Shown: positions 1 to 64,000 of the stretch, one piece after another
Layout of the letters: every line of letters begins with the position of its first letter
Position numbering within the stretch: position 1 is the first letter of the stretch
From: Schmidtea nova
Lineage: Eukaryota
Reading direction: 5' to 3'
Assembly: GCA_044892505.1 (NCBI GenBank)
Contig: CM097882.1
Coordinates: 545,290,001-545,354,000 of the forward strand
Length of the DNA stretch: 64,000 bases
The notes under the pieces: generated by a model
The model's input: only the letters and a program-made list of their open reading frames with translations
What the model was told of the DNA's origin: nothing
The model's database searches: none
Made by a program: the position numbers and the translations under genes

Positions 1-26800: not shown

Positions 26801-27795
26801 ATTAGCTAATCTTTACTACTCATTATGGGTTTCTCTTTTCTATGGCTTCATGAATTATATCAATTCACTTTAATAAATAAATTTTCTCAAATCTCAAGAT
26901 ATATATTTTAAAAATATTAATATAATCAATATTTTCATTTTTCACAATTAACTTTAATAATTTCACTTATTTATAAACTATTTTCACGATCTTCTTTTCA
27001 ATTGCCTCTCACCAACTATAATCACGTCGGTATATGGCACAAATACTTTTATTCAAAGGTTTTTCACCAACCTTTGATTAAGTCAGGCTAATCAAAATTT
27101 GTTGGGTTATTGGGTTATTGGGTTGTTGGTGAAATTTAAAATTTACCAATTAATTCTCTGACCCCAAAGCGTGCTTTATTTGACTAAAAAAATAACTGTT
27201 TTCAGACAATATTAACCTTTATTGATTATCACATTTGGCTATACAAATTACAATGACATGTCCAATTCAATACCACAACAGGAAATTATACAGCGCTTAT
27301 TGCAACACTTCGTGAGGAATAGCACTATTGTATAATACCTAAATTTTAACAATCACTGACCATTGAGTTGGATTCAACAATTGGAAAATTGTCTTGCTCC
27401 GACTTGGAAAGTTATTCAATAGGATTAGACTCTTCTCATTCAATTGATGCTTGTTTTGCTACGAGTAGGTAGATGTGTGGAGTCAAACACAAAGAAATGC
27501 GTGGGCGTAAAAATTCAAACAAAGACTTTTTTGTTACCAAGCCCCCCCATGAAGGGTTTCAAATTTTTTTTCGCGCCAAAAATATTTTTCAAATTTTGTT
27601 TTCGCGCCAAAAAAATTTTTAAAATTTTTTAGCGCCAAATTTTTTTTTTCAAATTTTTTTAACACAAATTTTTTTAACACAAATATGAGTCATCAAAGAC
27701 ATTGCAATCCATGTGCAATATGAATAAAGACATTGCAATCCATGTGCAATATGAACAAAGACATTGAAATTACAAAGACAAAGGCAAATTAAAAT

Positions 27796-28440
27796 TTATT
27801 TATAAATATATTGTTGTGTGCGTGTACAAAATTTCGATTCAAAATTATTAACATCTAAATTATTATTACTCGGAATATTATTCATTGTAATATTATTCAT
27901 CGGTATATTATTTTTAGGAATATTATTCTTTGGAATATTAGATACTTTCTCTAATCGTATCGACGTTGATAATATCAAGATAATTATTAATATAAATAAA
28001 CTTATATAATGTAATACTATGGTTGTTTTTTCATTTGCAACTGTTTGATTCTGGTATTTGACTTCATATTGTTTTTTAACAAATGTTTGATTCGTACATT
28101 TTAAACTTTCAACAAATTTCATCATCATTTTCATAATTATTTTTTCCATTTCATTATTGATCAAATCATTTTTGGAAGGACATTGAACACATTGTAATTT
28201 TATTTTGCTAATAATTTTTTCAATATCATTATTAATCAAATTATTTTTCGAAGGACATTGATCACATTGTAATTTTATTTGACTGCATTCAGTGTTTGAG
28301 TAAACACATATTTCTTTATAACTCGCGCAAGTACTATCTTGTCTTCTAAACGGATGGGATGATTGACAATCTTCCAAAGCTTGTTCTCCTTCAGTATTGT
28401 GAACACATAATAATAATAAAATAACTATATTTAATTTCAT
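27796..28440 (-). CDS. Orphan predicted type I membrane protein, 214 aa
   Basis: Signal-like MKLNIVILLLLCVHNTEG, Cys-rich ectodomain with duplicated LQCxQCPSKNxLINN, TM IVLHYISLFILIIILILST, and cytoplasmic NNIPK repeats. Intact ATG-to-stop ORF. Confidence 0.55.
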   Translation of the reverse strand: MKLNIVILLLLCVHNTEGEQALEDCQSSHPFRRQDSTCASYKEICVYSNTECSQIKLQCDQCPSKNNLINNDIEKIISKIKLQCVQCPSKNDLINNEMEKIIMKMMMKFVESLKCTNQTFVKKQYEVKYQNQTVANEKTTIVLHYISLFILIIILILSTSIRLEKVSNIPKNNIPKNNIPMNNITMNNIPSNNNLDVNNFESKFCTRTQQYIYK

Positions 28441-28734
28441 TTTAAAAACACAAAACTAATATAAAAACTAAAATTATTCATACTAAAATATTTATTAAAT
28501 AACAATTATGCGTATCTTGCATTGTCAACTCTCCAAATTGGAGTATAACATCCTTTTTATCAATCTTGTATCCTTGAATAATTATCGTAACGAACCAGTG
28601 TTCTTGATCCACGAATTTGATAGTTTGAAAAGCATCATGGAACCGAGTTTTTCTGTTATTGATGTACATGGTTTCTTTACAAATTAAATTAACATTGATC
28701 TTTGAAAATAATCTAAATATAATTTCATTTGTTA

Positions 28735-28736
28735 TT

Positions 28737-28812
<76 letters not shown>
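28735..28812. repeat. (CT)n(TA)n microsatellite
   Basis: Direct reading of the sequence. Confidence 0.9.
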
Positions 28813-28815
<3 letters not shown>

Positions 28816-28845
28816 CTTTATTAATAATTTTTAAAAGAAAACCAC

Positions 28846-29349
28846 TTAATAACTTATTTTTAATAAAATAAAATAAAATAAATAACTACTTATAACTTTA
28901 ATAAAACTATTTAAAAAATAAAACTTATTATAAAATAACTTAAACACAACAAGATATTGAACATTTAAATTACGGGTTCGATGACTACCGCCCTGATGAA
29001 ATAAATTCTGATTTATAAAAATAACTGTAACACCTTTGTGTCTACTGATTTTTGTAAATAAATTATTGAAATCCTTCTCTTTATTTGCTTCTTGATACAA
29101 GTCATCAATGATAATCACATCACCTTGTTGTAATCTAGATGACCAGTTTTTATCGAAACCTTTTATAATTGTCATTTTTATTTTACAAAATTGATCTTGA
29201 GTCATTCCATGCTCGTCGTCAGCACCCCTATGCCAATAAATTTTATTGAATTTATATTTGAATAATTTAGATTGCAATAATTTACAAACAAATAAAGTTT
29301 TTCCACTCCCGCTCGAACCAACAATTTGAAACACTGCATCATTTTGAAA
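28846..29349 (-). pseudogene. Polinton-type genome-packaging ATPase (A32/FtsK-like), truncated
   Basis: Walker A GSSGSGKT, Walker B IIIDD, LFTKISRH, VIFINQN and LNVQYLVVFK, then loss of homology. No in-frame ATG. Confidence 0.8.
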
Positions 29350-29989
29350 TTTTTTAATTAATTTTTATTATTTTTAGAATTTATTGACAATCAACAAAGA
29401 ATTAATTGAATATTTATTTATTTAATCCTTTAAATTAACAGAGTGAAGAATTAATTTGAACATGTAATAAGAAGTACCAAAAAATATTTCATTAGTTGCG
29501 TATCTAATCATTTTAATAGGATTACCTAGTTAACAGGGTTTTTCTAATGGTTTTTAAATTAATTATACATGTTAGTTATCAAGTGAAGAATTAGATGAAT
29601 AATGATTTCAATAGAGCTTTGGATTAAAAGTCATTTGTATTTTAAATATATTCAAAATTTAAAGAACTTTAATTTAAAAAAAAATATTTCATTTTAACAA
29701 CGTAGATATTAGTATACCTTTTTAAAAACTGATAATCAACTAAAGATTAATTCAATTATTCAAAGTAATAAATTTTATTTTATGACACGACATTTAGAAT
29801 CAGTTAGTTTTAAATATCATATCTAGTTAATGCGAAGAGTTAATTGATACGTGGAACAATTTCCTTAGAGTGAAGATTTATTTGTTTAATATATAGAGTC
29901 AGTTGGTATCCGATTAGTTGATTTAACTAGTAGATTGTGGATAGAATCAATTGATATTTAATAATTAACTAGTCTGTTATTGATTTATG

Positions 29990-30900
29990 AATAGAGTTAG
30001 TTGGTTAATGTATAGAACTAGTTGGTTAATGTATAGAAGTAGTTGGTAAGTACTTGGATCACTAGTGAGTAGAGTGAGTGGCAGGTTGGTTAGTATAGGA
30101 TTAATGAATAGAACTAGTTGGTTAATGAGAAGAGTTAGTTGGGAAGTAAGGAATTGGTTGATAGTTAGAGTGTTTAGTTTGTTAGTTGGTTAATGTAGTT
30201 GGTTGGTTGGTACAAGAATAATGAATAGAACTTGTTGGTTGATGAATAGAACTAGTTGGTTAGTAAGAGATTAGTTGCTGGTTAGTATGTATAGCTAGTT
30301 AGTTGGTTGGTAGATTGATAGGTATAAGATTAATGTATAGAACTAGTTGGTTGATGTATATAACTAGTTGGTTAGTAAGGAATTGATTGCTGGTTAGTAT
30401 GTATAGCTAGTTAGTTGGTTAGTGTCGTTGGCTGGTAGATTGATAGGTATAAGAATTATGTATAGAACTAGTTGGTTGATGTATATAACTAGTTGATTAG
30501 TAAGGAATTGATTGCTGGTTAGTATGTATAGTTAGTTAGTTGGTTGGTTAGTAGACTGATAGGTATAAGATTAATGGATAGAACTAGTTGGTTGATGAAT
30601 AGAACTAGTTGGTTAGTAAGAGATTAGTTGCTGGTTAGTATGTATAGCTAGTTAGTTGGTTAGTGTCGTTGGTTGGTAGATTGATAGGTATAAGAATTAT
30701 GTATAGAACTAGTTGGTTGATGTATATAACTAGTTGGTTAGTAAGGAATTGATTGCTGGTTAGTGTGTAAAGAGTGAGTGGCTGGTTGGTTAGTATAGAA
30801 TTAGTATAGAAATAGTTGGTTAATGAGAAGAGTTAGTTGGGAAGTAAGGAATTGATTGCTGGTTAGTATGTATAGTTAGTTAGTTGGTTAGTATAGATAA
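29990..30900. repeat. Strand-asymmetric G/T-rich minisatellite with ~241-bp higher-order period
   Basis: GCTGGTTAGT landmarks at 30277, 30389, 30514, 30630, 30755 and 30858; built from ACTAGTTGGTT units. Confidence 0.8.
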
Positions 30901-31176
30901 AGTTAGTAAGTAAGGAATTGTACTATTTGTTAACTAAGGGGATTGGATTAATTGATATATAGGCAATAGGAAGAGATTGACACATGGAACAATTTCCTAG
31001 TTGGTTCATACATAGAGTCAGTTGGTAACTAGAAAGTAACTAGTCTATTGTTGATTTGTGGATAGTCAGTTGGCATTTGATCAGTTACTAGTCAGTGGTT
31101 TATTTGTGTGTGTAATGAGATTATTAGTTAGTTGATTGGTTTATTGTTGGTACTTAGATTGATTGATAGACGTTAC

Positions 31177-31211
<35 letters not shown>

Positions 31212-32039
31212 TACTTGTTCCCATATTTTCAATTATTACGTTTATTTTTAAAAATTTATGTCAATAATCGATATATTTTAACTTAGTATACAAAATTGTA
31301 ACAACTCTTGTTTAATAACTATTTTTATTCTAAATAAATTCAATATTTACATGTGTTTTATTTACTACATTTACTTGTTGTTATTTGATCATTTCCTTAA
31401 AAAACATCATATTAAAAACAATTAGATTTGTATTTTATTAGTTAAAAATTTTACTTGTGAAAAATATTTACTTGCGAAAAAATATTTACTTTGTATTTAT
31501 TAATTAAAAAAAAAATTTCTACATTGATTTTATTGATAAAAAATTCTACATTGACTTTATTGTTAAAAAAATTTACTTTAAAAAATTTCAAAAATAATTA
31601 ATTATTCTCACATTTTTCAAATATTACCTTAAAAAGTTCATTTAAAACCAATTCATTTTAAAATTATGACATTAAAACTCAGGTCTTTCTTAATTTACAT
31701 TTTTATTCTTAATTTACTTATAATTCTATTTATCTTTAAATTCATAATTATTTTTAAAATTCTATCTTTAATTTATTTACTTTACCATTTTTCATAAATC
31801 CAGTACAAATTATTTTAAAACTCTAACTTTAATTTACTTATTATTTCCATGCTTTTATTTAATGTACCATTTTACTTGATAAATTCAATACAAAATAATG
31901 AGTGAATTATTTACTGAGTTTTGAAATTCGTATAGAATTTATTTACTTTTTTATTTAATTATCATAAATTTATTTAGATTTAATTATTTAGTTTAAAAAA
32001 TTTTTAAATATTTCCACGTTTTTAAGTATTTTACCCTTT

Positions 32040-32620
32040 TTTACTGAGACTGACATTTCCGTTATAAAATTTTGATTTTTTTTTCATGATTTTAATTTTT
32101 TGACCTTTATTGTTCGCTTTTCAATTTTCAGTAGATTGGTATAAAAATTATTTGATTCTGATCATTTTTGATTTTTTGATTTTTCCCCGAGTTGACCCCC
32201 TTCGGATAAGTCAAAATTTTCATGTTTTTACTTTTTGACCCTATTTTGTTCGCCATTCGATTCTCAGTAGATTGGTATAAAAATTTTTGAATTCTGAGCA
32301 TTTTTGATTTTTGGAATTTCCCCGAGTTGACCCTTTTTACATGTAAAAATTGATCGGATAAGTCTTAATTTTCAGGTTTTACTTTTTGACCCTTTTTTGT
32401 TTGCCTTTCAATTCTCAGTAGATTGGTATAAAAAAATTATTTGATTCTGAGCATTTTTGATTTTTGGAATTTCCCCGAGTTGACCCTTTTTACATGTAAA
32501 AATTGATCGGATGAGATCAATTTTTCATGTTTTTTAATTTTTGACCATTTTTGTTTGCCTTTCAATTCTCAGTATATTGATATAAAAATTATTGAATTCT
32601 GACCACTTTTTAATTTTTTG
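32040..32620. repeat. Four diverged ~136-154-bp tandem units
   Basis: CAGTAGATTGGTATAAAAA landmarks at 32129, 32265, 32416 and 32570. Confidence 0.8.
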
Positions 32621-32689
32621 ATTTTCCCCGACCAAAATATTATTTTTAAAAATACCAGACTAAAAATCCTATAAAAAAATACGAGATCA

Positions 32690-33010
32690 AAAATCATATT
32701 CAAAATTACCAGAGTCCCTTTTTGCCCGAGAAAAATCTCGGAGTAGAAATTCCTATTCAAAATAACCAGACTAAAAATTCATGTTCAAAAAATCCAGTGT
32801 TCCTTTTTGCCCGAGAAAATCTCGGAGTTGAAAATCCTATACAAAAATACCAGACCAAAATATTGTATTCAAAAATCCAGATCAAAAATCCTATTCAAAA
32901 ATTCCTGTACAAAAAACCCAGAGTCCCTTTTTGCCCTAGAAAATCACGGAGTAGAAAATCCTATACAAAATAACCAGAGTAAAAATCCTTTACAAAATAA
33001 CCAGATCAAA
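32690..33010. repeat. Three diverged ~90-120-bp tandem units
   Basis: Repeated CCCTTTTTGCCCGAGAAAATCTCGGAGT...AAAATCC...ACCAGA. Confidence 0.7.
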
Positions 33011-33899
33011 AAATAAATTTAAATAAATTAAATAAAAATTAATTTAAAATAAATAAATTAAAATAAAATTAATTAAATTAAAATTAATAAANNNNNNNNN
33101 NNNNNNNNNNNNNNNNNNNNNNNNNNNNNNNNNNNNNNNNNNNNNNNNNNNNNNNNNNNNNNNNNNNNNNNNNNNNNNNNNNNNNNNNNNNNNNNNNNNN
33201 NNNNNNNNNNNNNNNNNNNNNNNNNNATATAAAAANNNNNNNNNNNNNNNNNNNNNNNNNNNNNNNNNNNNNNNNNNNNNNNNNNNNNNNNNNNNNNNNN
33301 NNNNNNNNNNNNNNNNNNNNNNNNNNNNNNNNNNNNNNNNNNNNNNNNNNNNNNNNNNNNNNNNNNNNNNNNNNNNNNNNNNNNNNNNNNNNNNNNNNNN
33401 NNNNNNNNNNNNNNNNNNNNNNNNNNNNNNNNNNNNNNNNNNNNNNNNNNNNNNNNNNNNNNNNNNNNNNNNNNNNNNNNNNNNNNNNNNNNNNNNNNNN
33501 NNNNNNNNNNNNNNNNNNNNNNNNNNNNNNNNNNNNNNNNNNNNNNNNNNNNNAATTAAAAATTTAAAAATTCACTTCATTTAAACAAAATTAAAAATTT
33601 AAAAATTCACTTCATTTAAACAAAATTAAAAATCAAAAAAAAATTTTTTTAGGGGGGGTAAAAAATTTTTTTTTGGGGGCTAAAATTTTTTTAGGGGGTC
33701 TGTTTCTGTTCTTGGGCGCTCCCCCTACTCTACTATTGAGTATCACAACTATTTTCATTTTACACTGAAGTGCCCAAATTCAACAAGCAACAACTGATTA
33801 TACAGTGCTTATTACAACATGGTGGTGAAGAATAGCACCCGTGTATAATCTTGGTTTAAACAATCACTCACCACTGAGGGGTATAACAATTGGTAATTT

Positions 33900-35150
33900 G
33901 ACTGGTTGCTTTCTTTATTTGACTTGGATTTTCGCCGAACTTTACTCGATTATCAACTGAAAAGGTTTCTGCTGTCTATCGCTTTGTTTCTGATTCTGCT
34001 TTTTACTCTTCTTAATTTTCCTTTAAGTTTTCTGCTTCGAATTTCTTCACAATTCTCTTCAATTTCTCCAAATACTTATCTTTGTTCTGACTTCTGTTTC
34101 CTCTGGTTTTGATCGTCTGTTCCACGTATTTTTTGCAATTATTCTGTCTCTAAACTATTTTCTAATATTCTGTCCAACAATGTTCTCTCCAACAAATAAT
34201 AATCAATTTTAATGTATTTTTGGAAAGTTGGCATCGAGACATAAGTTATCGTTTTCTCCTGATTATCGCATAATCTTAAAGTCATCCTTTTATTTAAATT
34301 TTCTACTGTCTTGTGATATAGACTATTGCTGTGCGCCTTATTATAGTTTTCATTCAAACTATTTATTTTTAAAGTTTTCAATTTAGTTTAGAATCAACAT
34401 AATTTTTGAAAATTTGGTCTTGCCTAAATTTAATAGCTCGATTAACTTGGGTAACTTGTACAGCTAGCAATAAATATATTTTGAGTAATCGACAAAGGAC
34501 TACATAATTTTTCTTTGGGCAATGTGTTTATAGTAATTTTCCACTTTTGATACACGTTTATTTTCTGATGTTTTTGAGAAATATTCAAGTAAGTTATGAA
34601 TTTCATTGGCTATTTTTATATCGACTTTAATAGTATAACCATAAGGAAGCTTTTTAAAGTCTGAACTTCTACATTCTTACAATATATTATTCAAATATGA
34701 ATGAACCATAACTGAAATTTTTACAAGGAAAACTTTGACTTAAAGTCCTTTAATAAAGGTTATTAATGTTGATGCGCAATAACTCTGTATCTTTTGTAGT
34801 TTTATGTAAATTTTATTGACATAAGTCAAGCCACTTTGAATTTTCTCTTCTTAAAAATCATACATCTTCAATTCTTGTATATTATTTACATAGGCTTTTA
34901 AAATGTCGTTAGAGCCGATGCACATGACATACCGAGAATTCTAAAGAAATTTAATCGGTTATATGCTAGAGACTTGGATCGATATTGTTGAAAGAAATCA
35001 GCAAATAGAAATACATAAAATTTCAGAAAAATCATCATATATTTCCCTTCACGAGTTCCTTGTAATATTTGTTGAGCTTCTTGATATTCCTTTTTATTGA
35101 CATCTTTTACACAATAGGATGAAATGACACACAAATATTTTTATTATGGC
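33900..35150 (-). mobile_element. Highly decayed gypsy-like pol remnant
   Basis: Frameshifted ADFF.TID..S.AYN.L and GMSCAS..TF.K.M resemble RT motifs; many stops. Confidence 0.3.
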
Positions 35151-35208
35151 AATTTTTTTAAATTGAAAAATATAAAAATTATTATATAATTATTATTACA
35201 GCTTAAAT

Positions 35209-38091
35209 CAGGGGTGGGCAAACTTTTTACACCTGAAGGCCAATTTACGTTCATTAAAAACTTCCAAGGCCGCAAAACAATTGTATAATGTACTTTTTAG
35301 TTTGTTATTCATATCGCAAGGAAATTCAACAACTGCCTACAATAACACATCAAAACAAGTCAGAATTATTCTGTGATAGGAGAGAAAACAGACCAAATGG
35401 ATACTGAAAATGTACATTAATGGCTCTTGTGAGCTTGTATGTTAGTGGAGAGAGCATAATAACATGGTACGAAGCTGGTAGTCTTTAAGAGCACCTGGTC
35501 CTCTAAATGACCGTCAGTGAGAGCAATACGATGACAATTTTTAATGTAATTCATGTGTGAAAATGTGCTTTCACATATATATGTACTGCCAAAACAGGTC
35601 AAAATTCGGCGAGCATGATTGCGTAGATTTGGATACTGAAAGGCACCATGCCAGAATGAAACCAAATCGACAGGTGCACGAGACAGAACGCTTCGAGAAT
35701 TTGCATCCTCACACAGTTCCAAAATCTCCATTTGATACATCTCAGACACTGTTTCTGGCTGTAACAAGTGCGGCTCAGACACGAGGCGCAAGTCATTTTC
35801 ATGGTTTCGAAAGTCATGAAATCGCATTTCAAACTCTTGAATTAGTGTACTGAAAACATCAGTGAACTCCTCGTAGGTCACCTCTTCTGTGGGATGGGCG
35901 ATGGCGAAATCCCGAAGTAGGGGAAAGTGTTCTGTCAGTTGTTTCTGGGTAAACTTTGCATGGAAGAGTTTCAATTTACGCAGGAACACTTTGATGAATC
36001 GCCACAGGTCACAAACATTTTGGCCTTTACCTTGAAGTTGAGTGTTCAAGCCATTCAAATGATCCAGAAGATCTGCAAGGAACGCAAGCTTCTGACAGAA
36101 GGAAGGATTATTCAACTTACATTCCAAGCCTTTCGAAGAGTAGAATTCCTTTATATTGTTTTGCAGTTCATAGACTCTCTTGATGACAGCTCCCTTGGAT
36201 AACCAACGAACATTCGAATAGTAGAGAACATCTTCCTTATCAGTAGAATTATCATCCACAAGTAGCTGCCGGAATTGTCTGTGGTTAAGTGCACGGGAAC
36301 GTATGAAATTCACAATAGAGATTGTTTCCTCCATAATATTGTCTAATGTTACAGACTTTGCACACAGCGCCTCTTGATGAATGATGCAATGTAGTGACAT
36401 TAAGGTTGGTAAATGTGGCCATTGAGATCGTAGCTGCTTTGTCAGAAGTGCGACAAATCCTCCAGTGCTGCCAATCATAGCGGGTGCGCCATCAGTGCAC
36501 ACGGAAACCAGCTTGGCCAGGTCCAATTGTTTTTCTTCGCATACTTTATTGAATTGGGCAAGAATGTCAGGTGCACGTGTGGTTGACTTCATACTAATCA
36601 CAGCCAATAATTCTTCATGGACTTGGAATGACGACGTTGTAGCACGGATATAGATAAGTAATTGTGAGGTGTCGGAAGCATCACACGATTCGTCGAGTGC
36701 CATAGAGAACAGTACATCTGGTTGTTTACAGACCTCATCAAGTTGTCGTCTAATATCAACTGCTAGCTCTTCTTGACGTCTTACTATCGTCCGTCGAGAC
36801 AAAGGCAATTCCTTGTACTTTTGAATTTGAAATGGTTCAAGGCACTGCACCACTTCCAGAAGACATGTTTTAAATAATTCCACATCAGAATAAGGCTTCC
36901 CTGCAGCACCAAGTTGGAATGCAACACGGTAAGTTGCCTCCACCGCTGGATTGTGACCACTTGACTTGAACGTGGAAAACAATCCCGCTTCTTTTGCATG
37001 ATTACTATTCAGTGCATCGTAGGCTTGCTTCCTTGCTTCACCTTTGTGCGGAAAAATATAAAACATTTACAAGTTATTTATGCCCATACAATAGCAACCA
37101 CTGCCTCACCTTCTAGTGTCATGTACTTCATATACGACTTGCAGCTCTCATAATGTTGTTTCGCATTAGATCGTTTCAATGTTTTTATTTGTTGTTTGCA
37201 TCTCAGACACATCATTGTGCTGTCATTGTTAGACATGTAGAAATCCAACTTCCATTCTTCACTGAATTGTCGATTCTCACTCTCCAATGTTCTGGATTTC
37301 TTACATAGAGGTGGTTTCGGCATGGAAAGAACAAAGGATGATGAGCTGCAAAGAAGGAATATAACAAATTGTCAATACTCAATTAATTATTTGTTAATCA
37401 ATTGATTATACTGAATAAGAGTACATGAGAAGTCAATAGCAAGCATGATCTGCCTGTCATTATGATAGAACGCTGTAATCCCAATAGACAAGAAAATACG
37501 TCTCAATAGAACTTACGTATGCTCGGCAGCTTCACTCAACAAATAATGATTTGAAATGAAAAATGGCAGCTGTTATCACGCGACTGAGTGTTAACCAATA
37601 ATAGATAAGCTACCACGCAATCTGACAACGAATAACAATACTTCACACTCTCCTGTTTTCACACCCACGTATAGATATTTAACCACACTAGTATATGTGT
37701 GTACGGGTATTGCCTTTCCTTATTGACTAGCCCAACTGCTTTTGTCAATGACTCTTTATATGGCAAACAACTAATTCTTCTTGCTCACGAATGTAATGTA
37801 ATTTATACCCACAATTTCTTATGAGTGTTACAGAGACCAATTCGTTATGATAGCAAAGAATATATTGTCTTTGAAGGCGTGTAGGCTACTATTGAATGGT
37901 GATAACTTTGAAATGAATGAGATGACCAACTGATAAAAGTTTAATGAACGATTTTAATTAACGATAATATACGAAATCCCTTATAAAGGATTTGAAGGCC
38001 GCAAACATTATACATTTCTAATCGTTCTGAAGGCCGCAAATTTTTTTTTTAGGCCGCATGCGGCCTTTAAGGCCGCACTTGCCCACCCATG
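35209..38091 (-). mobile_element. Apparently complete hAT transposon (Charlie/Buster/SPIN group), 2883 bp
   Basis: TIR CAGGGGTGGGCAA / CATGGGTGGGCAA (12/13), perfect 8-bp TSD GCTTAAAT at 35201-08 and 38092-99, subterminal GGCCGCA repeats. Confidence 0.93.
35417..37323 (-). CDS. hAT transposase, 612 aa after removing a 68-nt intron (exons 37323-37110 and 37041-35417)
   Basis: N-terminal RQF.EEW...CLRC...LKRSNAKQHY zinc finger. A GTGAGG...TTTTCCGCACAAAG intron gives an in-frame LEG|EARKQ junction. Catalytic motifs LDESCD, TDGAPAM, HCIIHQEAL, VRWLS and FGSTYICESTFS are intact. Confidence 0.9.
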
Positions 38092-38320
38092 GCTTAAATT
38101 TTGATGTTTACATAATAAAAATATAAATTTTAAAACACAAAATTCCGTTTATCATTTTTATTTATTATATTACTCAAACATATTAATGTAACATTCTTTG
38201 TTATTTTTTAGCTGTTGAAGAATAATTTGTTTTAGTATTCTTATTTATTTAATAAGTATGATGTGTTTATTTTATTTAAATTATGATTAATTAATAATTG
38301 TAATTAACTAAATTTAATTT

Positions 38321-38731
38321 ATGGAGACTAAAATTCAAAATAATGTGACGTTATCGAGCAATATTAAAGGCTATTTATACAAATGGACTAATTATTTAAA
38401 AGGCTACCAAAAACGTTGGTTCGTCTTACAAAATGGATTATTATCATATTATCGGTATGATTCGAAATTTAATAAAATTTTCATAAAAATAATTTTATAA
38501 TAAATGTTTTTTAAATAAAAACATTAAGAAATCAATCGGAAATGGCACAGATATGCCGAGGGACAATTAACATTGTTAATGCCAAAGTCAATTTAGTTGA
38601 TTCTACATCATTTGTTATCAGTCATAGCAGCATGCAAACGTTTCATTTAAAATCACAAAATGAATCCGAAATGAAACGTTGGACAACAGCTTTGTTAGCT
38701 GCACAAAAAAAGGCACAAGATTTGCGCAAAG
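38321..38731 (+). CDS. OSBP: Oxysterol-binding protein, N-terminal PH domain; exons 38321-38454 and 38529-38731, gene continues downstream
   Basis: [30 protein letters not shown]|[15 protein letters not shown]...[23 protein letters not shown], joined across a 74-nt GT-AG intron. A GT donor follows at 38732. Confidence 0.9.
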
Positions 38732-40912
38732 GTAAAAAACATTTTTATCAGATTATAATGAAATTTGAATCAATATTAATATATGTGAGAGTAAAAATTA
38801 TCAAGAAATCGCCAGCTTTAATTAAAACAGTTTTCTTTTATTGAATGTAATTATATTTCTATGAAGATTCATACCACATAATAAATAGTAAACTAGAAAT
38901 AAAAATATTTATTAAATTATTAATTAAAAAAAATAATTATAAAATAAAAGGGAAATAATATAAAATGTAACTGATTTCTAATTTAGTTTATTGTAGGTTG
39001 AAATGGTACTTTAAGCAAAACTCAAAACGTCTTTAAATTTATCGGATAAATAAATTTTCCTTTTTCCGATAAAATATTATCTGAAGTTGAAAATTTTCAT
39101 TCATTCATAGTTAAAATCTTTGCTATAGTTTTGAATAATAAAGGTTTTCGTTGGGTTTTCAATAGTGAATCCGAGACCCATTTTCAATCCGTGATTTCGG
39201 TACTGAAATTTCTTAGTTCCGGGATTTCCGTTGCGGGTTCTGGAATCGAAACTTTGCATTATCTGACAAAAATAGATTAAAGTCTTAGGATTCAAGTTTA
39301 TTCACCAAAAATATTTTTAGTTACGTGAAAATTTAAAAGAAAAGAAAATCATCAATTAATACTACAGTAGTCTATCATTACTGTTAATATATGCAATAAA
39401 TTCCTGACTAATTTATCATTTACTTATCATAGCAGTTTTAAAAATAAATCGTGCTTCCAAATATTTGCTTATTGATTAAAAAAAGTGAGCAGAGCGTAGA
39501 TAAAAAAAGAAAAAACTTTGCGGCGTGACATTTTTGCAGATTTTGAAAATTTGTAAACTAAAAGTTCGCTATTTCTAAACTAATTTCTACACATTTATAT
39601 ATAATAATGCTAAATTTAGTCAAAGACATAAATTTTTATCAGAAAATCTAACACTAAAAACAATTTACTCTTAACAATCACTTAAAAAAATAATTCAGTA
39701 AAGCTTAATTTCCAGATATTTTGGATGATATTTTGCAAAAGAATATAATTGAAATACCATAAATTTAAAAAACTAGACTTCAAATAACTGAACAGACTGA
39801 ACAGGTAAATGACTTTTTAAATAGTATTATTCAGGTTTTAAAGCAACACAAAGTGCTGAAAATCGTTACGTTTGTGAATAAATGATATTAAATTATAATT
39901 AAATGCATTGTATTTTTAAAAGTTGACAAATAACTCAAATACTTTTTAAAAATTAATTTTTGATGTCAAATTCCCGGGATTGAAAATCTTCAGCACCGGA
40001 ATATTGGTATTATAAATGACCAGTACTAAGGGATCACGGTTTTGGTACTCCCAGTTATGGATTCACTAGTTTTCAAGAAATGTAGTTGGATATCCTCAAA
40101 ACTTTGACTTCTGTGTTCTTTTGATTAACAATGATGAACCAACAAATTAAACAATTTATTTTTCAAATATAACAAAAGAATAAAAATTTNNNNNNNNNNN
40201 NNNNNNNNNNNNNNNNNNNNNNNNNNNNNNNNNNNNNNNNNNNNNNNNNNNNNNNNNNNNNNNNNNNNNNNNNNNNNNNNNNNNNNNNNNNNNNNNNNNN
40301 NNNNNNNNNNNNNNNNNNNNNNTCCACATTTAACATAAATAATAAGAATAATAAGAAATAAATAGGAATAAATTAAATTAATGTAATTACGAGAAGTTTC
40401 AGAAAGGATGAATTAAAAAGTAATAAAAATATTAATTTAATATCAAAATTAGAAGAAAGTAAATGGAAATGTAAAAGTGTTAAAGAAAAAATGATATTTA
40501 ATTATATTTAAATAAAAAGAAAGTAAAGCAAATAAGTAGAATTACAGAAAATAATAAAAATCAAAACAGCAAATTGCTAGCAATTGACAACAAAACCAAT
40601 TGATTTTAGCGTTAATAAAATTTATTATTTGTGCTGATCTGATGATCAGCTTCAAGCTGATTGGTTCAGCATTTGATCTGGTCAGTATAAATACTGATCC
40701 AGATTCAGTTAAAGTTAGATGAAATTTTTTTTCTTTCAACATTTTGTTGTATGCAAATTTTGTGAAGACAATATTTTTGAAAAACTAAAAGGTATGAGTA
40801 TTTTGTTTTTTATTATATTATGAATTCTGACATTGCCATTATAGTTATTTAAATGAAATTAATAAACCTTTCTGAATATGTTACATTCTTTTGAATATAG
40901 AATTAAGTTAAG

Positions 40913-41200
40913 CTTCTTCCACTGTGCAATCAGTGGAAGGAGACGACTCTATTTATCTATTTATTTATCTTTTATTGAGCTTCTTCCATCGTGTAATCGG
41001 TGGAAGGAGACAACCTTAGTGTAGTATGCTAACCATTACTTACAAGTATATATTTTTTAGAAGTAATTTTTGGGTCGAGCTTCTTCCACTGTGCAATCAG
41101 TGGAAGGAGGCGAATATATATTATTTATATACTGTAGTTATAGTAGAGATATACGTACGATTCAAGGGGCTCCGATCACCGTGCAATCGGTGAAATGGAG
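40913..41200 (+). other. Four hairpins with conserved TGYAAT loop (40913-42, 40980-41009, 41080-109, 41170-200); copies at +22231
   Basis: 12-bp stems CTTCTTCCACTG/CAGTGGAAGGAG with compensatory variants ATCG/CGGT and CACCG/CGGTG. Confidence 0.75.
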
Positions 41201-41671
41201 GCATACTGTGCCGAGTAGAATGACTGCTCCGTACAGTTGGGCCGTCCGACCGGTGTAAAGCGCCGTGAAGAGGGTAGGATTTTTATTTAACCATGATTTC
41301 TAACCTTAATTTTCACTGGATATTATAACCAGTTGAAGTTTTTATTTCATAACAGATTTGAATTTCATGAATTTATAGTTGAGTAGAGTTTGATTTTAGT
41401 TTGAGACAGATATAGCTGTGATTTTATTAATCTGATTTTATATTTGAATTCACCGAATGTTAATCTATATTTTTTGATTGTCACATCTGGGGTTTGTGGG
41501 CATAAAGCGGCAGATACACGGTTAAGAATTTGTACATAATACATTTTTTAAGCATAACCATTTCAAAAATCGATAATTTAATAGCCTAGTGATCTACTAC
41601 GCAAGTAACATAGCAGCAATAGGCTATAGGATCAAACATTCCACATAAATGATTAAATATAATTACTTATC

Positions 41672-41807
41672 CTGAACCCTGTACATAGGGCAGCAGATCT
41701 TAGTTTATTTAAATAATTTCGTATCCTGATTGCTGTACATAGCACAGGCATGAATAAATAAAATATATCATGAAATAAAAGTATCTGATCGCTGTATATA
41801 GCGACAG
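41672..41807 (+). other. Three bulged hairpins with GTAYAT loop
   Basis: CTG-bulge-CCCT/AGGG, TGCT/AGCA or TCGCT/AGCGA-CAG; the upper stems differ in sequence but all pair. Confidence 0.7.
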
Positions 41808-41934
41808 TGTTGAAAGTGTAATAGGTAAACCATTTTCTCTTCCTGAATTAACAATTAACAGTCGTCGAAAGTACGAGAATTGTTCAAATCAAAACAACCA
41901 ATTTATGTTAATAAATCATCTTGAATTTTAGAGA

Positions 41935-42525
41935 ATGTCAGTCAACTCAACCACTAATCAAGCAGAATTGGATAAAGCATGGAGGATAATTCGCAGCCTC
42001 GAAAAGGAAATGCTGCGCAAATCCGAAAAACTAAAAGAAGCCGATGGTATAATTTCCAACCTGAAGAAAAGCTGGTTTAATCCAGAACAAATGAAAGCAC
42101 AAATTATAAAAAATCAACGCTCACAGCGAGCCAACAGCGAGATACAAATGGAATTAGATTCTACAAAGATGGAGCTGAAAAAGTGTCTGAAATCTGTGAC
42201 GGCTTCATATCTAAATCAAGAGCTCCGACAGCTCATTCGACCAATCACTTATCAGCATTGGGCTGACGAGAAAGCAGGATGTTCGAAGGGAACGAACACC
42301 GAGGAACCCTCTCAGGTTCAAGCAACAACAGCAACCAGTACACCAAAGAACACGACAAATCCGGAAGTCAAGAAGAAAAAGAAGAGTAAGATGGGAGCGC
42401 GCCAGCGTCGCTGGAAGAAACAAGTGCTTCAGCAAATGGCACAACAATCGAAAGAAGTGCCCGAGATTGATCTAACAATGAACTTTGCAATATCGGATGA
42501 AGACATTACCAAATACTTTGAATAG
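41935..42525 (+). CDS. LTR-encoded orphan protein, 196 aa (coiled coil and basic NLS-like segment)
   Basis: Intact ORF with TTTTAG just upstream of the ATG, heptad-rich N-half, and KKKKKSKMGARQRRWKK. Confidence 0.65.
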   Translation: MSVNSTTNQAELDKAWRIIRSLEKEMLRKSEKLKEADGIISNLKKSWFNPEQMKAQIIKNQRSQRANSEIQMELDSTKMELKKCLKSVTASYLNQELRQLIRPITYQHWADEKAGCSKGTNTEEPSQVQATTATSTPKNTTNPEVKKKKKSKMGARQRRWKKQVLQQMAQQSKEVPEIDLTMNFAISDEDITKYFE

Positions 42526-43101
42526 AAATTCTGTGATTTAGTTATTTTCGCTTATTAAATAATTTTTGTTTTGTGTTTATTTTATTGTAAAGTATATGAA
42601 CTAAAGTATTTTATTAAAGGATTTCTAAATTAAGTTAAATGTAGATTATAATTAAAAGGTTGACCTGAACATAATAACAATAAGAGCATTAAAGAAATAA
42701 CATATTATAATTGATTAAAGATTATTTGTTGATATTGTAAAGAAGGGGCCGAAAGAAAAATTGAAAGTTGAAATATATTGTAAAGAAAAGGGGGCTAAAG
42801 AAATAATTGAAATGAAAGATAATGGATGCGGATAGATTAAAATTAAAGCGTAAGTCCTTCTATCGGCAGCGAGACGAACCCGTGAACATAAATGGGGAGT
42901 AGTTTTAGCAATAGAGCTCACCTGCCCATCATTGTTCAAACACCTTGCACATTTCCAACTCGATTATTACAGGGAAATGATCGAGGGTGCTCGTGTGATA
43001 TGTAAGCATTTTATGTAAGGTTTTGGATGGAGGAATCCCTAGAGCGTTTAGTTTAATTTTCTATTTTTGTTTTAACCCATCCGAACCGCCCAGCATAAAT
43101 T

Positions 43102-43119
43102 TGGGGGCTCAGCCGGGAT
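43102..43119 (+). promoter_or_regulatory. Primer-binding site, tRNA-Pro type
   Basis: TGGGGGCTCAGCCGGGAT matches the MLV tRNA-Pro PBS TGGGGGCTCGTCCGGGAT at 16/18 positions. Confidence 0.8.
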
Positions 43120-43483
43120 GAAAATGGTTTTTGTGCGAAAAATTGAATCCAATAATAACTAGGAGTTTTAAAGTACCCCTCAACCGAAAATTTAATTGAA
43201 TTTATGTTAGAAGTGAAAACAATATCAACAGAGAATTTTTGAAGAAACAATGAGTTAATAAATATAATAACAGACGATTAATAATTGACATTAAAATAAA
43301 ATAAATAAACATAAATAAATATGTCGGGACGACAATTTGACGAACCAGGTTTAACATCAGAAAACGAAATGTACCACTACTTTTGACCGACACAAATCAA
43401 ACAAATAGAGAAACAAGATATGGAAATTTTTATTTTTTAACAAATAAAGCAGCAAACATATTAACAATATCAATTATTTAGCA

Positions 43484-43945
43484 ATGAACGATAAATTAAA
43501 AGAAACAGAAGAATTCTTAAACACGGAAAACAAAACATACGATGAATTATGCGAGAAAATAAGTCGAATAAGAGAATCCGGATTCACAGAACCCATGACA
43601 CAAACCGAAGAGACAACAGAGCTGATAAAAATATTGGAAAGAGTAGACAAAATAGATATAACAACTAGATACAAGTGGTACCGAACGAGATTAGAAAATG
43701 CTGATGTAAACATAAAATGCAGACAGTTAGAACAACAATTAACTCCAACATACCACAAGTGGACGATACAAGGAACTGAGACAGCTAAGAAATTTAAACT
43801 GTGCTACATATGTCGAGGAAGAGAGAATAAAATCATGTTTTTACCATGTGGACATTTCCGGTTTTGTAGAATCTGTGCAGCCAATTGCGACAAATGCCCG
43901 ATGTGCAATCTCGAAATAGACGAAAGAATTATTGTGTATTTATAA
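43484..43945 (+). CDS. Coiled coil plus C-terminal IAP/MDM2-type RING protein, 153 aa
   Basis: CYICRGRENKIMFLPCGHFRFCRICAANCDKCPMCNLEIDERIIVYL* is the typical extreme C-terminal RING of IAP-like E3 ligases; no BIR domain seen. Confidence 0.85.
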   Translation: MNDKLKETEEFLNTENKTYDELCEKISRIRESGFTEPMTQTEETTELIKILERVDKIDITTRYKWYRTRLENADVNIKCRQLEQQLTPTYHKWTIQGTETAKKFKLCYICRGRENKIMFLPCGHFRFCRICAANCDKCPMCNLEIDERIIVYL

Positions 43946-43985
43946 TAAATTTTGAAATTGAATAATATGATTTGTGATAAAGGAT

Positions 43986-44160
43986 AATGAGAATTAATAT
44001 GATAATTCATAATGAGAATTAATATGAGAATTCATAATGAGAATTAATATGATAATTCATAATGAGAATTAATATGAGAATTCGTAATAAGAATTAATAT
44101 GAGAATTCATAATGAGAATTAATATGATAATTGATAATGAGAATTAATAATGAGAATTTA
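43986..44160. repeat. 25-bp tandem repeat, ~6.5 copies
   Basis: Unit AATGAGAATTAATATGA(T/G)AATTCAT. Confidence 0.9.
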
Positions 44161-44517
44161 AAATGAGAGTTGATAATGGCAATGACAGAGATCATAATAA
44201 CAATTGATATGTATAAATAATTTTTGAGCTGCTCACGAGTAGTCCGTTAAGCACCCATTGGGAGGAACCAACTGATCAACTTACCCGAGATGTATAGAAA
44301 GGGGCCCATCGCGGAAATTGGAAAGCTTTTGTGATGTGACTGATCACCACATCTTGCATTAGTAGACCAATGCGATCTTTTTGTATATTTTGGTTGGGGT
44401 GAAAGGTAGGGAAAATTCAATGAGGTTTAAGTGCGCGCAGAAAATATAAATAAAAAGAGAGAACAGAAAACTGATCAGTAAGAAATAAAGAGAATAAGAG
44501 TTAATATGATAACTAAG

Positions 44518-45511
44518 AATAATAGCAACATGAGAATATGAACTCATGATTGTAGGCAACATAAGAATTTGAACCTATGATTGCAGTGAATAATAGCAAC
44601 ATGAGAATATGAACTCATGATTGTAGGCAACATAAGAATTTGAACCTATGATTGCAGTGAATAATGGTAACATGAGAATATAAACTCATGATTGTAGGCA
44701 ACATAAGAATTTGAACCTATGATTGCAGTGAATAATAGCAACATGAGAATATGAACTCATGATTGTAGGCAACATAAGAATTTGAACCTATGATTGCAGT
44801 GAATAATAGCAACATGAGAATATGAACTCATGATTGTAGGCAACATAAGAATTTGAACCTATGATTGCAGTGAATAATAGCAACATGAATATATGAACTC
44901 ATGATTGTAGGCAACATAAGAATTTGAACCTATGATTGCAGTGAATAATAGCAACATGAGAATATGAACTCATGATTGTAGGCAACATAAGAATTTGAAC
45001 CTATGATTGCAGTGAATAATAGCAACATGAGAATATGAACTCATGATTGTAGGCAACATAAGAATTTGAACCTATGATTGCAGTGAATAATAGCAACATG
45101 AGAATATGAACTCATGATTGTAGGCAACATAAGAATTTGAACCTATGATTGCAGTGAATAATAGCAACATGAGAATATGAACTCATGATTGTAGGCAACA
45201 TAAGAATTTGAACCTATGATTGCAGTGAATAATAGCAACATGAGAATATGAACTCATGATTGTAGGCAACATAAGAATTTGAACCTATGATTGCAGTGAA
45301 TAATAGCAACATGAGAATATGAACTCATGATTGTAGGCAACATAAGAATTTGAACCTATGATTGCAGTGAATAATAGCAACATGAGAATATGAACTCATG
45401 ATTGTAGGCAACATAAGAATTTGAACCTATGATTGCAGTGAATAATGGTAACATGAGAATATGAACTCATGATTGTTGGCAACATAAGGAATGTGAACCT
45501 ATGATTGCAAT
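44518..45511. repeat. 71-bp tandem array, ~14 nearly identical copies, decaying to ~45690
   Basis: Unit AATAATAGCAACATGAGAATATGAACTCATGATTGTAGGCAACATAAGAATTTGAACCTATGATTGCAGTG. Confidence 0.95.
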
Positions 45512-46246
45512 AGTGATAGCAACAGAAGGAATATGAACCTTTGATTGCACTGTGGATAACAACATAAGGAATATGAACCTATGGTTGTAATTGTGGAAAT
45601 TTAGTAAATTTAGCAACCTAAGGAATTTGAACCCAGGTTTGCAATTATGTGAAATTAAATGACAACGAAAGGAATATGAACCTAGAGTTGAAGTCGTCGA
45701 CGACGTGAGAATAGTGAACATTAGAGTTTGAGTAATAAAAGTAAAGATGATTAAGAAAACTAGAGATACAGTATGCATACAAGTAGAAATAAGAATAGGA
45801 GAAATTAGAGTTGACTAGAAATAGTGAGAATAGTGAGTAATGATGAGAAATTAGAGATGACCAAGGAAAATTGGTAGAAATAGTGAGAATAATGAGTAAT
45901 GATGATACAATGAATAGTAATAAAATGATAAAACTGAGTCAGGAGAACTCAAGGGAATTAAAGCGTTTGAGCGACAAATTTATTTGGGAGACTGAGGGAA
46001 AAGTAATGAATTTATTTGATAACGATAGATAATTATTACGACCATATAGATAATTGTTACCAGTGAATAGATGATTTAAATAGACTTAAATAAAGGGGAA
46101 ACCGGGAATGGGGAAACAATGGAAACCCAATAATGAGGAATAAAAGCGCAACGATAACAATGATGTATCGTTGAAGTGACTTTTTAATTTAGATATACGG
46201 AACAGAACAAGTCAAACCAACCAACCAATCAATCATAATACGATAA

Positions 46247-48426
46247 CAGAGAAACAGAAAAATTGATAAATTAAAGAAAAGTAAACCGAGATCAAGAACA
46301 GCTAAAAATCAAGAAGTCAATAATTCACAGAGAAACAAATTGAGATCAAGAGCAGTTAGTGCTAGAACCCAAAAAGTTGATAAATCACAGAGAAGTAAAT
46401 CGAAACAAAGAGCAACCAGTGTTACAAAGAAAACAAATCCTAAAGGAAGTAAATCAAGAAGAGTAATAGTAGAAAAGTCAAAAATCGAAAACAGTAAATT
46501 AACAAAAACTAACGGAAGTGAAACAGAAGAAAGTGCAAGTGAATCCCACGATAATTATAATAATACGGAAGCATCAGATAACGAGTCAATAAACACAGAA
46601 GAAGTAGAAGCAGAAATTGATAATAATTCAAACGAAACGAATAACGAGCATACTAGTGAAACAAGAGGAAACGAGAGTAAAACGACACAAGACAGCGGAA
46701 TTGAAATGAACGAACATAAAGAAGAAATCAAAGATAAATTTACGGGAGAACCATTTAATGGAGATGCCAGCAAGTTAGAAACATTTTTAAAAGAATTTGG
46801 TATATTTGTAGAAGTATGTAAATGGAAACCAGAAACGATAAGAAGCAGAATTCAGTTATATTTAAAAGACAGTGCTATAGACTTATATTTAGAAGCTAAA
46901 AATTCAGATGATCAACTCGATAGTTGGGAAAAGATAAAGAATTTTTTCCAGCAAACGTTCGGAATAAATAAAGTATTAAATGAAGCATTTACAGAATTTT
47001 CAATGAGGAAACAAAAAGTTAATGAATCAAATGCAGTATATGCAAGTGAATTAAAGAAATTGGCTAAATTAGCATTTAATCAAAATAGTCCAATGAGTCC
47101 AGAATTAATGGCAGCAATTTTTGTGGGGGGATTGAGAAGACCCGATATAAGAGCACAAGTTGGATGCCAAGGTTGTAAAACAATAGATGAAGCGTTGGAA
47201 ATCGCCAACAGATTTGAATTACATATGATCGGAAGTGAAGGAAGAATTTACTTAGCAATGGATACGACACAAAATGAACAAGCAATAAAGATAAATAACC
47301 ATATTCCGAATTCACAGCAATTAAATCGACCACCACCTCAAAGGAGAAATGAAGGAAACAAAATACAAAATTACAGAAACCAAAATAATTATAGTACGCA
47401 GGACAGACAAAGCAATGTCAAACCTGTGGAAAGTCAGGACATTGGCAACAAGAATGTTTCGCGAATTTAAATTGTAAAAAGTGTGGAATAAAAGGACATG
47501 CGGAAAATAGATGTTACCAAAGATCATGTTATAACTGTGGACAACCAGGTCATATGGCGAAGAATTGCCAGCAACAAAACAACCAACAAAGGAATTGGTC
47601 GAACAACGGAAATCGACAAAATTATGTGAATCAACAGAATAACGGAAACCGTCAGAATTATGGAAATCAACAGAGTAGTTATAATCAGAACAAAAATGCC
47701 AACAAAGAAATACTTTTATTACAAGAAGTTCAAAGATTGACAGAGTTAATAAATAATACACCGAGAGGAAATCAACAAACGAATCAACAACAAATGAATA
47801 TGATGAGAAAAGTGGAAAGTGAAAATGAACGATTAAATCGAGAAAGTCAAGCACGACATGCTCAAGAATGGGCAAGAATACAAAGAGAAGACGAACAGAA
47901 ACGACAAGAAAGAGAACGACAACCATTGAGAATTAATATGATGAGAGCAACGAATCAAACAAGAGATAACAAAGAAGATATTGAACCAGAAACAAACCAG
48001 ATAAACCCAAATCCGGAAGATGAAGAAAACCAAAAAGAAATAGTACAAGAAAACGAAGAAGTTATTAAACAAAAAAGGATGTTGGTAGTCATGCCAAACG
48101 ATCATGTATTTCGATTTGAATATGATGAAAAAGAAGAAGTAGAAGTATTAATTAATAAAATAAACAAGACGATTCCGGGAATGACGAAACTACCCCGAGA
48201 AGCATTTTTACAGACAGAAGACGAAGCAGCAATAAAATTGAAACCAACCGACATATGGAAAGATTTAGGAGTACCAATGAATAAAATGAAAGTCACAGTT
48301 ATCCAAGAAATAGAAGAAAATAACGATGAAGAGAAATCAAAACCAGTAACAAAAGTCAAAAGTAGAGCATTGAAGATATTTGAAGAGAGAATCAAACAAA
48401 GAAGAGCAATGGAAATAGAAAAATGA
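46247..48426 (+). CDS. Gag (capsid-like domain, 3 CCHC knuckles, Q/N-rich region, Ubl-like domain); -1 frame change at ~47395-47415
   Basis: EPFNGDASKLETFL...YLKDSAIDLY...RKQKVNES...FVGGL is retrotransposon gag. The next frame gives CQTCGKSGHWQQEC, CKKCGIKGHAENRC and CYNCGQPGHMAKNC. The frame is open from 46247; first ATG at 46706. Confidence 0.85.
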
Positions 48427-49843
48427 AGAGGCCAAATAAAAGAACCAGAAAACAATGACAAAAAAGAAGAGATACCACCAAAAAATGTACCAGATAAAGT
48501 AGAACAGACAGCACATATAAACATGTTAAGAAACTTAACTAGAGAATTTTCAGATGTAGAAAGTGACAGTGATGTCAGTAGTTTAGCAGGAGATATGCTA
48601 AAAGAACCAGAAAATGAAGACAACCAGATAGAAGTAACAAAGACGCCAGAGAATATACAAATAAAAGAAGATGAAATTCAGAAACTATTAGTTAATGCGT
48701 TAGAAGTGATTTATAACGAAGAATTTATTGATAAGAAGCGATATCGAAAATTTATAAGAGCAGTATTCCGAACGAACTATAAAGAACGGTTACAAAGTCG
48801 TGAAGTAGAGATATTATCAGGATACGTCGTCAAACTATTAGAAGAACCACTCCACGAATACATAATTTTAATAGAAATAAACGAATGTTCACCAAGAATT
48901 TTATCGATGGGTAGAAGACAGATTGGGAAGTTCGTATAAAAACAAATTTATATATTCAGGAAACGAACTTGTAAGACGAGCAACGCATTTGGTAGAAACA
49001 GGCATATGGCCAGGAGAGATAACAACATTATCAATAGGTGACAATAAGAAAGAGGAGAATCTACAAGAAATCGCAAAGGAAGCAAATATGTGTTTTGAGA
49101 TGAGAATTAAACCTCAGTTAGTGGAAAGGAAAGAAAGAATTCTTAGAGAAAATTTAAATTCACTAATAGAACAAATTATTCAACAAATCGACAAGAATAG
49201 AGAAGAGTTAACGAAAACTGAATATGAGAAATTAAAACAATGCATCGAAAATATACGAGATACCAGCCATACGAGATATTCGCCGTACAAGACTTGGAAA
49301 GTGATCGCGAAAATGGGAAAAGCGATGTTTAAACGAGGAGAAATAGGAGATTTAAAAATCAAAGTGAAATTACCAAACGAGGACACAAAAGAAATTGAAG
49401 TAATCGCGGATTGCACAATAGAAGAATTAGTTGATGTTATCAATGAAACTTTATTACAACGGGAAAAAGAAGACGAATTGGTAGACGATATCATCATAAA
49501 ATATAATGAACACGTACTAGGGGATCATGATGAGAGACGATTATATAAAATTGGCATATGGGATAATTACCAAACAATTCATGTTATCAGAATGGATGAT
49601 ACACCAAGAGAAACACCAAAAGACGAAAAAAGGAGACAAGAACGTCGAAGAGAAGCGATGCACAAACTAAGACAAATAATAGAGATTTATCGAAGATGAC
49701 AGATACAGCCAGAATGGGAAAATGTATTAGGAGAATTAAACTTCAACGAACGCCGATTAACACCAGTAGAGAAACACTGGGATGTTAAAGAGAAATGCTG
49801 GAAAGCAAAAGGAGGTATATATGAAGAGGAATTTAGACCAGAA
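48427..49843 (+). CDS. Continuation of the Gag-extension polyprotein, broken by TGA 48424-26, a +1 shift at ~48881-48936 and TGA 49697-99; contains a ubiquitin-like domain
   Basis: Frames stay open directly past both TGAs. LKIKVKLPNEDTKEIEV...TIEELVDVINE...TIHVIR resembles the ubiquitin fold. Confidence 0.65.
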
Positions 49844-52800
49844 ATGGAAGACAAATATGAACCAGAAATTGGAAGAGTTTGTATGGTGATAAGAAAAGTC
49901 ATGCCAACAGATTTAGATGGACCAGAAACCGCAGCAATATGGTTAGAAACGCAAAGACGAAAAGCTGACGAACTTATTGAATTACTAAAAGGAAATGTAC
50001 AAGGAAAAAGGCGAACGATCAAAGGATTAGCCGAATTTTTTGTAGCAGGCGGTGAAGATATAATCAGTTTAAGAAAAGTAGCAAAGGCAGTAACAGAATA
50101 TAAACGAGTTAACGAGTGGTGCCCAGAACAGTTAGACAATGTAATCAAGAAATGGAGAAACCAAGAAAACTCCCAAGAACCACCGCAGAAAATACATTTA
50201 AGGATAATATATCCAGATCGAGAAAAAGAAGAGCTTTGGGTAAGATTAACTGAAAAGATTCGAGATGTTAAAAAGAGATTAAAATATGAACCACCATTTC
50301 ATCTACAACATCAAGGACGATCACTAGAAAACGATATGGAAATTTGGATAACGCCAGCACAGTTAGAACTGGCGAATACGTTAACAGTAGACGCAATAGC
50401 AAATCAACCATTAAAACTTAAAGAGAAAAGAGTAAAAGAAAGTGGAGATACTCAGAATCTAAAGAAGACGATGCAGATAAAGCCAGGAACAAGTGCAATA
50501 CAGTATGAAACATCATCAATAAAAATCCAAGAAAGAACTCAACCACAACCATACGATACAGAAGAAATATTAACAGACAGCGATGATATGCTAGAAGAAT
50601 TAGCAAAATTGACAAAAGAAAAAGGCAATAATATTTTCGAAAGAGTACAAGAGTTACCCACAACGTCAAAAGCAATCAATACCCAAGATGAAGTTGAGCA
50701 AGAAATAGAGATAGAAGAAGTGAACGAAATCTCTGAAGAAGAAGCAAGAGGAGCAAATACAGAAAACGAACGATTAACACAAGAAATGGAAAAATGGTGG
50801 GAACAGAGAAATAACGAACCAAGAGATGTTACAGAAGAAACTGGACGAGAAACCAGATTGATTGAAACAGGTACAACAATGGATAAACGACCTAGAGGTA
50901 GACCAAAGACAGATCCAGCCAATGTAATCAACAAAACCAAAGAGGAAAGGAGACAAGAGAAATGGGAAGTATGTTTAAAGAAACTCAACAAAATAGCAGA
51001 AGCAAAAGACCAGGAAATAACGCAAAAATGTCAAGGTGAAGGATGGATATCAAAAACACTAATGGAAATATTGGCGATAATTGATCCAGAATTGAAAAAA
51101 TGGTGGAGAATAAACGAAATAAGCGACAAGGCTAAAGCATTACATAGCGCAATCGCACCAATCTTACCAGAACTGATAAAAGAGAAGACAAAATCAAGCC
51201 ATTTAGATTGGCAAGGGACCACAACGTTGATAAAGAGGTTAACTGAAGATGCAGAAAATGATAATAAATATGTGATAGCAATTGCGTATACAATTTATAA
51301 CTTATTAACATTGAGTAGAGGTAATCCAAAATCTACGGCATTAGAGAAATATATCAAAAATACGGCAAATATCATAGCAAAAGAAATAGAACCATACGTC
51401 ATCAGTAAAGGAGGATGGGAAACATTTGCTAAAACGAATCAAAGAAACAGTCAAGCAAAGAATATGAAAAAGAAATTTGAAGAAATTTTAGGAGAATTAG
51501 AAAAAGAAAAGTCAGGAACAGGAGGTGGAAAATCTTCACTAAACCTGAATTCAATCATAATGATGATATTAATATGGCTAATTAGCGTTGAAGGAGCAAC
51601 GGCGTTCGAAGTATTTGATTGCGACCAGATGGCATTAGGAGAAAAATATTCATTGAGAGGAACAGAACAATGCAAAGATGCAACTCCAACAGAATTAAAA
51701 GTATTACATAGTAAACAAATATATCACGTATATCAGGAAGCCGACTTAATAAAGACAACAGTTAATGAGTGTAAAATATATAAAACAAGATTTGCTTTTT
51801 ATTGTGGACATCGCCACTACTCTGCAATCGTAATGCCAGGAACGGAAAGAGAAGCGATAATGTTACAAGGAGAAGATTGCAATAAATTGTTTAAACATGG
51901 AGAAGTCGAAACAAGAGATCGAATAAAGATAAGAGGAAAAGCTGGAGTAATACTACAACAAACATATTATGTAGCAGGAGCTATCACAGGAGGAGAAGGT
52001 TACTGTCAAGGAGCAACATATCCAATATTTGGAGTACCAGCAACTAACATGGTAGTAATAGACACGTATACGGTAGAATTAAAAGCGTATGAAGCATATT
52101 TTGACCCAGCAACAGGAGAAATGAAGACGTTATCAATGTGCAAAATTGAAGCCAGTACTTGTCAAACCGGTATGTCAACTTTAACGTATAGAGCAAGAGC
52201 AAATGAATGCCAATTACAATTATTAAAGGAAGCAGAGTTCGACGAGGTACAAGGAAAAATCTTTCAGGAAGAAGATGATGATGAAGTAGCAAGAGGAAAA
52301 CGTCTACAGGAGACAGTAAAAGGAGAGAAACCGTTCACCACTAAAGTACAAGAAAAAGAGGTAAGGATGAGAGAGACGCCAACAGTATTGGTTACATCAA
52401 ACGCAAATATAGGAATGAGGTTTGTAAAAGGAAAACCGGCATTAAAATGTGGTGTTTCTATGTTAGAAACAAATTACCCAGGTATTTATGTATCAAGACA
52501 AGCAGCACCAAATGCAAAACCCAAGATAGACACTACAGACATCAAATTGCACGTATATTTAAATAACAAATTGGATTTTTTATTTCATAAAGGTCAAGCA
52601 TCAATGGAGAAAATATACTACGATCTCATTAACAACGATTGTATATTGAACAGAGAAATATTAAAGACGAAATTAGCAGTAGCAATCACAAACCCGGACA
52701 GTGCTATGCCATTATTACCACTTAACGAAGGTCATTTTGGAAGAGTAGTTGGAGAAGTTATGTATGTATATATATGCCAAAAGACACAAGCAAACCTAGC

Positions 52801-55800
52801 AACAACGACCAGAATACGACAAGGACAATGTACCAACGAATTGGAAATTGAATATAAAGGGAAAATAAGATATGTACAACCAGTGACAAGAATCATTAAC
52901 CCAGTTAGTTTTGAACCAAACCCTTTCAATTGTAGTAATGCATACGGACCGTTATATCAGAAACCAGACGGAAATTGGGTCATGTTTCCGTCAAGATCAG
53001 AAGTACAACCACCTAGAGAATTTGAATTGATGCAACTTTCAAAAGGACGAAAATTTTCCAATATAGATGTAAATAATGGAGGAATTTACAGTGCAAAAGA
53101 TCTCGAAGCAGCACGACAAAATATATTATTTCCAGCTAGGAGAGAAGCAGTATTATCTAGCATTGTAACAATAACAGGAGGAACAAGTTATCAAGGAGGA
53201 CCAAATTATGAATTATTACTGTCACCAGCACACTTTAGGAAAGCAACAGAAAATATGATGAAAGCAATGTGGGGACGATTTTTAATTTTCGGACAAATGA
53301 TGGCCGGAATACTAGGTGTAATTTTAATCATACAAATAATACGAGTGATAATCACACAAATGCTAGCATGCTTTGATATTTATAAAAGAGAAAAGAAAAT
53401 TAATTGGAAATTAATAGCAGGATTTCTACCATTTTTAGCAAAAACGATGGTGTTACATGGTCACTCCAAAGATATTCATAGAATAAAAAGATTATTAAAA
53501 ATACTGGCAAAAATGAAAGGAACAGATGAAGACGTGGGAAGAAAATTCAAAAAGATAATGGCAGATGAACAAGCAAGACTACAATTAAAAAGAGAAAGAA
53601 AAGGATTATGGGAAAGAATAAGAGGAGATAAAACTCAAGACGATTCCAGTGATGACGATGATAACAATGACGACTGTGAAGGAGGGCAAAGGTACGGAAA
53701 CCAAGCACCGCAATATAGCGACAAGAATCCAGCAGAAGCATGGAAATGTCACGCACCTCCACCAACAATGTATCAAGAACCATTACAGGTATCAGGACAC
53801 AGAGCAATGCAAATGATGCCAATGACAACTTTATATCCAATTATACCAGAAGATTATAAACTAAGGCGATGTAGAAGTATGGATCCGCAAGACGATTCAC
53901 TCACAATTGCAGTCATGTCATCAAATACAGGACCAGTATTAACTACAACTATAGAAATAAATGGAAAAGAAATAGAAGCGATGATAGATACAGGAGCAAA
54001 TATTTCGGCGATAGATATTAAATGGATACCGCAAGAACAAAGACAAGAAATTGAAAGAACAAATGTTCATGTAATAGCATGTAGCAAAGAGATAGTCGAA
54101 GTTGCAGGAAGATGGTGGGTGAAAATACGACACCAAAACATAGAAATCGAAACCTATGTAGCAGTAATACCAGCTTTAAGTGTACCATGTATAATCGGAA
54201 CGGATTTAATGCCAACACTATTTAAAGAAATAATCATCGACCTTGGAACAATGAGATTAAAGGACAGAACAGAGAAAATATGTGCCATGAAAACAAAAGT
54301 AATAAACTCGAAACAAATAATGATACCGGAAGAAAGAATCATGACGAGATCACAAACCATCAGAATAAATATGCTCAGAGCGGAAGAAATTAACACAGAT
54401 AGTCAAGTAGACAGTGAGAAAATCGATGTTGACAAAGAAATCATACGAAAAGCCAAAGAAATAAACGAAAGATGGGAAATCAGACAAGGAAAAGACGTAT
54501 TATGGGATATACGACAAATAATTAGTGATTACGCACGAGGATGCCCAACCAAACCAATCATAATAGAATTACTAAAGAAAATACCAGAGATACTCGTATT
54601 ACAAGATACAGGAGGTGCAACTGCACTACACAATGCCATAAGTTGGGGTAAAACGGAAAAGGTAAAAGAATTTTTGAAAATAGCAAAAGAAACGAATCAA
54701 AATCTAGACATTGTAAATCGAGAATTAGAAACGCCAATGATGACAGCAACACTAAGCTTAGCAGATAAAGAAATAGTAGATATGCTGATAAACGCAGAAT
54801 TCAACTGGACAGCTCGTGATAGAAGAGGAAATACAGTTTTGAATCATGCAATAATGAGTGAAAATCAAATGATACTAAAACATATAACAACCAACCTCAC
54901 ATGGGAAATCGATGAATTAATCAAAGGAGAAATTATGAAGGAAGCGATTCGGAAAGGAAACACTAAAACAATATGGAAACTAATACAATGGAAATGGCCG
55001 GATAATAAAACATGGGTATTAGATATAAACAAAGAATTTAGTGAAGGACAAAACGCGCTATTGAGATACTTATTAGAGTTTACGTGCGATCAGAGAACAA
55101 TGTTAGCACTAATGAATAGAGGAAACATAAAAATTAGTAAGAACGAAGAAGAATACAAACTAGAAGTCGAAAAGGAAGCGTTATTCAGAAAAATTTGGGT
55201 ATGGTGTCAAAAACAAATACGCAAAGACATAAGCTACAAAAATCTAAATGATTTCCAAGAAAAGTATAAGATAATAATAAAAGAATACAAGAAGCTAGTG
55301 GAGATATTAAACGATCCAGAAAAATTTAATCAAGCGATAAATCAGAAAGAAGAAAGTAAAAGGATACTCACACCATTATTCAATGCGAAGATAGATTACC
55401 AAGAAAGATTGGATGCAATACACAAAAAAGCAAAGGAACTATTACCAGAATTCAAAGATACTAAATACGCCTTAGAAATACTTGGCGCGATAGTAGAAAA
55501 GGTACACGCGTATGCGAAAGGAATATATAACGGAAACGATATAATAATTATAAAAAGAGAAATGCCAGTTGCATTTTTACTAACTAAAGAAAGAATAATG
55601 CCGATTCATAGAGCATTGAGAGCAGGAAAAGACAGTAAAGTAATCGAAATCGCAAGATTAATGCATCAATGTGGATGTGATATGAATATGATAGACGAAA
55701 AAGGAGACACCCTCATGGTATACGCAGCAAGAGCAAAAACAAAAATCAAAGTATTAGAAGAGTTATATAAAGCAGGTGCAGGATTAATCGGAAAAACTAG

Positions 55801-58579
55801 TAAAGACAACTCAATATTAGACGTGACATTATTAGGTCCAAACTGGGAAATGTTGAATTTCATTAAAACGATAACAAACCAGGAAGAGATAGACTATTTG
55901 ACAGAAACCGTAAAAGGACCAAGCGTATTGACAATGATGCAAAACATCAAATTGACAGAAGAAGTACTAAACTGGAAAATACCAAATACAAATAAACCAG
56001 CATTTAAAGTTAACAAGTTTATGGAGAAAAATCGAAATTGGTGTATCCAAAGCGCACTAATAACTTATATATGGCCCGAAATTGTAGAAATTTTCATGAG
56101 AAGAGAAGACCTGAGATTTACAAACAAGCCCAAAGAAACGGAAAAGATGGTTAAATGGAAAGAATTGATGAAAACACACCTTCAAAGTTGGATAAAAGCC
56201 AAGAAAGAAATTATACAGTATCAGTTAGACAACAAAAAGATACCCGAAGATATAGAATTCCAAGAATTCGAAGCAAGTAACTTAACATCACTATATTATG
56301 CAAAACTAATAGAAACAAGTAATGTCGAGGACGACATTTTTAACGAGCCAGGGAGAGATAATAATACTGACAATGATGATGACGATGAAGAAAACAAGGA
56401 CGACGAGAGAAATAATGACGATGATAATAATAAAAACAATGACGACGAGAGAAATAAAGACGATGATGATGAAAACAATCACGGAAATCCAGATAACCAC
56501 GAACAAACCAACAAAGAAGACGAGAATCAAGAGGGAAATACAAAGAAACAAGAATCCAAAGAACAAAGAGAAGACAACCCTAAAAACAATCATGAAAAGA
56601 AAGGAACAAGTTACAGAAGGAATCCATTATTCAGACCAGAAGTATTAATGTTCGCAATAATCATAACACTTATGGGACAATGTGAAGCAACGAAACAAGA
56701 GATATCAGTAGAAATGGAAGTACCAATACAAAAAGCATCAACACAAATAATGAATTCAAAGGAAATTGAGCAAGTATGTTGGGTCAAAGAGAACGAAATT
56801 CTCGGAGATAACAACCTATTACGATGTATAATCCCAAACCCCGATCGAAAAACTATAATAATAGACGAGATGGATATGGAAACATGGTACAGAATATGTA
56901 CAATCAGAAAACCCAAAGACGAAAAATCACACAAAACAGTTACATGCCAAGTATACAAGACACCCAAAGTCCGATACGAGTTCACCAATGGAATAGACCT
57001 TCCAGGACCATTTTATTTTAGAATAACAAGAGCACCAGCATCAAGAAAAGTCTTACAACCACCAAGAACCAAGATAACAACACCAAGTATAAGGAATACA
57101 ACGGTTAAACCAGAACCAAAAAGACGAACGAAACAAACCACAAGAGTAATCTACAATTCCAAGTTATTATGTATAGCACTTATTATGACAATACTGAAGC
57201 GATTAGAAGAAGGAATAGAAATGGATACAATGACATTAATAGACATGGAAGAAACACAAATGACAAATCAAAAATGTTGGTTTAGAAACGATGAAAAATT
57301 AGAATTAAAGGAATCAAGAGAAATTCAGAAATTGGAAGCGAGTAAAACGAACAAAGTAATCAAGATAATAAAGATAAAAACGGACAGAATTCATAAACTA
57401 TGCTTATTGGAAAAAGAGAGAAACAAGAAAGGAATAACCAATTGTAAAACATTCCAAGCAGGAAAAATAATAACGTTTGCAAGAAAAATAGGAAAAGGAA
57501 ACAAACAGAATTTCCAGAAATTAACCATAACGTTAGAAATAACGGGAATAGAACAAAACGTAAACGGAGTATGCTGGAGAAAATACGAGAAAGAAACGAA
57601 TAATCATAAATCATCACAATGTCAAACAGTCAGAGGAACAACTGCAGTACAAATAAAAAGCTTAGAAAGAAATCAAACGTATGAAATATGCCTAGTAAAG
57701 GAAAATGATCAAATAACGAAAGAAGATTTAGAATGCAGAATATACAAAGCACCGAACAGAGTAAAAACCAGTAAAACAATACGAAAGAATAAAAGACAAC
57801 AAAAACCGAAGTATACCACTACCGAAAGTCAAACAGAACCAGAGAGAAAAACCTCAGCAACACTTATACTTTGGAAATTAGATGACAAAACAGTGGAAAT
57901 ATGTTGGTCAATAATCAAGAAATACAAAGAAAGACAACCACAACAATGCGAAAAGATGAATAAAGAAGAGGAGATCAGAATTCAGAACCTACAATTGGAC
58001 AAACAATACGAAATATGCGCAATAGAAAAGGCAGATAAATTTGGAAACCAACAAGAAAAATGTGGAAACTACTATACACCGACAAATACAACGATCAAAG
58101 GAAGAATCAAGAAACTAACATTCGGAGAATTGAATCAAACAACGAAACAAATGGAAAACGAGGAAACAATAATAGATTCTTATGCCAAATGGAAACCAGA
58201 AAAAGTAATCCATGAAGTCAAAAGGAAACAACAAGAACGAAAACAATTGGAACTCAAATTAAAAGGACAATATGGACCAATGATCAATCAAAGCAAATTC
58301 ACCCAAATCAATGTTAACAAGCAAGGAAGAGAACTAATTGGAGTAGGAATACTGGCAGTATGTGCACCAGTAATAATAATACTCTCAATAATATGGCTAT
58401 GGGACATAATAAAAAAGAAACCAACCAGACAATGGCCAGATATAAAGATTATGAATTGTAAAATCAAGATACCAGAAGAAGTAAAGAAAGAATTCCAAAG
58501 AAGAACCAAAGGCAAAGAATTTTGGAAGCAGATCGAAGACGAGGAGCGACACGATGAAAAAGCAGTGATGATAGTATAG
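49844..58579 (+). CDS. 2911-aa multidomain polyprotein: Ubl-like, AT-hook, Bcl-2-like, class III envelope, retropepsin, ankyrins, FN3-like membrane protein
   Basis: Uninterrupted 8.7-kb ORF; domain motifs are listed as separate features. Confidence 0.92.
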   Translation: MEDKYEPEIGRVCMVIRKVMPTDLDGPETAAIWLETQRRKADELIELLKGNVQGKRRTIKGLAEFFVAGGEDIISLRKVAKAVTEYKRVNEWCPEQLDNVIKKWRNQENSQEPPQKIHLRIIYPDREKEELWVRLTEKIRDVKKRLKYEPPFHLQHQGRSLENDMEIWITPAQLELANTLTVDAIANQPLKLKEKRVKESGDTQNLKKTMQIKPGTSAIQYETSSIKIQERTQPQPYDTEEILTDSDDMLEELAKLTKEKGNNIFERVQELPTTSKAINTQDEVEQEIEIEEVNEISEEEARGANTENERLTQEMEKWWEQRNNEPRDVTEETGRETRLIETGTTMDKRPRGRPKTDPANVINKTKEERRQEKWEVCLKKLNKIAEAKDQEITQKCQGEGWISKTLMEILAIIDPELKKWWRINEISDKAKALHSAIAPILPELIKEKTKSSHLDWQGTTTLIKRLTEDAENDNKYVIAIAYTIYNLLTLSRGNPKSTALEKYIKNTANIIAKEIEPYVISKGGWETFAKTNQRNSQAKNMKKKFEEILGELEKEKSGTGGGKSSLNLNSIIMMILIWLISVEGATAFEVFDCDQMALGEKYSLRGTEQCKDATPTELKVLHSKQIYHVYQEADLIKTTVNECKIYKTRFAFYCGHRHYSAIVMPGTEREAIMLQGEDCNKLFKHGEVETRDRIKIRGKAGVILQQTYYVAGAITGGEGYCQGATYPIFGVPATNMVVIDTYTVELKAYEAYFDPATGEMKTLSMCKIEASTCQTGMSTLTYRARANECQLQLLKEAEFDEVQGKIFQEEDDDEVARGKRLQETVKGEKPFTTKVQEKEVRMRETPTVLVTSNANIGMRFVKGKPALKCGVSMLETNYPGIYVSRQAAPNAKPKIDTTDIKLHVYLNNKLDFLFHKGQASMEKIYYDLINNDCILNREILKTKLAVAITNPDSAMPLLPLNEGHFGRVVGEVMYVYICQKTQANLATTTRIRQGQCTNELEIEYKGKIRYVQPVTRIINPVSFEPNPFNCSNAYGPLYQKPDGNWVMFPSRSEVQPPREFELMQLSKGRKFSNIDVNNGGIYSAKDLEAARQNILFPARREAVLSSIVTITGGTSYQGGPNYELLLSPAHFRKATENMMKAMWGRFLIFGQMMAGILGVILIIQIIRVIITQMLACFDIYKREKKINWKLIAGFLPFLAKTMVLHGHSKDIHRIKRLLKILAKMKGTDEDVGRKFKKIMADEQARLQLKRERKGLWERIRGDKTQDDSSDDDDNNDDCEGGQRYGNQAPQYSDKNPAEAWKCHAPPPTMYQEPLQVSGHRAMQMMPMTTLYPIIPEDYKLRRCRSMDPQDDSLTIAVMSSNTGPVLTTTIEINGKEIEAMIDTGANISAIDIKWIPQEQRQEIERTNVHVIACSKEIVEVAGRWWVKIRHQNIEIETYVAVIPALSVPCIIGTDLMPTLFKEIIIDLGTMRLKDRTEKICAMKTKVINSKQIMIPEERIMTRSQTIRINMLRAEEINTDSQVDSEKIDVDKEIIRKAKEINERWEIRQGKDVLWDIRQIISDYARGCPTKPIIIELLKKIPEILVLQDTGGATALHNAISWGKTEKVKEFLKIAKETNQNLDIVNRELETPMMTATLSLADKEIVDMLINAEFNWTARDRRGNTVLNHAIMSENQMILKHITTNLTWEIDELIKGEIMKEAIRKGNTKTIWKLIQWKWPDNKTWVLDINKEFSEGQNALLRYLLEFTCDQRTMLALMNRGNIKISKNEEEYKLEVEKEALFRKIWVWCQKQIRKDISYKNLNDFQEKYKIIIKEYKKLVEILNDPEKFNQAINQKEESKRILTPLFNAKIDYQERLDAIHKKAKELLPEFKDTKYALEILGAIVEKVHAYAKGIYNGNDIIIIKREMPVAFLLTKERIMPIHRALRAGKDSKVIEIARLMHQCGCDMNMIDEKGDTLMVYAARAKTKIKVLEELYKAGAGLIGKTSKDNSILDVTLLGPNWEMLNFIKTITNQEEIDYLTETVKGPSVLTMMQNIKLTEEVLNWKIPNTNKPAFKVNKFMEKNRNWCIQSALITYIWPEIVEIFMRREDLRFTNKPKETEKMVKWKELMKTHLQSWIKAKKEIIQYQLDNKKIPEDIEFQEFEASNLTSLYYAKLIETSNVEDDIFNEPGRDNNTDNDDDDEENKDDERNNDDDNNKNNDDERNKDDDDENNHGNPDNHEQTNKEDENQEGNTKKQESKEQREDNPKNNHEKKGTSYRRNPLFRPEVLMFAIIITLMGQCEATKQEISVEMEVPIQKASTQIMNSKEIEQVCWVKENEILGDNNLLRCIIPNPDRKTIIIDEMDMETWYRICTIRKPKDEKSHKTVTCQVYKTPKVRYEFTNGIDLPGPFYFRITRAPASRKVLQPPRTKITTPSIRNTTVKPEPKRRTKQTTRVIYNSKLLCIALIMTILKRLEEGIEMDTMTLIDMEETQMTNQKCWFRNDEKLELKESREIQKLEASKTNKVIKIIKIKTDRIHKLCLLEKERNKKGITNCKTFQAGKIITFARKIGKGNKQNFQKLTITLEITGIEQNVNGVCWRKYEKETNNHKSSQCQTVRGTTAVQIKSLERNQTYEICLVKENDQITKEDLECRIYKAPNRVKTSKTIRKNKRQQKPKYTTTESQTEPERKTSATLILWKLDDKTVEICWSIIKKYKERQPQQCEKMNKEEEIRIQNLQLDKQYEICAIEKADKFGNQQEKCGNYYTPTNTTIKGRIKKLTFGELNQTTKQMENEETIIDSYAKWKPEKVIHEVKRKQQERKQLELKLKGQYGPMINQSKFTQINVNKQGRELIGVGILAVCAPVIIILSIIWLWDIIKKKPTRQWPDIKIMNCKIKIPEEVKKEFQRRTKGKEFWKQIEDEERHDEKAVMIV
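50990..51430 (+). other. Bcl-2-like domain within the polyprotein
   Basis: BH1-like LDWQGTTTLIK (cf. NWGRIVAL) and BH2-like YVISKGGWETF (cf. WI...GGW..F) at the usual spacing. Confidence 0.65.
51548..53460 (+). other. Envelope glycoprotein, chuvirus G / herpes gB-like (class III) type
   Basis: Internal signal SIIMMILIWLISVEGATA|FEVFDC, YSL...C, CKIYKTRFAFYCGHRHYS, YCQGATY, NNKLDFLF, C-terminal W..F.IFGQMMAGILGVILII TM and a second hydrophobic stretch. Confidence 0.8.
53930..54260 (+). other. Retroviral-type aspartic protease
   Basis: IEINGKEIEAMIDTGANISAI (DTG at 53987-95) and PCIIGTDL. Confidence 0.9.
54600..55870 (+). other. Two ankyrin-repeat clusters (~54600-54900 and ~55595-55870)
   Basis: DTGGATALHNAISWG, NRELETPMMTA, DRRGNTVLNHAI; PIHRAL, DEKGDTLMVYAA, KDNSILDVT. 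Confidence 0.8.
56639..58410 (+). other. Signal-like segment, four FN3-like repeats and a C-terminal TM
   Basis: Four units of xCW...I..L.....Y.IC.......C..Y.T, then TM LIGVGILAVCAPVIIILSIIWLW. Confidence 0.6.
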
Positions 58580-58701
58580 AGGGTGGGATATGACTGTAAA
58601 TAATATTGTAAATTACAAAGCATTACCGTATATAGTATGGGTATTAGTATTATAGAGTAGATAAAAAGAGAAAAGAGAAAAATAATAATGTATTTTAGAA
58701 A

Positions 58702-59037
58702 ATGAATGTACAAGGAGAAACAACCGAAATGACTTTGACTATGCGATGGAAAGCACAATGTGAAACGTTAGTTCGATCAATCAATGCACTACAGAATCAA
58801 TTGGTAGAGAAGCAAAATATATTAGCAGATTGTTACAACAATATTTTTGAACAGTTACATAAAATAGAAGAGCAACAGAGAATAATAACAGAACTGACAA
58901 GAGAGAATCAGAGATTGAGACAAACAGTGGAAATGAATCAACTATCAAGAAGAGAAGAATCAGAAGGTCAATGGCTAGATTGGGTAATAAATGGATTAGA
59001 GAATGGTATGGAACCAGATTCAACAAGCGAACCATAG
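58702..59037 (+). CDS. Orphan coiled-coil protein, 111 aa
   Basis: Intact ORF in the element's sense orientation, heptad pattern, TTTTAG before the ATG. Confidence 0.6.
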   Translation: MNVQGETTEMTLTMRWKAQCETLVRSINALQNQLVEKQNILADCYNNIFEQLHKIEEQQRIITELTRENQRLRQTVEMNQLSRREESEGQWLDWVINGLENGMEPDSTSEP

Positions 59038-59134
59038 TCAAATTGTAGCGGAAAATTGTATATATGTAAAAATAAAACTCTAGAGAAATCAAAAAACAAA
59101 GAACAAATCAATGTATGTATATATTATTGTAGAA

Positions 59135-60490
59135 ATGGATAAAGAGGAACGAGCAGTCGAGATTTTGAGAGCAGCAAACAGAAAGTGGAACAAGAGATTT
59201 GTATGTGGATATTGTAATAATTTATTACGGAAACCAAAGCAAACCACCTGTGGATGTAGATTATGTACTAGATGTGTACAAGTGTTAGAGTTGAAAAGAA
59301 TAACAGAATGTCCAGAATGTAAAGAAGGACAAATAGTGTTAGACGAAACAAGACCAGATAGAGCAACTCAGAGAGAAATCATGAGCATACTAATTGAATG
59401 TATAAATCCACCGTGCATATGGCAAGGACAAATCAGCGAAATTGAAAATCATATAGGAAATTGTGAAGAAAAGAGAAGCGAATGTGAAAAGTGTAAAGAA
59501 ACGATAATTTTAAAAGACAAAGAAAAACACAGAGATGAATGCAAAGAGGAAGAAATCGCATGTGAATATTGCGAAATTCGAGAAACAAGGAGAAAAATTG
59601 AAGAGGAACACATCAATATAAAAGAAGAAAAAATATGCGAACAGTATGTAGGAGTGTGCCCAAACAAATGTGAAATTACCGAAGAAGTGAAATTACGAGA
59701 ACATTGGGAAAAGTGTACAGAAATACCAAGAGAATGTCCTTACAACAGATATGGATGCAAAGAAAAGAAATCTCAACAAAATATGAAACAACATTTAGAA
59801 ACAGAAGCAATCAATCATATTGAAATGACAGACAGAACAATTCAGAAATTAGAAAAAGAAGTGGAATCTCATAAAATAATGATGAACCTATTATTAGAAA
59901 CGAGAGAACAATTTGAATTAACCCGAGAAAAGATGGAAAAGAAAATAATAGCCATCAAGGAATTAGCAAAAGGAATGAAAGTGCAATATAACAAGTTAAT
60001 ACAAGAAATTGATGAGAAAAAAGATTTACCAATAGCACCTTATGTGTGGAAAATAACGGATTTCCGAAATAAATTGGAAGATGCACGAAGCTTCAAGAAA
60101 ACTGCGGTAATAAGCCCACCATTTTACTTATGGAAAAACGGGGCTAAAGTGAGATTGAAAGTATATCCAAACGGAGATGGGACAAGTATTGGAAAACACG
60201 TATCGATATTTTTTGCGTTTTGCAAAGGAGAATATGACTATTTAATCGATTGGCCGATAGGAGTAGGAGTAATGATAAAAATCAGGGGTTTAAACGAAAC
60301 CATAGAAAAGAGATTCACGACAGAAAAAGGAGCAGTTATGAGTAACAGACCAACAGAAGAATGTGGATTAGCAAGTGGAGAACCACACTTTGTATTACAA
60401 AGCAAGATATGGGGATTATTGTATGAGGACACCTTATACATAGAAATGGAAAGGAACGAGAAGGCAGATAGAAAAGGATGGTTGGCGTAG
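59135..60490 (+). CDS. Full-length TRAF-like protein (RING, TRAF zinc fingers, coiled coil, MATH), 451 aa from ATG 59135, intronless
   Basis: CGYC..LLRKPKQTTCGCRLCTRC...CPEC; C...C.W.G...EIENH...C; CPYNRYGC...MKQHL; MATH YVWKITDF...SPPFY...YPNGDG...HVSIFF...GEYD..I.WP. Confidence 0.92.
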   Translation: MDKEERAVEILRAANRKWNKRFVCGYCNNLLRKPKQTTCGCRLCTRCVQVLELKRITECPECKEGQIVLDETRPDRATQREIMSILIECINPPCIWQGQISEIENHIGNCEEKRSECEKCKETIILKDKEKHRDECKEEEIACEYCEIRETRRKIEEEHINIKEEKICEQYVGVCPNKCEITEEVKLREHWEKCTEIPRECPYNRYGCKEKKSQQNMKQHLETEAINHIEMTDRTIQKLEKEVESHKIMMNLLLETREQFELTREKMEKKIIAIKELAKGMKVQYNKLIQEIDEKKDLPIAPYVWKITDFRNKLEDARSFKKTAVISPPFYLWKNGAKVRLKVYPNGDGTSIGKHVSIFFAFCKGEYDYLIDWPIGVGVMIKIRGLNETIEKRFTTEKGAVMSNRPTEECGLASGEPHFVLQSKIWGLLYEDTLYIEMERNEKADRKGWLA

Positions 60491-60595
60491 CAAGAGAAAA
60501 TGATCGTGTAAATAAACTGTACAAAACAATATAAAATGATAAATAAACAAAAATAATAAAAGTAGCCTGATTGAAAATATTTGTAATTATAGAAA

Positions 60596-61699
60596 ATGGG
60601 AAACGTCGAAATCAGTTTACAAGAAGTAACCGAACATCAAGATGAAGTTATTTGTGAGCTTTTAGAACAAATTGAAAGTTGGATCCACGCATATTACCAC
60701 AAACAAAAAGAAGTAGAAAGACAAGCCGAACAAATAACAGAAGCCAAAAGATTAAAGCAATTAAGTCAAGATAAAATAGACGAACTATATGAATTATTGG
60801 AGAAACAAAAAGAATATTATAAAAAGATGATGAAAGAACGACGAGAAGAAAAAGAGCGAGAACGAACAGAAATGGAACGGAAAATGTACTCCATTACCGA
60901 GCAAGCAAGATATTGGAAAAAAGAAGCGAAAGAATCTTATACGAAAGCAAGAGAAATAATCGAAAGAACGGCGTACAGCGATGATTGGAAATTATTTGAA
61001 GAAATCGATAAATTAAAAGAGGAATTAGAACAGAAAACCTATCAGGAAATATCGAGCAAAAAATGGAATAAAAAGAGACAACAATTTATCAGAGAGCAAG
61101 CAGGAAAAATTAAACAACTTATGCACCAGATTGAAAGATCGGAAAGAGAATTGTATTTCAGTAAACAACAATCAGATGCAAACCTCAGAGCAGGGATGCA
61201 GAAAGAGGAAGATATGAAGCGCGATATTAATGGTTATCAAGGAGTAATCACTCAAAAGAAGATAGAATTAAAGAAAACTAAAGAAAGATTAGAAGAAGCA
61301 AAACAAAGCTATGAAGAAAATTTATTAAAATTAGAAGAAGCAAAACAAAGCTATGAGGAAAATTTATTAAATTTAACCAAAGAAAATGAAGAGTTGAAAC
61401 AAAAATTGATACAAAAATTAACACCACCAAAAGAGACAGATATCACCAAAGCAGTAATAAAAATGATGGAAGAGGAAGAGAAAAACAATAAAATAACAGA
61501 ATTAGAAAAACAGATCGAAGCATTAACAGAACAATCAAACTATTTAGAATATCTGTTGGATGAAGAAATCCAATTATCACACTTCTATCGAGACGAAGTA
61601 ACAATGTGGAGAAACACGATAGTGTGGTTACCACCCCCTACAAACCAAGTGGAACCTCAAGATGAAGGTTTTCACGAACCCAATGAGTCGTTAGTATAA
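60596..61699 (+). CDS. Orphan long coiled-coil protein, 367 aa
   Basis: Intact E/K/Q-rich ORF with a 14-aa internal duplication (LEEAKQSYEENLL). Confidence 0.7.
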   Translation: MGNVEISLQEVTEHQDEVICELLEQIESWIHAYYHKQKEVERQAEQITEAKRLKQLSQDKIDELYELLEKQKEYYKKMMKERREEKERERTEMERKMYSITEQARYWKKEAKESYTKAREIIERTAYSDDWKLFEEIDKLKEELEQKTYQEISSKKWNKKRQQFIREQAGKIKQLMHQIERSERELYFSKQQSDANLRAGMQKEEDMKRDINGYQGVITQKKIELKKTKERLEEAKQSYEENLLKLEEAKQSYEENLLNLTKENEELKQKLIQKLTPPKETDITKAVIKMMEEEEKNNKITELEKQIEALTEQSNYLEYLLDEEIQLSHFYRDEVTMWRNTIVWLPPPTNQVEPQDEGFHEPNESLV

Positions 61700-61774
61700 A
61701 AGAAGTGCGAAAATTAGTTGTAAATATCTGTAAAATAACCATGTCAAACTGTATTGACAAATTTGTAAAGTGAA

Positions 61775-62338
61775 ATGAAGAAGCTCACAATACTGATAAT
61801 CCTAAATGTAATCGAAATCACCCAACAAAGAGAAGACCGTGCGATATCAAAAGAAAATCTACAAGTCTTACCCGAGAAAATCTATAAAGAAATAGATGAT
61901 CTATTAAAAGAAACAGTCAAAGAAATCTCTCAAATTCAATTGTCAACAGCACCTAACCCAGTAGCAACGCAACAAACCCTGTGTAAAATCAATAACAAAT
62001 TAGAGAAGATTCGAAAAACCCTAAAAGAAAGTAAAGAAACTATAAAGAGTTTACATCGAGCAGAAATTCAATACCAAGAGAGATGGATCGTTGCGATCAT
62101 AATCGTGTTAACAATTAGTACAACAACCTGCGCAATTACCATTCTCATCGCAGTATACAGAATAAAGATCTTAAAACAAAAACAATCAATCATCAATCAA
62201 ACAACAGCACATGATGACAATGCCCGAAGACGAATGAGAAATCAGCTCAACAGAATACGAACCCAATACGAGTTACCAGTAATTCCACAGAACCAGTCCA
62301 ATCCAGTGCGAGTTATGAACTATTTATATAAACCATAA
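61775..62338 (+). CDS. Orphan predicted membrane protein, 187 aa (signal, coiled coil, TM)
   Basis: MKKLTILIILNVIEI signal-like start, coiled coil, and TM WIVAIIIVLTISTTTCAITILIAVY. Confidence 0.65.
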   Translation: MKKLTILIILNVIEITQQREDRAISKENLQVLPEKIYKEIDDLLKETVKEISQIQLSTAPNPVATQQTLCKINNKLEKIRKTLKESKETIKSLHRAEIQYQERWIVAIIIVLTISTTTCAITILIAVYRIKILKQKQSIINQTTAHDDNARRRMRNQLNRIRTQYELPVIPQNQSNPVRVMNYLYKP

Positions 62339-62500
62339 GTACTTAACAAAATATTTGATTAACAATTATCTGAATTTTCTTTATATTTTCTTCGTGATTA
62401 CGTATAGAATAAACTCACCTTATGTGAATCTGTATACATATGTACCAAGCGTAAAAATTTTTTTTTTATGAATGTTGAATATAAGTAAATTGTATAATTA

Positions 62501-62534
62501 ATTGCGGGACGCAATTTTAGGGGTCCCCGAGTGA
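62501..62534 (+). promoter_or_regulatory. Putative plus-strand priming region before the 3' LTR
   Basis: ATTGCG-GGA-CGCAAT hairpin then TTTAGGGGTCCCCGAGTGA just before TGTTGG; a weak purine tract. Confidence 0.35.
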
Positions 62535-64000
62535 TGTTGGATCCACCATTTGGTCCACATTTAACATAAATAATAAGAATAATAAGAAATAAATAGGAAT
62601 AAATTAAATTAATGTAATTACGAGAAGTTTCAGAAAGGATGAATTAAAAAGTAATAAAAATATTAATTTAATATCAAAATTAGAAGAAAGTAAATGGAAA
62701 ATGTAAAAGTGTTAAAGAAAAAATGATATTTAATTATATTTAAATAAAAAGAAAGTAAAGCAAATAAGTAGAATTACAGAAAATAATAAAAATCAAAACA
62801 GCAAATTGCTAGCAATTGACAACAAACCAATTGATTTTAGCGTTAATAAAATTTATTATTTGTGCTGATCTGATGATCAGCTTCAAGCTGATTGGTTCAG
62901 CATTTGATCTGGTCAGTATAAATACTGATCCAGATTCAGTTAAAGTTAGATGAAATTTTTTTTCTTTCAACATTTTGTTGTATGCAAATTTTGTGAAGAC
63001 AATATTTTTGAAAAACTAAAAGGTATGAGTATTTTGTTTTTTATTATATTATGAATTCTGACATTGCCATTATAGTTATTTAAATGAAATTAATAAACCT
63101 TTCTGAATATGTTACATTCTTTTGAATATAGAATTAAGTTAAGCTTCTTCCACTGTGCAATCAGTGGAAGGAGACGACTCTATTTATCTATTTATTTATC
63201 TTTTATTGAGCTTCTTCCATCGTGTAATCGGTGGAAGGAGACAACCTTAGTGTAGTATGCTAACCATTACTTACAAGTATATATTTTTTAGAAGTAATTT
63301 TTGGGTCGAGCTTCTTCCACTGTGCAATCAGTGGAAGGAGGCGAATATATATTATTTATATACTGTAGTTATAGTAGAGATATACGTACGATTCAAGGGG
63401 CTCCGATCACCGTGCAATCGGTGAAATGGAGGCATACTGTGCCGAGTAGAATGACTGCTCCGTACAGTTGGGCCGTCCGACCGGTGTAAAGCGCCGTGAA
63501 GAGGGTAGGATTTTTATTTAACCATGATTTCTAACCTTAATTTTCACTGGATATTATAACCAGTTGAAGTTTTTATTTCATAACAGATTTGATTTTCATG
63601 AGTTTATAGTTGAGTAGAGTTTGATTTTAGTTTGAGACAGATATAGCTGTGATTTTATTAATCTGATTTTATATTTGAATTCACCGAATGTTAATCTATA
63701 TTTTTTGATTGTCACATCTGGGGTTTGTGGGCATAAAGCGGCAGATACACGGTTAAGAATTTGTACATAATACATTTTTTAAACATAACCATTTCAAAAA
63801 TCGATAATTTAATAGCGTAGTGATCTACTACGCAAGTAACATAGCAGCAATAGGCTATAGGATCAAACATTCCACATAAATGATTAAATATAATTACTTA
63901 TCCTGAACCCTGTACATAGGGCAGCAGATCTTAGTTTATTTAAATAATTTCGTATCCTGATTGCTGTACATAGCACAGGCATGAATAAATAAAATATATC
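62535..64000 (+). repeat. 3' LTR (truncated by the window end)
   Basis: 62554-64000 matches 40323-41769. The start at TGTTGG is inferred. Confidence 0.9.

What the first reader, a model, noticed from the sequence alone, without database searches (positions are those of the whole stretch)
40304..64000. Giant enveloped LTR element carrying a virus-like cell-death/NF-kB/ubiquitin toolkit
One LTR-bounded unit encodes an IAP-type RING, 3 Ubl-like domains, a Bcl-2-like domain, ankyrin clusters, an FN3 membrane protein and a complete TRAF, alongside gag, env and protease. Large DNA viruses use the same families (vBcl-2, IAP, ankyrin/IkB mimics) to suppress apoptosis and immunity, so convergence in a retroelement is striking. 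Size and setting recall the giant planarian 'Burro' elements (from memory, not verified). This domain order may be new.
Basis: partly seen in the sequence, partly recalled or inferred. Interest (0 to 1): 0.95.

Follow-up and report, generated by a model that had tools for sequence, protein, structure and literature searches.

The report
Pol-less giant Burro-like LTR element
This is a real, young, roughly 24-kb retrovirus-like element of the already described planarian 'Burro' kind. It carries gag, an in-frame viral fusion glycoprotein, protease and host-like RING, TRAF, ankyrin and FN3 modules, but this copy has no reverse transcriptase or integrase.

Summary
A direct repeat of at least 1,447 nt at 99.6% identity (40323-41769 and 62554-64000) brackets about 20.8 kb that is 80% coding on one strand.

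**Confirmed by profile, PDB or fold searches**
- gag, with three CCHC knuckles
- a Monjiviricetes-type fusion glycoprotein (Pfam E 6e-68) in frame with a retropepsin
- two ankyrin clusters
- an XIAP/cIAP-type RING
- a complete TRAF
- four FN3-like repeats ahead of a membrane anchor

**Not confirmed**
- The three Ubl domains found no support.
- The Bcl-2-like domain rests only on a weak BH2-like match to Bcl-xL.

There is no reverse transcriptase, RNase H or integrase anywhere in the unit. The closest relative found (45% identical env-PR, ENA contig) does carry RT-RH-IN after the protease. The long gag-to-FN3 reading frame has four interruptions.

**Prior description.** The architecture (gag-CCHC, RING, TRAF, Ubl, BCL2-like, in-frame env, PR, ankyrin) is already published for Burro/GYPSM1 elements of Schmidtea mediterranea (PMC6431247). 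This is therefore a non-autonomous member of a known kind, not a new class. The assembly gap hides the start of the 5' LTR and the window end cuts the 3' LTR, so LTR ends and target-site duplication cannot be seen.

The parts
40323..41769 (+). 5' copy of the long direct repeat (putative 5' LTR). Its start is hidden by the assembly gap at 40190-40322, and its true 3' end lies at or beyond 41769.
   Evidence: 99.59% identical to 62554-64000 over 1,448 columns.
41935..42525 (+). First internal ORF, 196 aa, helical and charged, with no family match.
43484..43945 (+). Accessory ORF, 153 aa, with a C-terminal IAP-type RING (aa 101-152) and no BIR domain.
   Evidence: zf-C3HC4_3 at E 2.8e-11. The best PDB matches are XIAP, cIAP and ML-IAP RINGs at E 4e-10.
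43984..45585 (.). Non-coding tandem arrays between the RING ORF and gag: 25-nt unit x 7.6 (43984-44175) and 71-nt unit x about 14 (44363-45585).
   Evidence: Tandem repeats are also drawn in published Burro maps (PMC6431247 Fig. 2 legend).
46340..58579 (+). Long gag-to-FN3 reading frame (about 4,080 codons), treated as one broken gene with four interruptions: two changes of frame and two single in-frame stops. Its longest uninterrupted piece is 2,911 aa.
   Evidence: counts only. Composition predicts about 333 stops by chance over this span.
46862..47137 (+). Gag capsid-like domain (Retrotrans_gag).
   Evidence: PF03732 at E 1.6e-4, 22.3 bits against a cut-off of 24.1.
47416..47568 (+). Three CCHC zinc knuckles (nucleocapsid).
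   Evidence: Pattern scan. Three knuckles are reported for S. mediterranea Burro.
48046..48348 (+). Unconfirmed.
   Evidence: No Pfam or PDB support.
49325..49627 (+). Second Ubl candidate. Only sub-threshold hints.
   Evidence: OTU1_UBXL at E 0.037. Ubiquilin-3 Ubl at E 0.51.
50156..50428 (+). Third Ubl candidate, directly upstream of the Bcl-2-like stretch. Unconfirmed here.
   Evidence: No hits. [quoted passage not shown]
50996..51523 (+). Bcl-2-like candidate: an all-helical stretch with a BH2-like motif, followed about 35 residues later by a hydrophobic segment.
   Evidence: All 37 PDB hits at E up to 10 are Bcl-xL entries aligned over the BH2 region, E 0.4-1.2. No Pfam hit. AF2 pLDDT 38.6. 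No homologues among 1.84 billion representatives.
51566..53623 (+). Env: a Monjiviricetes-type viral fusion glycoprotein with a preceding signal/anchor segment (polyprotein aa 564-588), a membrane anchor (aa 1152-1170) and 15 Cys.
   Evidence: PF24664 at E 5.9e-68. 45% identity to P0001. tblastn to L001 at 1e-140. Hydrophobicity scan.
53945..54217 (+). Retroviral-type aspartyl protease with a DTG motif, in frame with env.
   Evidence: RVP at E 2e-8. DTG motif. DDI1-type retropepsin hits with profile A3.
54557..54904 (+). Ankyrin repeat cluster 1. It sits where relatives carry RT.
   Evidence: Ank_2 at E 2.4e-11. PDB DARPin and Kidins220 matches.
55586..55849 (+). Ankyrin repeat cluster 2.
   Evidence: PDB DARPin at E 2.5e-7. 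Ank_2 at E 0.0028.
56711..58108 (+). Four cysteine-bearing FN3-like repeats, preceded by a signal-like hydrophobic segment (polyprotein aa 2265-2280).
   Evidence: Alignment A2. AF2 pLDDT 73.8 and pTM 0.63. The Foldseek top 50 are all FN3, probability about 1, TM 0.46-0.60, E 0.03-0.1.
58334..58411 (+). Membrane anchor after the FN3-like repeats, followed by a short tail.
   Evidence: Hydrophobicity scan.
58702..59037 (+). Small ORF, 111 aa, with helical/coiled-coil character and no family match.
59111..60490 (+). Complete TRAF (RING, TRAF zinc fingers, coiled coil, MATH) as a separate ORF.
   Evidence: MATH_2 at 2.7e-20 and zf-TRAF at 5e-8. TRAF2/3/5 MATH at about 1e-19 and TRAF5/6 RING-ZF at about 1e-12.
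60596..61699 (+). Coiled-coil ORF, 367 aa, with no family match.
61775..62338 (+). Small single-pass membrane protein ORF, 187 aa.
62554..64000 (+). 3' copy of the direct repeat (putative 3' LTR), cut by the window end. Its true start lies between 62339 and 62554.

Best explanation
The region is a recently inserted, non-autonomous copy of a Burro/GYPSM1-type giant Ty3/Gypsy-like endogenous retrovirus, with the GAG-ENV-(POL) order known from flatworms.

**Shown**
- Two near-identical long direct repeats bracket about 20.8 kb of one-strand, A-rich, densely coding DNA.
- The layout runs: small accessory ORFs (one with an IAP-type RING), tandem arrays, then one very long reading frame. That frame holds gag, three CCHC knuckles, a helical Bcl-2-like stretch, a hydrophobic segment, a viral fusion glycoprotein with its anchor, retropepsin, two ankyrin clusters, a signal-like segment, four FN3-like repeats and an anchor.
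- Separate ORFs follow for a TRAF, a coiled-coil protein and a small membrane protein.
- RT, RNase H and integrase are absent.

**Inferred**
- The unit is transcribed from the 5' LTR and translated as a membrane-threaded polyprotein. Its alternating signal and anchor segments would place env and the FN3 module on the lumenal side. Gag, the Bcl-2-like part, the protease and the ankyrins would lie on the cytosolic side. The protease and host signal peptidase would cut the pieces apart.
- The RING, TRAF, ankyrin and possibly Bcl-2-like modules would act on host ubiquitin, TRAF and cell-death signalling, as the published Burro accounts suggest.
- Lacking pol, this copy could only have been copied with enzymes supplied by pol-bearing relatives. 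The pol region was probably lost or replaced downstream of the protease while the frame stayed open.
- The four interruptions may be recent decay or draft-sequence errors.
For: - Repeat pair at 99.59% over 1,448 columns, spacing 22,231.
- 80% of the internal region is + strand ORF, 45% A, and ln P of the 2,911-codon ORF by chance is about -248.
- Domains: PF24664 at 5.9e-68, RVP at 2e-8, Ank_2, zf-C3HC4_3, zf-TRAF with MATH, and Retrotrans_gag. Three CCHC knuckles. PDB matches. FN3 fold.
- Hydrophobic segments alternate in the order signal, anchor, signal, anchor.
- No RT, RH or IN in Pfam scans of every ORF listed at 90 aa or more, and no tblastn match in 40323-64000 to the pol pieces of the nearest relative.
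- In that relative (L001, env-PR 36-45% identical) RVT_1, RT_RNaseH and integrase follow the protease.
- Literature: Burro/GYPSM1 carries gag with three CCHC, a RING, MATH_TRAF_C, Ubi2/SUMO-like, BCL2-like, env in frame between BCL2 and PR, ankyrin repeats and tandem repeats (PMC6431247). Flatworm errantiviruses have the GAG-ENV-POL order with a class III env (PMC13524379).
Against: - No Burro/GYPSM1 sequence was available to any tool, so family membership rests on architecture and a literature description, not on alignment.
- The host species is not identified.
- Neither LTR is seen end to end, and no target-site duplication, primer-binding site or polypurine tract could be fixed.
- TRAF lies downstream as its own ORF. 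No BIR and no dUTPase were found. Total length is about 24 kb against more than 30 kb for Burro1. This may therefore be a different lineage.
- Only one copy is visible, so 'non-autonomous family' cannot be told apart from a one-off deletion or an assembly collapse.
- The Bcl-2 and Ubl modules are unconfirmed.
Confidence: 0.72

Rival explanations
1. The element is a full, autonomous Burro-type provirus, and its pol region is missing only because the draft assembly collapsed or mis-joined copies.
For: The window has eight N gaps, and the left repeat starts exactly at a gap. That is typical of a repeat-troubled draft. Burro copies number in the thousands in S. mediterranea, which favours chimeric assembly.
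Against: The protease-to-ankyrin junction lies inside an uninterrupted 2,911-codon ORF with no N and no loss of frame. A random mis-join would rarely keep the frame open.
Confidence: 0.1
2. The repeats are not LTRs. The window shows a 22.2-kb segmental or tandem duplication, or a nested or recombinant arrangement of two elements, whose second unit runs past the window end.
For: Both repeat copies are truncated by the gap and the window end, and no termini, target-site duplication or primer-binding site were seen.
Against: The 3' copy begins at most 215 nt after the last ORF, and the first ORF starts about 170 nt after the last aligned base of the 5' copy. This is the expected LTR-internal-LTR layout. 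The sequence left of the gap does not match the sequence before the 3' copy.
Confidence: 0.1
3. The region is a cluster of host genes (RING, TRAF, ankyrin, FN3 receptor) that happens to lie next to an endogenous negative-strand-virus glycoprotein and retroelement debris.
For: TRAF genes are greatly expanded in planarians (PMC6109357). Intronless TRAF arrays next to retroelements exist elsewhere (L002).
Against: Env, protease, ankyrins and FN3 repeats share one uninterrupted ORF. All ORFs are on one strand, intronless and tightly packed between the repeats. The same combination is published as a retroelement.
Confidence: 0.04

Closest known systems
[quoted passage not shown] 2018; Arkhipova and Yushenova 2019, PMC6431247)
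   Same: - Giant LTR unit with internal tandem repeats.
- Gag with three CCHC knuckles.
- RING, TRAF/MATH and ankyrin modules, and a BCL2-like stretch just upstream of env.
- Env in frame with, and upstream of, the protease, with similarity to mononegavirus fusion glycoproteins.
- An apoptosis and ubiquitin theme in the cargo.
   Different: - No dUTPase-RT-RNase H-integrase after the protease.
- No BIR domain found.
- TRAF is a separate ORF downstream, not inside the polyprotein before the Ubl.
- An FN3-like membrane module that the review does not mention.
- About 24 kb rather than more than 30 kb.
Flatworm, nematode and bryozoan GAG-ENV-POL errantivirus-like Ty3/Gypsy elements with a class III (gB-type) Env (PMC13524379)
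   Same: Env lies between gag and the pol-side enzymes, and the env was acquired from a virus.
   Different: Those elements are compact and carry POL. This one lacks RT and IN and carries about 10 kb of extra modules. The fold class of this env was not tested here.
ENA contig ERZ25039515:contig_33609 (L001, protein P0001)
   Same: Env-protease fusion at 36-45% identity, with many invariant cysteines.
   Different: RT, RNase H and integrase follow its protease. No similarity to the ankyrin, FN3, TRAF or RING parts.
Non-autonomous LTR derivatives (LARD-type elements, cited in PMC6431247)
   Same: LTR-bounded, lacking pol, and presumably dependent on enzymes of autonomous relatives.
   Different: LARDs are largely non-coding. 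This unit keeps long open gag, env, protease and cargo frames.
Cell-death and signalling mimics of large DNA viruses (viral Bcl-2, IAP, ankyrin proteins)
   Same: The same families are represented: an IAP-type RING, ankyrins and a possible Bcl-2-like stretch.
   Different: The carrier is a retroelement. There is no BIR domain, so it is not an IAP. Bcl-2 homology is unproven. No functional data exist.

Membership tests
LTR retrotransposon (Ty3/Gypsy, Metaviridae-like) | Two long terminal direct repeats | tested here: met
   At least 1,447 nt, 99.59% identical, 22,231 apart. Both copies are truncated by the gap or the window end.
LTR retrotransposon (Ty3/Gypsy, Metaviridae-like) | LTR termini, target-site duplication, primer-binding site and polypurine tract | tested here: inconclusive
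   The 5' LTR start lies in the N gap and the 3' LTR end lies beyond the window. No clear signals were read, and there are no tRNA genes in the window to compare with.
LTR retrotransposon (Ty3/Gypsy, Metaviridae-like) | Gag with nucleocapsid knuckles, and an aspartyl protease | tested here: met
   Retrotrans_gag at 22.3 bits (cut-off 24.1), three CCHC knuckles, and RVP at E 2e-8 with DTG.
LTR retrotransposon (Ty3/Gypsy, Metaviridae-like) | Reverse transcriptase, RNase H and integrase | tested here: not met
   No Pfam hit in any ORF. No tblastn match in the element to the RT, RH or IN pieces of L001.
Burro / GYPSM1 | Env in frame between a BCL2-like motif and the protease | tested here: met
   Env and PR share one ORF. 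The upstream stretch has only a weak BH2-like match.
Burro / GYPSM1 | Accessory RING, MATH/TRAF, ankyrin and Ubl modules | tested here: met
   RING, TRAF and ankyrin are confirmed. Ubl is not confirmed.
Burro / GYPSM1 | BIR and dUTPase motifs, and PR-RT-RH-IN | tested here: not met
   None detected in Pfam scans.
Burro / GYPSM1 | Sequence similarity to catalogued Burro sequences, and a dugesiid planarian host | not testable with these tools
   No Repbase or planarian genome is within reach. The protein databases returned no close copies.
Monjiviricetes-type viral fusion glycoprotein (PF24664) | Profile match above the gathering score, with a signal and a membrane anchor | tested here: met
   229.8 bits against a cut-off of 27. 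Hydrophobic segments lie before and after it.
IAP | BIR domain | tested here: not met
   The 153-aa ORF has only the RING, and no BIR was found in neighbouring ORFs.
IAP | C-terminal RING of the IAP type | tested here: met
   XIAP, cIAP1/2 and ML-IAP RINGs are the top PDB matches.
TRAF | N-terminal RING, TRAF zinc fingers and C-terminal MATH/TRAF-C | tested here: met
Bcl-2 family | Bcl-2 profile match or helical-bundle fold | tested here: inconclusive
   No Pfam hit. A BH2-region match to Bcl-xL at E 0.4-1.2 only. AF2 pLDDT 38.6. No homologues from which to build a profile.
Ubiquitin-like domains | Profile match or beta-grasp fold | tested here: not met
   The only hints are sub-threshold, for the second candidate. 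No fold model could be obtained.
Fibronectin type III | Seven-strand beta sandwich of FN3 topology | tested here: met
   The AF2 model of repeat 3 has pLDDT 73.8. The top 50 PDB fold matches are all FN3, TM 0.46-0.60, with E only 0.03-0.1. The Pfam fn3 profile did not match.

The most novel reading that the evidence does not exclude
The copy may represent a stable, selected lineage of pol-less 'satellite' proviruses. Such a lineage would keep gag, a viral fusion glycoprotein, a protease and a large host-manipulating cargo (RING, TRAF, ankyrins, FN3 membrane protein) while relying on pol-bearing Burro relatives for copying. It would have swapped its pol region for ankyrin and FN3 modules rather than simply decaying. 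If many copies share the protease-to-ankyrin junction with open frames, this would be a new lifestyle among giant retroelements. It would also be a hidden source of the planarian TRAF expansion.
Probability: 0.2. Interest if true: 0.65.

Novelty: new member of a known kind. Interest (0 to 1): 0.4.

Why it matters
Burro-type elements are the largest known LTR retroelements, and they carry an unusual apoptosis and ubiquitin cargo.

- **Cargo kept without pol.** A young copy that keeps gag, env, protease and cargo in open frames but has no reverse transcriptase or integrase suggests that the cargo and particle-forming genes can persist, or spread, without their own replication enzymes.
- **Annotation of host families.** TRAF, RING, ankyrin and FN3 ORFs in planarian gene sets may belong to such elements rather than to the host. 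This bears on the reported planarian TRAF expansion (PMC6109357).
- **Limit on novelty.** The overall architecture is already published, so the value here is incremental.

Tried and rejected
- **Looking for other copies or the host.**
  - Exact-protein look-ups of the TRAF and the neighbouring ABCG ORF found nothing.
  - A whole-length search with the 2,911-aa ORF found nothing.
  - The TRAF search gave one distant hit, in an unrelated TRAF array.
  - HMMER of polyprotein aa 101-575 against 1.84 billion representatives gave zero hits.
  - Scans of metagenome contigs and IMG/VR with the env-PR alignment found nothing.
- **Bcl-2 and Ubl by structure.** Single-sequence AF2 of aa 1-575 gave pLDDT 38.6 and was not used for fold search. 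A profile of the three Ubl candidates found nothing in PDB, and they are not significantly similar to each other.
- **Env fold by sequence.** A profile of env-PR found no solved glycoprotein, only DDI1-type and retroviral proteases.
- **RNA genes.** Rfam and tRNA scans of the window were empty.
- **Literature.** The Grohme et al. 2018 paper is not held, so details of Burro-2 to -4 come second-hand from PMC6431247.
- **Rejected readings.**
  - An IAP: there is no BIR domain.
  - A complete, autonomous element: there is no pol.
  - A chance ORF: ln P is about -248.

Full report
**1. The gap and the repeat**

The window is AT-rich (about 31% G+C) and holds eight N runs, one of them at 40190-40322. 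No ORF of 100 aa or more touches that gap.

- A self-comparison of the window shows one long direct repeat, 40323-41769 against 62554-64000. It spans 1,448 columns with 4 mismatches and 2 gaps, 99.59% identical, and the copies are 22,231 nt apart.
- The left copy begins at the first base after the gap, and the right copy is cut by the window end. The repeat is therefore at least 1,447 nt long, and neither copy is seen whole.
- The sequence left of the gap matches nothing in or before the right copy. The left boundary of the repeat thus falls within the stretch that the gap hides; in the right copy it lies between 62339 and 62554.
- LTR termini, a target-site duplication, a primer-binding site and a polypurine tract could not be fixed. 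There are no tRNA genes or Rfam matches in the window.

**2. What lies between the repeats**

The 20,784-nt internal region is 45% A on the + strand, and 80% of it is + strand ORF. All ORFs with family matches are on the + strand. In order:

- a 196-aa helical ORF;
- a 153-aa ORF ending in a RING;
- two tandem arrays (25-nt and 71-nt units);
- a very long reading frame, 46340-58579;
- separate ORFs of 111, 459, 367 and 187 aa.

The long frame is open for 2,911 codons in its largest piece. Over its roughly 4,080 codons it has four interruptions, two changes of frame and two single in-frame stops (counts only). Base composition predicts about 333 stops over that span, and ln P of a stop-free run of 2,911 codons is about -248. 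By contrast, the TRAF, coiled-coil and small membrane ORFs are each separated from the preceding ORF by 5-20 stops, so they are genuinely separate ORFs.

Whether the four interruptions are decay, draft-sequence errors or natural ORF boundaries cannot be decided from one copy.

**3. Domains confirmed**

| Module | Evidence |
|---|---|
| Gag | Retrotrans_gag at E 1.6e-4, 22.3 bits, just below Pfam's 24.1 cut-off; three CCHC knuckles follow |
| Env | PF24664 'Monjiviricetes_fusion' at E 5.9e-68; a hydrophobic segment before it and a membrane anchor after it |
| Protease | RVP at E 2e-8 with DTG, in the same ORF as env |
| Ankyrin, two clusters | Pfam and PDB matches |
| RING | zf-C3HC4_3 at E 2.8e-11; best solved relatives are XIAP, cIAP2, cIAP1 and ML-IAP RINGs at E 4e-10 and weaker; no BIR domain found |
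| TRAF | MATH matches TRAF2/3/5/1 at about 1e-19; the N-terminal RING and zinc fingers match TRAF5/6 at about 1e-12 |
| FN3 | Four cysteine-bearing repeats at polyprotein aa 2290-2755; see below |

- The TRAF is complete as claimed.
- For FN3, an AF2 model of one repeat, using the four repeats as its alignment, reached pLDDT 73.8 and pTM 0.63. Its 50 best PDB fold matches are all FN3 domains, with probability about 1 and TM 0.46-0.60. E-values are only 0.03-0.1.
- A signal-like segment precedes the FN3 repeats and a strong membrane anchor follows them.

**4. Domains not confirmed**

- *Three Ubl candidates.* They have no Pfam or PDB support beyond sub-threshold hints for the second one: OTU1_UBXL at E 0.037 and ubiquilin-3 at E 0.51. 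A profile of the three finds nothing in PDB, and they are not significantly alike.
- *Bcl-2-like stretch.* There is no Pfam hit. In PDB, all 37 matches at E up to 10 are Bcl-xL entries aligned over the BH2 region, but at E 0.4-1.2, and they amount to one protein.
- *Structure and homologues.* Single-sequence AF2 of aa 1-575 was unusable at pLDDT 38.6. HMMER found no homologue of aa 101-575 among 1.84 billion representatives, so no profile could be built.
- *Position.* The stretch is helical, sits just upstream of env and is followed by a hydrophobic segment. This agrees with the published BCL2-like motif of Burro elements, and that is all that can be said.

**5. What is missing**

No RT, RNase H, integrase or dUTPase was found in any ORF.

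- The only relative of the env in the searched protein collection is P0001, at 45% identity, from an ENA contig.
- On that contig (L001) the env-protease gene is followed by RVT_1, RT_RNaseH and integrase genes.
- L001 matches this element only over polyprotein aa 570-1456, that is env plus protease.
- L001's RT, RH and IN pieces find nothing within 40323-64000.

In this copy the frame runs straight from the protease into the ankyrins. The unit is therefore not self-sufficient for reverse transcription or integration.

**6. Comparison with what is known**

- Arkhipova and Yushenova (2019, PMC6431247) summarise Jurka (2007) and Grohme et al. (2018). Burro/GYPSM1 elements of Schmidtea mediterranea are over 30 kb and number in the thousands of copies.
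- They carry gag with three CCHC knuckles, a RING (AIR1), Smc, MATH_TRAF_C, BIR, ankyrin repeats, a BCL2-like motif and an Ubi2/SUMO-like motif. Env lies in frame between BCL2 and PR, with hits to mononegavirus glycoproteins. A dUTPase and RT-RH-IN follow. Tandem repeats are drawn on the maps.
- In the Dugesia (Girardia) tigrina relative, TRAF is a separate accessory ORF.
- A 2026 survey reports the GAG-ENV-POL order with a class III env in Platyhelminthes (PMC13524379).
- Differences here: no pol, dUTPase or BIR; TRAF downstream as its own ORF; an FN3-like membrane module the review does not list; a length of about 24 kb.
- I could not align to any Burro sequence, because none is within reach of the tools. 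I also could not identify the host. A dugesiid planarian is an inference from composition and element type.

**7. How it most likely works**

Shown: the anatomy described above.

Inferred:

- Expression is LTR-driven and produces a polyprotein.
- The four hydrophobic segments alternate in the order signal, anchor, signal, anchor. This would place env and the FN3 module in the lumen and the gag, Bcl-2-like, protease and ankyrin parts in the cytosol.
- Cleavage would be by the element's protease and by host signal peptidase.
- The cargo would act on host ubiquitin, TRAF and cell-death pathways.
- Copying would depend on pol from related elements.
- The near-identity of the repeats suggests a recent origin of the pair.

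**8. Rivals**

- Assembly collapse of pol. This is possible in a gap-ridden draft, but the open frame across the protease-to-ankyrin junction argues against it.
- Segmental or tandem duplication instead of LTRs. This is not excluded, because both repeat copies are truncated.
- A host gene cluster. This is unlikely, because env, protease, ankyrins and FN3 repeats share one ORF.

**9. Verdict**

This is a real feature and a member of a known kind, the Burro-type giant retroelements. Its interesting twist is that it lacks pol while most of its frames stay open. Interest is moderate.

Consensus lines printed by the alignment tool were not used.
- My notes 1-2 and the outputs give bounds of ORF pieces as the ORF tool listed them. 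These bracket the interruptions of the long frame.
- In this report the frame is one part and only counts are given.

Noticed in passing
window 21655-23751 (-): An intronless ABCG-type half-transporter ORF (ABC_tran plus ABC2_membrane, 698 aa). It is probably a host gene, about 17 kb upstream of the element.
   Followed up: partly
window 35417-37066 (-) and 10317-11687 (+): A hAT-like transposase ORF (hAT dimerisation domain, DUF4371) and a second DUF4371 ORF. These are DNA-transposon remnants in the flank.
   Followed up: partly
window 28846-29334 (-), with neighbour ORF 27796-28440 (-): A fragment with a superfamily-3 'RNA_helicase' (PF00910) / Pox_A32-like P-loop match at E 3e-6. It may be a remnant of a virus or of another mobile element.
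   Followed up: no
window 3632-4063 and 19785-20216: A 432-nt inverted repeat at 99.3% identity, the arms about 16 kb apart. The first arm ends just before the N gap at 4065. It may mark the termini of a large DNA transposon or be an assembly artefact.
   Followed up: no
window 24598-24746 (-): A weak RNase H-like tblastn match (E 0.002) to the RNase H piece of L001. It lies outside the element and is probably debris of another retroelement.
   Followed up: no
window 40863-41119 and 63094-63350: Inside each repeat copy, a motif with a 9-bp-stem hairpin recurs at 167-nt spacing (family D4). Its function is unknown.
   Followed up: no
window 41770-62553: The element's internal region is 45% A on the coding strand, against 21.5% T. 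This is a strong strand bias.
   Followed up: partly
L002 (ENA ERZ25069267 ctg9808), whole locus: An array of intronless TRAF/MATH ORFs lies next to a Pao-type reverse transcriptase gene in an unidentified eukaryotic contig. It is another case of TRAF genes beside retroelements.
   Followed up: no

Follow-up and report, generated by a model that had tools for sequence, protein, structure and literature searches.

Conserved splice signals suggest alternative cis-splicing of accessory genes from one LTR leader in a giant Burro-like retrotransposon of Schmidtea nova

We analyzed a 64,000-nt window of Schmidtea nova DNA (GenBank GCA_044892505.1, contig CM097882.1, positions 545,290,001 to 545,354,000, forward strand) containing a 25-kb Burro-like LTR retrotransposon (family A), whose accessory ORFs are probably expressed by alternative cis-splicing from one LTR leader, in the manner of complex retroviruses. 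In this model the RNA would begin in the 5′ LTR, and splicing would attach its short noncoding leader, which ends at a donor at 40791/40792, to any one of at least six acceptors. The same donor would reach 43482 and four 3′ acceptors 18–21 kb away, while the unspliced RNA would serve as the genome; the UGUANAUA elements of the spacers may act as Pumilio sites that tune the nested mRNAs, and pol-bearing sister families with the same layout would move family A in trans. Coordinates are window positions, and every feature listed lies on the + strand.

The 5′ LTR occupies 40304..43095 (~2.79 kb; its 19 first bases lie under N, and its start was deduced from the 3′ LTR). The 3′ LTR, recognized by identity with it (99.46% over 2772 nt), occupies 62535..64000 and continues past the window to about 65327. 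The pair lies 22,231 nt apart, with LTRs on both sides of an interior in the range of 20–25 kb. A purine-tract-like stretch is seen at 62515, just before the 3′ LTR. Directly after the 5′ LTR, 43102..43119 resembles a primer-binding site by sequence and position, possibly one for tRNA-Pro; a tRNA gene search returned no genes. The polyprotein region (46706..58579) encodes gag, CCHC knuckles, a fusion glycoprotein, an aspartyl protease, and ankyrin repeats (PF03732, just below cut-off; PF00098; PF24664, E = 6e-68; PF00077; ankyrins), so that gag/CCHC is followed by an in-frame env-like glycoprotein ahead of the protease. Its frames are broken into five ORFs in the window copy and are longer in other copies. 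RT, RNase H, and integrase, which are present in family B, are missing from family A: comparison with the family-B polyprotein places a gap near 54330, where residues 2592–3594 of family B have no counterpart, and 4/4 other family-A copies are collinear across this point. Judged by this comparison, family A is a nonautonomous derivative of Burro-like Gypsy elements, not an autonomous member.

Six accessory ORFs accompany the polyprotein. One of 196 aa lies inside the LTR (41935..42525) and one of 111 aa follows the polyprotein (58702..59037), neither with a Pfam family above cut-off. A RING-finger ORF of 153 aa (43484..43945; PF13920, E = 2.8e-11) had zero protein matches at E 1e-8. The TRAF-like ORF (59135..60490) carries zf-TRAF and MATH domains (PF02176; PF22486, E = 2.7e-20), encodes 451 aa counted from 59135, and shares 24–28% identity with vertebrate TRAFs (three found); its longest frame begins at 59111, with 59135 the second ATG, and the 59111-type ATG is kept in 33/38 copies, while the sister-family ORFs begin at the 59135 position. 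The ORF at 60596..61699 (367 aa) has no Pfam family, and its C-terminus has four distant relatives, all partial protein matches. The last, 61775..62338 (187 aa; ORF list and Pfam search), contains a hydrophobic stretch. Protein searches with the TRAF-like, RING, and 367-aa ORFs returned no planarian relative; Pfam detected MATH, zf-TRAF, and RING but no BIR domain, and a BCL2-like motif was seen by eye, without a Pfam match.

A sequence-only reading of this DNA had held that a splice-acceptor-like AG ends 2–4 nt before the ATG of each accessory ORF, six of six, and this is borne out for all of them, with first exon bases at 41932, 43482, 58699, 59133, 60593, and 61771 and offsets of 3, 2, 3, 2, 3, and 4 nt. 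The claim needs qualifying in that 61775 is preceded by AAG rather than YAG and that the TRAF-like start taken is the second ATG; that reading also left unsaid that the ORF at 41935 sits within the LTR. Among other + strand ATGs of the element, 163/560 (29%) have an AG ending 2–4 nt upstream, against which six of six gives p = 6e-4. Under a stricter acceptor rule (YAG within 0–8 nt, at least five pyrimidines in the preceding 10 nt, and no other AG in 12 nt), formulated post hoc, 5/6 sites qualify versus 36/560 (6.4%) in the background (p = 6e-6).

These AGs are conserved among copies. For the LTR-internal ORF (acceptor at 41930..41931; TTTTAG, offset 3), YAG lies within 0–8 nt of the homologous ORF in 26/29 other LTRs, and the acceptor of the RING ORF (43480..43481, offset 2) is present in 29/29 copies, with offset 3 in families B and G. 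Downstream, the AG of the 111-aa ORF (58697..58698, offset 3 in families A, B, and G) is found in 37/37 located copies, that of the TRAF-like ORF (59131..59132, offset 2) in 38/39, with offsets of 1, 3, 3, and 2 in families B, G, C, and D, and that of the 367-aa ORF (60591..60592, offset 3) in 40/40, with offset 2 in those four families. The AAG of the 187-aa ORF (61769..61770, offset 4) is the weakest acceptor, although kept in 38/38 located copies; a branch-point-like TATTGAC lies upstream of it, and TATTGAC and AAAG are aligned in families A, B, and G. A seventh acceptor-like AG, absent from the sequence-only reading, lies upstream of gag (46191..46192) in 29/29 copies and also in family B.

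Across seven other elements, YAG lies within 0–8 nt of 21/24 accessory starts, the orthologous sites not being independent of each other, while the accessory proteins of family A share just 42–70% identity with those of B/G. The distance between AG and ATG shifts between orthologs (2/1/3/3/2 for TRAF), a pattern that 3′ splice sites would be expected to show; what persists is therefore the AG rather than a set Kozak string. The spacers of family A vary little along their whole length (1.9% minor alleles), and families A, B, and G agree at 258/429 spacer columns, so that conservation of an AG inside a spacer is weak evidence when taken alone. In 70 LTRs sampled by promoter motif, YAG lies within 0–8 nt of 38/43 ORF1 homologs (35 at offset 0; the count leaves out 9 more LTRs without a nearby ATG) and of 26/29 ORF2 homologs (3 more without a nearby ATG). 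TTTTAG also precedes the single 3′ ORF of 16-kb env-gypsy elements (E, F, and I). The interpretation of the six AGs as splice acceptors, put forward from the window's letters, is well supported by these sequence comparisons: by the chance test, by conservation with shifting offset, and by one joined copy described below.

Upstream of all these sites lies a candidate donor that the sequence-only reading overlooked. The LTR promoter has a TATA-like box at 40686..40693 with CCAAT-like sites upstream, and the genome contains 1649 instances of the surrounding 20-nt motif versus 0 of the reversed control. The predicted leader exon (40700..40791, its start inferred) is hypervariable among copies and ends at AG|GTATGA (40792..40797), the predicted major splice donor; of 40 family-A LTRs examined, the TATA box was located in 37, and AG|GTAT is present in 37/37 of these. 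The donor lies 85–153 nt after the TATA box across LTRs. A post hoc donor rule was satisfied by 56/70 other LTRs versus 2, 2, and 1 of 70 in three controls. At starts with offset 0, leader ends would place a purine at −3 in 22/23 contexts, and also at −2 (21), −4 (19), and −5 (18); the donor rule itself selected purines, which invalidates its p-value for this purine idea. A candidate LTR polyadenylation signal, AATAAA, lies 69 nt after the donor (40861..40866), and A(A/T)TAAA is found 56–80 nt after it in 37/37 family-A LTRs. Near the LTR 3′ end is a second donor-like candidate, GC|GTAAGT (42850..42855), whose GTAAG is retained by 38/38 copies of family A and recurs in families B and G. As far as sequence can tell, a major donor is present near the RNA 5′ end and an acceptor ahead of each accessory ORF.

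The most direct trace of such splicing is a family-B element (G000:C2:349648416-349675111) with LTRs 99.96% identical and a 4-bp target duplication. In both of its LTRs, the leader's last base is joined exactly to the 4 nt preceding the ATG of LTR ORF1; compared with B LTRs that have TTTTAG there, the missing stretch is 798–801 nt and runs from GT to AG. TTTTAG occurs at the ORF1 boundary in 8/61 B LTRs and GG stands at the 3′ boundary in 53/61, while TAG is kept at that offset in five B-related LTRs. The sequence makes this join likely to be a genomic fossil of cis-splicing; a deletion at a 4-nt TTAG microhomology is possible. The join bypasses a TTCAG 11 nt upstream of the acceptor used, and it represents a single event, found in a sister family and at an ORF1 that the LTRs of family A do not contain. 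Over 300 nt, the joined copy is identical to 2/4 AG copies and 2/18 GG copies, and its nearest copies over 6.3 kb are GG (one-SNP Fisher p = 0.077); these comparisons make an AG-bearing parent no more than possible. Junction probes covering part of the leader types, one of them blind to long leaders and to the frequent TATATA variant of the promoter, found no joined family-A copy, gave zero matches for G-type leaders, and revealed no joined copy for any 3′ ORF. Unrelated deletions do occur, since neither the large early deletion L178 (the sole one among the 70 sampled LTRs) nor that of the deleted copy C1 has its start at the donor. Contigs from four runs of one study cover all bins of 55401–65400, and none of the 15 contig joints listed falls on the donor or an acceptor; the nucleic-acid type of the runs is unrecorded, and hence these joints have no bearing either way.

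The spacers between the 3′ ORFs were measured at 122, 97, 105, and 75 nt with 73–80% AT, in agreement with the AT-rich spacers of ~75–120 nt first described. AATAAA, reported there for at least two spacers, is indeed present in 2/4, but not above chance (4 occurrences versus a shuffle mean of 3.0; 1724/5000 shuffles reach 4). By family, it is not enriched in A or B (119/5000 shuffles in G), and five planarian signal hexamers show no enrichment in the spacers of A, B, or G. What does stand out is UGUANAUA, the consensus of the Pumilio recognition element (PMC11602169), which lies at 58595..58602 in spacer 1 and also at 59057, 59116, 60507, and 61719. It is present in every spacer, with 5, 7, and 7 occurrences in A, B, and G versus shuffle means of 0.13–0.15, and at the sequence level it has the placement of a Pumilio element, on the mRNA strand and 3′ of a stop codon. 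The octamer varies at its fifth base alone (A, T, or G), which is the free position of UGUANAUA, and 15 occurrences lie on the + strand versus 2 on the − strand; this bias and the fifth-base variation fit an RNA element. In addition, 12/12 spacers of A, B, and G carry a twin-UGUA motif behind the upstream stop. In mammals, such a pair identifies CFIm-regulated poly(A) sites (PMC10476966), whereas for planarians one study reports neither UGUA upstream of poly(A) signals nor detection of CFIm59/68 (PMC5068929, excerpts); we ranked a CFIm signal below the Pumilio element.

Although the sequence-only reading had named both LTR-leader splicing and a spliced-leader (SL) operon, its emphasis on the latter lacks direct support, and the former is favored by the conserved donor together with the sister copy joined donor-to-acceptor within the LTR. 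Against the cis model counts, among other points, the need to skip at least three acceptors over at least 18 kb to reach 58699–61771. Such long multiskip introns would be unnecessary in a hybrid arrangement, which we regard as unlikely, with the LTR-proximal ORFs cis-spliced and the four 3′ ORFs cleaved at the spacers and given the host SL at their AGs. Planarians, the host lineage, do trans-splice an SL (PMC10899757, excerpts), and the 75–122-nt spacers, each with its twin UGUA after the upstream stop, match flatworm operon spacing, which peaks near 100 bp in Macrostomum (PMC8629364, excerpts) and has a median of 99 bp in S. mansoni (PMC12582326, excerpts). Yet the poly(A) hexamers are not enriched, and the planarian UGUA and CFIm59/68 report weighs against a cleavage role. 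Flatworm SLs end in ATG (PMC12582326, excerpts), but that ATG would be out of frame at offsets of 1, 2, and 4, the frame differs between orthologs, and TAA comes directly after the AG in two elements. An SL AUG starting gag at 46193 fits in frame but meets TAA 18 codons on (29/29 family-A copies and both B copies), and we rejected it. No acceptor is free of an upstream cis donor, as two conserved donor-like sites, one of them strong, lie upstream; a cis donor is reported to win over the SL at acceptors downstream of it, as in an LTR case from a tapeworm (PMC4558846, excerpts). Cleavage in the spacers is the sole way to uncouple the 3′ acceptors from these donors. Taken more broadly, a true operon of the four 3′ genes within a retroelement, cut in the spacers, trans-spliced to the host SL or an LTR-made leader, and under Pumilio-type control, is a tentative prospect on our estimate.

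That the element makes its own trans-acting leader, short transcripts from many LTRs donating the leader exon to the acceptors, strikes us as very unlikely. The donor with A(A/T)TAAA 56–80 nt behind it in 37/37 LTRs, the 1649 promoter motifs genome-wide, and the short solo-LTR transcripts of a tapeworm TRIM (PMC4558846, excerpts) are consistent with it, and the hypervariable leader would make chimeras detectable; but an ordinary R region with a major donor explains the same layout, the family-B join is simplest as cis, and no Rfam match was found in 40000–64000 (E 0.1). Equally far-fetched is a separate promoter in the spacer for each 3′ ORF, with or without SL addition at the AG. TGTAAATA doublets, which we take to resemble a forkhead-type DNA site, are kept in families A, B, and G at 50–100 nt before each 3′ ATG, and foamy viruses have an internal promoter (PMC7828637, excerpts); the octamer's free fifth base and strand bias nonetheless point to an RNA element, no TATA-like box was seen in the spacers, and a promoter alone leaves the conserved AG unexplained. 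We give least credence to the AGs being by-products of a strand rich in purines and of start contexts rich in A, with translation by reinitiation or shunting on unspliced RNA. Short spacers and the 29% background suit this view, but the strict rule (5/6 versus 6.4%), the conserved donor, and the family-B join do not, and the YAG at offset 0 of 35 LTR ORF1 starts leaves a pyrimidine at −3, which makes an unfavorable start context if the RNA is not spliced.

Family A can be set beside several known systems. Foamy viruses carry their donor upstream of the LTR poly(A) signal, and in errantiviruses (gypsy, ZAM) env is made from a spliced mRNA; family A likewise would express downstream ORFs from spliced subgenomic RNA, with elements E, F, and I as the one-ORF version, but its ORFs are a battery of host-like signaling and unassigned proteins rather than env. 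Complex retroviruses, foamy viruses especially, share the single major donor near the RNA 5′ end and several acceptors, with foamy pol and env coming from spliced RNAs (PMC7828637, excerpts). In contrast to them, family A is Gypsy-type, has env inside the polyprotein and ORFs within a long U5-like region, and carries six or seven acceptors, each 0–8 nt before its own ATG, with predicted introns of up to 21 kb. Flatworm and nematode SL operons also have same-strand genes ~100 nt apart with an acceptor just before the start, but family A differs in its conserved upstream cis donor, its unenriched spacer hexamers, and the lack of a frame link to an SL AUG.

The closest likeness, which rests on described layout and domains and not on the sequences of Burro1–4, is to the giant Gypsy-like Burro elements (GYPSM1) of dugesiid planarians (PMC6431247, section 7, excerpts), which are likewise giant and share one polyprotein of gag, CCHC knuckles, in-frame fusion glycoprotein, protease, and ankyrins, as well as MATH/TRAF and RING accessory functions. 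Family A differs in being 25 kb (versus >30 kb) and without RT, RNase H, and integrase, and in having TRAF as a 3′ accessory ORF, an ORF within the LTR, and a RING ORF in which no BIR was detected. The excerpted section 7 makes no mention of splicing; no paper on Burro splicing, nor a description of Burro-type accessory ORFs expressed from one LTR promoter, was found in the literature searched, although Grohme 2018, Lee 2026, Rossi 2014, or their supplements may describe it. The present analysis places the candidate donor and acceptors to the nucleotide, adds one junction that is probably preserved as a fossil in genomic DNA, and hints at Pumilio through a spacer motif. If the cis-splicing proposal is true, a Gypsy-type element with six or seven acceptors per leader would have reached complex-retrovirus organization independently; if the operon reading is true, a retroelement would run a trans-spliced gene battery. 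Burro elements carry apoptosis- and ubiquitin-related genes, and the RING/BIR product of Burro1 reportedly protects the stem cells of planarians (cited in PMC13465017, excerpts). The high-copy family A has lost pol but kept every accessory ORF and its signal, which suggests that the accessory genes are under selection.

The six accessory ORFs belong to an LTR element spanning ~40304-65327; across 2772 nt its 2.79-kb LTRs match at 99.46% identity, and N masks the bases with which the 5' LTR begins. They begin at 41935 (inside the LTR), 43484 (RING), 58702, 59135 (TRAF-like), 60596 and 61775, and they surround a polyprotein (46706-58579) with gag, two CCHC knuckles, a Monjiviricetes-type fusion glycoprotein, an aspartyl protease and ankyrins, split into five ORFs in the window copy. 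RT, RNase H and integrase are absent from the window element, which leaves residues 2592-3594 of a sister-family polyprotein unmatched, and four of four other copies are collinear across this gap near ~54330; family A, to which the element belongs, is without these ~1,000 residues, yet retains its gag, glycoprotein and protease regions and every accessory ORF. The genome holds many family-A copies (40 listed of 549 candidates), ~90 of the 150 scored having at least 87% protein identity, and sister families B, C, D, G and H share the layout, with RT, RNase H and integrase encoded by B. The element fits the description of planarian Burro in PMC6431247 (section 7) and is a non-autonomous Burro-like element, compared with Burro1-4 by description. 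This fit and the AT-richness of the DNA suggest a planarian host. Tandem arrays lie between the RING ORF and gag (44363-45585, 71-nt units; 43950-44174, 25-nt units). The first gag Met is preceded by ~150 codons of ATG-free open frame (46245-46705) in the 29 family-A copies measured and in family B, the two families being alike here at the protein level; AAA ATT G near its start in both is a candidate non-AUG start, or the frame may receive an ATG from an unseen exon.

The sequence-only reading placed a splice-acceptor-like AG 2-4 nt before each accessory ATG, and all six are present. An AG ends 2-4 nt upstream of 163 of the element's 560 other plus-strand ATGs (p = 6e-4 for six of six), and a stricter acceptor rule, drawn up post hoc, is matched by 5/6 accessory starts vs 36/560 other ATGs (p = 6e-6). 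The candidate acceptor for 61775 is AAG, and alignment of A, B and G matches both its AAAG and a TATTGAC motif upstream of it; the second ATG chosen for the TRAF ORF is the position at which sister families also begin. Family-A copies retain the AG at 41935 (26/26 displayed, 30 located), 43484 (29/29), 58702 (37/37), 59135 (38/39), 60596 (40/40) and 61775 (38/38), which is weak evidence because whole spacers hardly vary (1.9% minor alleles). Comparison between families, with accessory proteins sharing 42-70% identity, gives stronger sequence evidence for acceptors: YAG lies within 0-8 nt of 21/24 accessory starts, and the offset from AG to ATG drifts between orthologs (TRAF: 2, 1, 3, 3, 2). 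The three misses are LTR ORF1 of B (offset 15), the G ortholog of 61775 (AAG/GAG) and a single ORF whose assigned start is an ATG further upstream. Among 70 LTRs chosen solely by promoter motif, YAG falls within this range in 38/43 homologs of LTR ORF1 (35 directly abutting the ATG) and 26/29 of ORF2, counts that leave out nine more ORF1 and three more ORF2 hits with no ATG near the expected start; YAG sites across families and LTRs share descent and are not independent trials.

Upstream, a TATA-like box at 40686 is followed by a leader and a donor-like AG/GTAT at 40791/40792, present in 37/37 family-A LTRs in which the box was located (40 examined). The leader (40700-40791; loci L049-L088) is hypervariable in length and sequence in copies whose bodies are ~95% identical, and A(A/T)TAAA lies 56-80 nt past the donor in 37/37 family-A LTRs. 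A post-hoc donor rule matches 56/70 LTRs of other families vs 2, 2 and 1 of 70 in controls. A second donor-like site, GC/GTAAG at 42850, occurs in 38/38 family-A copies and also in B and G, in each 31-34 nt after an AG; the intervening segment is a possible second leader exon. The predicted LTR intron carries repeated stem-loops with UGCAAU/UGUAAU loops (40900-41290, folding z-score -7), which have no Rfam match and are a candidate export, packaging or splice-control element. The ~16-kb env-in-polyprotein Gypsy families (L179-L186, L194-L197) carry a single 3' ORF behind TTTTAG, with a donor-like site ~100 nt before gag.

A probe for family-B leader ends without the following GT returned two matches, both LTRs of a single element, in which the leader's last base is fused to the four bases preceding the LTR ORF1 ATG. 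Identity between this pair is 99.96%, and a 4-bp duplication lies on either side, so the join was already in the reverse-transcribed RNA or was made in that step. Measured against AG-type B LTRs, the joined copies lack 798-801 nt that begin with GT and end with AG; the 3' boundary in 61 unjoined B LTRs reads TTTTAG in 8 and TTTTGG in 53, and TAG at the same offset in five B-related LTRs suggests that AG is ancestral. A template-switch deletion rather than splicing is permitted by the 4-nt TTAG microhomology at the join; splicing would also have passed over a TTCAG 11 nt upstream, and comparison of 22 of ~30 B elements did not establish descent from an AG copy, since the joined element is identical over 300 nt to 2/4 AG and 2/18 GG copies and its nearest copies over 6.3 kb are GG. 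On balance, we judge a splicing origin to be likely. Junction probes, which for family A covered part of the leader types, found no comparable join for family A or G leaders.

For the four 3' ORFs, trans-splicing of a spliced leader (SL) is a possible route, in which spacer cleavage would uncouple downstream RNA from the cis donor. The spacers (75-122 nt) resemble those of flatworm operons in passages of PMC8629364 and PMC12582326, and trans-splicing occurs in planarians (a passage of PMC10899757); however, five planarian signal hexamers listed in a section of PMC5068929 are not enriched in the spacers, and flatworm SLs terminate in ATG (as stated in part of PMC12582326), yet the offsets disregard frame. 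TAA directly follows AG at two sites, and a cis donor is said in a passage of PMC4558846 to out-compete the SL. Of the spliced or trans-spliced polycistron previously proposed, the AGs are well supported as acceptors by the chance test, cross-family YAG and the one genomic join. The hexamer and frame tests lend trans-splicing no direct support, and we regard it as the less likely route for the 3' genes. Cis-splicing is somewhat favored for these four and ranks higher, as very probable, for the LTR ORF.

The AATAAA also noted in the spacers is no more frequent than chance predicts (family A, 4 hits vs a shuffle mean of 3.0; B, 1 hit) and is marginal in G (8 hits, reached in 119 of 5000 shuffles). 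Conserved instead is UGUANAUA, located 15-22 nt past the stop and followed 8-13 nt on by another UGUA, in 12/12 spacers of A, B and G (counts 5, 7 and 7 vs shuffle means of ~0.14). Across 37-40 family-A copies its variation is confined to the N position, save one allele, and the motif occurs 15 times on the plus strand vs 2 on the minus. By the consensus in an excerpt of PMC11602169, the motif is a predicted Pumilio element; reading the twin UGUA as a CFIm signal (part of PMC10476966) ranks lower, since planarian poly(A) sites reportedly lack UGUA (part of PMC5068929). A cluster of four further UGUANAUA sites (41531-41800) lies within the predicted LTR intron, a short way upstream of the acceptor at 41932.

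We propose that a single LTR promoter would drive the element, its non-coding leader being spliced in cis to any one of six or seven acceptors and the unspliced RNA serving as genome. The mRNAs would terminate within the 3' LTR, leaving upstream ORFs with more Pumilio-type sites, and pol-bearing families would mobilize the element in trans. With sites, conservation and one DNA join in hand, cis-splicing from the LTR leader is overall moderately likely. Errantiviruses have a spliced env, a habit that the window element would extend to a gene battery. The proposed mechanism resembles the splicing of complex retroviruses outlined in part of PMC7828637. Literature searches, covering the main text of the articles available, found no paper on Burro splicing; Burro1 expression is reported in PMC8532177, in the accessible portion of which 'splic' does not occur.

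Elsewhere, the window holds an intronless ABC-2 type transporter ORF (694 aa, 21655-23739, minus strand), hAT-like transposase pieces (35417-37066, minus; 10317-11042, plus) and a 432-nt inverted pair (3632-4063 and 19785-20216).

What the first reader, a model, noticed from the sequence alone, without database searches (positions are those of the whole stretch)
51548..54260. Class III-type envelope fused in frame upstream of the protease
In env-bearing LTR elements env normally follows pol as a separate ORF. Here a chuvirus/gB-like glycoprotein lies between the Gag extension and the retropepsin in one frame. This implies a membrane-threaded polyprotein (cytosol, lumen, cytosol, lumen) cut by signal peptidase and the retropepsin, a flavivirus/alphavirus-like strategy. 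It suggests infectious or cell-to-cell spread.
Basis: partly seen in the sequence, partly recalled or inferred. Interest (0 to 1): 0.85.

Follow-up and report, generated by a model that had tools for sequence, protein, structure and literature searches.

The report
Burro retroelement envelope inside polyprotein
A giant jumping gene carries a predicted herpesvirus-like fusion protein inside its one long protein, an order already published for these elements; new here are a second predicted surface protein and a majority of close copies that have lost their copying enzymes and likely borrow them.

Summary
Observation confirmed, headline already in print. One open frame (49700-58579) holds a signal-like segment, a chuvirus-type glycoprotein (Pfam PF24664, E 5e-68), a membrane anchor and a retropepsin. 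The model folds as a class III fusogen (pLDDT 89.8; best solved matches herpesvirus gB). The order is not a rearranged copy: it holds in sibling copies, in other families of the genome and in 10 of 14 long database relatives. It is a Burro-type Ty3/gypsy element, and env in frame between gag and pol was reported for Burro in 2019 (PMC6431247), gB-type GAG-ENV-POL flatworm elements in PMC13524379. Not found in print: (1) a second signal-FN3-like-anchor unit after integrase, kept in distant families; (2) this copy lacks RT, RNase H and integrase through an in-frame deletion shared by at least 40 copies against 19 undeleted; (3) the env signal sits where a BCL-2 tail anchor would. The window copy is also broken in its Gag part. 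Membrane threading is inferred; expression, cleavage and infectivity are untested.

The parts
40323..43095 (+). 5' LTR, about 2.8 kb (its first ~19 bases fall in an N stretch)
   Evidence: 99.46% identical over 2772 columns to the 3' LTR, which runs past the window end
40908..41114 (+). three repeated 12-bp-stem hairpins in the LTR
   Evidence: repeat family D12; folding z -4.4, -4.5, -5.1; a fourth, looser copy z -1.6; no Rfam family
41932..42522 (+). 197-aa frame inside the LTR, no clear family
43102..43119 (+). primer-binding site for tRNA-Pro, 6 bases after the LTR end
   Evidence: complement of the 3' end of host tRNA-Pro(TGG) genes
43448..43942 (+). accessory RING-finger frame
   Evidence: zf-C3HC4_3 E 3.3e-11
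44505..45514 (.). 71-bp tandem array in the leader
46247..49699 (+). Gag (capsid-like, three CCHC knuckles) and Gag extension, broken in this copy into four frame pieces
   Evidence: Retrotrans_gag E 1.8e-4 (below cut-off), zf-CCHC E 5.1e-11; tblastn against an unbroken sibling
49700..58579 (+). open frame of 2959 aa holding everything from the end of the Gag extension to the second anchor
51050..51424 (+). BCL-2-like domain (weak)
   Evidence: no Pfam or Atlas hit for this copy; aligns to family F, whose domain scores Bcl-2 E 5.5e-4, below cut-off; noted for Burro in PMC6431247
51551..51604 (+). internal signal peptide 1 (predicted)
   Evidence: hydropathy 1.97; hydrophobic run before the [FY]DC start in 17 of 17 chains
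51605..53296 (+). class III (gB/chuvirus G-type) envelope ectodomain; furin-like RGKR at 52292-52303
53297..53371 (+). membrane anchor 1, followed by a conserved weaker hydrophobic stretch
53945..54217 (+). retropepsin protease
   Evidence: RVP E 2.1e-8
54311..54335 (+). junction of an in-frame ~3.0-kb deletion that removes RT, RNase H and integrase
54581..54865 (+). ankyrin repeats
   Evidence: Ank_2 E 5.9e-11
56627..56689 (+). internal signal peptide 2 (predicted)
   Evidence: hydropathy 1.51; same place in other families
56690..58336 (+). second ectodomain with three or four disulphide-type FN3-like repeats (predicted)
58337..58399 (+). membrane anchor 2
   Evidence: hydropathy 2.87
59084..60490 (+). 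accessory TRAF-like frame (RING, TRAF zinc finger, MATH)
   Evidence: MATH_2 E 2.4e-20, zf-TRAF E 5.5e-8
60593..61699 (+). accessory charged, coiled-coil-like frame
   Evidence: no Pfam family
61769..62338 (+). accessory 189-aa frame with hydrophobic N-terminus and one more hydrophobic segment
   Evidence: read from the sequence; only weak Pfam hits
62535..64000 (+). 3' LTR (start TG; continues beyond the window)

Best explanation
This is a Burro-type Ty3/gypsy LTR element whose single long reading frame carries a predicted class III fusion protein between Gag and the protease, and whose product is likely threaded through the ER membrane four times and cut into parts. Inferred mechanism: Gag and a BCL-2-like domain are made in the cytosol; signal 1 opens translocation and is cut by signal peptidase, which would leave the BCL-2-like domain tail-anchored; anchor 1 stops translocation, so protease, RT, RNase H, integrase and ankyrins are cytosolic and are freed by the retropepsin; signal 2 reopens translocation for an FN3-like second surface protein held by anchor 2, most likely an attachment or host-modulating partner of the fusogen. 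The window copy belongs to a subfamily that has lost RT, RNase H and integrase in frame (shown); such copies likely spread by co-packaging with complete elements that supply these enzymes (inferred). This copy itself is broken in Gag (shown).
For: Fold: model pLDDT 89.8, pTM 0.69, 100-row alignment; Foldseek top rows all herpesvirus gB, best E 4.8e-14; the 11 best VIA rows are all class III fusogens, best HSV gB Z 9.2, rmsd 7.2, 395 aligned; closest viral models are chu-like virus G, E 1.3e-36. Order: complete siblings of 5147 and 5140 aa read env-PR-RT-RH-IN-ANK; a 16-kb family (3393-3401 aa, 28% identical over the BCL-2-env-PR span) has signal-env-anchor-PR-RT-RH-IN-signal-ectodomain-anchor in 4 of 4 copies read; 10 of 14 long database relatives have protease after env in one chain, and 3 of the 4 with integrase have further hydrophobic segments after it. 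Selection between subfamilies: dN/dS 0.077 env, 0.22 second ectodomain. No acceptor-like site shared by the four families before env, and no Met at a shared place. Deletion: 40 of 40 scored matches span one junction (capped), 19 of 40 scored matches are undeleted copies of this subfamily; two deleted copies read in full have LTRs 99.97-100% alike and 4-bp target duplications; deleted and complete copies interleave on three regional trees and differ only within about 30 bases of the junction.
Against: No protein, glycan or RNA evidence. Signals were called by hydropathy and eye, not by a trained predictor; signal 2 is marginal (1.51) and was missed at the 1.5 threshold in one sibling, signal 1 in two. 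A conserved second hydrophobic stretch after anchor 1 (hydropathy 1.0-1.7 in 15 chains) and a third signal-like stretch inside the second ectodomain (57155-57208) could change the topology. The second-ectodomain model is poor (pLDDT 43.5, 4 rows), its best VIA Z is 7.8, within the range seen for common arrangements, Pfam gives no fn3 hit and second ectodomains of different families show no significant sequence likeness. The env ectodomain has few glycosylation sequons (0.18-0.37 per 100 aa, fewer than the pol region). The BCL-2 call is below Pfam's cut-off everywhere and its GGW mark is present in only 8 of 17 chains.
Confidence: 0.7

Rival explanations
1. The frame is continuous, but most Env is made from a spliced or internally started message, as for Drosophila gypsy env (recalled), and full-length translation serves mainly Gag and Pol.
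For: An in-frame Met lies 47 residues before the mature start in the window family; equal amounts of Gag, Env and Pol from one frame would be unusual (general knowledge). One acceptor-like site lies within 600 bases before env in each of four families.
Against: Those sites sit at different distances (-437, -437, -284, -137) and at background density (1.4-2.2 per kb). Pol can only be reached by reading through both env membrane segments, so threading must happen at least for Pol.
Confidence: 0.15
2. The glycoprotein has a fusogen fold but works inside or between touching cells (budding into ER or vesicles, cell-cell fusion), with no free infectious particle.
For: No particle data seen; BURRO1 RNA is silenced by PIWI and appears in differentiated tissue on knock-down (PMC8532177, passages). 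Host effectors (BCL-2-like, TRAF-like, RING, ankyrin) fit a cell-resident life.
Against: Strong purifying selection on the whole ectodomain, 10 near-invariant cysteines shared with free virus G proteins, and a second surface protein suit an entry machine. This rival is compatible with the threading mechanism and differs only in outcome.
Confidence: 0.3
3. The pol-less copies are plain parasites whose open frames are kept only by youth and by recombination with complete elements, not because their own Gag, Env and protease are used.
For: Deleted and complete copies recombine freely, so low pN/pS among deleted copies can be inherited. The 15 copies analysed were picked for open frames; 36 of the 51 closest env matches had other frame lengths.
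Against: The deletion is in frame; 15 of the 51 closest env matches keep a whole 4108-4140-aa frame against 2 with a whole complete frame; deleted copies outnumber complete ones at least 2 to 1, so they hold most of the subfamily's variation, and it is purified (shared variants pN/pS 0.06 in env, 0.13 overall).
Confidence: 0.4

Closest known systems
Burro / GYPSM1 giant gypsy-like LTR retrotransposons of planarians (PMC6431247, section 7 read whole; Grohme 2018 not held, known through that review)
   Same: More than 20 kb with long LTRs; one ~5,000-aa frame (a 5,140-aa ORF1 is reported; 5140 and 5147 here); Gag with CCHC knuckles, BCL2-like motif, env in frame between BCL2 and protease, ankyrins, MATH/TRAF in an accessory frame.
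   Different: The review likened env to gypsy/baculovirus F while noting mononegavirus hits; here the fold is class III. Its text names no second membrane unit, no topology and no pol-less subfamily (figure 2A not visible to me). The TRAF-like frame is downstream here, upstream in the element it describes.
HSV/gB-type GAG-ENV-POL errantiviruses of flatworms, nematodes and bryozoans (PMC13524379: abstract, section 5 part 1 of 2, section 14, passages, supplement rows)
   Same: Ty3/gypsy pol, gB-type env flanked by signal and anchor, env before pol; six planarian elements are listed as ENV_HSV.
   Different: The paper speaks of ORF order; 'polyprotein', 'fused', 'fibronectin' and 'Burro' have 0 occurrences in its main text. 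It kept only elements with full RT and integrase, so pol-less families were excluded.
Chuvirus G and env of mosquito BEL/Pao elements (PMC7642597, search listing only; described in PMC13524379 section 14)
   Same: Same glycoprotein family PF24664; about 20-28% identity to many ~650-aa stand-alone relatives.
   Different: There env stands alone or follows the Pao C-terminal domain (P0036: DUF5641 then env); here it precedes a Ty3/gypsy pol.
Flavivirus and alphavirus polyproteins (recalled, no call)
   Same: Internal signals and stop-transfer segments alternate the chain between cytosol and lumen; host signal peptidase plus a viral protease cut it. A works-like comparison only.
   Different: No homology; class II fusogens there, class III here; this element integrates.
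Coding non-autonomous LTR elements: plant TR-GAG (search listing), mouse IAP I-delta-1 (recalled)
   Same: Lose replication enzymes, keep structural genes, spread with a helper.
   Different: This one keeps Gag, envelope, protease and a second surface protein, about 4,100 aa in one frame.

Membership tests
Ty3/gypsy (Metaviridae) | pol order PR-RT-RH-IN with GPY motif | tested here: met
   complete siblings; the window copy itself lacks RT-RH-IN
Ty3/gypsy (Metaviridae) | TG...CA LTRs, tRNA primer site, short target duplication | tested here: met
   4-bp duplications read in 4 of 4 siblings; the window's 5' flank is N
Ty3/gypsy (Metaviridae) | placement on an RT tree with reference elements | not tested
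   no reference set fetched
Burro | giant size with one ~5,000-aa gag-env-pol frame | tested here: met
   28-kb siblings with 5147 and 5140 aa frames; window copy is a 25-kb deletion form
Burro | env in frame between BCL2-like motif and protease | tested here: met
   env and protease strong; BCL-2 weak
Burro | ankyrin, MATH/TRAF and RING cargo | tested here: met
Burro | dUTPase-like domain between PR and RT; BIR; ubiquitin-like domain | tested here: inconclusive
   no Pfam dUTPase or BIR hit at E<=1; weak OTU1_UBXL E 0.043; the review used HHpred
Burro | sequence identity to named Burro-1 to -4 | not testable with these tools
   no named Burro sequence held
HSV/gB-type errantivirus | class III ectodomain between signal and anchor, conserved cysteines | tested here: met
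HSV/gB-type errantivirus | trimer, fusion activity, infectious particles | not testable with these tools
   monomer model only
BEL/Pao env-bearing elements | Pao-type domains with env after pol | tested here: not met
   no DUF5641 or Pao peptidase; env precedes protease
Fibronectin type III domain (second ectodomain) | seven-strand beta-sandwich with L-x-P-x-T-x-Y-like motif | tested here: inconclusive
   Foldseek best E 1.4e-5, nearly all listed rows FN3 proteins; VIA Z 7.7, rmsd 3.1, 75 aligned for one repeat; Atlas scores 0.76-0.77, lead only; loose motif in 6 of 6 chains, no control; Pfam none

The most novel reading that the evidence does not exclude
Burro-type elements are two-glycoprotein enveloped retroviruses of invertebrates that make capsid, a tail-anchored BCL-2 mimic, a gB-type fusogen, all enzymes and an FN3 attachment protein from one four-pass polyprotein; the pol-less majority is not a parasite but a second, structural genome that restores the Gag/Env-over-Pol excess that a single frame cannot give.
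Probability: 0.15. Interest if true: 0.8.

Novelty: new variant of a known kind. Interest (0 to 1): 0.4.

Why it matters
The headline (env in frame before the protease) is known. What is added makes it testable: exact predicted cut sites, a class III assignment for Burro env, a second surface protein that would parallel the fusogen-plus-attachment pairs of large enveloped viruses, and a numerous pol-less subfamily that keeps 4,100 codons under selection. If confirmed, it would show how a retroelement expresses envelope without splicing or frameshifting, and whether planarian transposons move between cells.

Tried and rejected
Sequence search of env against PDB chains: nothing below E 0.26. Word-index search at similar length: none of 8000 scored; longer proteins: 1 of 5484; second ectodomain region: none of 5623. 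Atlas for the BCL-2-like region: no usable hit. Public runs: no RNA holder listed; laying four runs of unrecorded kind showed even cover and no GT..AG joint among the 15 joints shown (14 not shown), which says nothing on expression or splicing. The deletion as a retro-copied splice: rejected, its ends are not GT..AG and share a few bases, as in a template switch. Rearranged single copy: rejected. Rfam on the LTR and leader: two chance-level hits. Testing selection on the pol-less lineage alone failed: only four codons next to the junction separate the two forms (10 of 16 deleted copies had the left anchor, 6 of 7 undeleted the right). In one search the Gag dS was saturated. Earlier findings of the scan: none. 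Literature: 'retrotransposon + fibronectin type III + envelope + planarian' 0 papers; 'Burro + planarian + non-autonomous' only the 2019 review; searches added nothing. The original Burro paper was not held; its text, its supplement and figure 2A of the review may already show the second membrane unit or deleted forms.
Full report
Observation. The + strand frame 49700-58579 is open for 2959 codons. Pfam places Monjiviricetes_fusion (E 5.4e-68), a retroviral aspartyl protease (E 2.1e-8) and ankyrin repeats (E 5.9e-11) in it, in that order. Hydropathy finds segments at residues 618, 1200, 2310 and 2880, plus one inside the protease.

The element. Two LTRs of about 2.8 kb, 99.46% alike, start near 40.3 kb and at 62535. 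A primer site complementary to host tRNA-Pro follows the first. Between them lie a RING frame, a 71-bp array, Gag, the long frame, a TRAF-like frame and two more accessory frames. Gag is broken in this copy by two frame shifts and two stops. No RT, RNase H or integrase is present.

Fold. A 100-row alignment gave a model with pLDDT 89.8 and a 48-residue central helix. Foldseek lists herpesvirus gB in every row shown from the PDB (best E 4.8e-14, TM 0.35-0.47) and chu-like virus glycoproteins first among viral models (E 1.3e-36, TM up to 0.71). The independent aligner ranks gB, rabies G, Bourbon, Chandipura and Thogoto glycoproteins in its first 11 rows (best Z 9.2, rmsd 7.2, 395 aligned). This is a class III fusogen fold; activity is not shown.

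Gene order is ancestral. In G000, 127 of 3072 candidates were scored: 51 at 93-100% identity and 76 at 85-86%. Complete copies of both subfamilies read Gag-env-PR-RT-RH-IN-ANK in 5147 and 5140 aa. A smaller family of 3393-3401 aa has the same order in 4 of 4 copies read. Of 14 long database relatives, 10 carry a protease after env in the same chain and 5 carry RT as well; two end after env, one ends within it, one is BEL/Pao-like. Env is under purifying selection between subfamilies (dN/dS 0.077).

What is known. [quoted passage not shown] PMC13524379 (abstract, sections 5 part 1 and 14, passages, supplement rows) reports HSV/gB-type GAG-ENV-POL elements in flatworms, nematodes and bryozoans, six of them planarian. 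The headline is therefore known. A planarian-type host is inferred from this likeness.

Second membrane unit. After the ankyrins lies a second signal-like segment, a 550-residue cysteine-paired region and a strong anchor. The same signal-ectodomain-anchor pattern follows integrase in the smaller family and in 3 of 4 database relatives that reach integrase. The model is poor overall (pLDDT 43.5), but its better repeats match FN3 domains (Foldseek E 1.4e-5; VIA Z 7.7, rmsd 3.1, 75 aligned), as do Atlas leads. Sequons are denser there than in the pol region in 6 of 6 chains. Against: no Pfam hit, no sequence likeness between families, and Z in the range of common arrangements. dN/dS is 0.22, the highest of the domains. 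I did not find this unit in print, but could not see the original Burro paper or the review's figure.

Signal 1. All 17 chains have a hydrophobic run just before the [FY]DC start of env; 8 of 17 have a BH2-like GGW 55-85 residues earlier, and three score Pfam Bcl-2 below cut-off. The signal thus sits where BCL-2 proteins have their tail anchor (recalled), so one segment may do both jobs. This is inference.

The pol-less subfamily. Against a complete sibling the window lacks about 3.0 kb in frame; the two ends share a few bases and are not splice sites. All 40 scored matches to the junction span it (cap reached), while 19 of 40 scored matches to the undeleted form belong to this subfamily. All 15 copies with frames of 4108-4140 aa lack RT and integrase. 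Two read in full have near-identical LTRs and 4-bp target duplications, so they were inserted by an integrase they do not encode. They are 96.7-99.3% alike, shared variants have pN/pS 0.13 overall and 0.06 in env, and they interleave with complete copies on three regional trees. Recombination is so free that only codons beside the junction tell the forms apart, so selection on the pol-less lineage alone could not be isolated; the copies were also picked for open frames.

Mechanism. Shown: one frame, domain order, conservation, deletion, recent insertion. Predicted: class III and FN3-like folds, signals, anchors. Inferred: four-pass threading, cuts by signal peptidase, furin-like protease and retropepsin, helper-dependent spread. 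Untested: expression, particles, fusion, infection; the public runs did not bear on expression. A spliced env message is the main rival for expression; no shared acceptor or start was found.

Verdict. Real and correctly described, but the headline is published. The second surface unit and the dominant pol-less form make it a new variant of a known kind. Interest 0.4.

Noticed in passing
window 40908-41215 and 63139-63345: Three to four repeated hairpins with a 6-base loop in each LTR, folding z -4.4 to -5.1; candidates for packaging or protein-binding signals.
   Followed up: partly
window 62515-62534: The stretch before the 3' LTR is not a plain purine tract in the two giant subfamilies (it holds a GGGGTCCCC palindrome), whereas the smaller family has a typical one.
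   Followed up: no
window 43096-43101: Six bases separate the LTR end from the primer site, longer than the usual one to three (recalled).
   Followed up: no
window 57155-57208: A third signal-like stretch before the second FN3-like repeat, kept in both subfamilies; may be a duplicated signal-repeat unit.
   Followed up: partly
P0001, P0002, P0003, P0004, P0006, P0017: Several database relatives carry two or three retropepsin domains in tandem after env, one also after integrase.
   Followed up: no
L091 (G000:C1 near 459.6 Mb): Long tandem array of tRNA-Pro genes at 308-base spacing; 1105 pattern matches genome-wide.
   Followed up: partly
window 28849-29364 (-), 27799-28455 (-), 21658-23766 (-): Frames on the minus strand, one with a P-loop motif resembling a packaging ATPase by eye; possibly part of a virus-like DNA element.
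   Followed up: no
window 10257-11684 (+) and 35420-37066 (-): Frames that look by eye like hAT-type transposase pieces.
   Followed up: no
window 3632-4063 and 19785-20216: 432-base inverted repeat, 99% complementary, 15.7 kb apart; likely ends or copies of a DNA transposon.
   Followed up: no

What the first reader, a model, noticed from the sequence alone, without database searches (positions are those of the whole stretch)
54260..54600. No RT, RNase H or integrase, yet the LTRs are almost identical
After the protease and a TRSQ linker-like motif (54344) the frame passes straight into ankyrins. I find no YxDD, PFGL, RNase H or HHCC/DDE motifs between the LTRs. About six LTR differences in 1447 bp imply recent insertion, so the element was probably mobilised in trans. 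It may be a helper-dependent element that supplies env and host modulators, or half of a bipartite system.
Basis: partly seen in the sequence, partly recalled or inferred. Interest (0 to 1): 0.85.

Follow-up and report, generated by a model that had tools for sequence, protein, structure and literature searches.

The report
Pol-less giant planarian-type retrovirus-like element
This is a young copy of a known kind of giant flatworm ("Burro"-type) retrovirus-like element that keeps capsid, envelope, protease and host-like signalling genes but lacks the enzymes needed to copy and insert itself, so it probably depended on a complete relative.

Summary
Between two direct repeats (40323-41769 and 62554-64000; 4 substitutions plus 2 one-base indels) no reverse transcriptase, RNase H or integrase is found by a six-frame Pfam scan or by tblastn with a relative's pol. 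A 2911-codon ORF runs from a mononegavirus-type fusion glycoprotein through a retroviral protease straight into ankyrin repeats.

One correction: the 1447 bp is a lower bound. The repeat is cut by a masked stretch on the left and by the window end on the right, so LTR ends, primer site and target-site duplication cannot be seen.

The element matches published Burro/GYPSM1-type giant Ty3/gypsy elements of planarians: gag with a CCHC knuckle, env in frame ahead of protease, TRAF/MATH, RING, ankyrin and internal tandem repeats. The closest relative found encodes glycoprotein, two proteases, RT, RNase H and integrase in one 3003-aa ORF. It aligns with the window up to the protease and not beyond, so pol is missing here and the family is not pol-less.

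The ankyrin part has the element's A-rich composition, so it is not a fresh host capture. Copying in trans is plausible but untested. A later deletion or a misassembly is not excluded. The bipartite, env-supplying idea is not supported.

The parts
40323..41769 (+). 5' long terminal repeat, visible part only. Its left edge is hidden in the masked run 40190-40322 and its right end is undefined.
   Evidence: Aligns with 62554-64000 at 99.6% identity. The flank 40140-40189 does not match the sequence ahead of the 3' copy. It holds three copies of a 40-nt unit with a palindromic core.
62554..64000 (+). 3' long terminal repeat, visible part only; it runs off the window end.
41935..42525 (+). ORF of 196 aa with no family assignment. 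It may lie in the leader or still inside the LTR.
   Evidence: only a sub-threshold Pfam hit. A-rich like the other element genes.
43484..43945 (+). 153-aa ORF with a C-terminal C3HC4 RING finger.
   Evidence: Pfam zf-C3HC4_3, E 2.8e-11. Its N-terminal part is 31% identical to the N-terminus of relative P0009, where a RING lies upstream of gag in one protein model.
43984..45585 (.). Two internal tandem-repeat arrays: a 25-bp unit x 7.6 and a 71-bp unit x about 14-17.
   Evidence: Tandem repeats are drawn in published Burro maps (PMC6431247, Fig. 2 legend).
46247..49843 (+). Gag-to-polyprotein stretch: capsid-like gag, CCHC zinc knuckle and further parts collinear with relative P0093. Read against that continuous relative it is interrupted four times (two changes of frame, two in-frame stops; places not given).
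   Evidence: Retrotrans_gag E 1.6e-4. zf-CCHC E 5e-11. Gag relatives down to E 9e-92. Collinear matches to P0093.
49844..58579 (+). Uninterrupted ORF of 2911 aa. Order: unknown N-terminal part, signal peptide, fusion glycoprotein, TM and tail, protease, ankyrin-repeat region, acidic low-complexity stretch, cysteine-repeat ectodomain, TM, short tail.
51365..51469 (+). Possible BCL-2-like (BH2-region) stretch just ahead of the glycoprotein. A lead only.
   Evidence: All 37 weak PDB matches (E 0.5-1.5) are Bcl-xL, at its C-terminal helices. The AF2 model was unusable, pLDDT 43.
51551..53419 (+). Envelope: mononegavirus/chuvirus-type fusion glycoprotein, with a signal peptide at aa 564-588 and a TM at aa 1152-1170.
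   Evidence: Pfam PF24664 E 5.9e-68. 35% identity over 904 aligned positions (window aa 570-1456) with P0096, E 6e-150. 45% identity with P0003. Hydropathy.
53945..54217 (+). Retroviral-type aspartyl protease with the D-T-G active-site motif present. It is the only pol-type domain left.
   Evidence: Pfam RVP E 2e-8. 50% identity to the PR region of P0094. Aligns with both PR copies of P0096.
54557..55858 (+). Ankyrin-repeat region, in two blocks (aa about 1572-1687 and 1915-2005). It stands where relatives carry RT-RNase H-integrase.
   Evidence: Pfam Ank_2 E 5e-11. PDB ankyrin/DARPin matches at both blocks. A content 46.5% and A3 53%, like the rest of the element.
56777..58393 (+). C-terminal membrane-protein module: about four units with a recurring four-cysteine spacing, then a strong TM (aa 2832-2850).
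   Evidence: Cysteine positions and hydropathy. No family hit.
59111..60490 (+). Full-length TRAF-like protein (RING, TRAF zinc fingers, coiled coil, MATH/TRAF-C).
   Evidence: Pfam MATH_2 E 2.7e-20 and zf-TRAF E 5e-8. PDB TRAF2/3/5 TRAF domains, E about 1e-19.
60596..61699 (+). 367-aa lysine/glutamate-rich protein that looks coiled-coil by its sequence, with a 42-bp duplication. No family assignment.
61775..62338 (+). 187-aa small membrane protein (N-terminal hydrophobic stretch and one internal TM), just ahead of the 3' LTR.

Best explanation
The region 40.3-64.0 kb is one copy of a giant Ty3/gypsy-type, retrovirus-like LTR element of the kind described in dugesiid planarians as Burro/GYPSM1. 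Its order is: LTR, RING ORF, tandem repeats, gag with zinc knuckle, one very long ORF (glycoprotein, then protease), TRAF-like gene, two further ORFs, LTR.

In complete relatives the protease is followed in the same ORF by RT, RNase H and integrase. In this copy that whole block is absent (one missing block), and the ORF continues in frame into an ankyrin-repeat region and a second membrane-protein module. The copy cannot reverse-transcribe or integrate with its own products.

Because its two LTRs are 99.6% identical, it was laid down recently. The most likely history is that a pol-less RNA genome was copied and inserted by enzymes from a complete relative. Either it was born deleted during reverse transcription of a full-length parent, or it belongs to a non-autonomous lineage.

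Shown: the anatomy, the absence of pol, the presence of pol at that position in relatives, and the element-like composition of the ankyrin part. Inferred: the host, the family name, and mobilisation in trans.
For: - Anatomy.
- No RT/RH/IN: six-frame Pfam scan, tblastn with the relative's pol, tblastx with L002.
- Relative P0096 (3003 aa) has Monjiviricetes_fusion, two PR, RVT_1, RT_RNaseH, Integrase_H2C2 and rve in one ORF, flanked by LTR-like repeats about 20 kb apart in L002. It aligns collinearly with window aa 570-1456 and no further.
- Gag relatives from one UniParc accession block include a model that joins gag, PR and Integrase_H2C2 (P0012).
- The same UniParc block holds an ABCG protein 91% identical to the window's host gene.
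- Published Burro description: gag+CCHC, MATH_TRAF_C, BCL2-like, env in frame between gag and pol, PR-dUTPase-RT-RH-IN, RING, ankyrin, tandem repeats, internal region up to 25 kb, genome over 70% A/T (PMC6431247 section 7; PMC11410931). Here the internal region is about 20.8 kb.
- The GAG-ENV-POL order is reported for Platyhelminthes (PMC13524379).
- LTR identity.
- All element modules, including the post-protease part, are 42-49% A with A3 50-59% (ORF196 is lower: 40% A, A3 37%), against 33% A in the host ABCG. The ankyrin part is therefore a long-resident element gene.
Against: - No second copy of this element could be examined, so a pol-less lineage is not shown.
- Neither outer LTR end is visible, so there is no target-site duplication and no primer site.
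- The in-frame junction carries only weak weight: one deletion in three keeps the frame.
- The gag-to-polyprotein stretch is interrupted four times, so this copy is not fully intact, unless some interruptions are natural ORF boundaries or assembly errors.
- No named Burro sequence could be compared. The family assignment rests on domain architecture, on literature, and on relatives at 33-45% identity.
- The host is inferred, not named by any tool.
Confidence: 0.55

Rival explanations
1. A complete, autonomous copy inserted recently and afterwards lost the RT-RNase H-integrase block through one internal genomic deletion that happened to keep the reading frame. No trans-mobilisation is then needed.
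For: - Internal deletions are common in LTR elements (general knowledge).
- The internal region of about 20.8 kb plus a 3.5-4 kb pol block would give the roughly 25 kb reported for Burro (PMC6431247).
- The copy already shows four interruptions upstream, so it has changed since it was functional.
- Only one copy was seen.
Against: - The deletion would have to remove pol while leaving the protease domain and the ankyrin region whole and in frame, within the short time allowed by 0.4% LTR divergence.
- About 11.8 kb of downstream coding sequence shows no interruption at all.
Confidence: 0.28
2. Assembly artefact: repeat-rich long-read or scaffolded assembly collapsed or mis-joined two related copies, creating a pol-less chimera and possibly some of the frame changes.
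For: - Planarian genomes are described as hard to assemble because of Burro elements and AT bias (PMC11410931).
- A masked or gap stretch abuts the 5' LTR.
- Both LTR indels lie in A4 homopolymer runs.
Against: - The junction lies inside an uninterrupted 2911-codon ORF with uniform composition on both sides.
- No N run or repeat boundary lies within the long ORF.
Confidence: 0.07
3. One reading: a dedicated env and host-modulator component that pairs with a separate pol-carrying, env-less partner.
For: The copy keeps gag, env, protease and several signalling-type genes and lacks only pol.
Against: - Pol-bearing relatives carry their own glycoprotein in the same position and ORF (PMC6431247).
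- No env-less partner is known or seen.
Confidence: 0.04
4. A domesticated provirus: the host keeps the long ORF (glycoprotein, protease, ankyrin, membrane module) for its own use.
For: There is a very long intact ORF next to a decayed gag region.
Against: - Near-identical LTRs indicate a young insertion, not an old conserved locus.
- The composition is that of the element, not of host genes.
Confidence: 0.03

Closest known systems
Burro1-4 / GYPSM1 giant Ty3/gypsy LTR retroelements of the planarian Schmidtea mediterranea and Burro-like elements of other Dugesiidae (Jurka 2007; Grohme et al. 2018; reviewed in PMC6431247)
   Same: Giant internal region. Gag with CCHC knuckle. Mononegavirus-like fusion glycoprotein in frame ahead of the protease. 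TRAF/MATH, RING and ankyrin modules, partly as separate accessory ORFs. Internal tandem repeats. An AT-rich flatworm-like host context.
   Different: No dUTPase, RT, RNase H or integrase. BIR was not found, and BCL2-like and ubiquitin-like parts are unconfirmed. Gag is only 33-38% identical to the nearest database relatives. No named Burro sequence was compared directly.
GAG-ENV-POL 'errantivirus'-type Ty3/gypsy elements with gB-type class III envelope in Platyhelminthes, Nematoda and Bryozoa (Chary & Hayashi, PMC13524379)
   Same: Env lies between gag and the pol-type domains. The glycoprotein belongs to a family that the paper likens structurally to class III fusogens.
   Different: Those elements were selected for an intact pol, which is absent here. 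This element is far larger and carries host-like accessory genes.
ENA metagenome contigs L002/L001 (sample ERZ25039515), the closest relatives found here
   Same: LTR-flanked element of about 20 kb. A separate gag ORF, then one polyprotein with a glycoprotein (41% identity by tblastn) and protease that is collinear with the window.
   Different: They carry two proteases, RT, RNase H and integrase. Their accessory genes are an RNase_T-like exonuclease and P4Ha_N-like genes, not ankyrin/TRAF/RING.
Non-autonomous LTR retrotransposons (LARD, TRIM and similar helper-dependent derivatives)
   Same: LTRs without RT or integrase, and a presumed dependence on a complete relative.
   Different: Those have little or no coding capacity. 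This copy keeps gag, env, protease and more than 11 kb of open coding sequence. Copy number and an autonomous partner are unknown.
Replication-defective transducing retroviruses (a functional analogy only)
   Same: A viral polyprotein continues in frame into non-viral-type domains where replication genes should be, and a helper would be needed.
   Different: The non-viral part here is not a fresh host capture, because it has the element's own A-rich composition. Ankyrin repeats are already reported in complete Burro elements.
Mosquito BEL/Pao elements with a captured chuvirus-like glycoprotein (Dezordi et al., PMC7642597)
   Same: An LTR retroelement carrying a glycoprotein likened to those of Chuviridae. 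Here the match is to Pfam PF24664, the Monjiviricetes fusion family.
   Different: A different retroelement superfamily, a different host phylum and a different gene order; pol is present there.

Membership tests
Burro/GYPSM1-type giant planarian Ty3/gypsy elements | Long terminal direct repeats around an internal region of more than 20 kb | tested here: met
   Repeats of at least 1447 bp lie 22,231 bp apart at 99.6% identity. Their true ends are not visible.
Burro/GYPSM1-type giant planarian Ty3/gypsy elements | Gag with Retrotrans_gag fold and CCHC zinc knuckles | tested here: met
   Retrotrans_gag E 1.6e-4, which is below Pfam's cut-off. zf-CCHC E 5e-11. Gag relatives with the same domains reach E 9e-92. 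Capsid and knuckle lie in different frames in this copy.
Burro/GYPSM1-type giant planarian Ty3/gypsy elements | Mononegavirus-like fusion glycoprotein in frame between gag and protease | tested here: met
   PF24664 (E 5.9e-68) and RVP lie in the same 2911-aa ORF. P0003 and P0096 have the same arrangement.
Burro/GYPSM1-type giant planarian Ty3/gypsy elements | PR-(dUTPase)-RT-RNase H-integrase block | tested here: not met
   Only PR is present. No RVT, RNase H, rve, Integrase or dUTPase family was found, and tblastn was negative.
Burro/GYPSM1-type giant planarian Ty3/gypsy elements | Accessory apoptosis/ubiquitin-type modules (MATH/TRAF, RING or BIR, ankyrin, BCL2-like, ubiquitin-like) | tested here: met
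   MATH/TRAF, RING and ankyrin are clear. BCL2-like rests only on weak Bcl-xL hits. Ubiquitin-like rests only on hints at E 0.04-1. BIR was not found.
Burro/GYPSM1-type giant planarian Ty3/gypsy elements | Internal tandem repeats | tested here: met
   Arrays with 25-bp and 71-bp units between the RING ORF and gag.
Burro/GYPSM1-type giant planarian Ty3/gypsy elements | Host is a dugesiid planarian | tested here: inconclusive
   GC is 22-39%. The ABCG gene is 91% identical to an unnamed UniParc protein from the same accession block as the gag relatives. The best named flatworm hit is Macrostomum, at 39%. No tool named the species.
Burro/GYPSM1-type giant planarian Ty3/gypsy elements | Sequence similarity to the named Burro1-4 or GYPSM1 references | not testable with these tools
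   No named Burro protein came back from any search, and none was fetched.
GAG-ENV-POL Ty3/gypsy elements with class III env (PMC13524379) | Gene order gag, env, pol | tested here: inconclusive
   Gag, env and protease stand in that order. The rest of pol is absent.
GAG-ENV-POL Ty3/gypsy elements with class III env (PMC13524379) | RT falls in the Ty3/gypsy clade | not testable with these tools
   There is no RT here. Relative P0096 has RVT_1, RT_RNaseH, Integrase_H2C2 and rve in the Ty3/gypsy order.
GAG-ENV-POL Ty3/gypsy elements with class III env (PMC13524379) | Env has a class III fusogen fold | not tested
   Only a sequence match to PF24664 was obtained. There is no PDB relative by sequence, and no structure model of env was made.
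Non-autonomous, helper-dependent LTR retroelements | LTRs present, RT and integrase absent | tested here: met
Non-autonomous, helper-dependent LTR retroelements | Primer binding site and polypurine tract retained | tested here: inconclusive
   The LTR inner ends are not definable. No TGG-type site lies in 41769-41935, and the window holds no tRNA.
Non-autonomous, helper-dependent LTR retroelements | Several copies with the same deletion at different loci, each with its own target-site duplication | not testable with these tools
   The host genome is not in the collections by exact look-up. The rest of the window holds no other copy.
Non-autonomous, helper-dependent LTR retroelements | Autonomous partner with matching LTR ends in the same genome | not testable with these tools
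   Pol-bearing relatives were found only at 35-45% protein identity, in another sample.
Transducing (host-gene-capturing) defective retroviruses | The insert is a recent host-derived sequence | tested here: not met
   The post-protease region has the element's A-rich signature (A 46.5%, A3 53%) and not that of the host gene (A 33%).

The most novel reading that the evidence does not exclude
A propagating lineage of pol-less giant flatworm retrovirus-like elements. It would keep gag, a functional-looking envelope, protease and a 2911-aa ORF in which an ankyrin-repeat region and a second membrane glycoprotein stand where RT-RNase H-integrase should be. It would live as a coding, enveloped 'satellite' of complete Burro-type elements. 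The intact long ORF beside a decayed gag would then reflect selection on the envelope/ankyrin polyprotein.
Probability: 0.25. Interest if true: 0.65.

Novelty: new variant of a known kind. Interest (0 to 1): 0.4.

Why it matters
Burro-type elements are among the largest retroelements known, fill a large part of planarian genomes, and carry apoptosis- and ubiquitin-type genes of unknown role. A young copy that has lost only the replication enzymes but keeps envelope, protease and more than 11 kb of open accessory coding sequence would matter if it is one of many. It would show that these giant elements spawn coding, helper-dependent derivatives, more like defective viruses than like the empty non-autonomous LTR elements of plants. 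It would also point to the accessory polyprotein as the part under selection. If it is a single deleted copy, it is an ordinary by-product of retroelement turnover.

Tried and rejected
- Exact look-ups of three window proteins (TRAF-like, the long ORF, the RING ORF) found nothing on record. The look-up of P0094 also failed.
- The protein search with the protease-ankyrin part, limited to proteins of 1600-5094 aa, gave only generic ankyrin proteins.
- AlphaFold single-sequence models of the putative BCL2-like part and of the post-protease region were unusable (pLDDT 43 and 39). I therefore ran no fold search.
- PDB sequence searches for the glycoprotein, the N-terminal part and the stretch ahead of the long ORF gave nothing significant.
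- NCBIfam added nothing, Rfam found no family, and the window holds no tRNA.
- A search for an LTR-end inverted repeat and a TGG-type primer site was inconclusive.
- Rejected: a hidden or divergent RT; pol elsewhere in the window; a recent host capture of the ankyrin part.
- Not done: I did not read the gag-to-polyprotein stretch as one joined protein, because that would join frames. I did not infer the masked 5' LTR edge from the 3' copy.
Full report
**Observation.** The window is AT-rich (GC 0.16-0.39 in 2-kb bins; the 0.16 bin is mostly masked). A direct repeat, 40323-41769 and 62554-64000, differs by 2 transitions, 2 transversions and 2 one-base indels in A4 runs, which is 99.6% identity. 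The repeat begins at the first base after the masked run 40190-40322 and ends at the last base of the window. The outer LTR ends, the inner end of the 5' LTR, the primer site and any target-site duplication cannot be read. The flank just left of the masked run does not resemble the sequence ahead of the 3' copy, so the element does start within the masked stretch. I left that stretch unfilled.

**Gene content.** All genes between the repeats lie on the + strand, in this order:
- a 196-aa ORF;
- a 153-aa ORF ending in a C3HC4 RING;
- two tandem-repeat arrays;
- a gag region with a Retrotrans_gag-like capsid and a CCHC knuckle;
- one uninterrupted ORF of 2911 aa;
- a full-length TRAF-like gene (RING, TRAF zinc fingers, MATH; PDB TRAF2/3/5 at E about 1e-19);
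- a 367-aa ORF that looks coiled-coil by its sequence;
- a small membrane protein.

The long ORF contains, in order:
- a signal peptide and a fusion glycoprotein of the Monjiviricetes family (PF24664, E 5.9e-68) with a TM and tail;
- a retroviral aspartyl protease (RVP, aa 1368-1458, D-T-G present);
- with no stop in between, an ankyrin-repeat region in two blocks;
- an acidic stretch;
- a cysteine-repeat ectodomain with a second TM.

**No pol.** Three tests agree.
- A Pfam scan of all 128 open segments of at least 50 aa, in six frames, over 40323-62643 found no RT, RNase H, integrase or dUTPase family at E<=0.01.
- tblastn with the RT-RH and IN parts of the closest pol-bearing relative gave nothing inside the element at E<=10.
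- tblastx of that relative's whole locus matched only glycoprotein and protease.

The other 40 kb of the window holds no RT and no similarity to the element.

**Relatives.** The glycoprotein piece has one database relative, P0003 (45% identity). It is a glycoprotein-protease fusion from an ENA metagenome assembly. Its cluster-mate P0096 is a 3003-aa ORF carrying the glycoprotein, two proteases, RVT_1, RT_RNaseH, Integrase_H2C2, rve and an MLV-type IN C-terminal domain.

P0096 lies on contig L002, downstream of a separate gag ORF. The element there is bounded by LTR-like repeats about 20 kb apart that start with TG, and it also encloses an RNase_T-like exonuclease and P4Ha_N-like genes. A 95%-identical second copy, L001, has the same region split into many small genes.

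The window's ORF aligns collinearly with P0096 from the signal peptide through the protease (35% identity, E 6e-150). After that, no similarity remains. The family therefore normally has pol exactly where this copy has ankyrin repeats.

The gag search over 1.8 billion representatives gave nine relatives at E<1e-30 (33-38% identity). All are unnamed UniParc entries from one accession block. Among them:
- P0093 is collinear with the window's gag, knuckle and following stretches;
- P0009 has a RING ahead of gag;
- P0012 joins gag, protease and an integrase zinc domain.

**Host and family.** The window's ABCG/white-like gene (21655-23751, minus strand) is 91% identical to a UniParc protein from that same accession block. 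The best named flatworm hit is Macrostomum, at 39%.

The literature matches the element closely. Burro/GYPSM1 elements of Schmidtea mediterranea and other Dugesiidae are giant gypsy-like LTR elements whose polyprotein runs gag+CCHC, MATH_TRAF_C, Ubi2, BCL2-like, env, PR, dUTPase, RT, RH, IN. [quoted passage not shown] They also carry RING, BIR, ankyrin and tandem repeats, with accessory domains that may be separate ORFs in other species. Their internal region reaches 25 kb, in a genome over 70% A/T (PMC6431247 section 7; PMC11410931). The GAG-ENV-POL order is also reported for flatworm elements (PMC13524379).

I therefore file this as a Burro-type element from a planarian-like host. The name rests on architecture and literature. 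No named Burro sequence was compared, and the RT-based criterion cannot be applied.

**What the missing pol means.** The internal region here is about 20.8 kb. Adding a pol block of 3.5-4 kb would give the published maximum. Every coding module of the element, including the post-protease part, is 42-49% A with 50-59% A at third positions (ORF196 is lower: 40% A, A3 37%). The host ABCG is 33% A. The ankyrin region is thus an old resident of the element and not a fresh host capture. This fits the report of ankyrin repeats in complete Burro elements.

With 0.4% LTR divergence the copy is young, and as it stands it cannot have made itself. The leading reading (0.55 for the whole statement; about 0.85 for identity and absence of pol) is that a pol-less genome was copied by enzymes from a complete relative. 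Either it was born deleted during reverse transcription, or it belongs to a non-autonomous lineage. A later in-frame genomic deletion (0.28) and a misassembly (0.07) remain open.

The bipartite, 'env supplier' idea is not supported, because complete relatives carry their own env.

**An unexplained point.** Read against the continuous relative P0093, the stretch from gag to the long ORF (46247-49843) is interrupted four times: two changes of frame and two in-frame stops. The roughly 11.8 kb of coding sequence downstream has no interruption. If interruptions fell at random, this split would have a probability of about 0.003. Some of them may be natural ORF boundaries, since L002 also has gag and the polyprotein as separate ORFs. 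Others may be assembly errors. Alternatively, the lineage had lost gag integrity while the long ORF stayed constrained (note 4).

**Limits and disclosures.**
- Two single-sequence structure models failed.
- I looked up three metagenome contigs (L001-L003) that encode relatives returned by the protein search, and I only read and compared them. I stopped there and ran no pattern scans.
- While counting interruptions I worked out where the open segments meet. The script output lists the bounds of all open segments (they were needed as references for the Pfam scan), which shows those places implicitly. I give only counts here.

Noticed in passing
window 28849-29364 (-), with 27796-28440 (-) and 25854-26285 (-): A 172-aa open segment with a P-loop ATPase gives weak hits to Pox_A32 (2.1e-5) and RNA_helicase (4.4e-6). 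It lies next to a 214-aa signal+TM ORF and a weak CCHC segment. This may be a remnant of another virus-like or Maverick/Polinton-like insert.
   Followed up: partly
window 10257-11684 (+) and 35417-37066 (-): Two hAT-type transposase remnants (DUF4371; Dimer_Tnp_hAT). The second is a 549-aa open ORF.
   Followed up: partly
window 21655-23751 (-): An ABCG/white-like transporter is encoded as one 698-aa ORF without introns. It is 91% identical to an unnamed UniParc protein and is the best clue to the host.
   Followed up: yes
window 19.3-20.8 kb: Three open segments match dynein light chain type 1 (best E 1.4e-10). They are partly interrupted by a masked run.
   Followed up: no
window 30256-30737: A 241-bp tandem duplication (88% identity) lies in a stretch with very high GC skew (0.47 at 30-32 kb).
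   Followed up: no
window 40908-41114 (= 63139-63345) and 41650-41810: The LTR holds three copies of a 40-nt unit with a palindromic core. Near its visible end there are three short hairpin-like units. These may be regulatory repeats.
   Followed up: no
window 46247-49843 versus 49844-62338: All four interruptions of the element's reading frames lie in the gag-to-polyprotein stretch, and none lies in about 11.8 kb of downstream coding sequence (P about 0.003 if random). This is unexplained (note 4).
   Followed up: partly
L002 16542-17882 and 20304-21005: The pol-bearing relative carries an RNase_T-like exonuclease and P4Ha_N-like genes between its LTRs, where the window's element has ankyrin/TRAF/RING. 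Accessory gene sets differ between lineages.
   Followed up: partly
P0096 aa 1250-1560 (L002): The relative has two protease domains in tandem ahead of RT, while the window has one. The window's protease aligns with both.
   Followed up: no

Follow-up and report, generated by a model that had tools for sequence, protein, structure and literature searches.

We analysed a 64-kb window of the Schmidtea nova genome and found, on the + strand at 59135–60490, a single uninterrupted open reading frame (ORF) that runs from an ATG at 59135 to a TAG ending at 60490, encodes 451 amino acids and contains no stops or frameshifts. The features of this gene are as follows.

59119–59132, + strand: candidate splice acceptor, a T-rich stretch with an AG two bases upstream of the TRAF start codon (motif count)
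59135–60490, + strand: intronless full-length TRAF ORF (ORF call, Pfam, PDB matches, AlphaFold model)
59204–59320, + strand: C4C4 RING, Cys24 to Cys62 (alignment, weak RING profiles, PDB match)
59399–59818, + strand: five TRAF-type zinc fingers, aa 89–228 (read from sequence, Pfam, PDB match)
59807–60013, + strand: coiled coil, aa 225–293 (AlphaFold model)
60041–60451, + strand: MATH/TRAF-C domain (Pfam, PDB match, groove alignment)

A preliminary description, according to which this gene has all TRAF modules, could be confirmed for the 451-aa frame. Pfam places MATH_2 at aa 303–439 (E = 2.6e-20) and detects zf-TRAF (E = 4.8e-8); RING profiles match weakly (zf-C3HC4_4, E = 0.004). PDB matches are TRAF2, 3, 5 and 6, both for the MATH part and for the RING with the zinc fingers, the latter matching TRAF5 at E = 7e-14. 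The AlphaFold model, built from an alignment of 25 rows, has a mean pLDDT of 91.5 and a pTM of 0.50 and forms a long helix at aa 225–293. The protein combines the C-terminal coiled coil and MATH domain that characterize the TRAF domain (Pfam, PDB, model) with an N-terminal RING and an array of five zinc fingers. No second TRAF fragment was found in the whole 64-kb window.

The gene lies between two LTR copies 22.2 kb apart that are 99.586% identical over 1448 nt (four substitutions and two one-base indels), in agreement with the earlier view of a complete intronless TRAF borne by an LTR retroelement. The element is about 25 kb long and contains the following further features.

40323–43100, + strand: 5′ LTR of about 2.8 kb, with four hairpins and a 196-aa ORF inside (repeat comparison); its first ~20 nt are lost in the N gap 40190–40322 and its right end near 43100 is uncertain by about 5 nt
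43102–43119, + strand: primer-binding-site-like TGG tract directly after the 5′ LTR (sequence inspection)
43484–43945, + strand: accessory ORF of 153 aa with a C-terminal RING (Pfam, zf-C3HC4_3, E = 3.3e-11)
43950–45700, + strand: leader tandem repeats of 25, 71 and about 40 nt (repeat search)
46247–49699, + strand: gag region with CCHC knuckles, two frame changes and two in-frame TGA stops (Pfam)
49700–58579, + strand: open 2959-aa frame, polyprotein (Pfam, PDB, atlas search)
58702–59037, + strand: accessory ORF of 111 aa, coiled-coil-like (ORF list)
60596–61699, + strand: accessory ORF of 367 aa, coiled-coil-like, no match in Pfam
61775–62338, + strand: accessory ORF of 187 aa with one hydrophobic segment (ORF list)
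62530–64000, + strand: 3′ LTR, extending beyond the window end (repeat comparison)

The TGG tract resembles what we take to be a tRNA-Pro primer-binding site, and the RING of the 153-aa protein is presumably of the IAP type; Pfam gave no match to a BIR domain in this ORF. The gag region matches Retrotrans_gag (E = 1.8e-4, under the curated cut-off) and zf-CCHC (E = 5e-11) and is broken in the present copy. In the polyprotein, a Monjiviricetes-type fusion glycoprotein (env, E = 5e-68) stands in frame upstream of an aspartic protease at 53945–54217 (RVP, E = 2e-8), together with ankyrin repeats (Ank_2, E = 6e-11) and a C-terminal hydrophobic segment; a search for relatives around the protease–ankyrin part returned two unrelated ankyrin proteins and nothing else. 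Before env, a stretch at 51365–51496 is Bcl-2-like in that all 35 of its PDB matches at E ≤ 10 are Bcl-xL chains (best E = 0.44); it matched neither Pfam nor the atlas, and its model (pLDDT 49.6) gave zero fold matches. Reverse transcriptase (RT), RNase H and integrase had no Pfam match in the long + strand ORFs scanned, and a motif search for RT and integrase on the + strand of the element found none. Since pol is missing from the present copy, RT and integrase would be needed in trans. All four reading-frame breaks fall into the 3.45-kb gag region and none into the 11.9 kb of downstream ORFs, a distribution with a chance probability of about 0.003. Four ORFs follow the polyprotein, all on the + strand, and the TRAF gene is the second of these.

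Several further observations concern the same element and its surroundings. The polyprotein tail (56600–58579) may have a receptor-like arrangement, with a possible FN3-like ectodomain, a hydrophobic segment and a short tail (atlas score 0.81). At 48881–49699, a weak ubiquitin-like match (OTU1_UBXL, E = 0.043) occurs where planarian Burro elements reportedly have a Ubi2/SUMO-like domain. The 196-aa ORF inside the LTR (41935–42525) had no convincing Pfam match; its copy in the 3′ LTR would close the accessory series. Each LTR holds four related hairpins (40900–41210 and 63131–63441; RNA fold z = −6.4) that belong to no Rfam family, and Rfam over 40300–46300 gave two sub-threshold matches. Elsewhere in the window, an ORF of about 700 aa on the − strand (21655–23766) encodes an ABC transporter whose ATPase and ABC-2 membrane domains share a single open frame, and hAT-type transposase ORFs lie at 35417–37066 (−) and 10257–11687 (+), the second split by a stop. 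An inverted repeat of 432 nt (3632–4063 and 19785–20216) is 99% complementary across 15.7 kb, and 29865–30905 is a G-skewed tandem array of about 117-nt units. No tRNA genes were found in the 64-kb window.

The element shares with the giant Gypsy LTR elements Burro/GYPSM1 the long LTRs followed by a primer-binding site, tandem repeats, a CCHC gag, an env that precedes the protease in the same frame, ankyrin repeats, accessory ORFs and MATH_TRAF_C cargo, and the BCL2-like cargo of Burro may have a counterpart here in the weak Bcl-2-like stretch. It differs in length, Burro exceeding 30 kb, and in having no match to RT, RNase H and integrase among the long + strand ORFs and + strand motifs, and none to BIR. 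We therefore regard it as a probable pol-less Burro-like derivative rather than an autonomous Burro. According to PMC6431247, planarian Burro elements encode env ahead of the protease in a shared frame as well as MATH_TRAF_C, BIR, ankyrin and BCL2-like domains, and the MATH domain lies inside ORF1 in S. mediterranea Burro and in an upstream accessory ORF in a Burro-type element of Dugesia tigrina. In contrast, the TRAF described here is full-length and occupies a separate ORF downstream of the polyprotein. The presence of a TRAF in a retroelement, the headline of the preliminary description, is accordingly no novelty in itself, TRAF/MATH cargo of Burro having been described in the same source.

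We placed the element TRAF in a tree of 31 rows, which were picked partly by RING state from homologues that are 50%-identity representatives and hence a thin sampling. A branch with support 99/99 splits 11 rows, among them named fish, snake and echinoderm TRAFs, from 20 rows that include the query together with each of the four named planarian TRAFs (Dendrocoelum lacteum TRAF-2, -4 and -5 and Dugesia japonica TRAF2-like A, 27–32% identity). Deep nodes within the planarian-type TRAFs are weak (77–87 bootstrap). The query groups with P0006 and P0021 at 99/98, and P0009, P0048 and P0060 join this group in a quick tree of 50 rows (support 92); the composition of the group was flagged in both trees and can inflate these values. 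In the 31-row tree P0015 and P0037 join the element clade weakly (83/79), and none of the four named planarian TRAFs stands inside it. Four unnamed gene models in protein databases (P0009, P0021, P0048, P0060) seem to derive from elements, and P0060 matches the element polyprotein weakly (E = 0.002). Among the top matches are also P0005, P0008, P0013 and similar unnamed proteins with 6–18 tandem TRAF-like stretches.

The A content is 0.45 for the TRAF gene and 0.46 for the polyprotein, vs 0.33 for the ABC gene of the window, and the ratio of K/E/R/T to F/L/S/Y over the same RING–zinc-finger columns is 4.1–5.2 in the query and four relatives vs 1.07–2.67 in the other 20 rows. The element TRAFs form one clade with A-rich bias and without a named host paralogue, so that capture ran from host to element. 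Grouping with named triclad TRAFs and carrying Cys at ligand 4, the element TRAF fits a planarian radiation of Cys-RING TRAFs, and we read the element clade as long resident, drawn from this host radiation and common to at least one other genome. A search for homologue loci in viral contigs (env, TRAF) and metagenome contigs found none.

The RING reads CGCRLC at aa 39–44, and all eight ligand positions are Cys, as had been noted before; Cys41, encoded by 59255–59257, takes the position of a His found in most TRAFs, and the ligand set is C4C4 instead of the C3HC4 of TRAF2/3/5-type RINGs. We counted ligands in the 138 homologues under 800 aa, from a total of 154: ligand 4 is His in 86 rows, Cys in 24 (one of them a doubtful alignment), another residue in 8 and not aligned in 20. 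Cys at this ligand occurs in Dendrocoelum lacteum TRAF-2, -4 and -5, whose RINGs are all-Cys like that of the element, and in TRAF3-like proteins of the echinoderms Anneissia and Asterias. On the query side of the 99/99 branch, ligand 4 is Cys in 18 of the 20 rows and Phe in one, the remaining row being without a RING; because the echinoderm Cys rows fall across this branch, the change from His to Cys arose more than once. CNOT4 and TMEM129, characterized as E3 ligases with C4C4 RINGs in the available parts of the literature, carry the same eight-Cys zinc ligand set; they are unrelated proteins and show only that this set can support E3 activity. As the Cys RING is common to host TRAFs and C4C4 ligases are active, the change is inherited and probably harmless, and the all-Cys RING was most likely taken over from the planarian host clade, not invented in the element. 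In view of the homologues with Cys and of the C4C4 ligases, we reject a reading of the change as element-specific or inactivating. The substitution, which the preliminary description had pointed out, is a clade trait and no discovery.

The receptor-binding groove has changed further. S453, S454, S455 and F456 of TRAF2, which hold the receptor peptide (PMC6125299), align to Ala-Val-Met-Ser in the element TRAF, with Ala-Val-Met at the serine-triad positions (aa 400–402). Retained are the polar pocket K342, Y344 and D348 (TRAF2 numbering) as well as F359, F394, S414, G415 and P417, and the hydrophobic pocket is mostly intact. P0006, the nearest full-length relative, has a deletion at the equivalent of S453–F456. 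In alignment A1, position 456 is Phe or Tyr in all four named deuterostome rows; among the 14 other non-deuterostome rows extending to it, 13 have one of these residues. Planarian host TRAFs have lost the serine triad too and nearly all keep the aromatic residue at 456; TRAF4 and TRAF6 bind receptors without the triad (PMC6125299). With human TRAF2/3/5 the element protein has in common the RING, five zinc fingers, coiled coil, MATH domain and polar pocket; it differs by lacking their C3HC4 RING and their serine triad. From planarian host TRAFs it differs by A-rich bias, further erosion of the groove and its location in an LTR element. Since the serine triad for PxQx(T/E) motifs is absent, the protein is a TRAF, but one outside the TRAF1/2/3/5 binding class, and since the pockets are mostly kept but positions 453–456 read Ala-Val-Met-Ser, its receptor binding would be altered or lowered.

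We compared contigs from four runs of one study over 58500–60700 (394–831 contigs per run), which range from 99% down to under 90% alike. Their depth, hundreds for near-identical pieces vs about 4–24 for divergent ones in X1–X3, hints at many copies and does not give a copy number. Analysis was confined to the best-supported 40 of 369 substitutions and 12 of 19 indels, the rows not being phylogenetically independent. Of these 40 substitutions, 31 lie in the TRAF gene (20 synonymous, 11 replacement, 0 stops), corresponding to a pN/pS of 0.12 (no transition bias) to 0.21 (kappa 6) with p = 2e-8 to 2e-5. Neutral evolution, raised earlier as a possibility for element TRAFs, is not seen in this synonymous-biased variation. 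The neighbouring ORFs hold three changes each, 0 and 1 of them synonymous, which is too few to judge and not supportive. Of the best 12 indels, 11 map to the non-coding 15% and one to an A-run at the next ATG; some low-depth contigs carry gaps inside the TRAF gene. The gene looks conserved across copies, a sign of purifying selection, which may have taken place in autonomous relatives rather than in the present pol-less line.

A route to expression is suggested by the T-rich tract before the ATG. We scored a start codon as having an acceptor-like site when it lies 2–4 nt after an AG whose 12 preceding nt include 7 or more T. Of the six accessory ORFs, five pass this rule, namely the TRAF gene, the ORFs at 58702, 60596 and 43484 and the LTR ORF at 41935, whereas among all ATGs it is passed by 7 of 565 within the element and by 14 of 1294 in the remaining DNA (about 1%); the sixth, ORF 61775–62338, has a weaker site with 4 T in 12. 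At each of 12 threshold settings the enrichment persists (p ≤ 5e-5). We chose the rule after inspecting the four downstream spacers, of which three pass (spacer shuffles, p = 5e-4); both 5′ ORFs, which played no part in setting it, pass as well. This pattern suggests that the T-rich AG sites are 3′ splice acceptors of accessory mRNAs. We lean slightly towards (i) cis-splicing, in which the TRAF mRNA would receive its leader from the 5′ LTR in the manner of complex retroviruses and full-length genomic RNA would be better spared, and consider less likely (ii) leader trans-splicing, as in flatworm operons. The spacers between the downstream ORFs measure 75–122 nt; in flatworm operons resolved by leader trans-splicing, spacers peak near 100 nt (available parts of PMC8629364 and PMC12582326). 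In S. mediterranea, Burro1 is expressed and held down by PIWI (available part of PMC8532177).

Taken together, we consider it reasonably probable that a Burro-like giant Gypsy/Ty3 LTR lineage has long carried this gene as an accessory gene and that its product acts as a survival-signalling adaptor or ligase. A planarian host TRAF with an already all-Cys RING would have been taken up by this lineage, presumably through reverse transcription of a spliced host mRNA, and would be translated from its own spliced mRNA via the acceptor before the ATG. The protein is predicted to trimerise through coiled coil and MATH, to retain a zinc-bound RING able to recruit E2, and to feed into, or compete with, host TRAF signalling. 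Together with the element's second RING and the Bcl-2-like domain, it may help cells that express the element to survive, or dampen their response to stress, by tilting host TRAF signalling (the TAK1/p38 module in planarians, PMC7958881) towards survival. In planarians, cell death rises upon TRAF RNAi (PMC7586133). Other mobile genomes have likewise captured host TRAFs, namely iridoviruses, with ISKNV ORF111L, and giant viruses, all of them DNA viruses; ORF111L, the one tested viral TRAF, binds TRADD and promotes apoptosis (available part of PMC3352826), so the viral precedent does not give the direction of the element TRAF effect.

The eroded groove and the deletion at the same site in P0006, where other rows mostly keep Phe or Tyr, would also suit a decoy or dominant negative that binds no receptor, forms mixed trimers with host TRAFs or sequesters E2/IAP partners, and thereby blunts immune or death signalling. 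We hold this to be improbable: the polar pocket, most of the hydrophobic pocket, the RING and all five zinc fingers are kept, and host TRAFs and TRAF4/6 also do without the triad. Somewhat less probable still is a passenger gene that worked in an autonomous parent and is kept in a pol-less copy because the deletion is recent; the few differences between the LTRs, the missing pol and the broken gag would agree with it, whereas the confinement of all breaks to gag fits continued constraint downstream.

To the proposal that element TRAFs gave rise to the host TRAF expansion and spread the Cys RING we give very little credence. The many related copies in the organism, the element-like gene models in protein databases, which may add to MATH counts, and the weak joining of P0015/P0037 speak for it. 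Against it, no named host TRAF is nested in the element clade, the composition bias is absent from the 20 other rows, and Cys at ligand 4 recurs in echinoderm TRAF3-like proteins on a separate branch. The expansion cited in the preliminary description is itself in print, for the MATH/TRAF family of S. mediterranea (available part of PMC6109357); the element as its source is not borne out for full-length paralogues. Most planarian MATH/TRAF transcripts are without RING and zinc fingers in the available part of PMC7586133, in whose main text the word stems 'transpos' and 'Burro' are absent, and element copies could inflate MATH-transcript counts.

While TRAF cargo in Burro is known and the Cys RING inherited, three points would be new, namely a pol-less element with a full-length TRAF that stands alone, the indication of purifying selection on this gene and the acceptor-like sites before five of six accessory ORFs; figures or supplements of Grohme 2018 or Jurka 2007 may already show a full-length TRAF. 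By title or abstract opening, the searches showed no paper on a planarian Cys RING or on splice sites or selection of element TRAFs. Burro has already been proposed to meddle with apoptosis and ubiquitination (PMC6431247), and this published guess becomes testable through the conserved stand-alone TRAF, its altered groove and a precisely placed predicted splice junction. Work on the planarian TRAF expansion, whether by gene counts or by RNAi, may lump element cargo together with genes of the host. More tentatively, Burro-like elements could work like complex retroviruses, with about six accessory genes on their own spliced or trans-spliced mRNAs, whose pol-less copies persist by a selected survival cassette; if true, its TRAF, second RING, Bcl-2-like domain and membrane proteins would rewire the survival signalling of the host cells that carry and express these elements.
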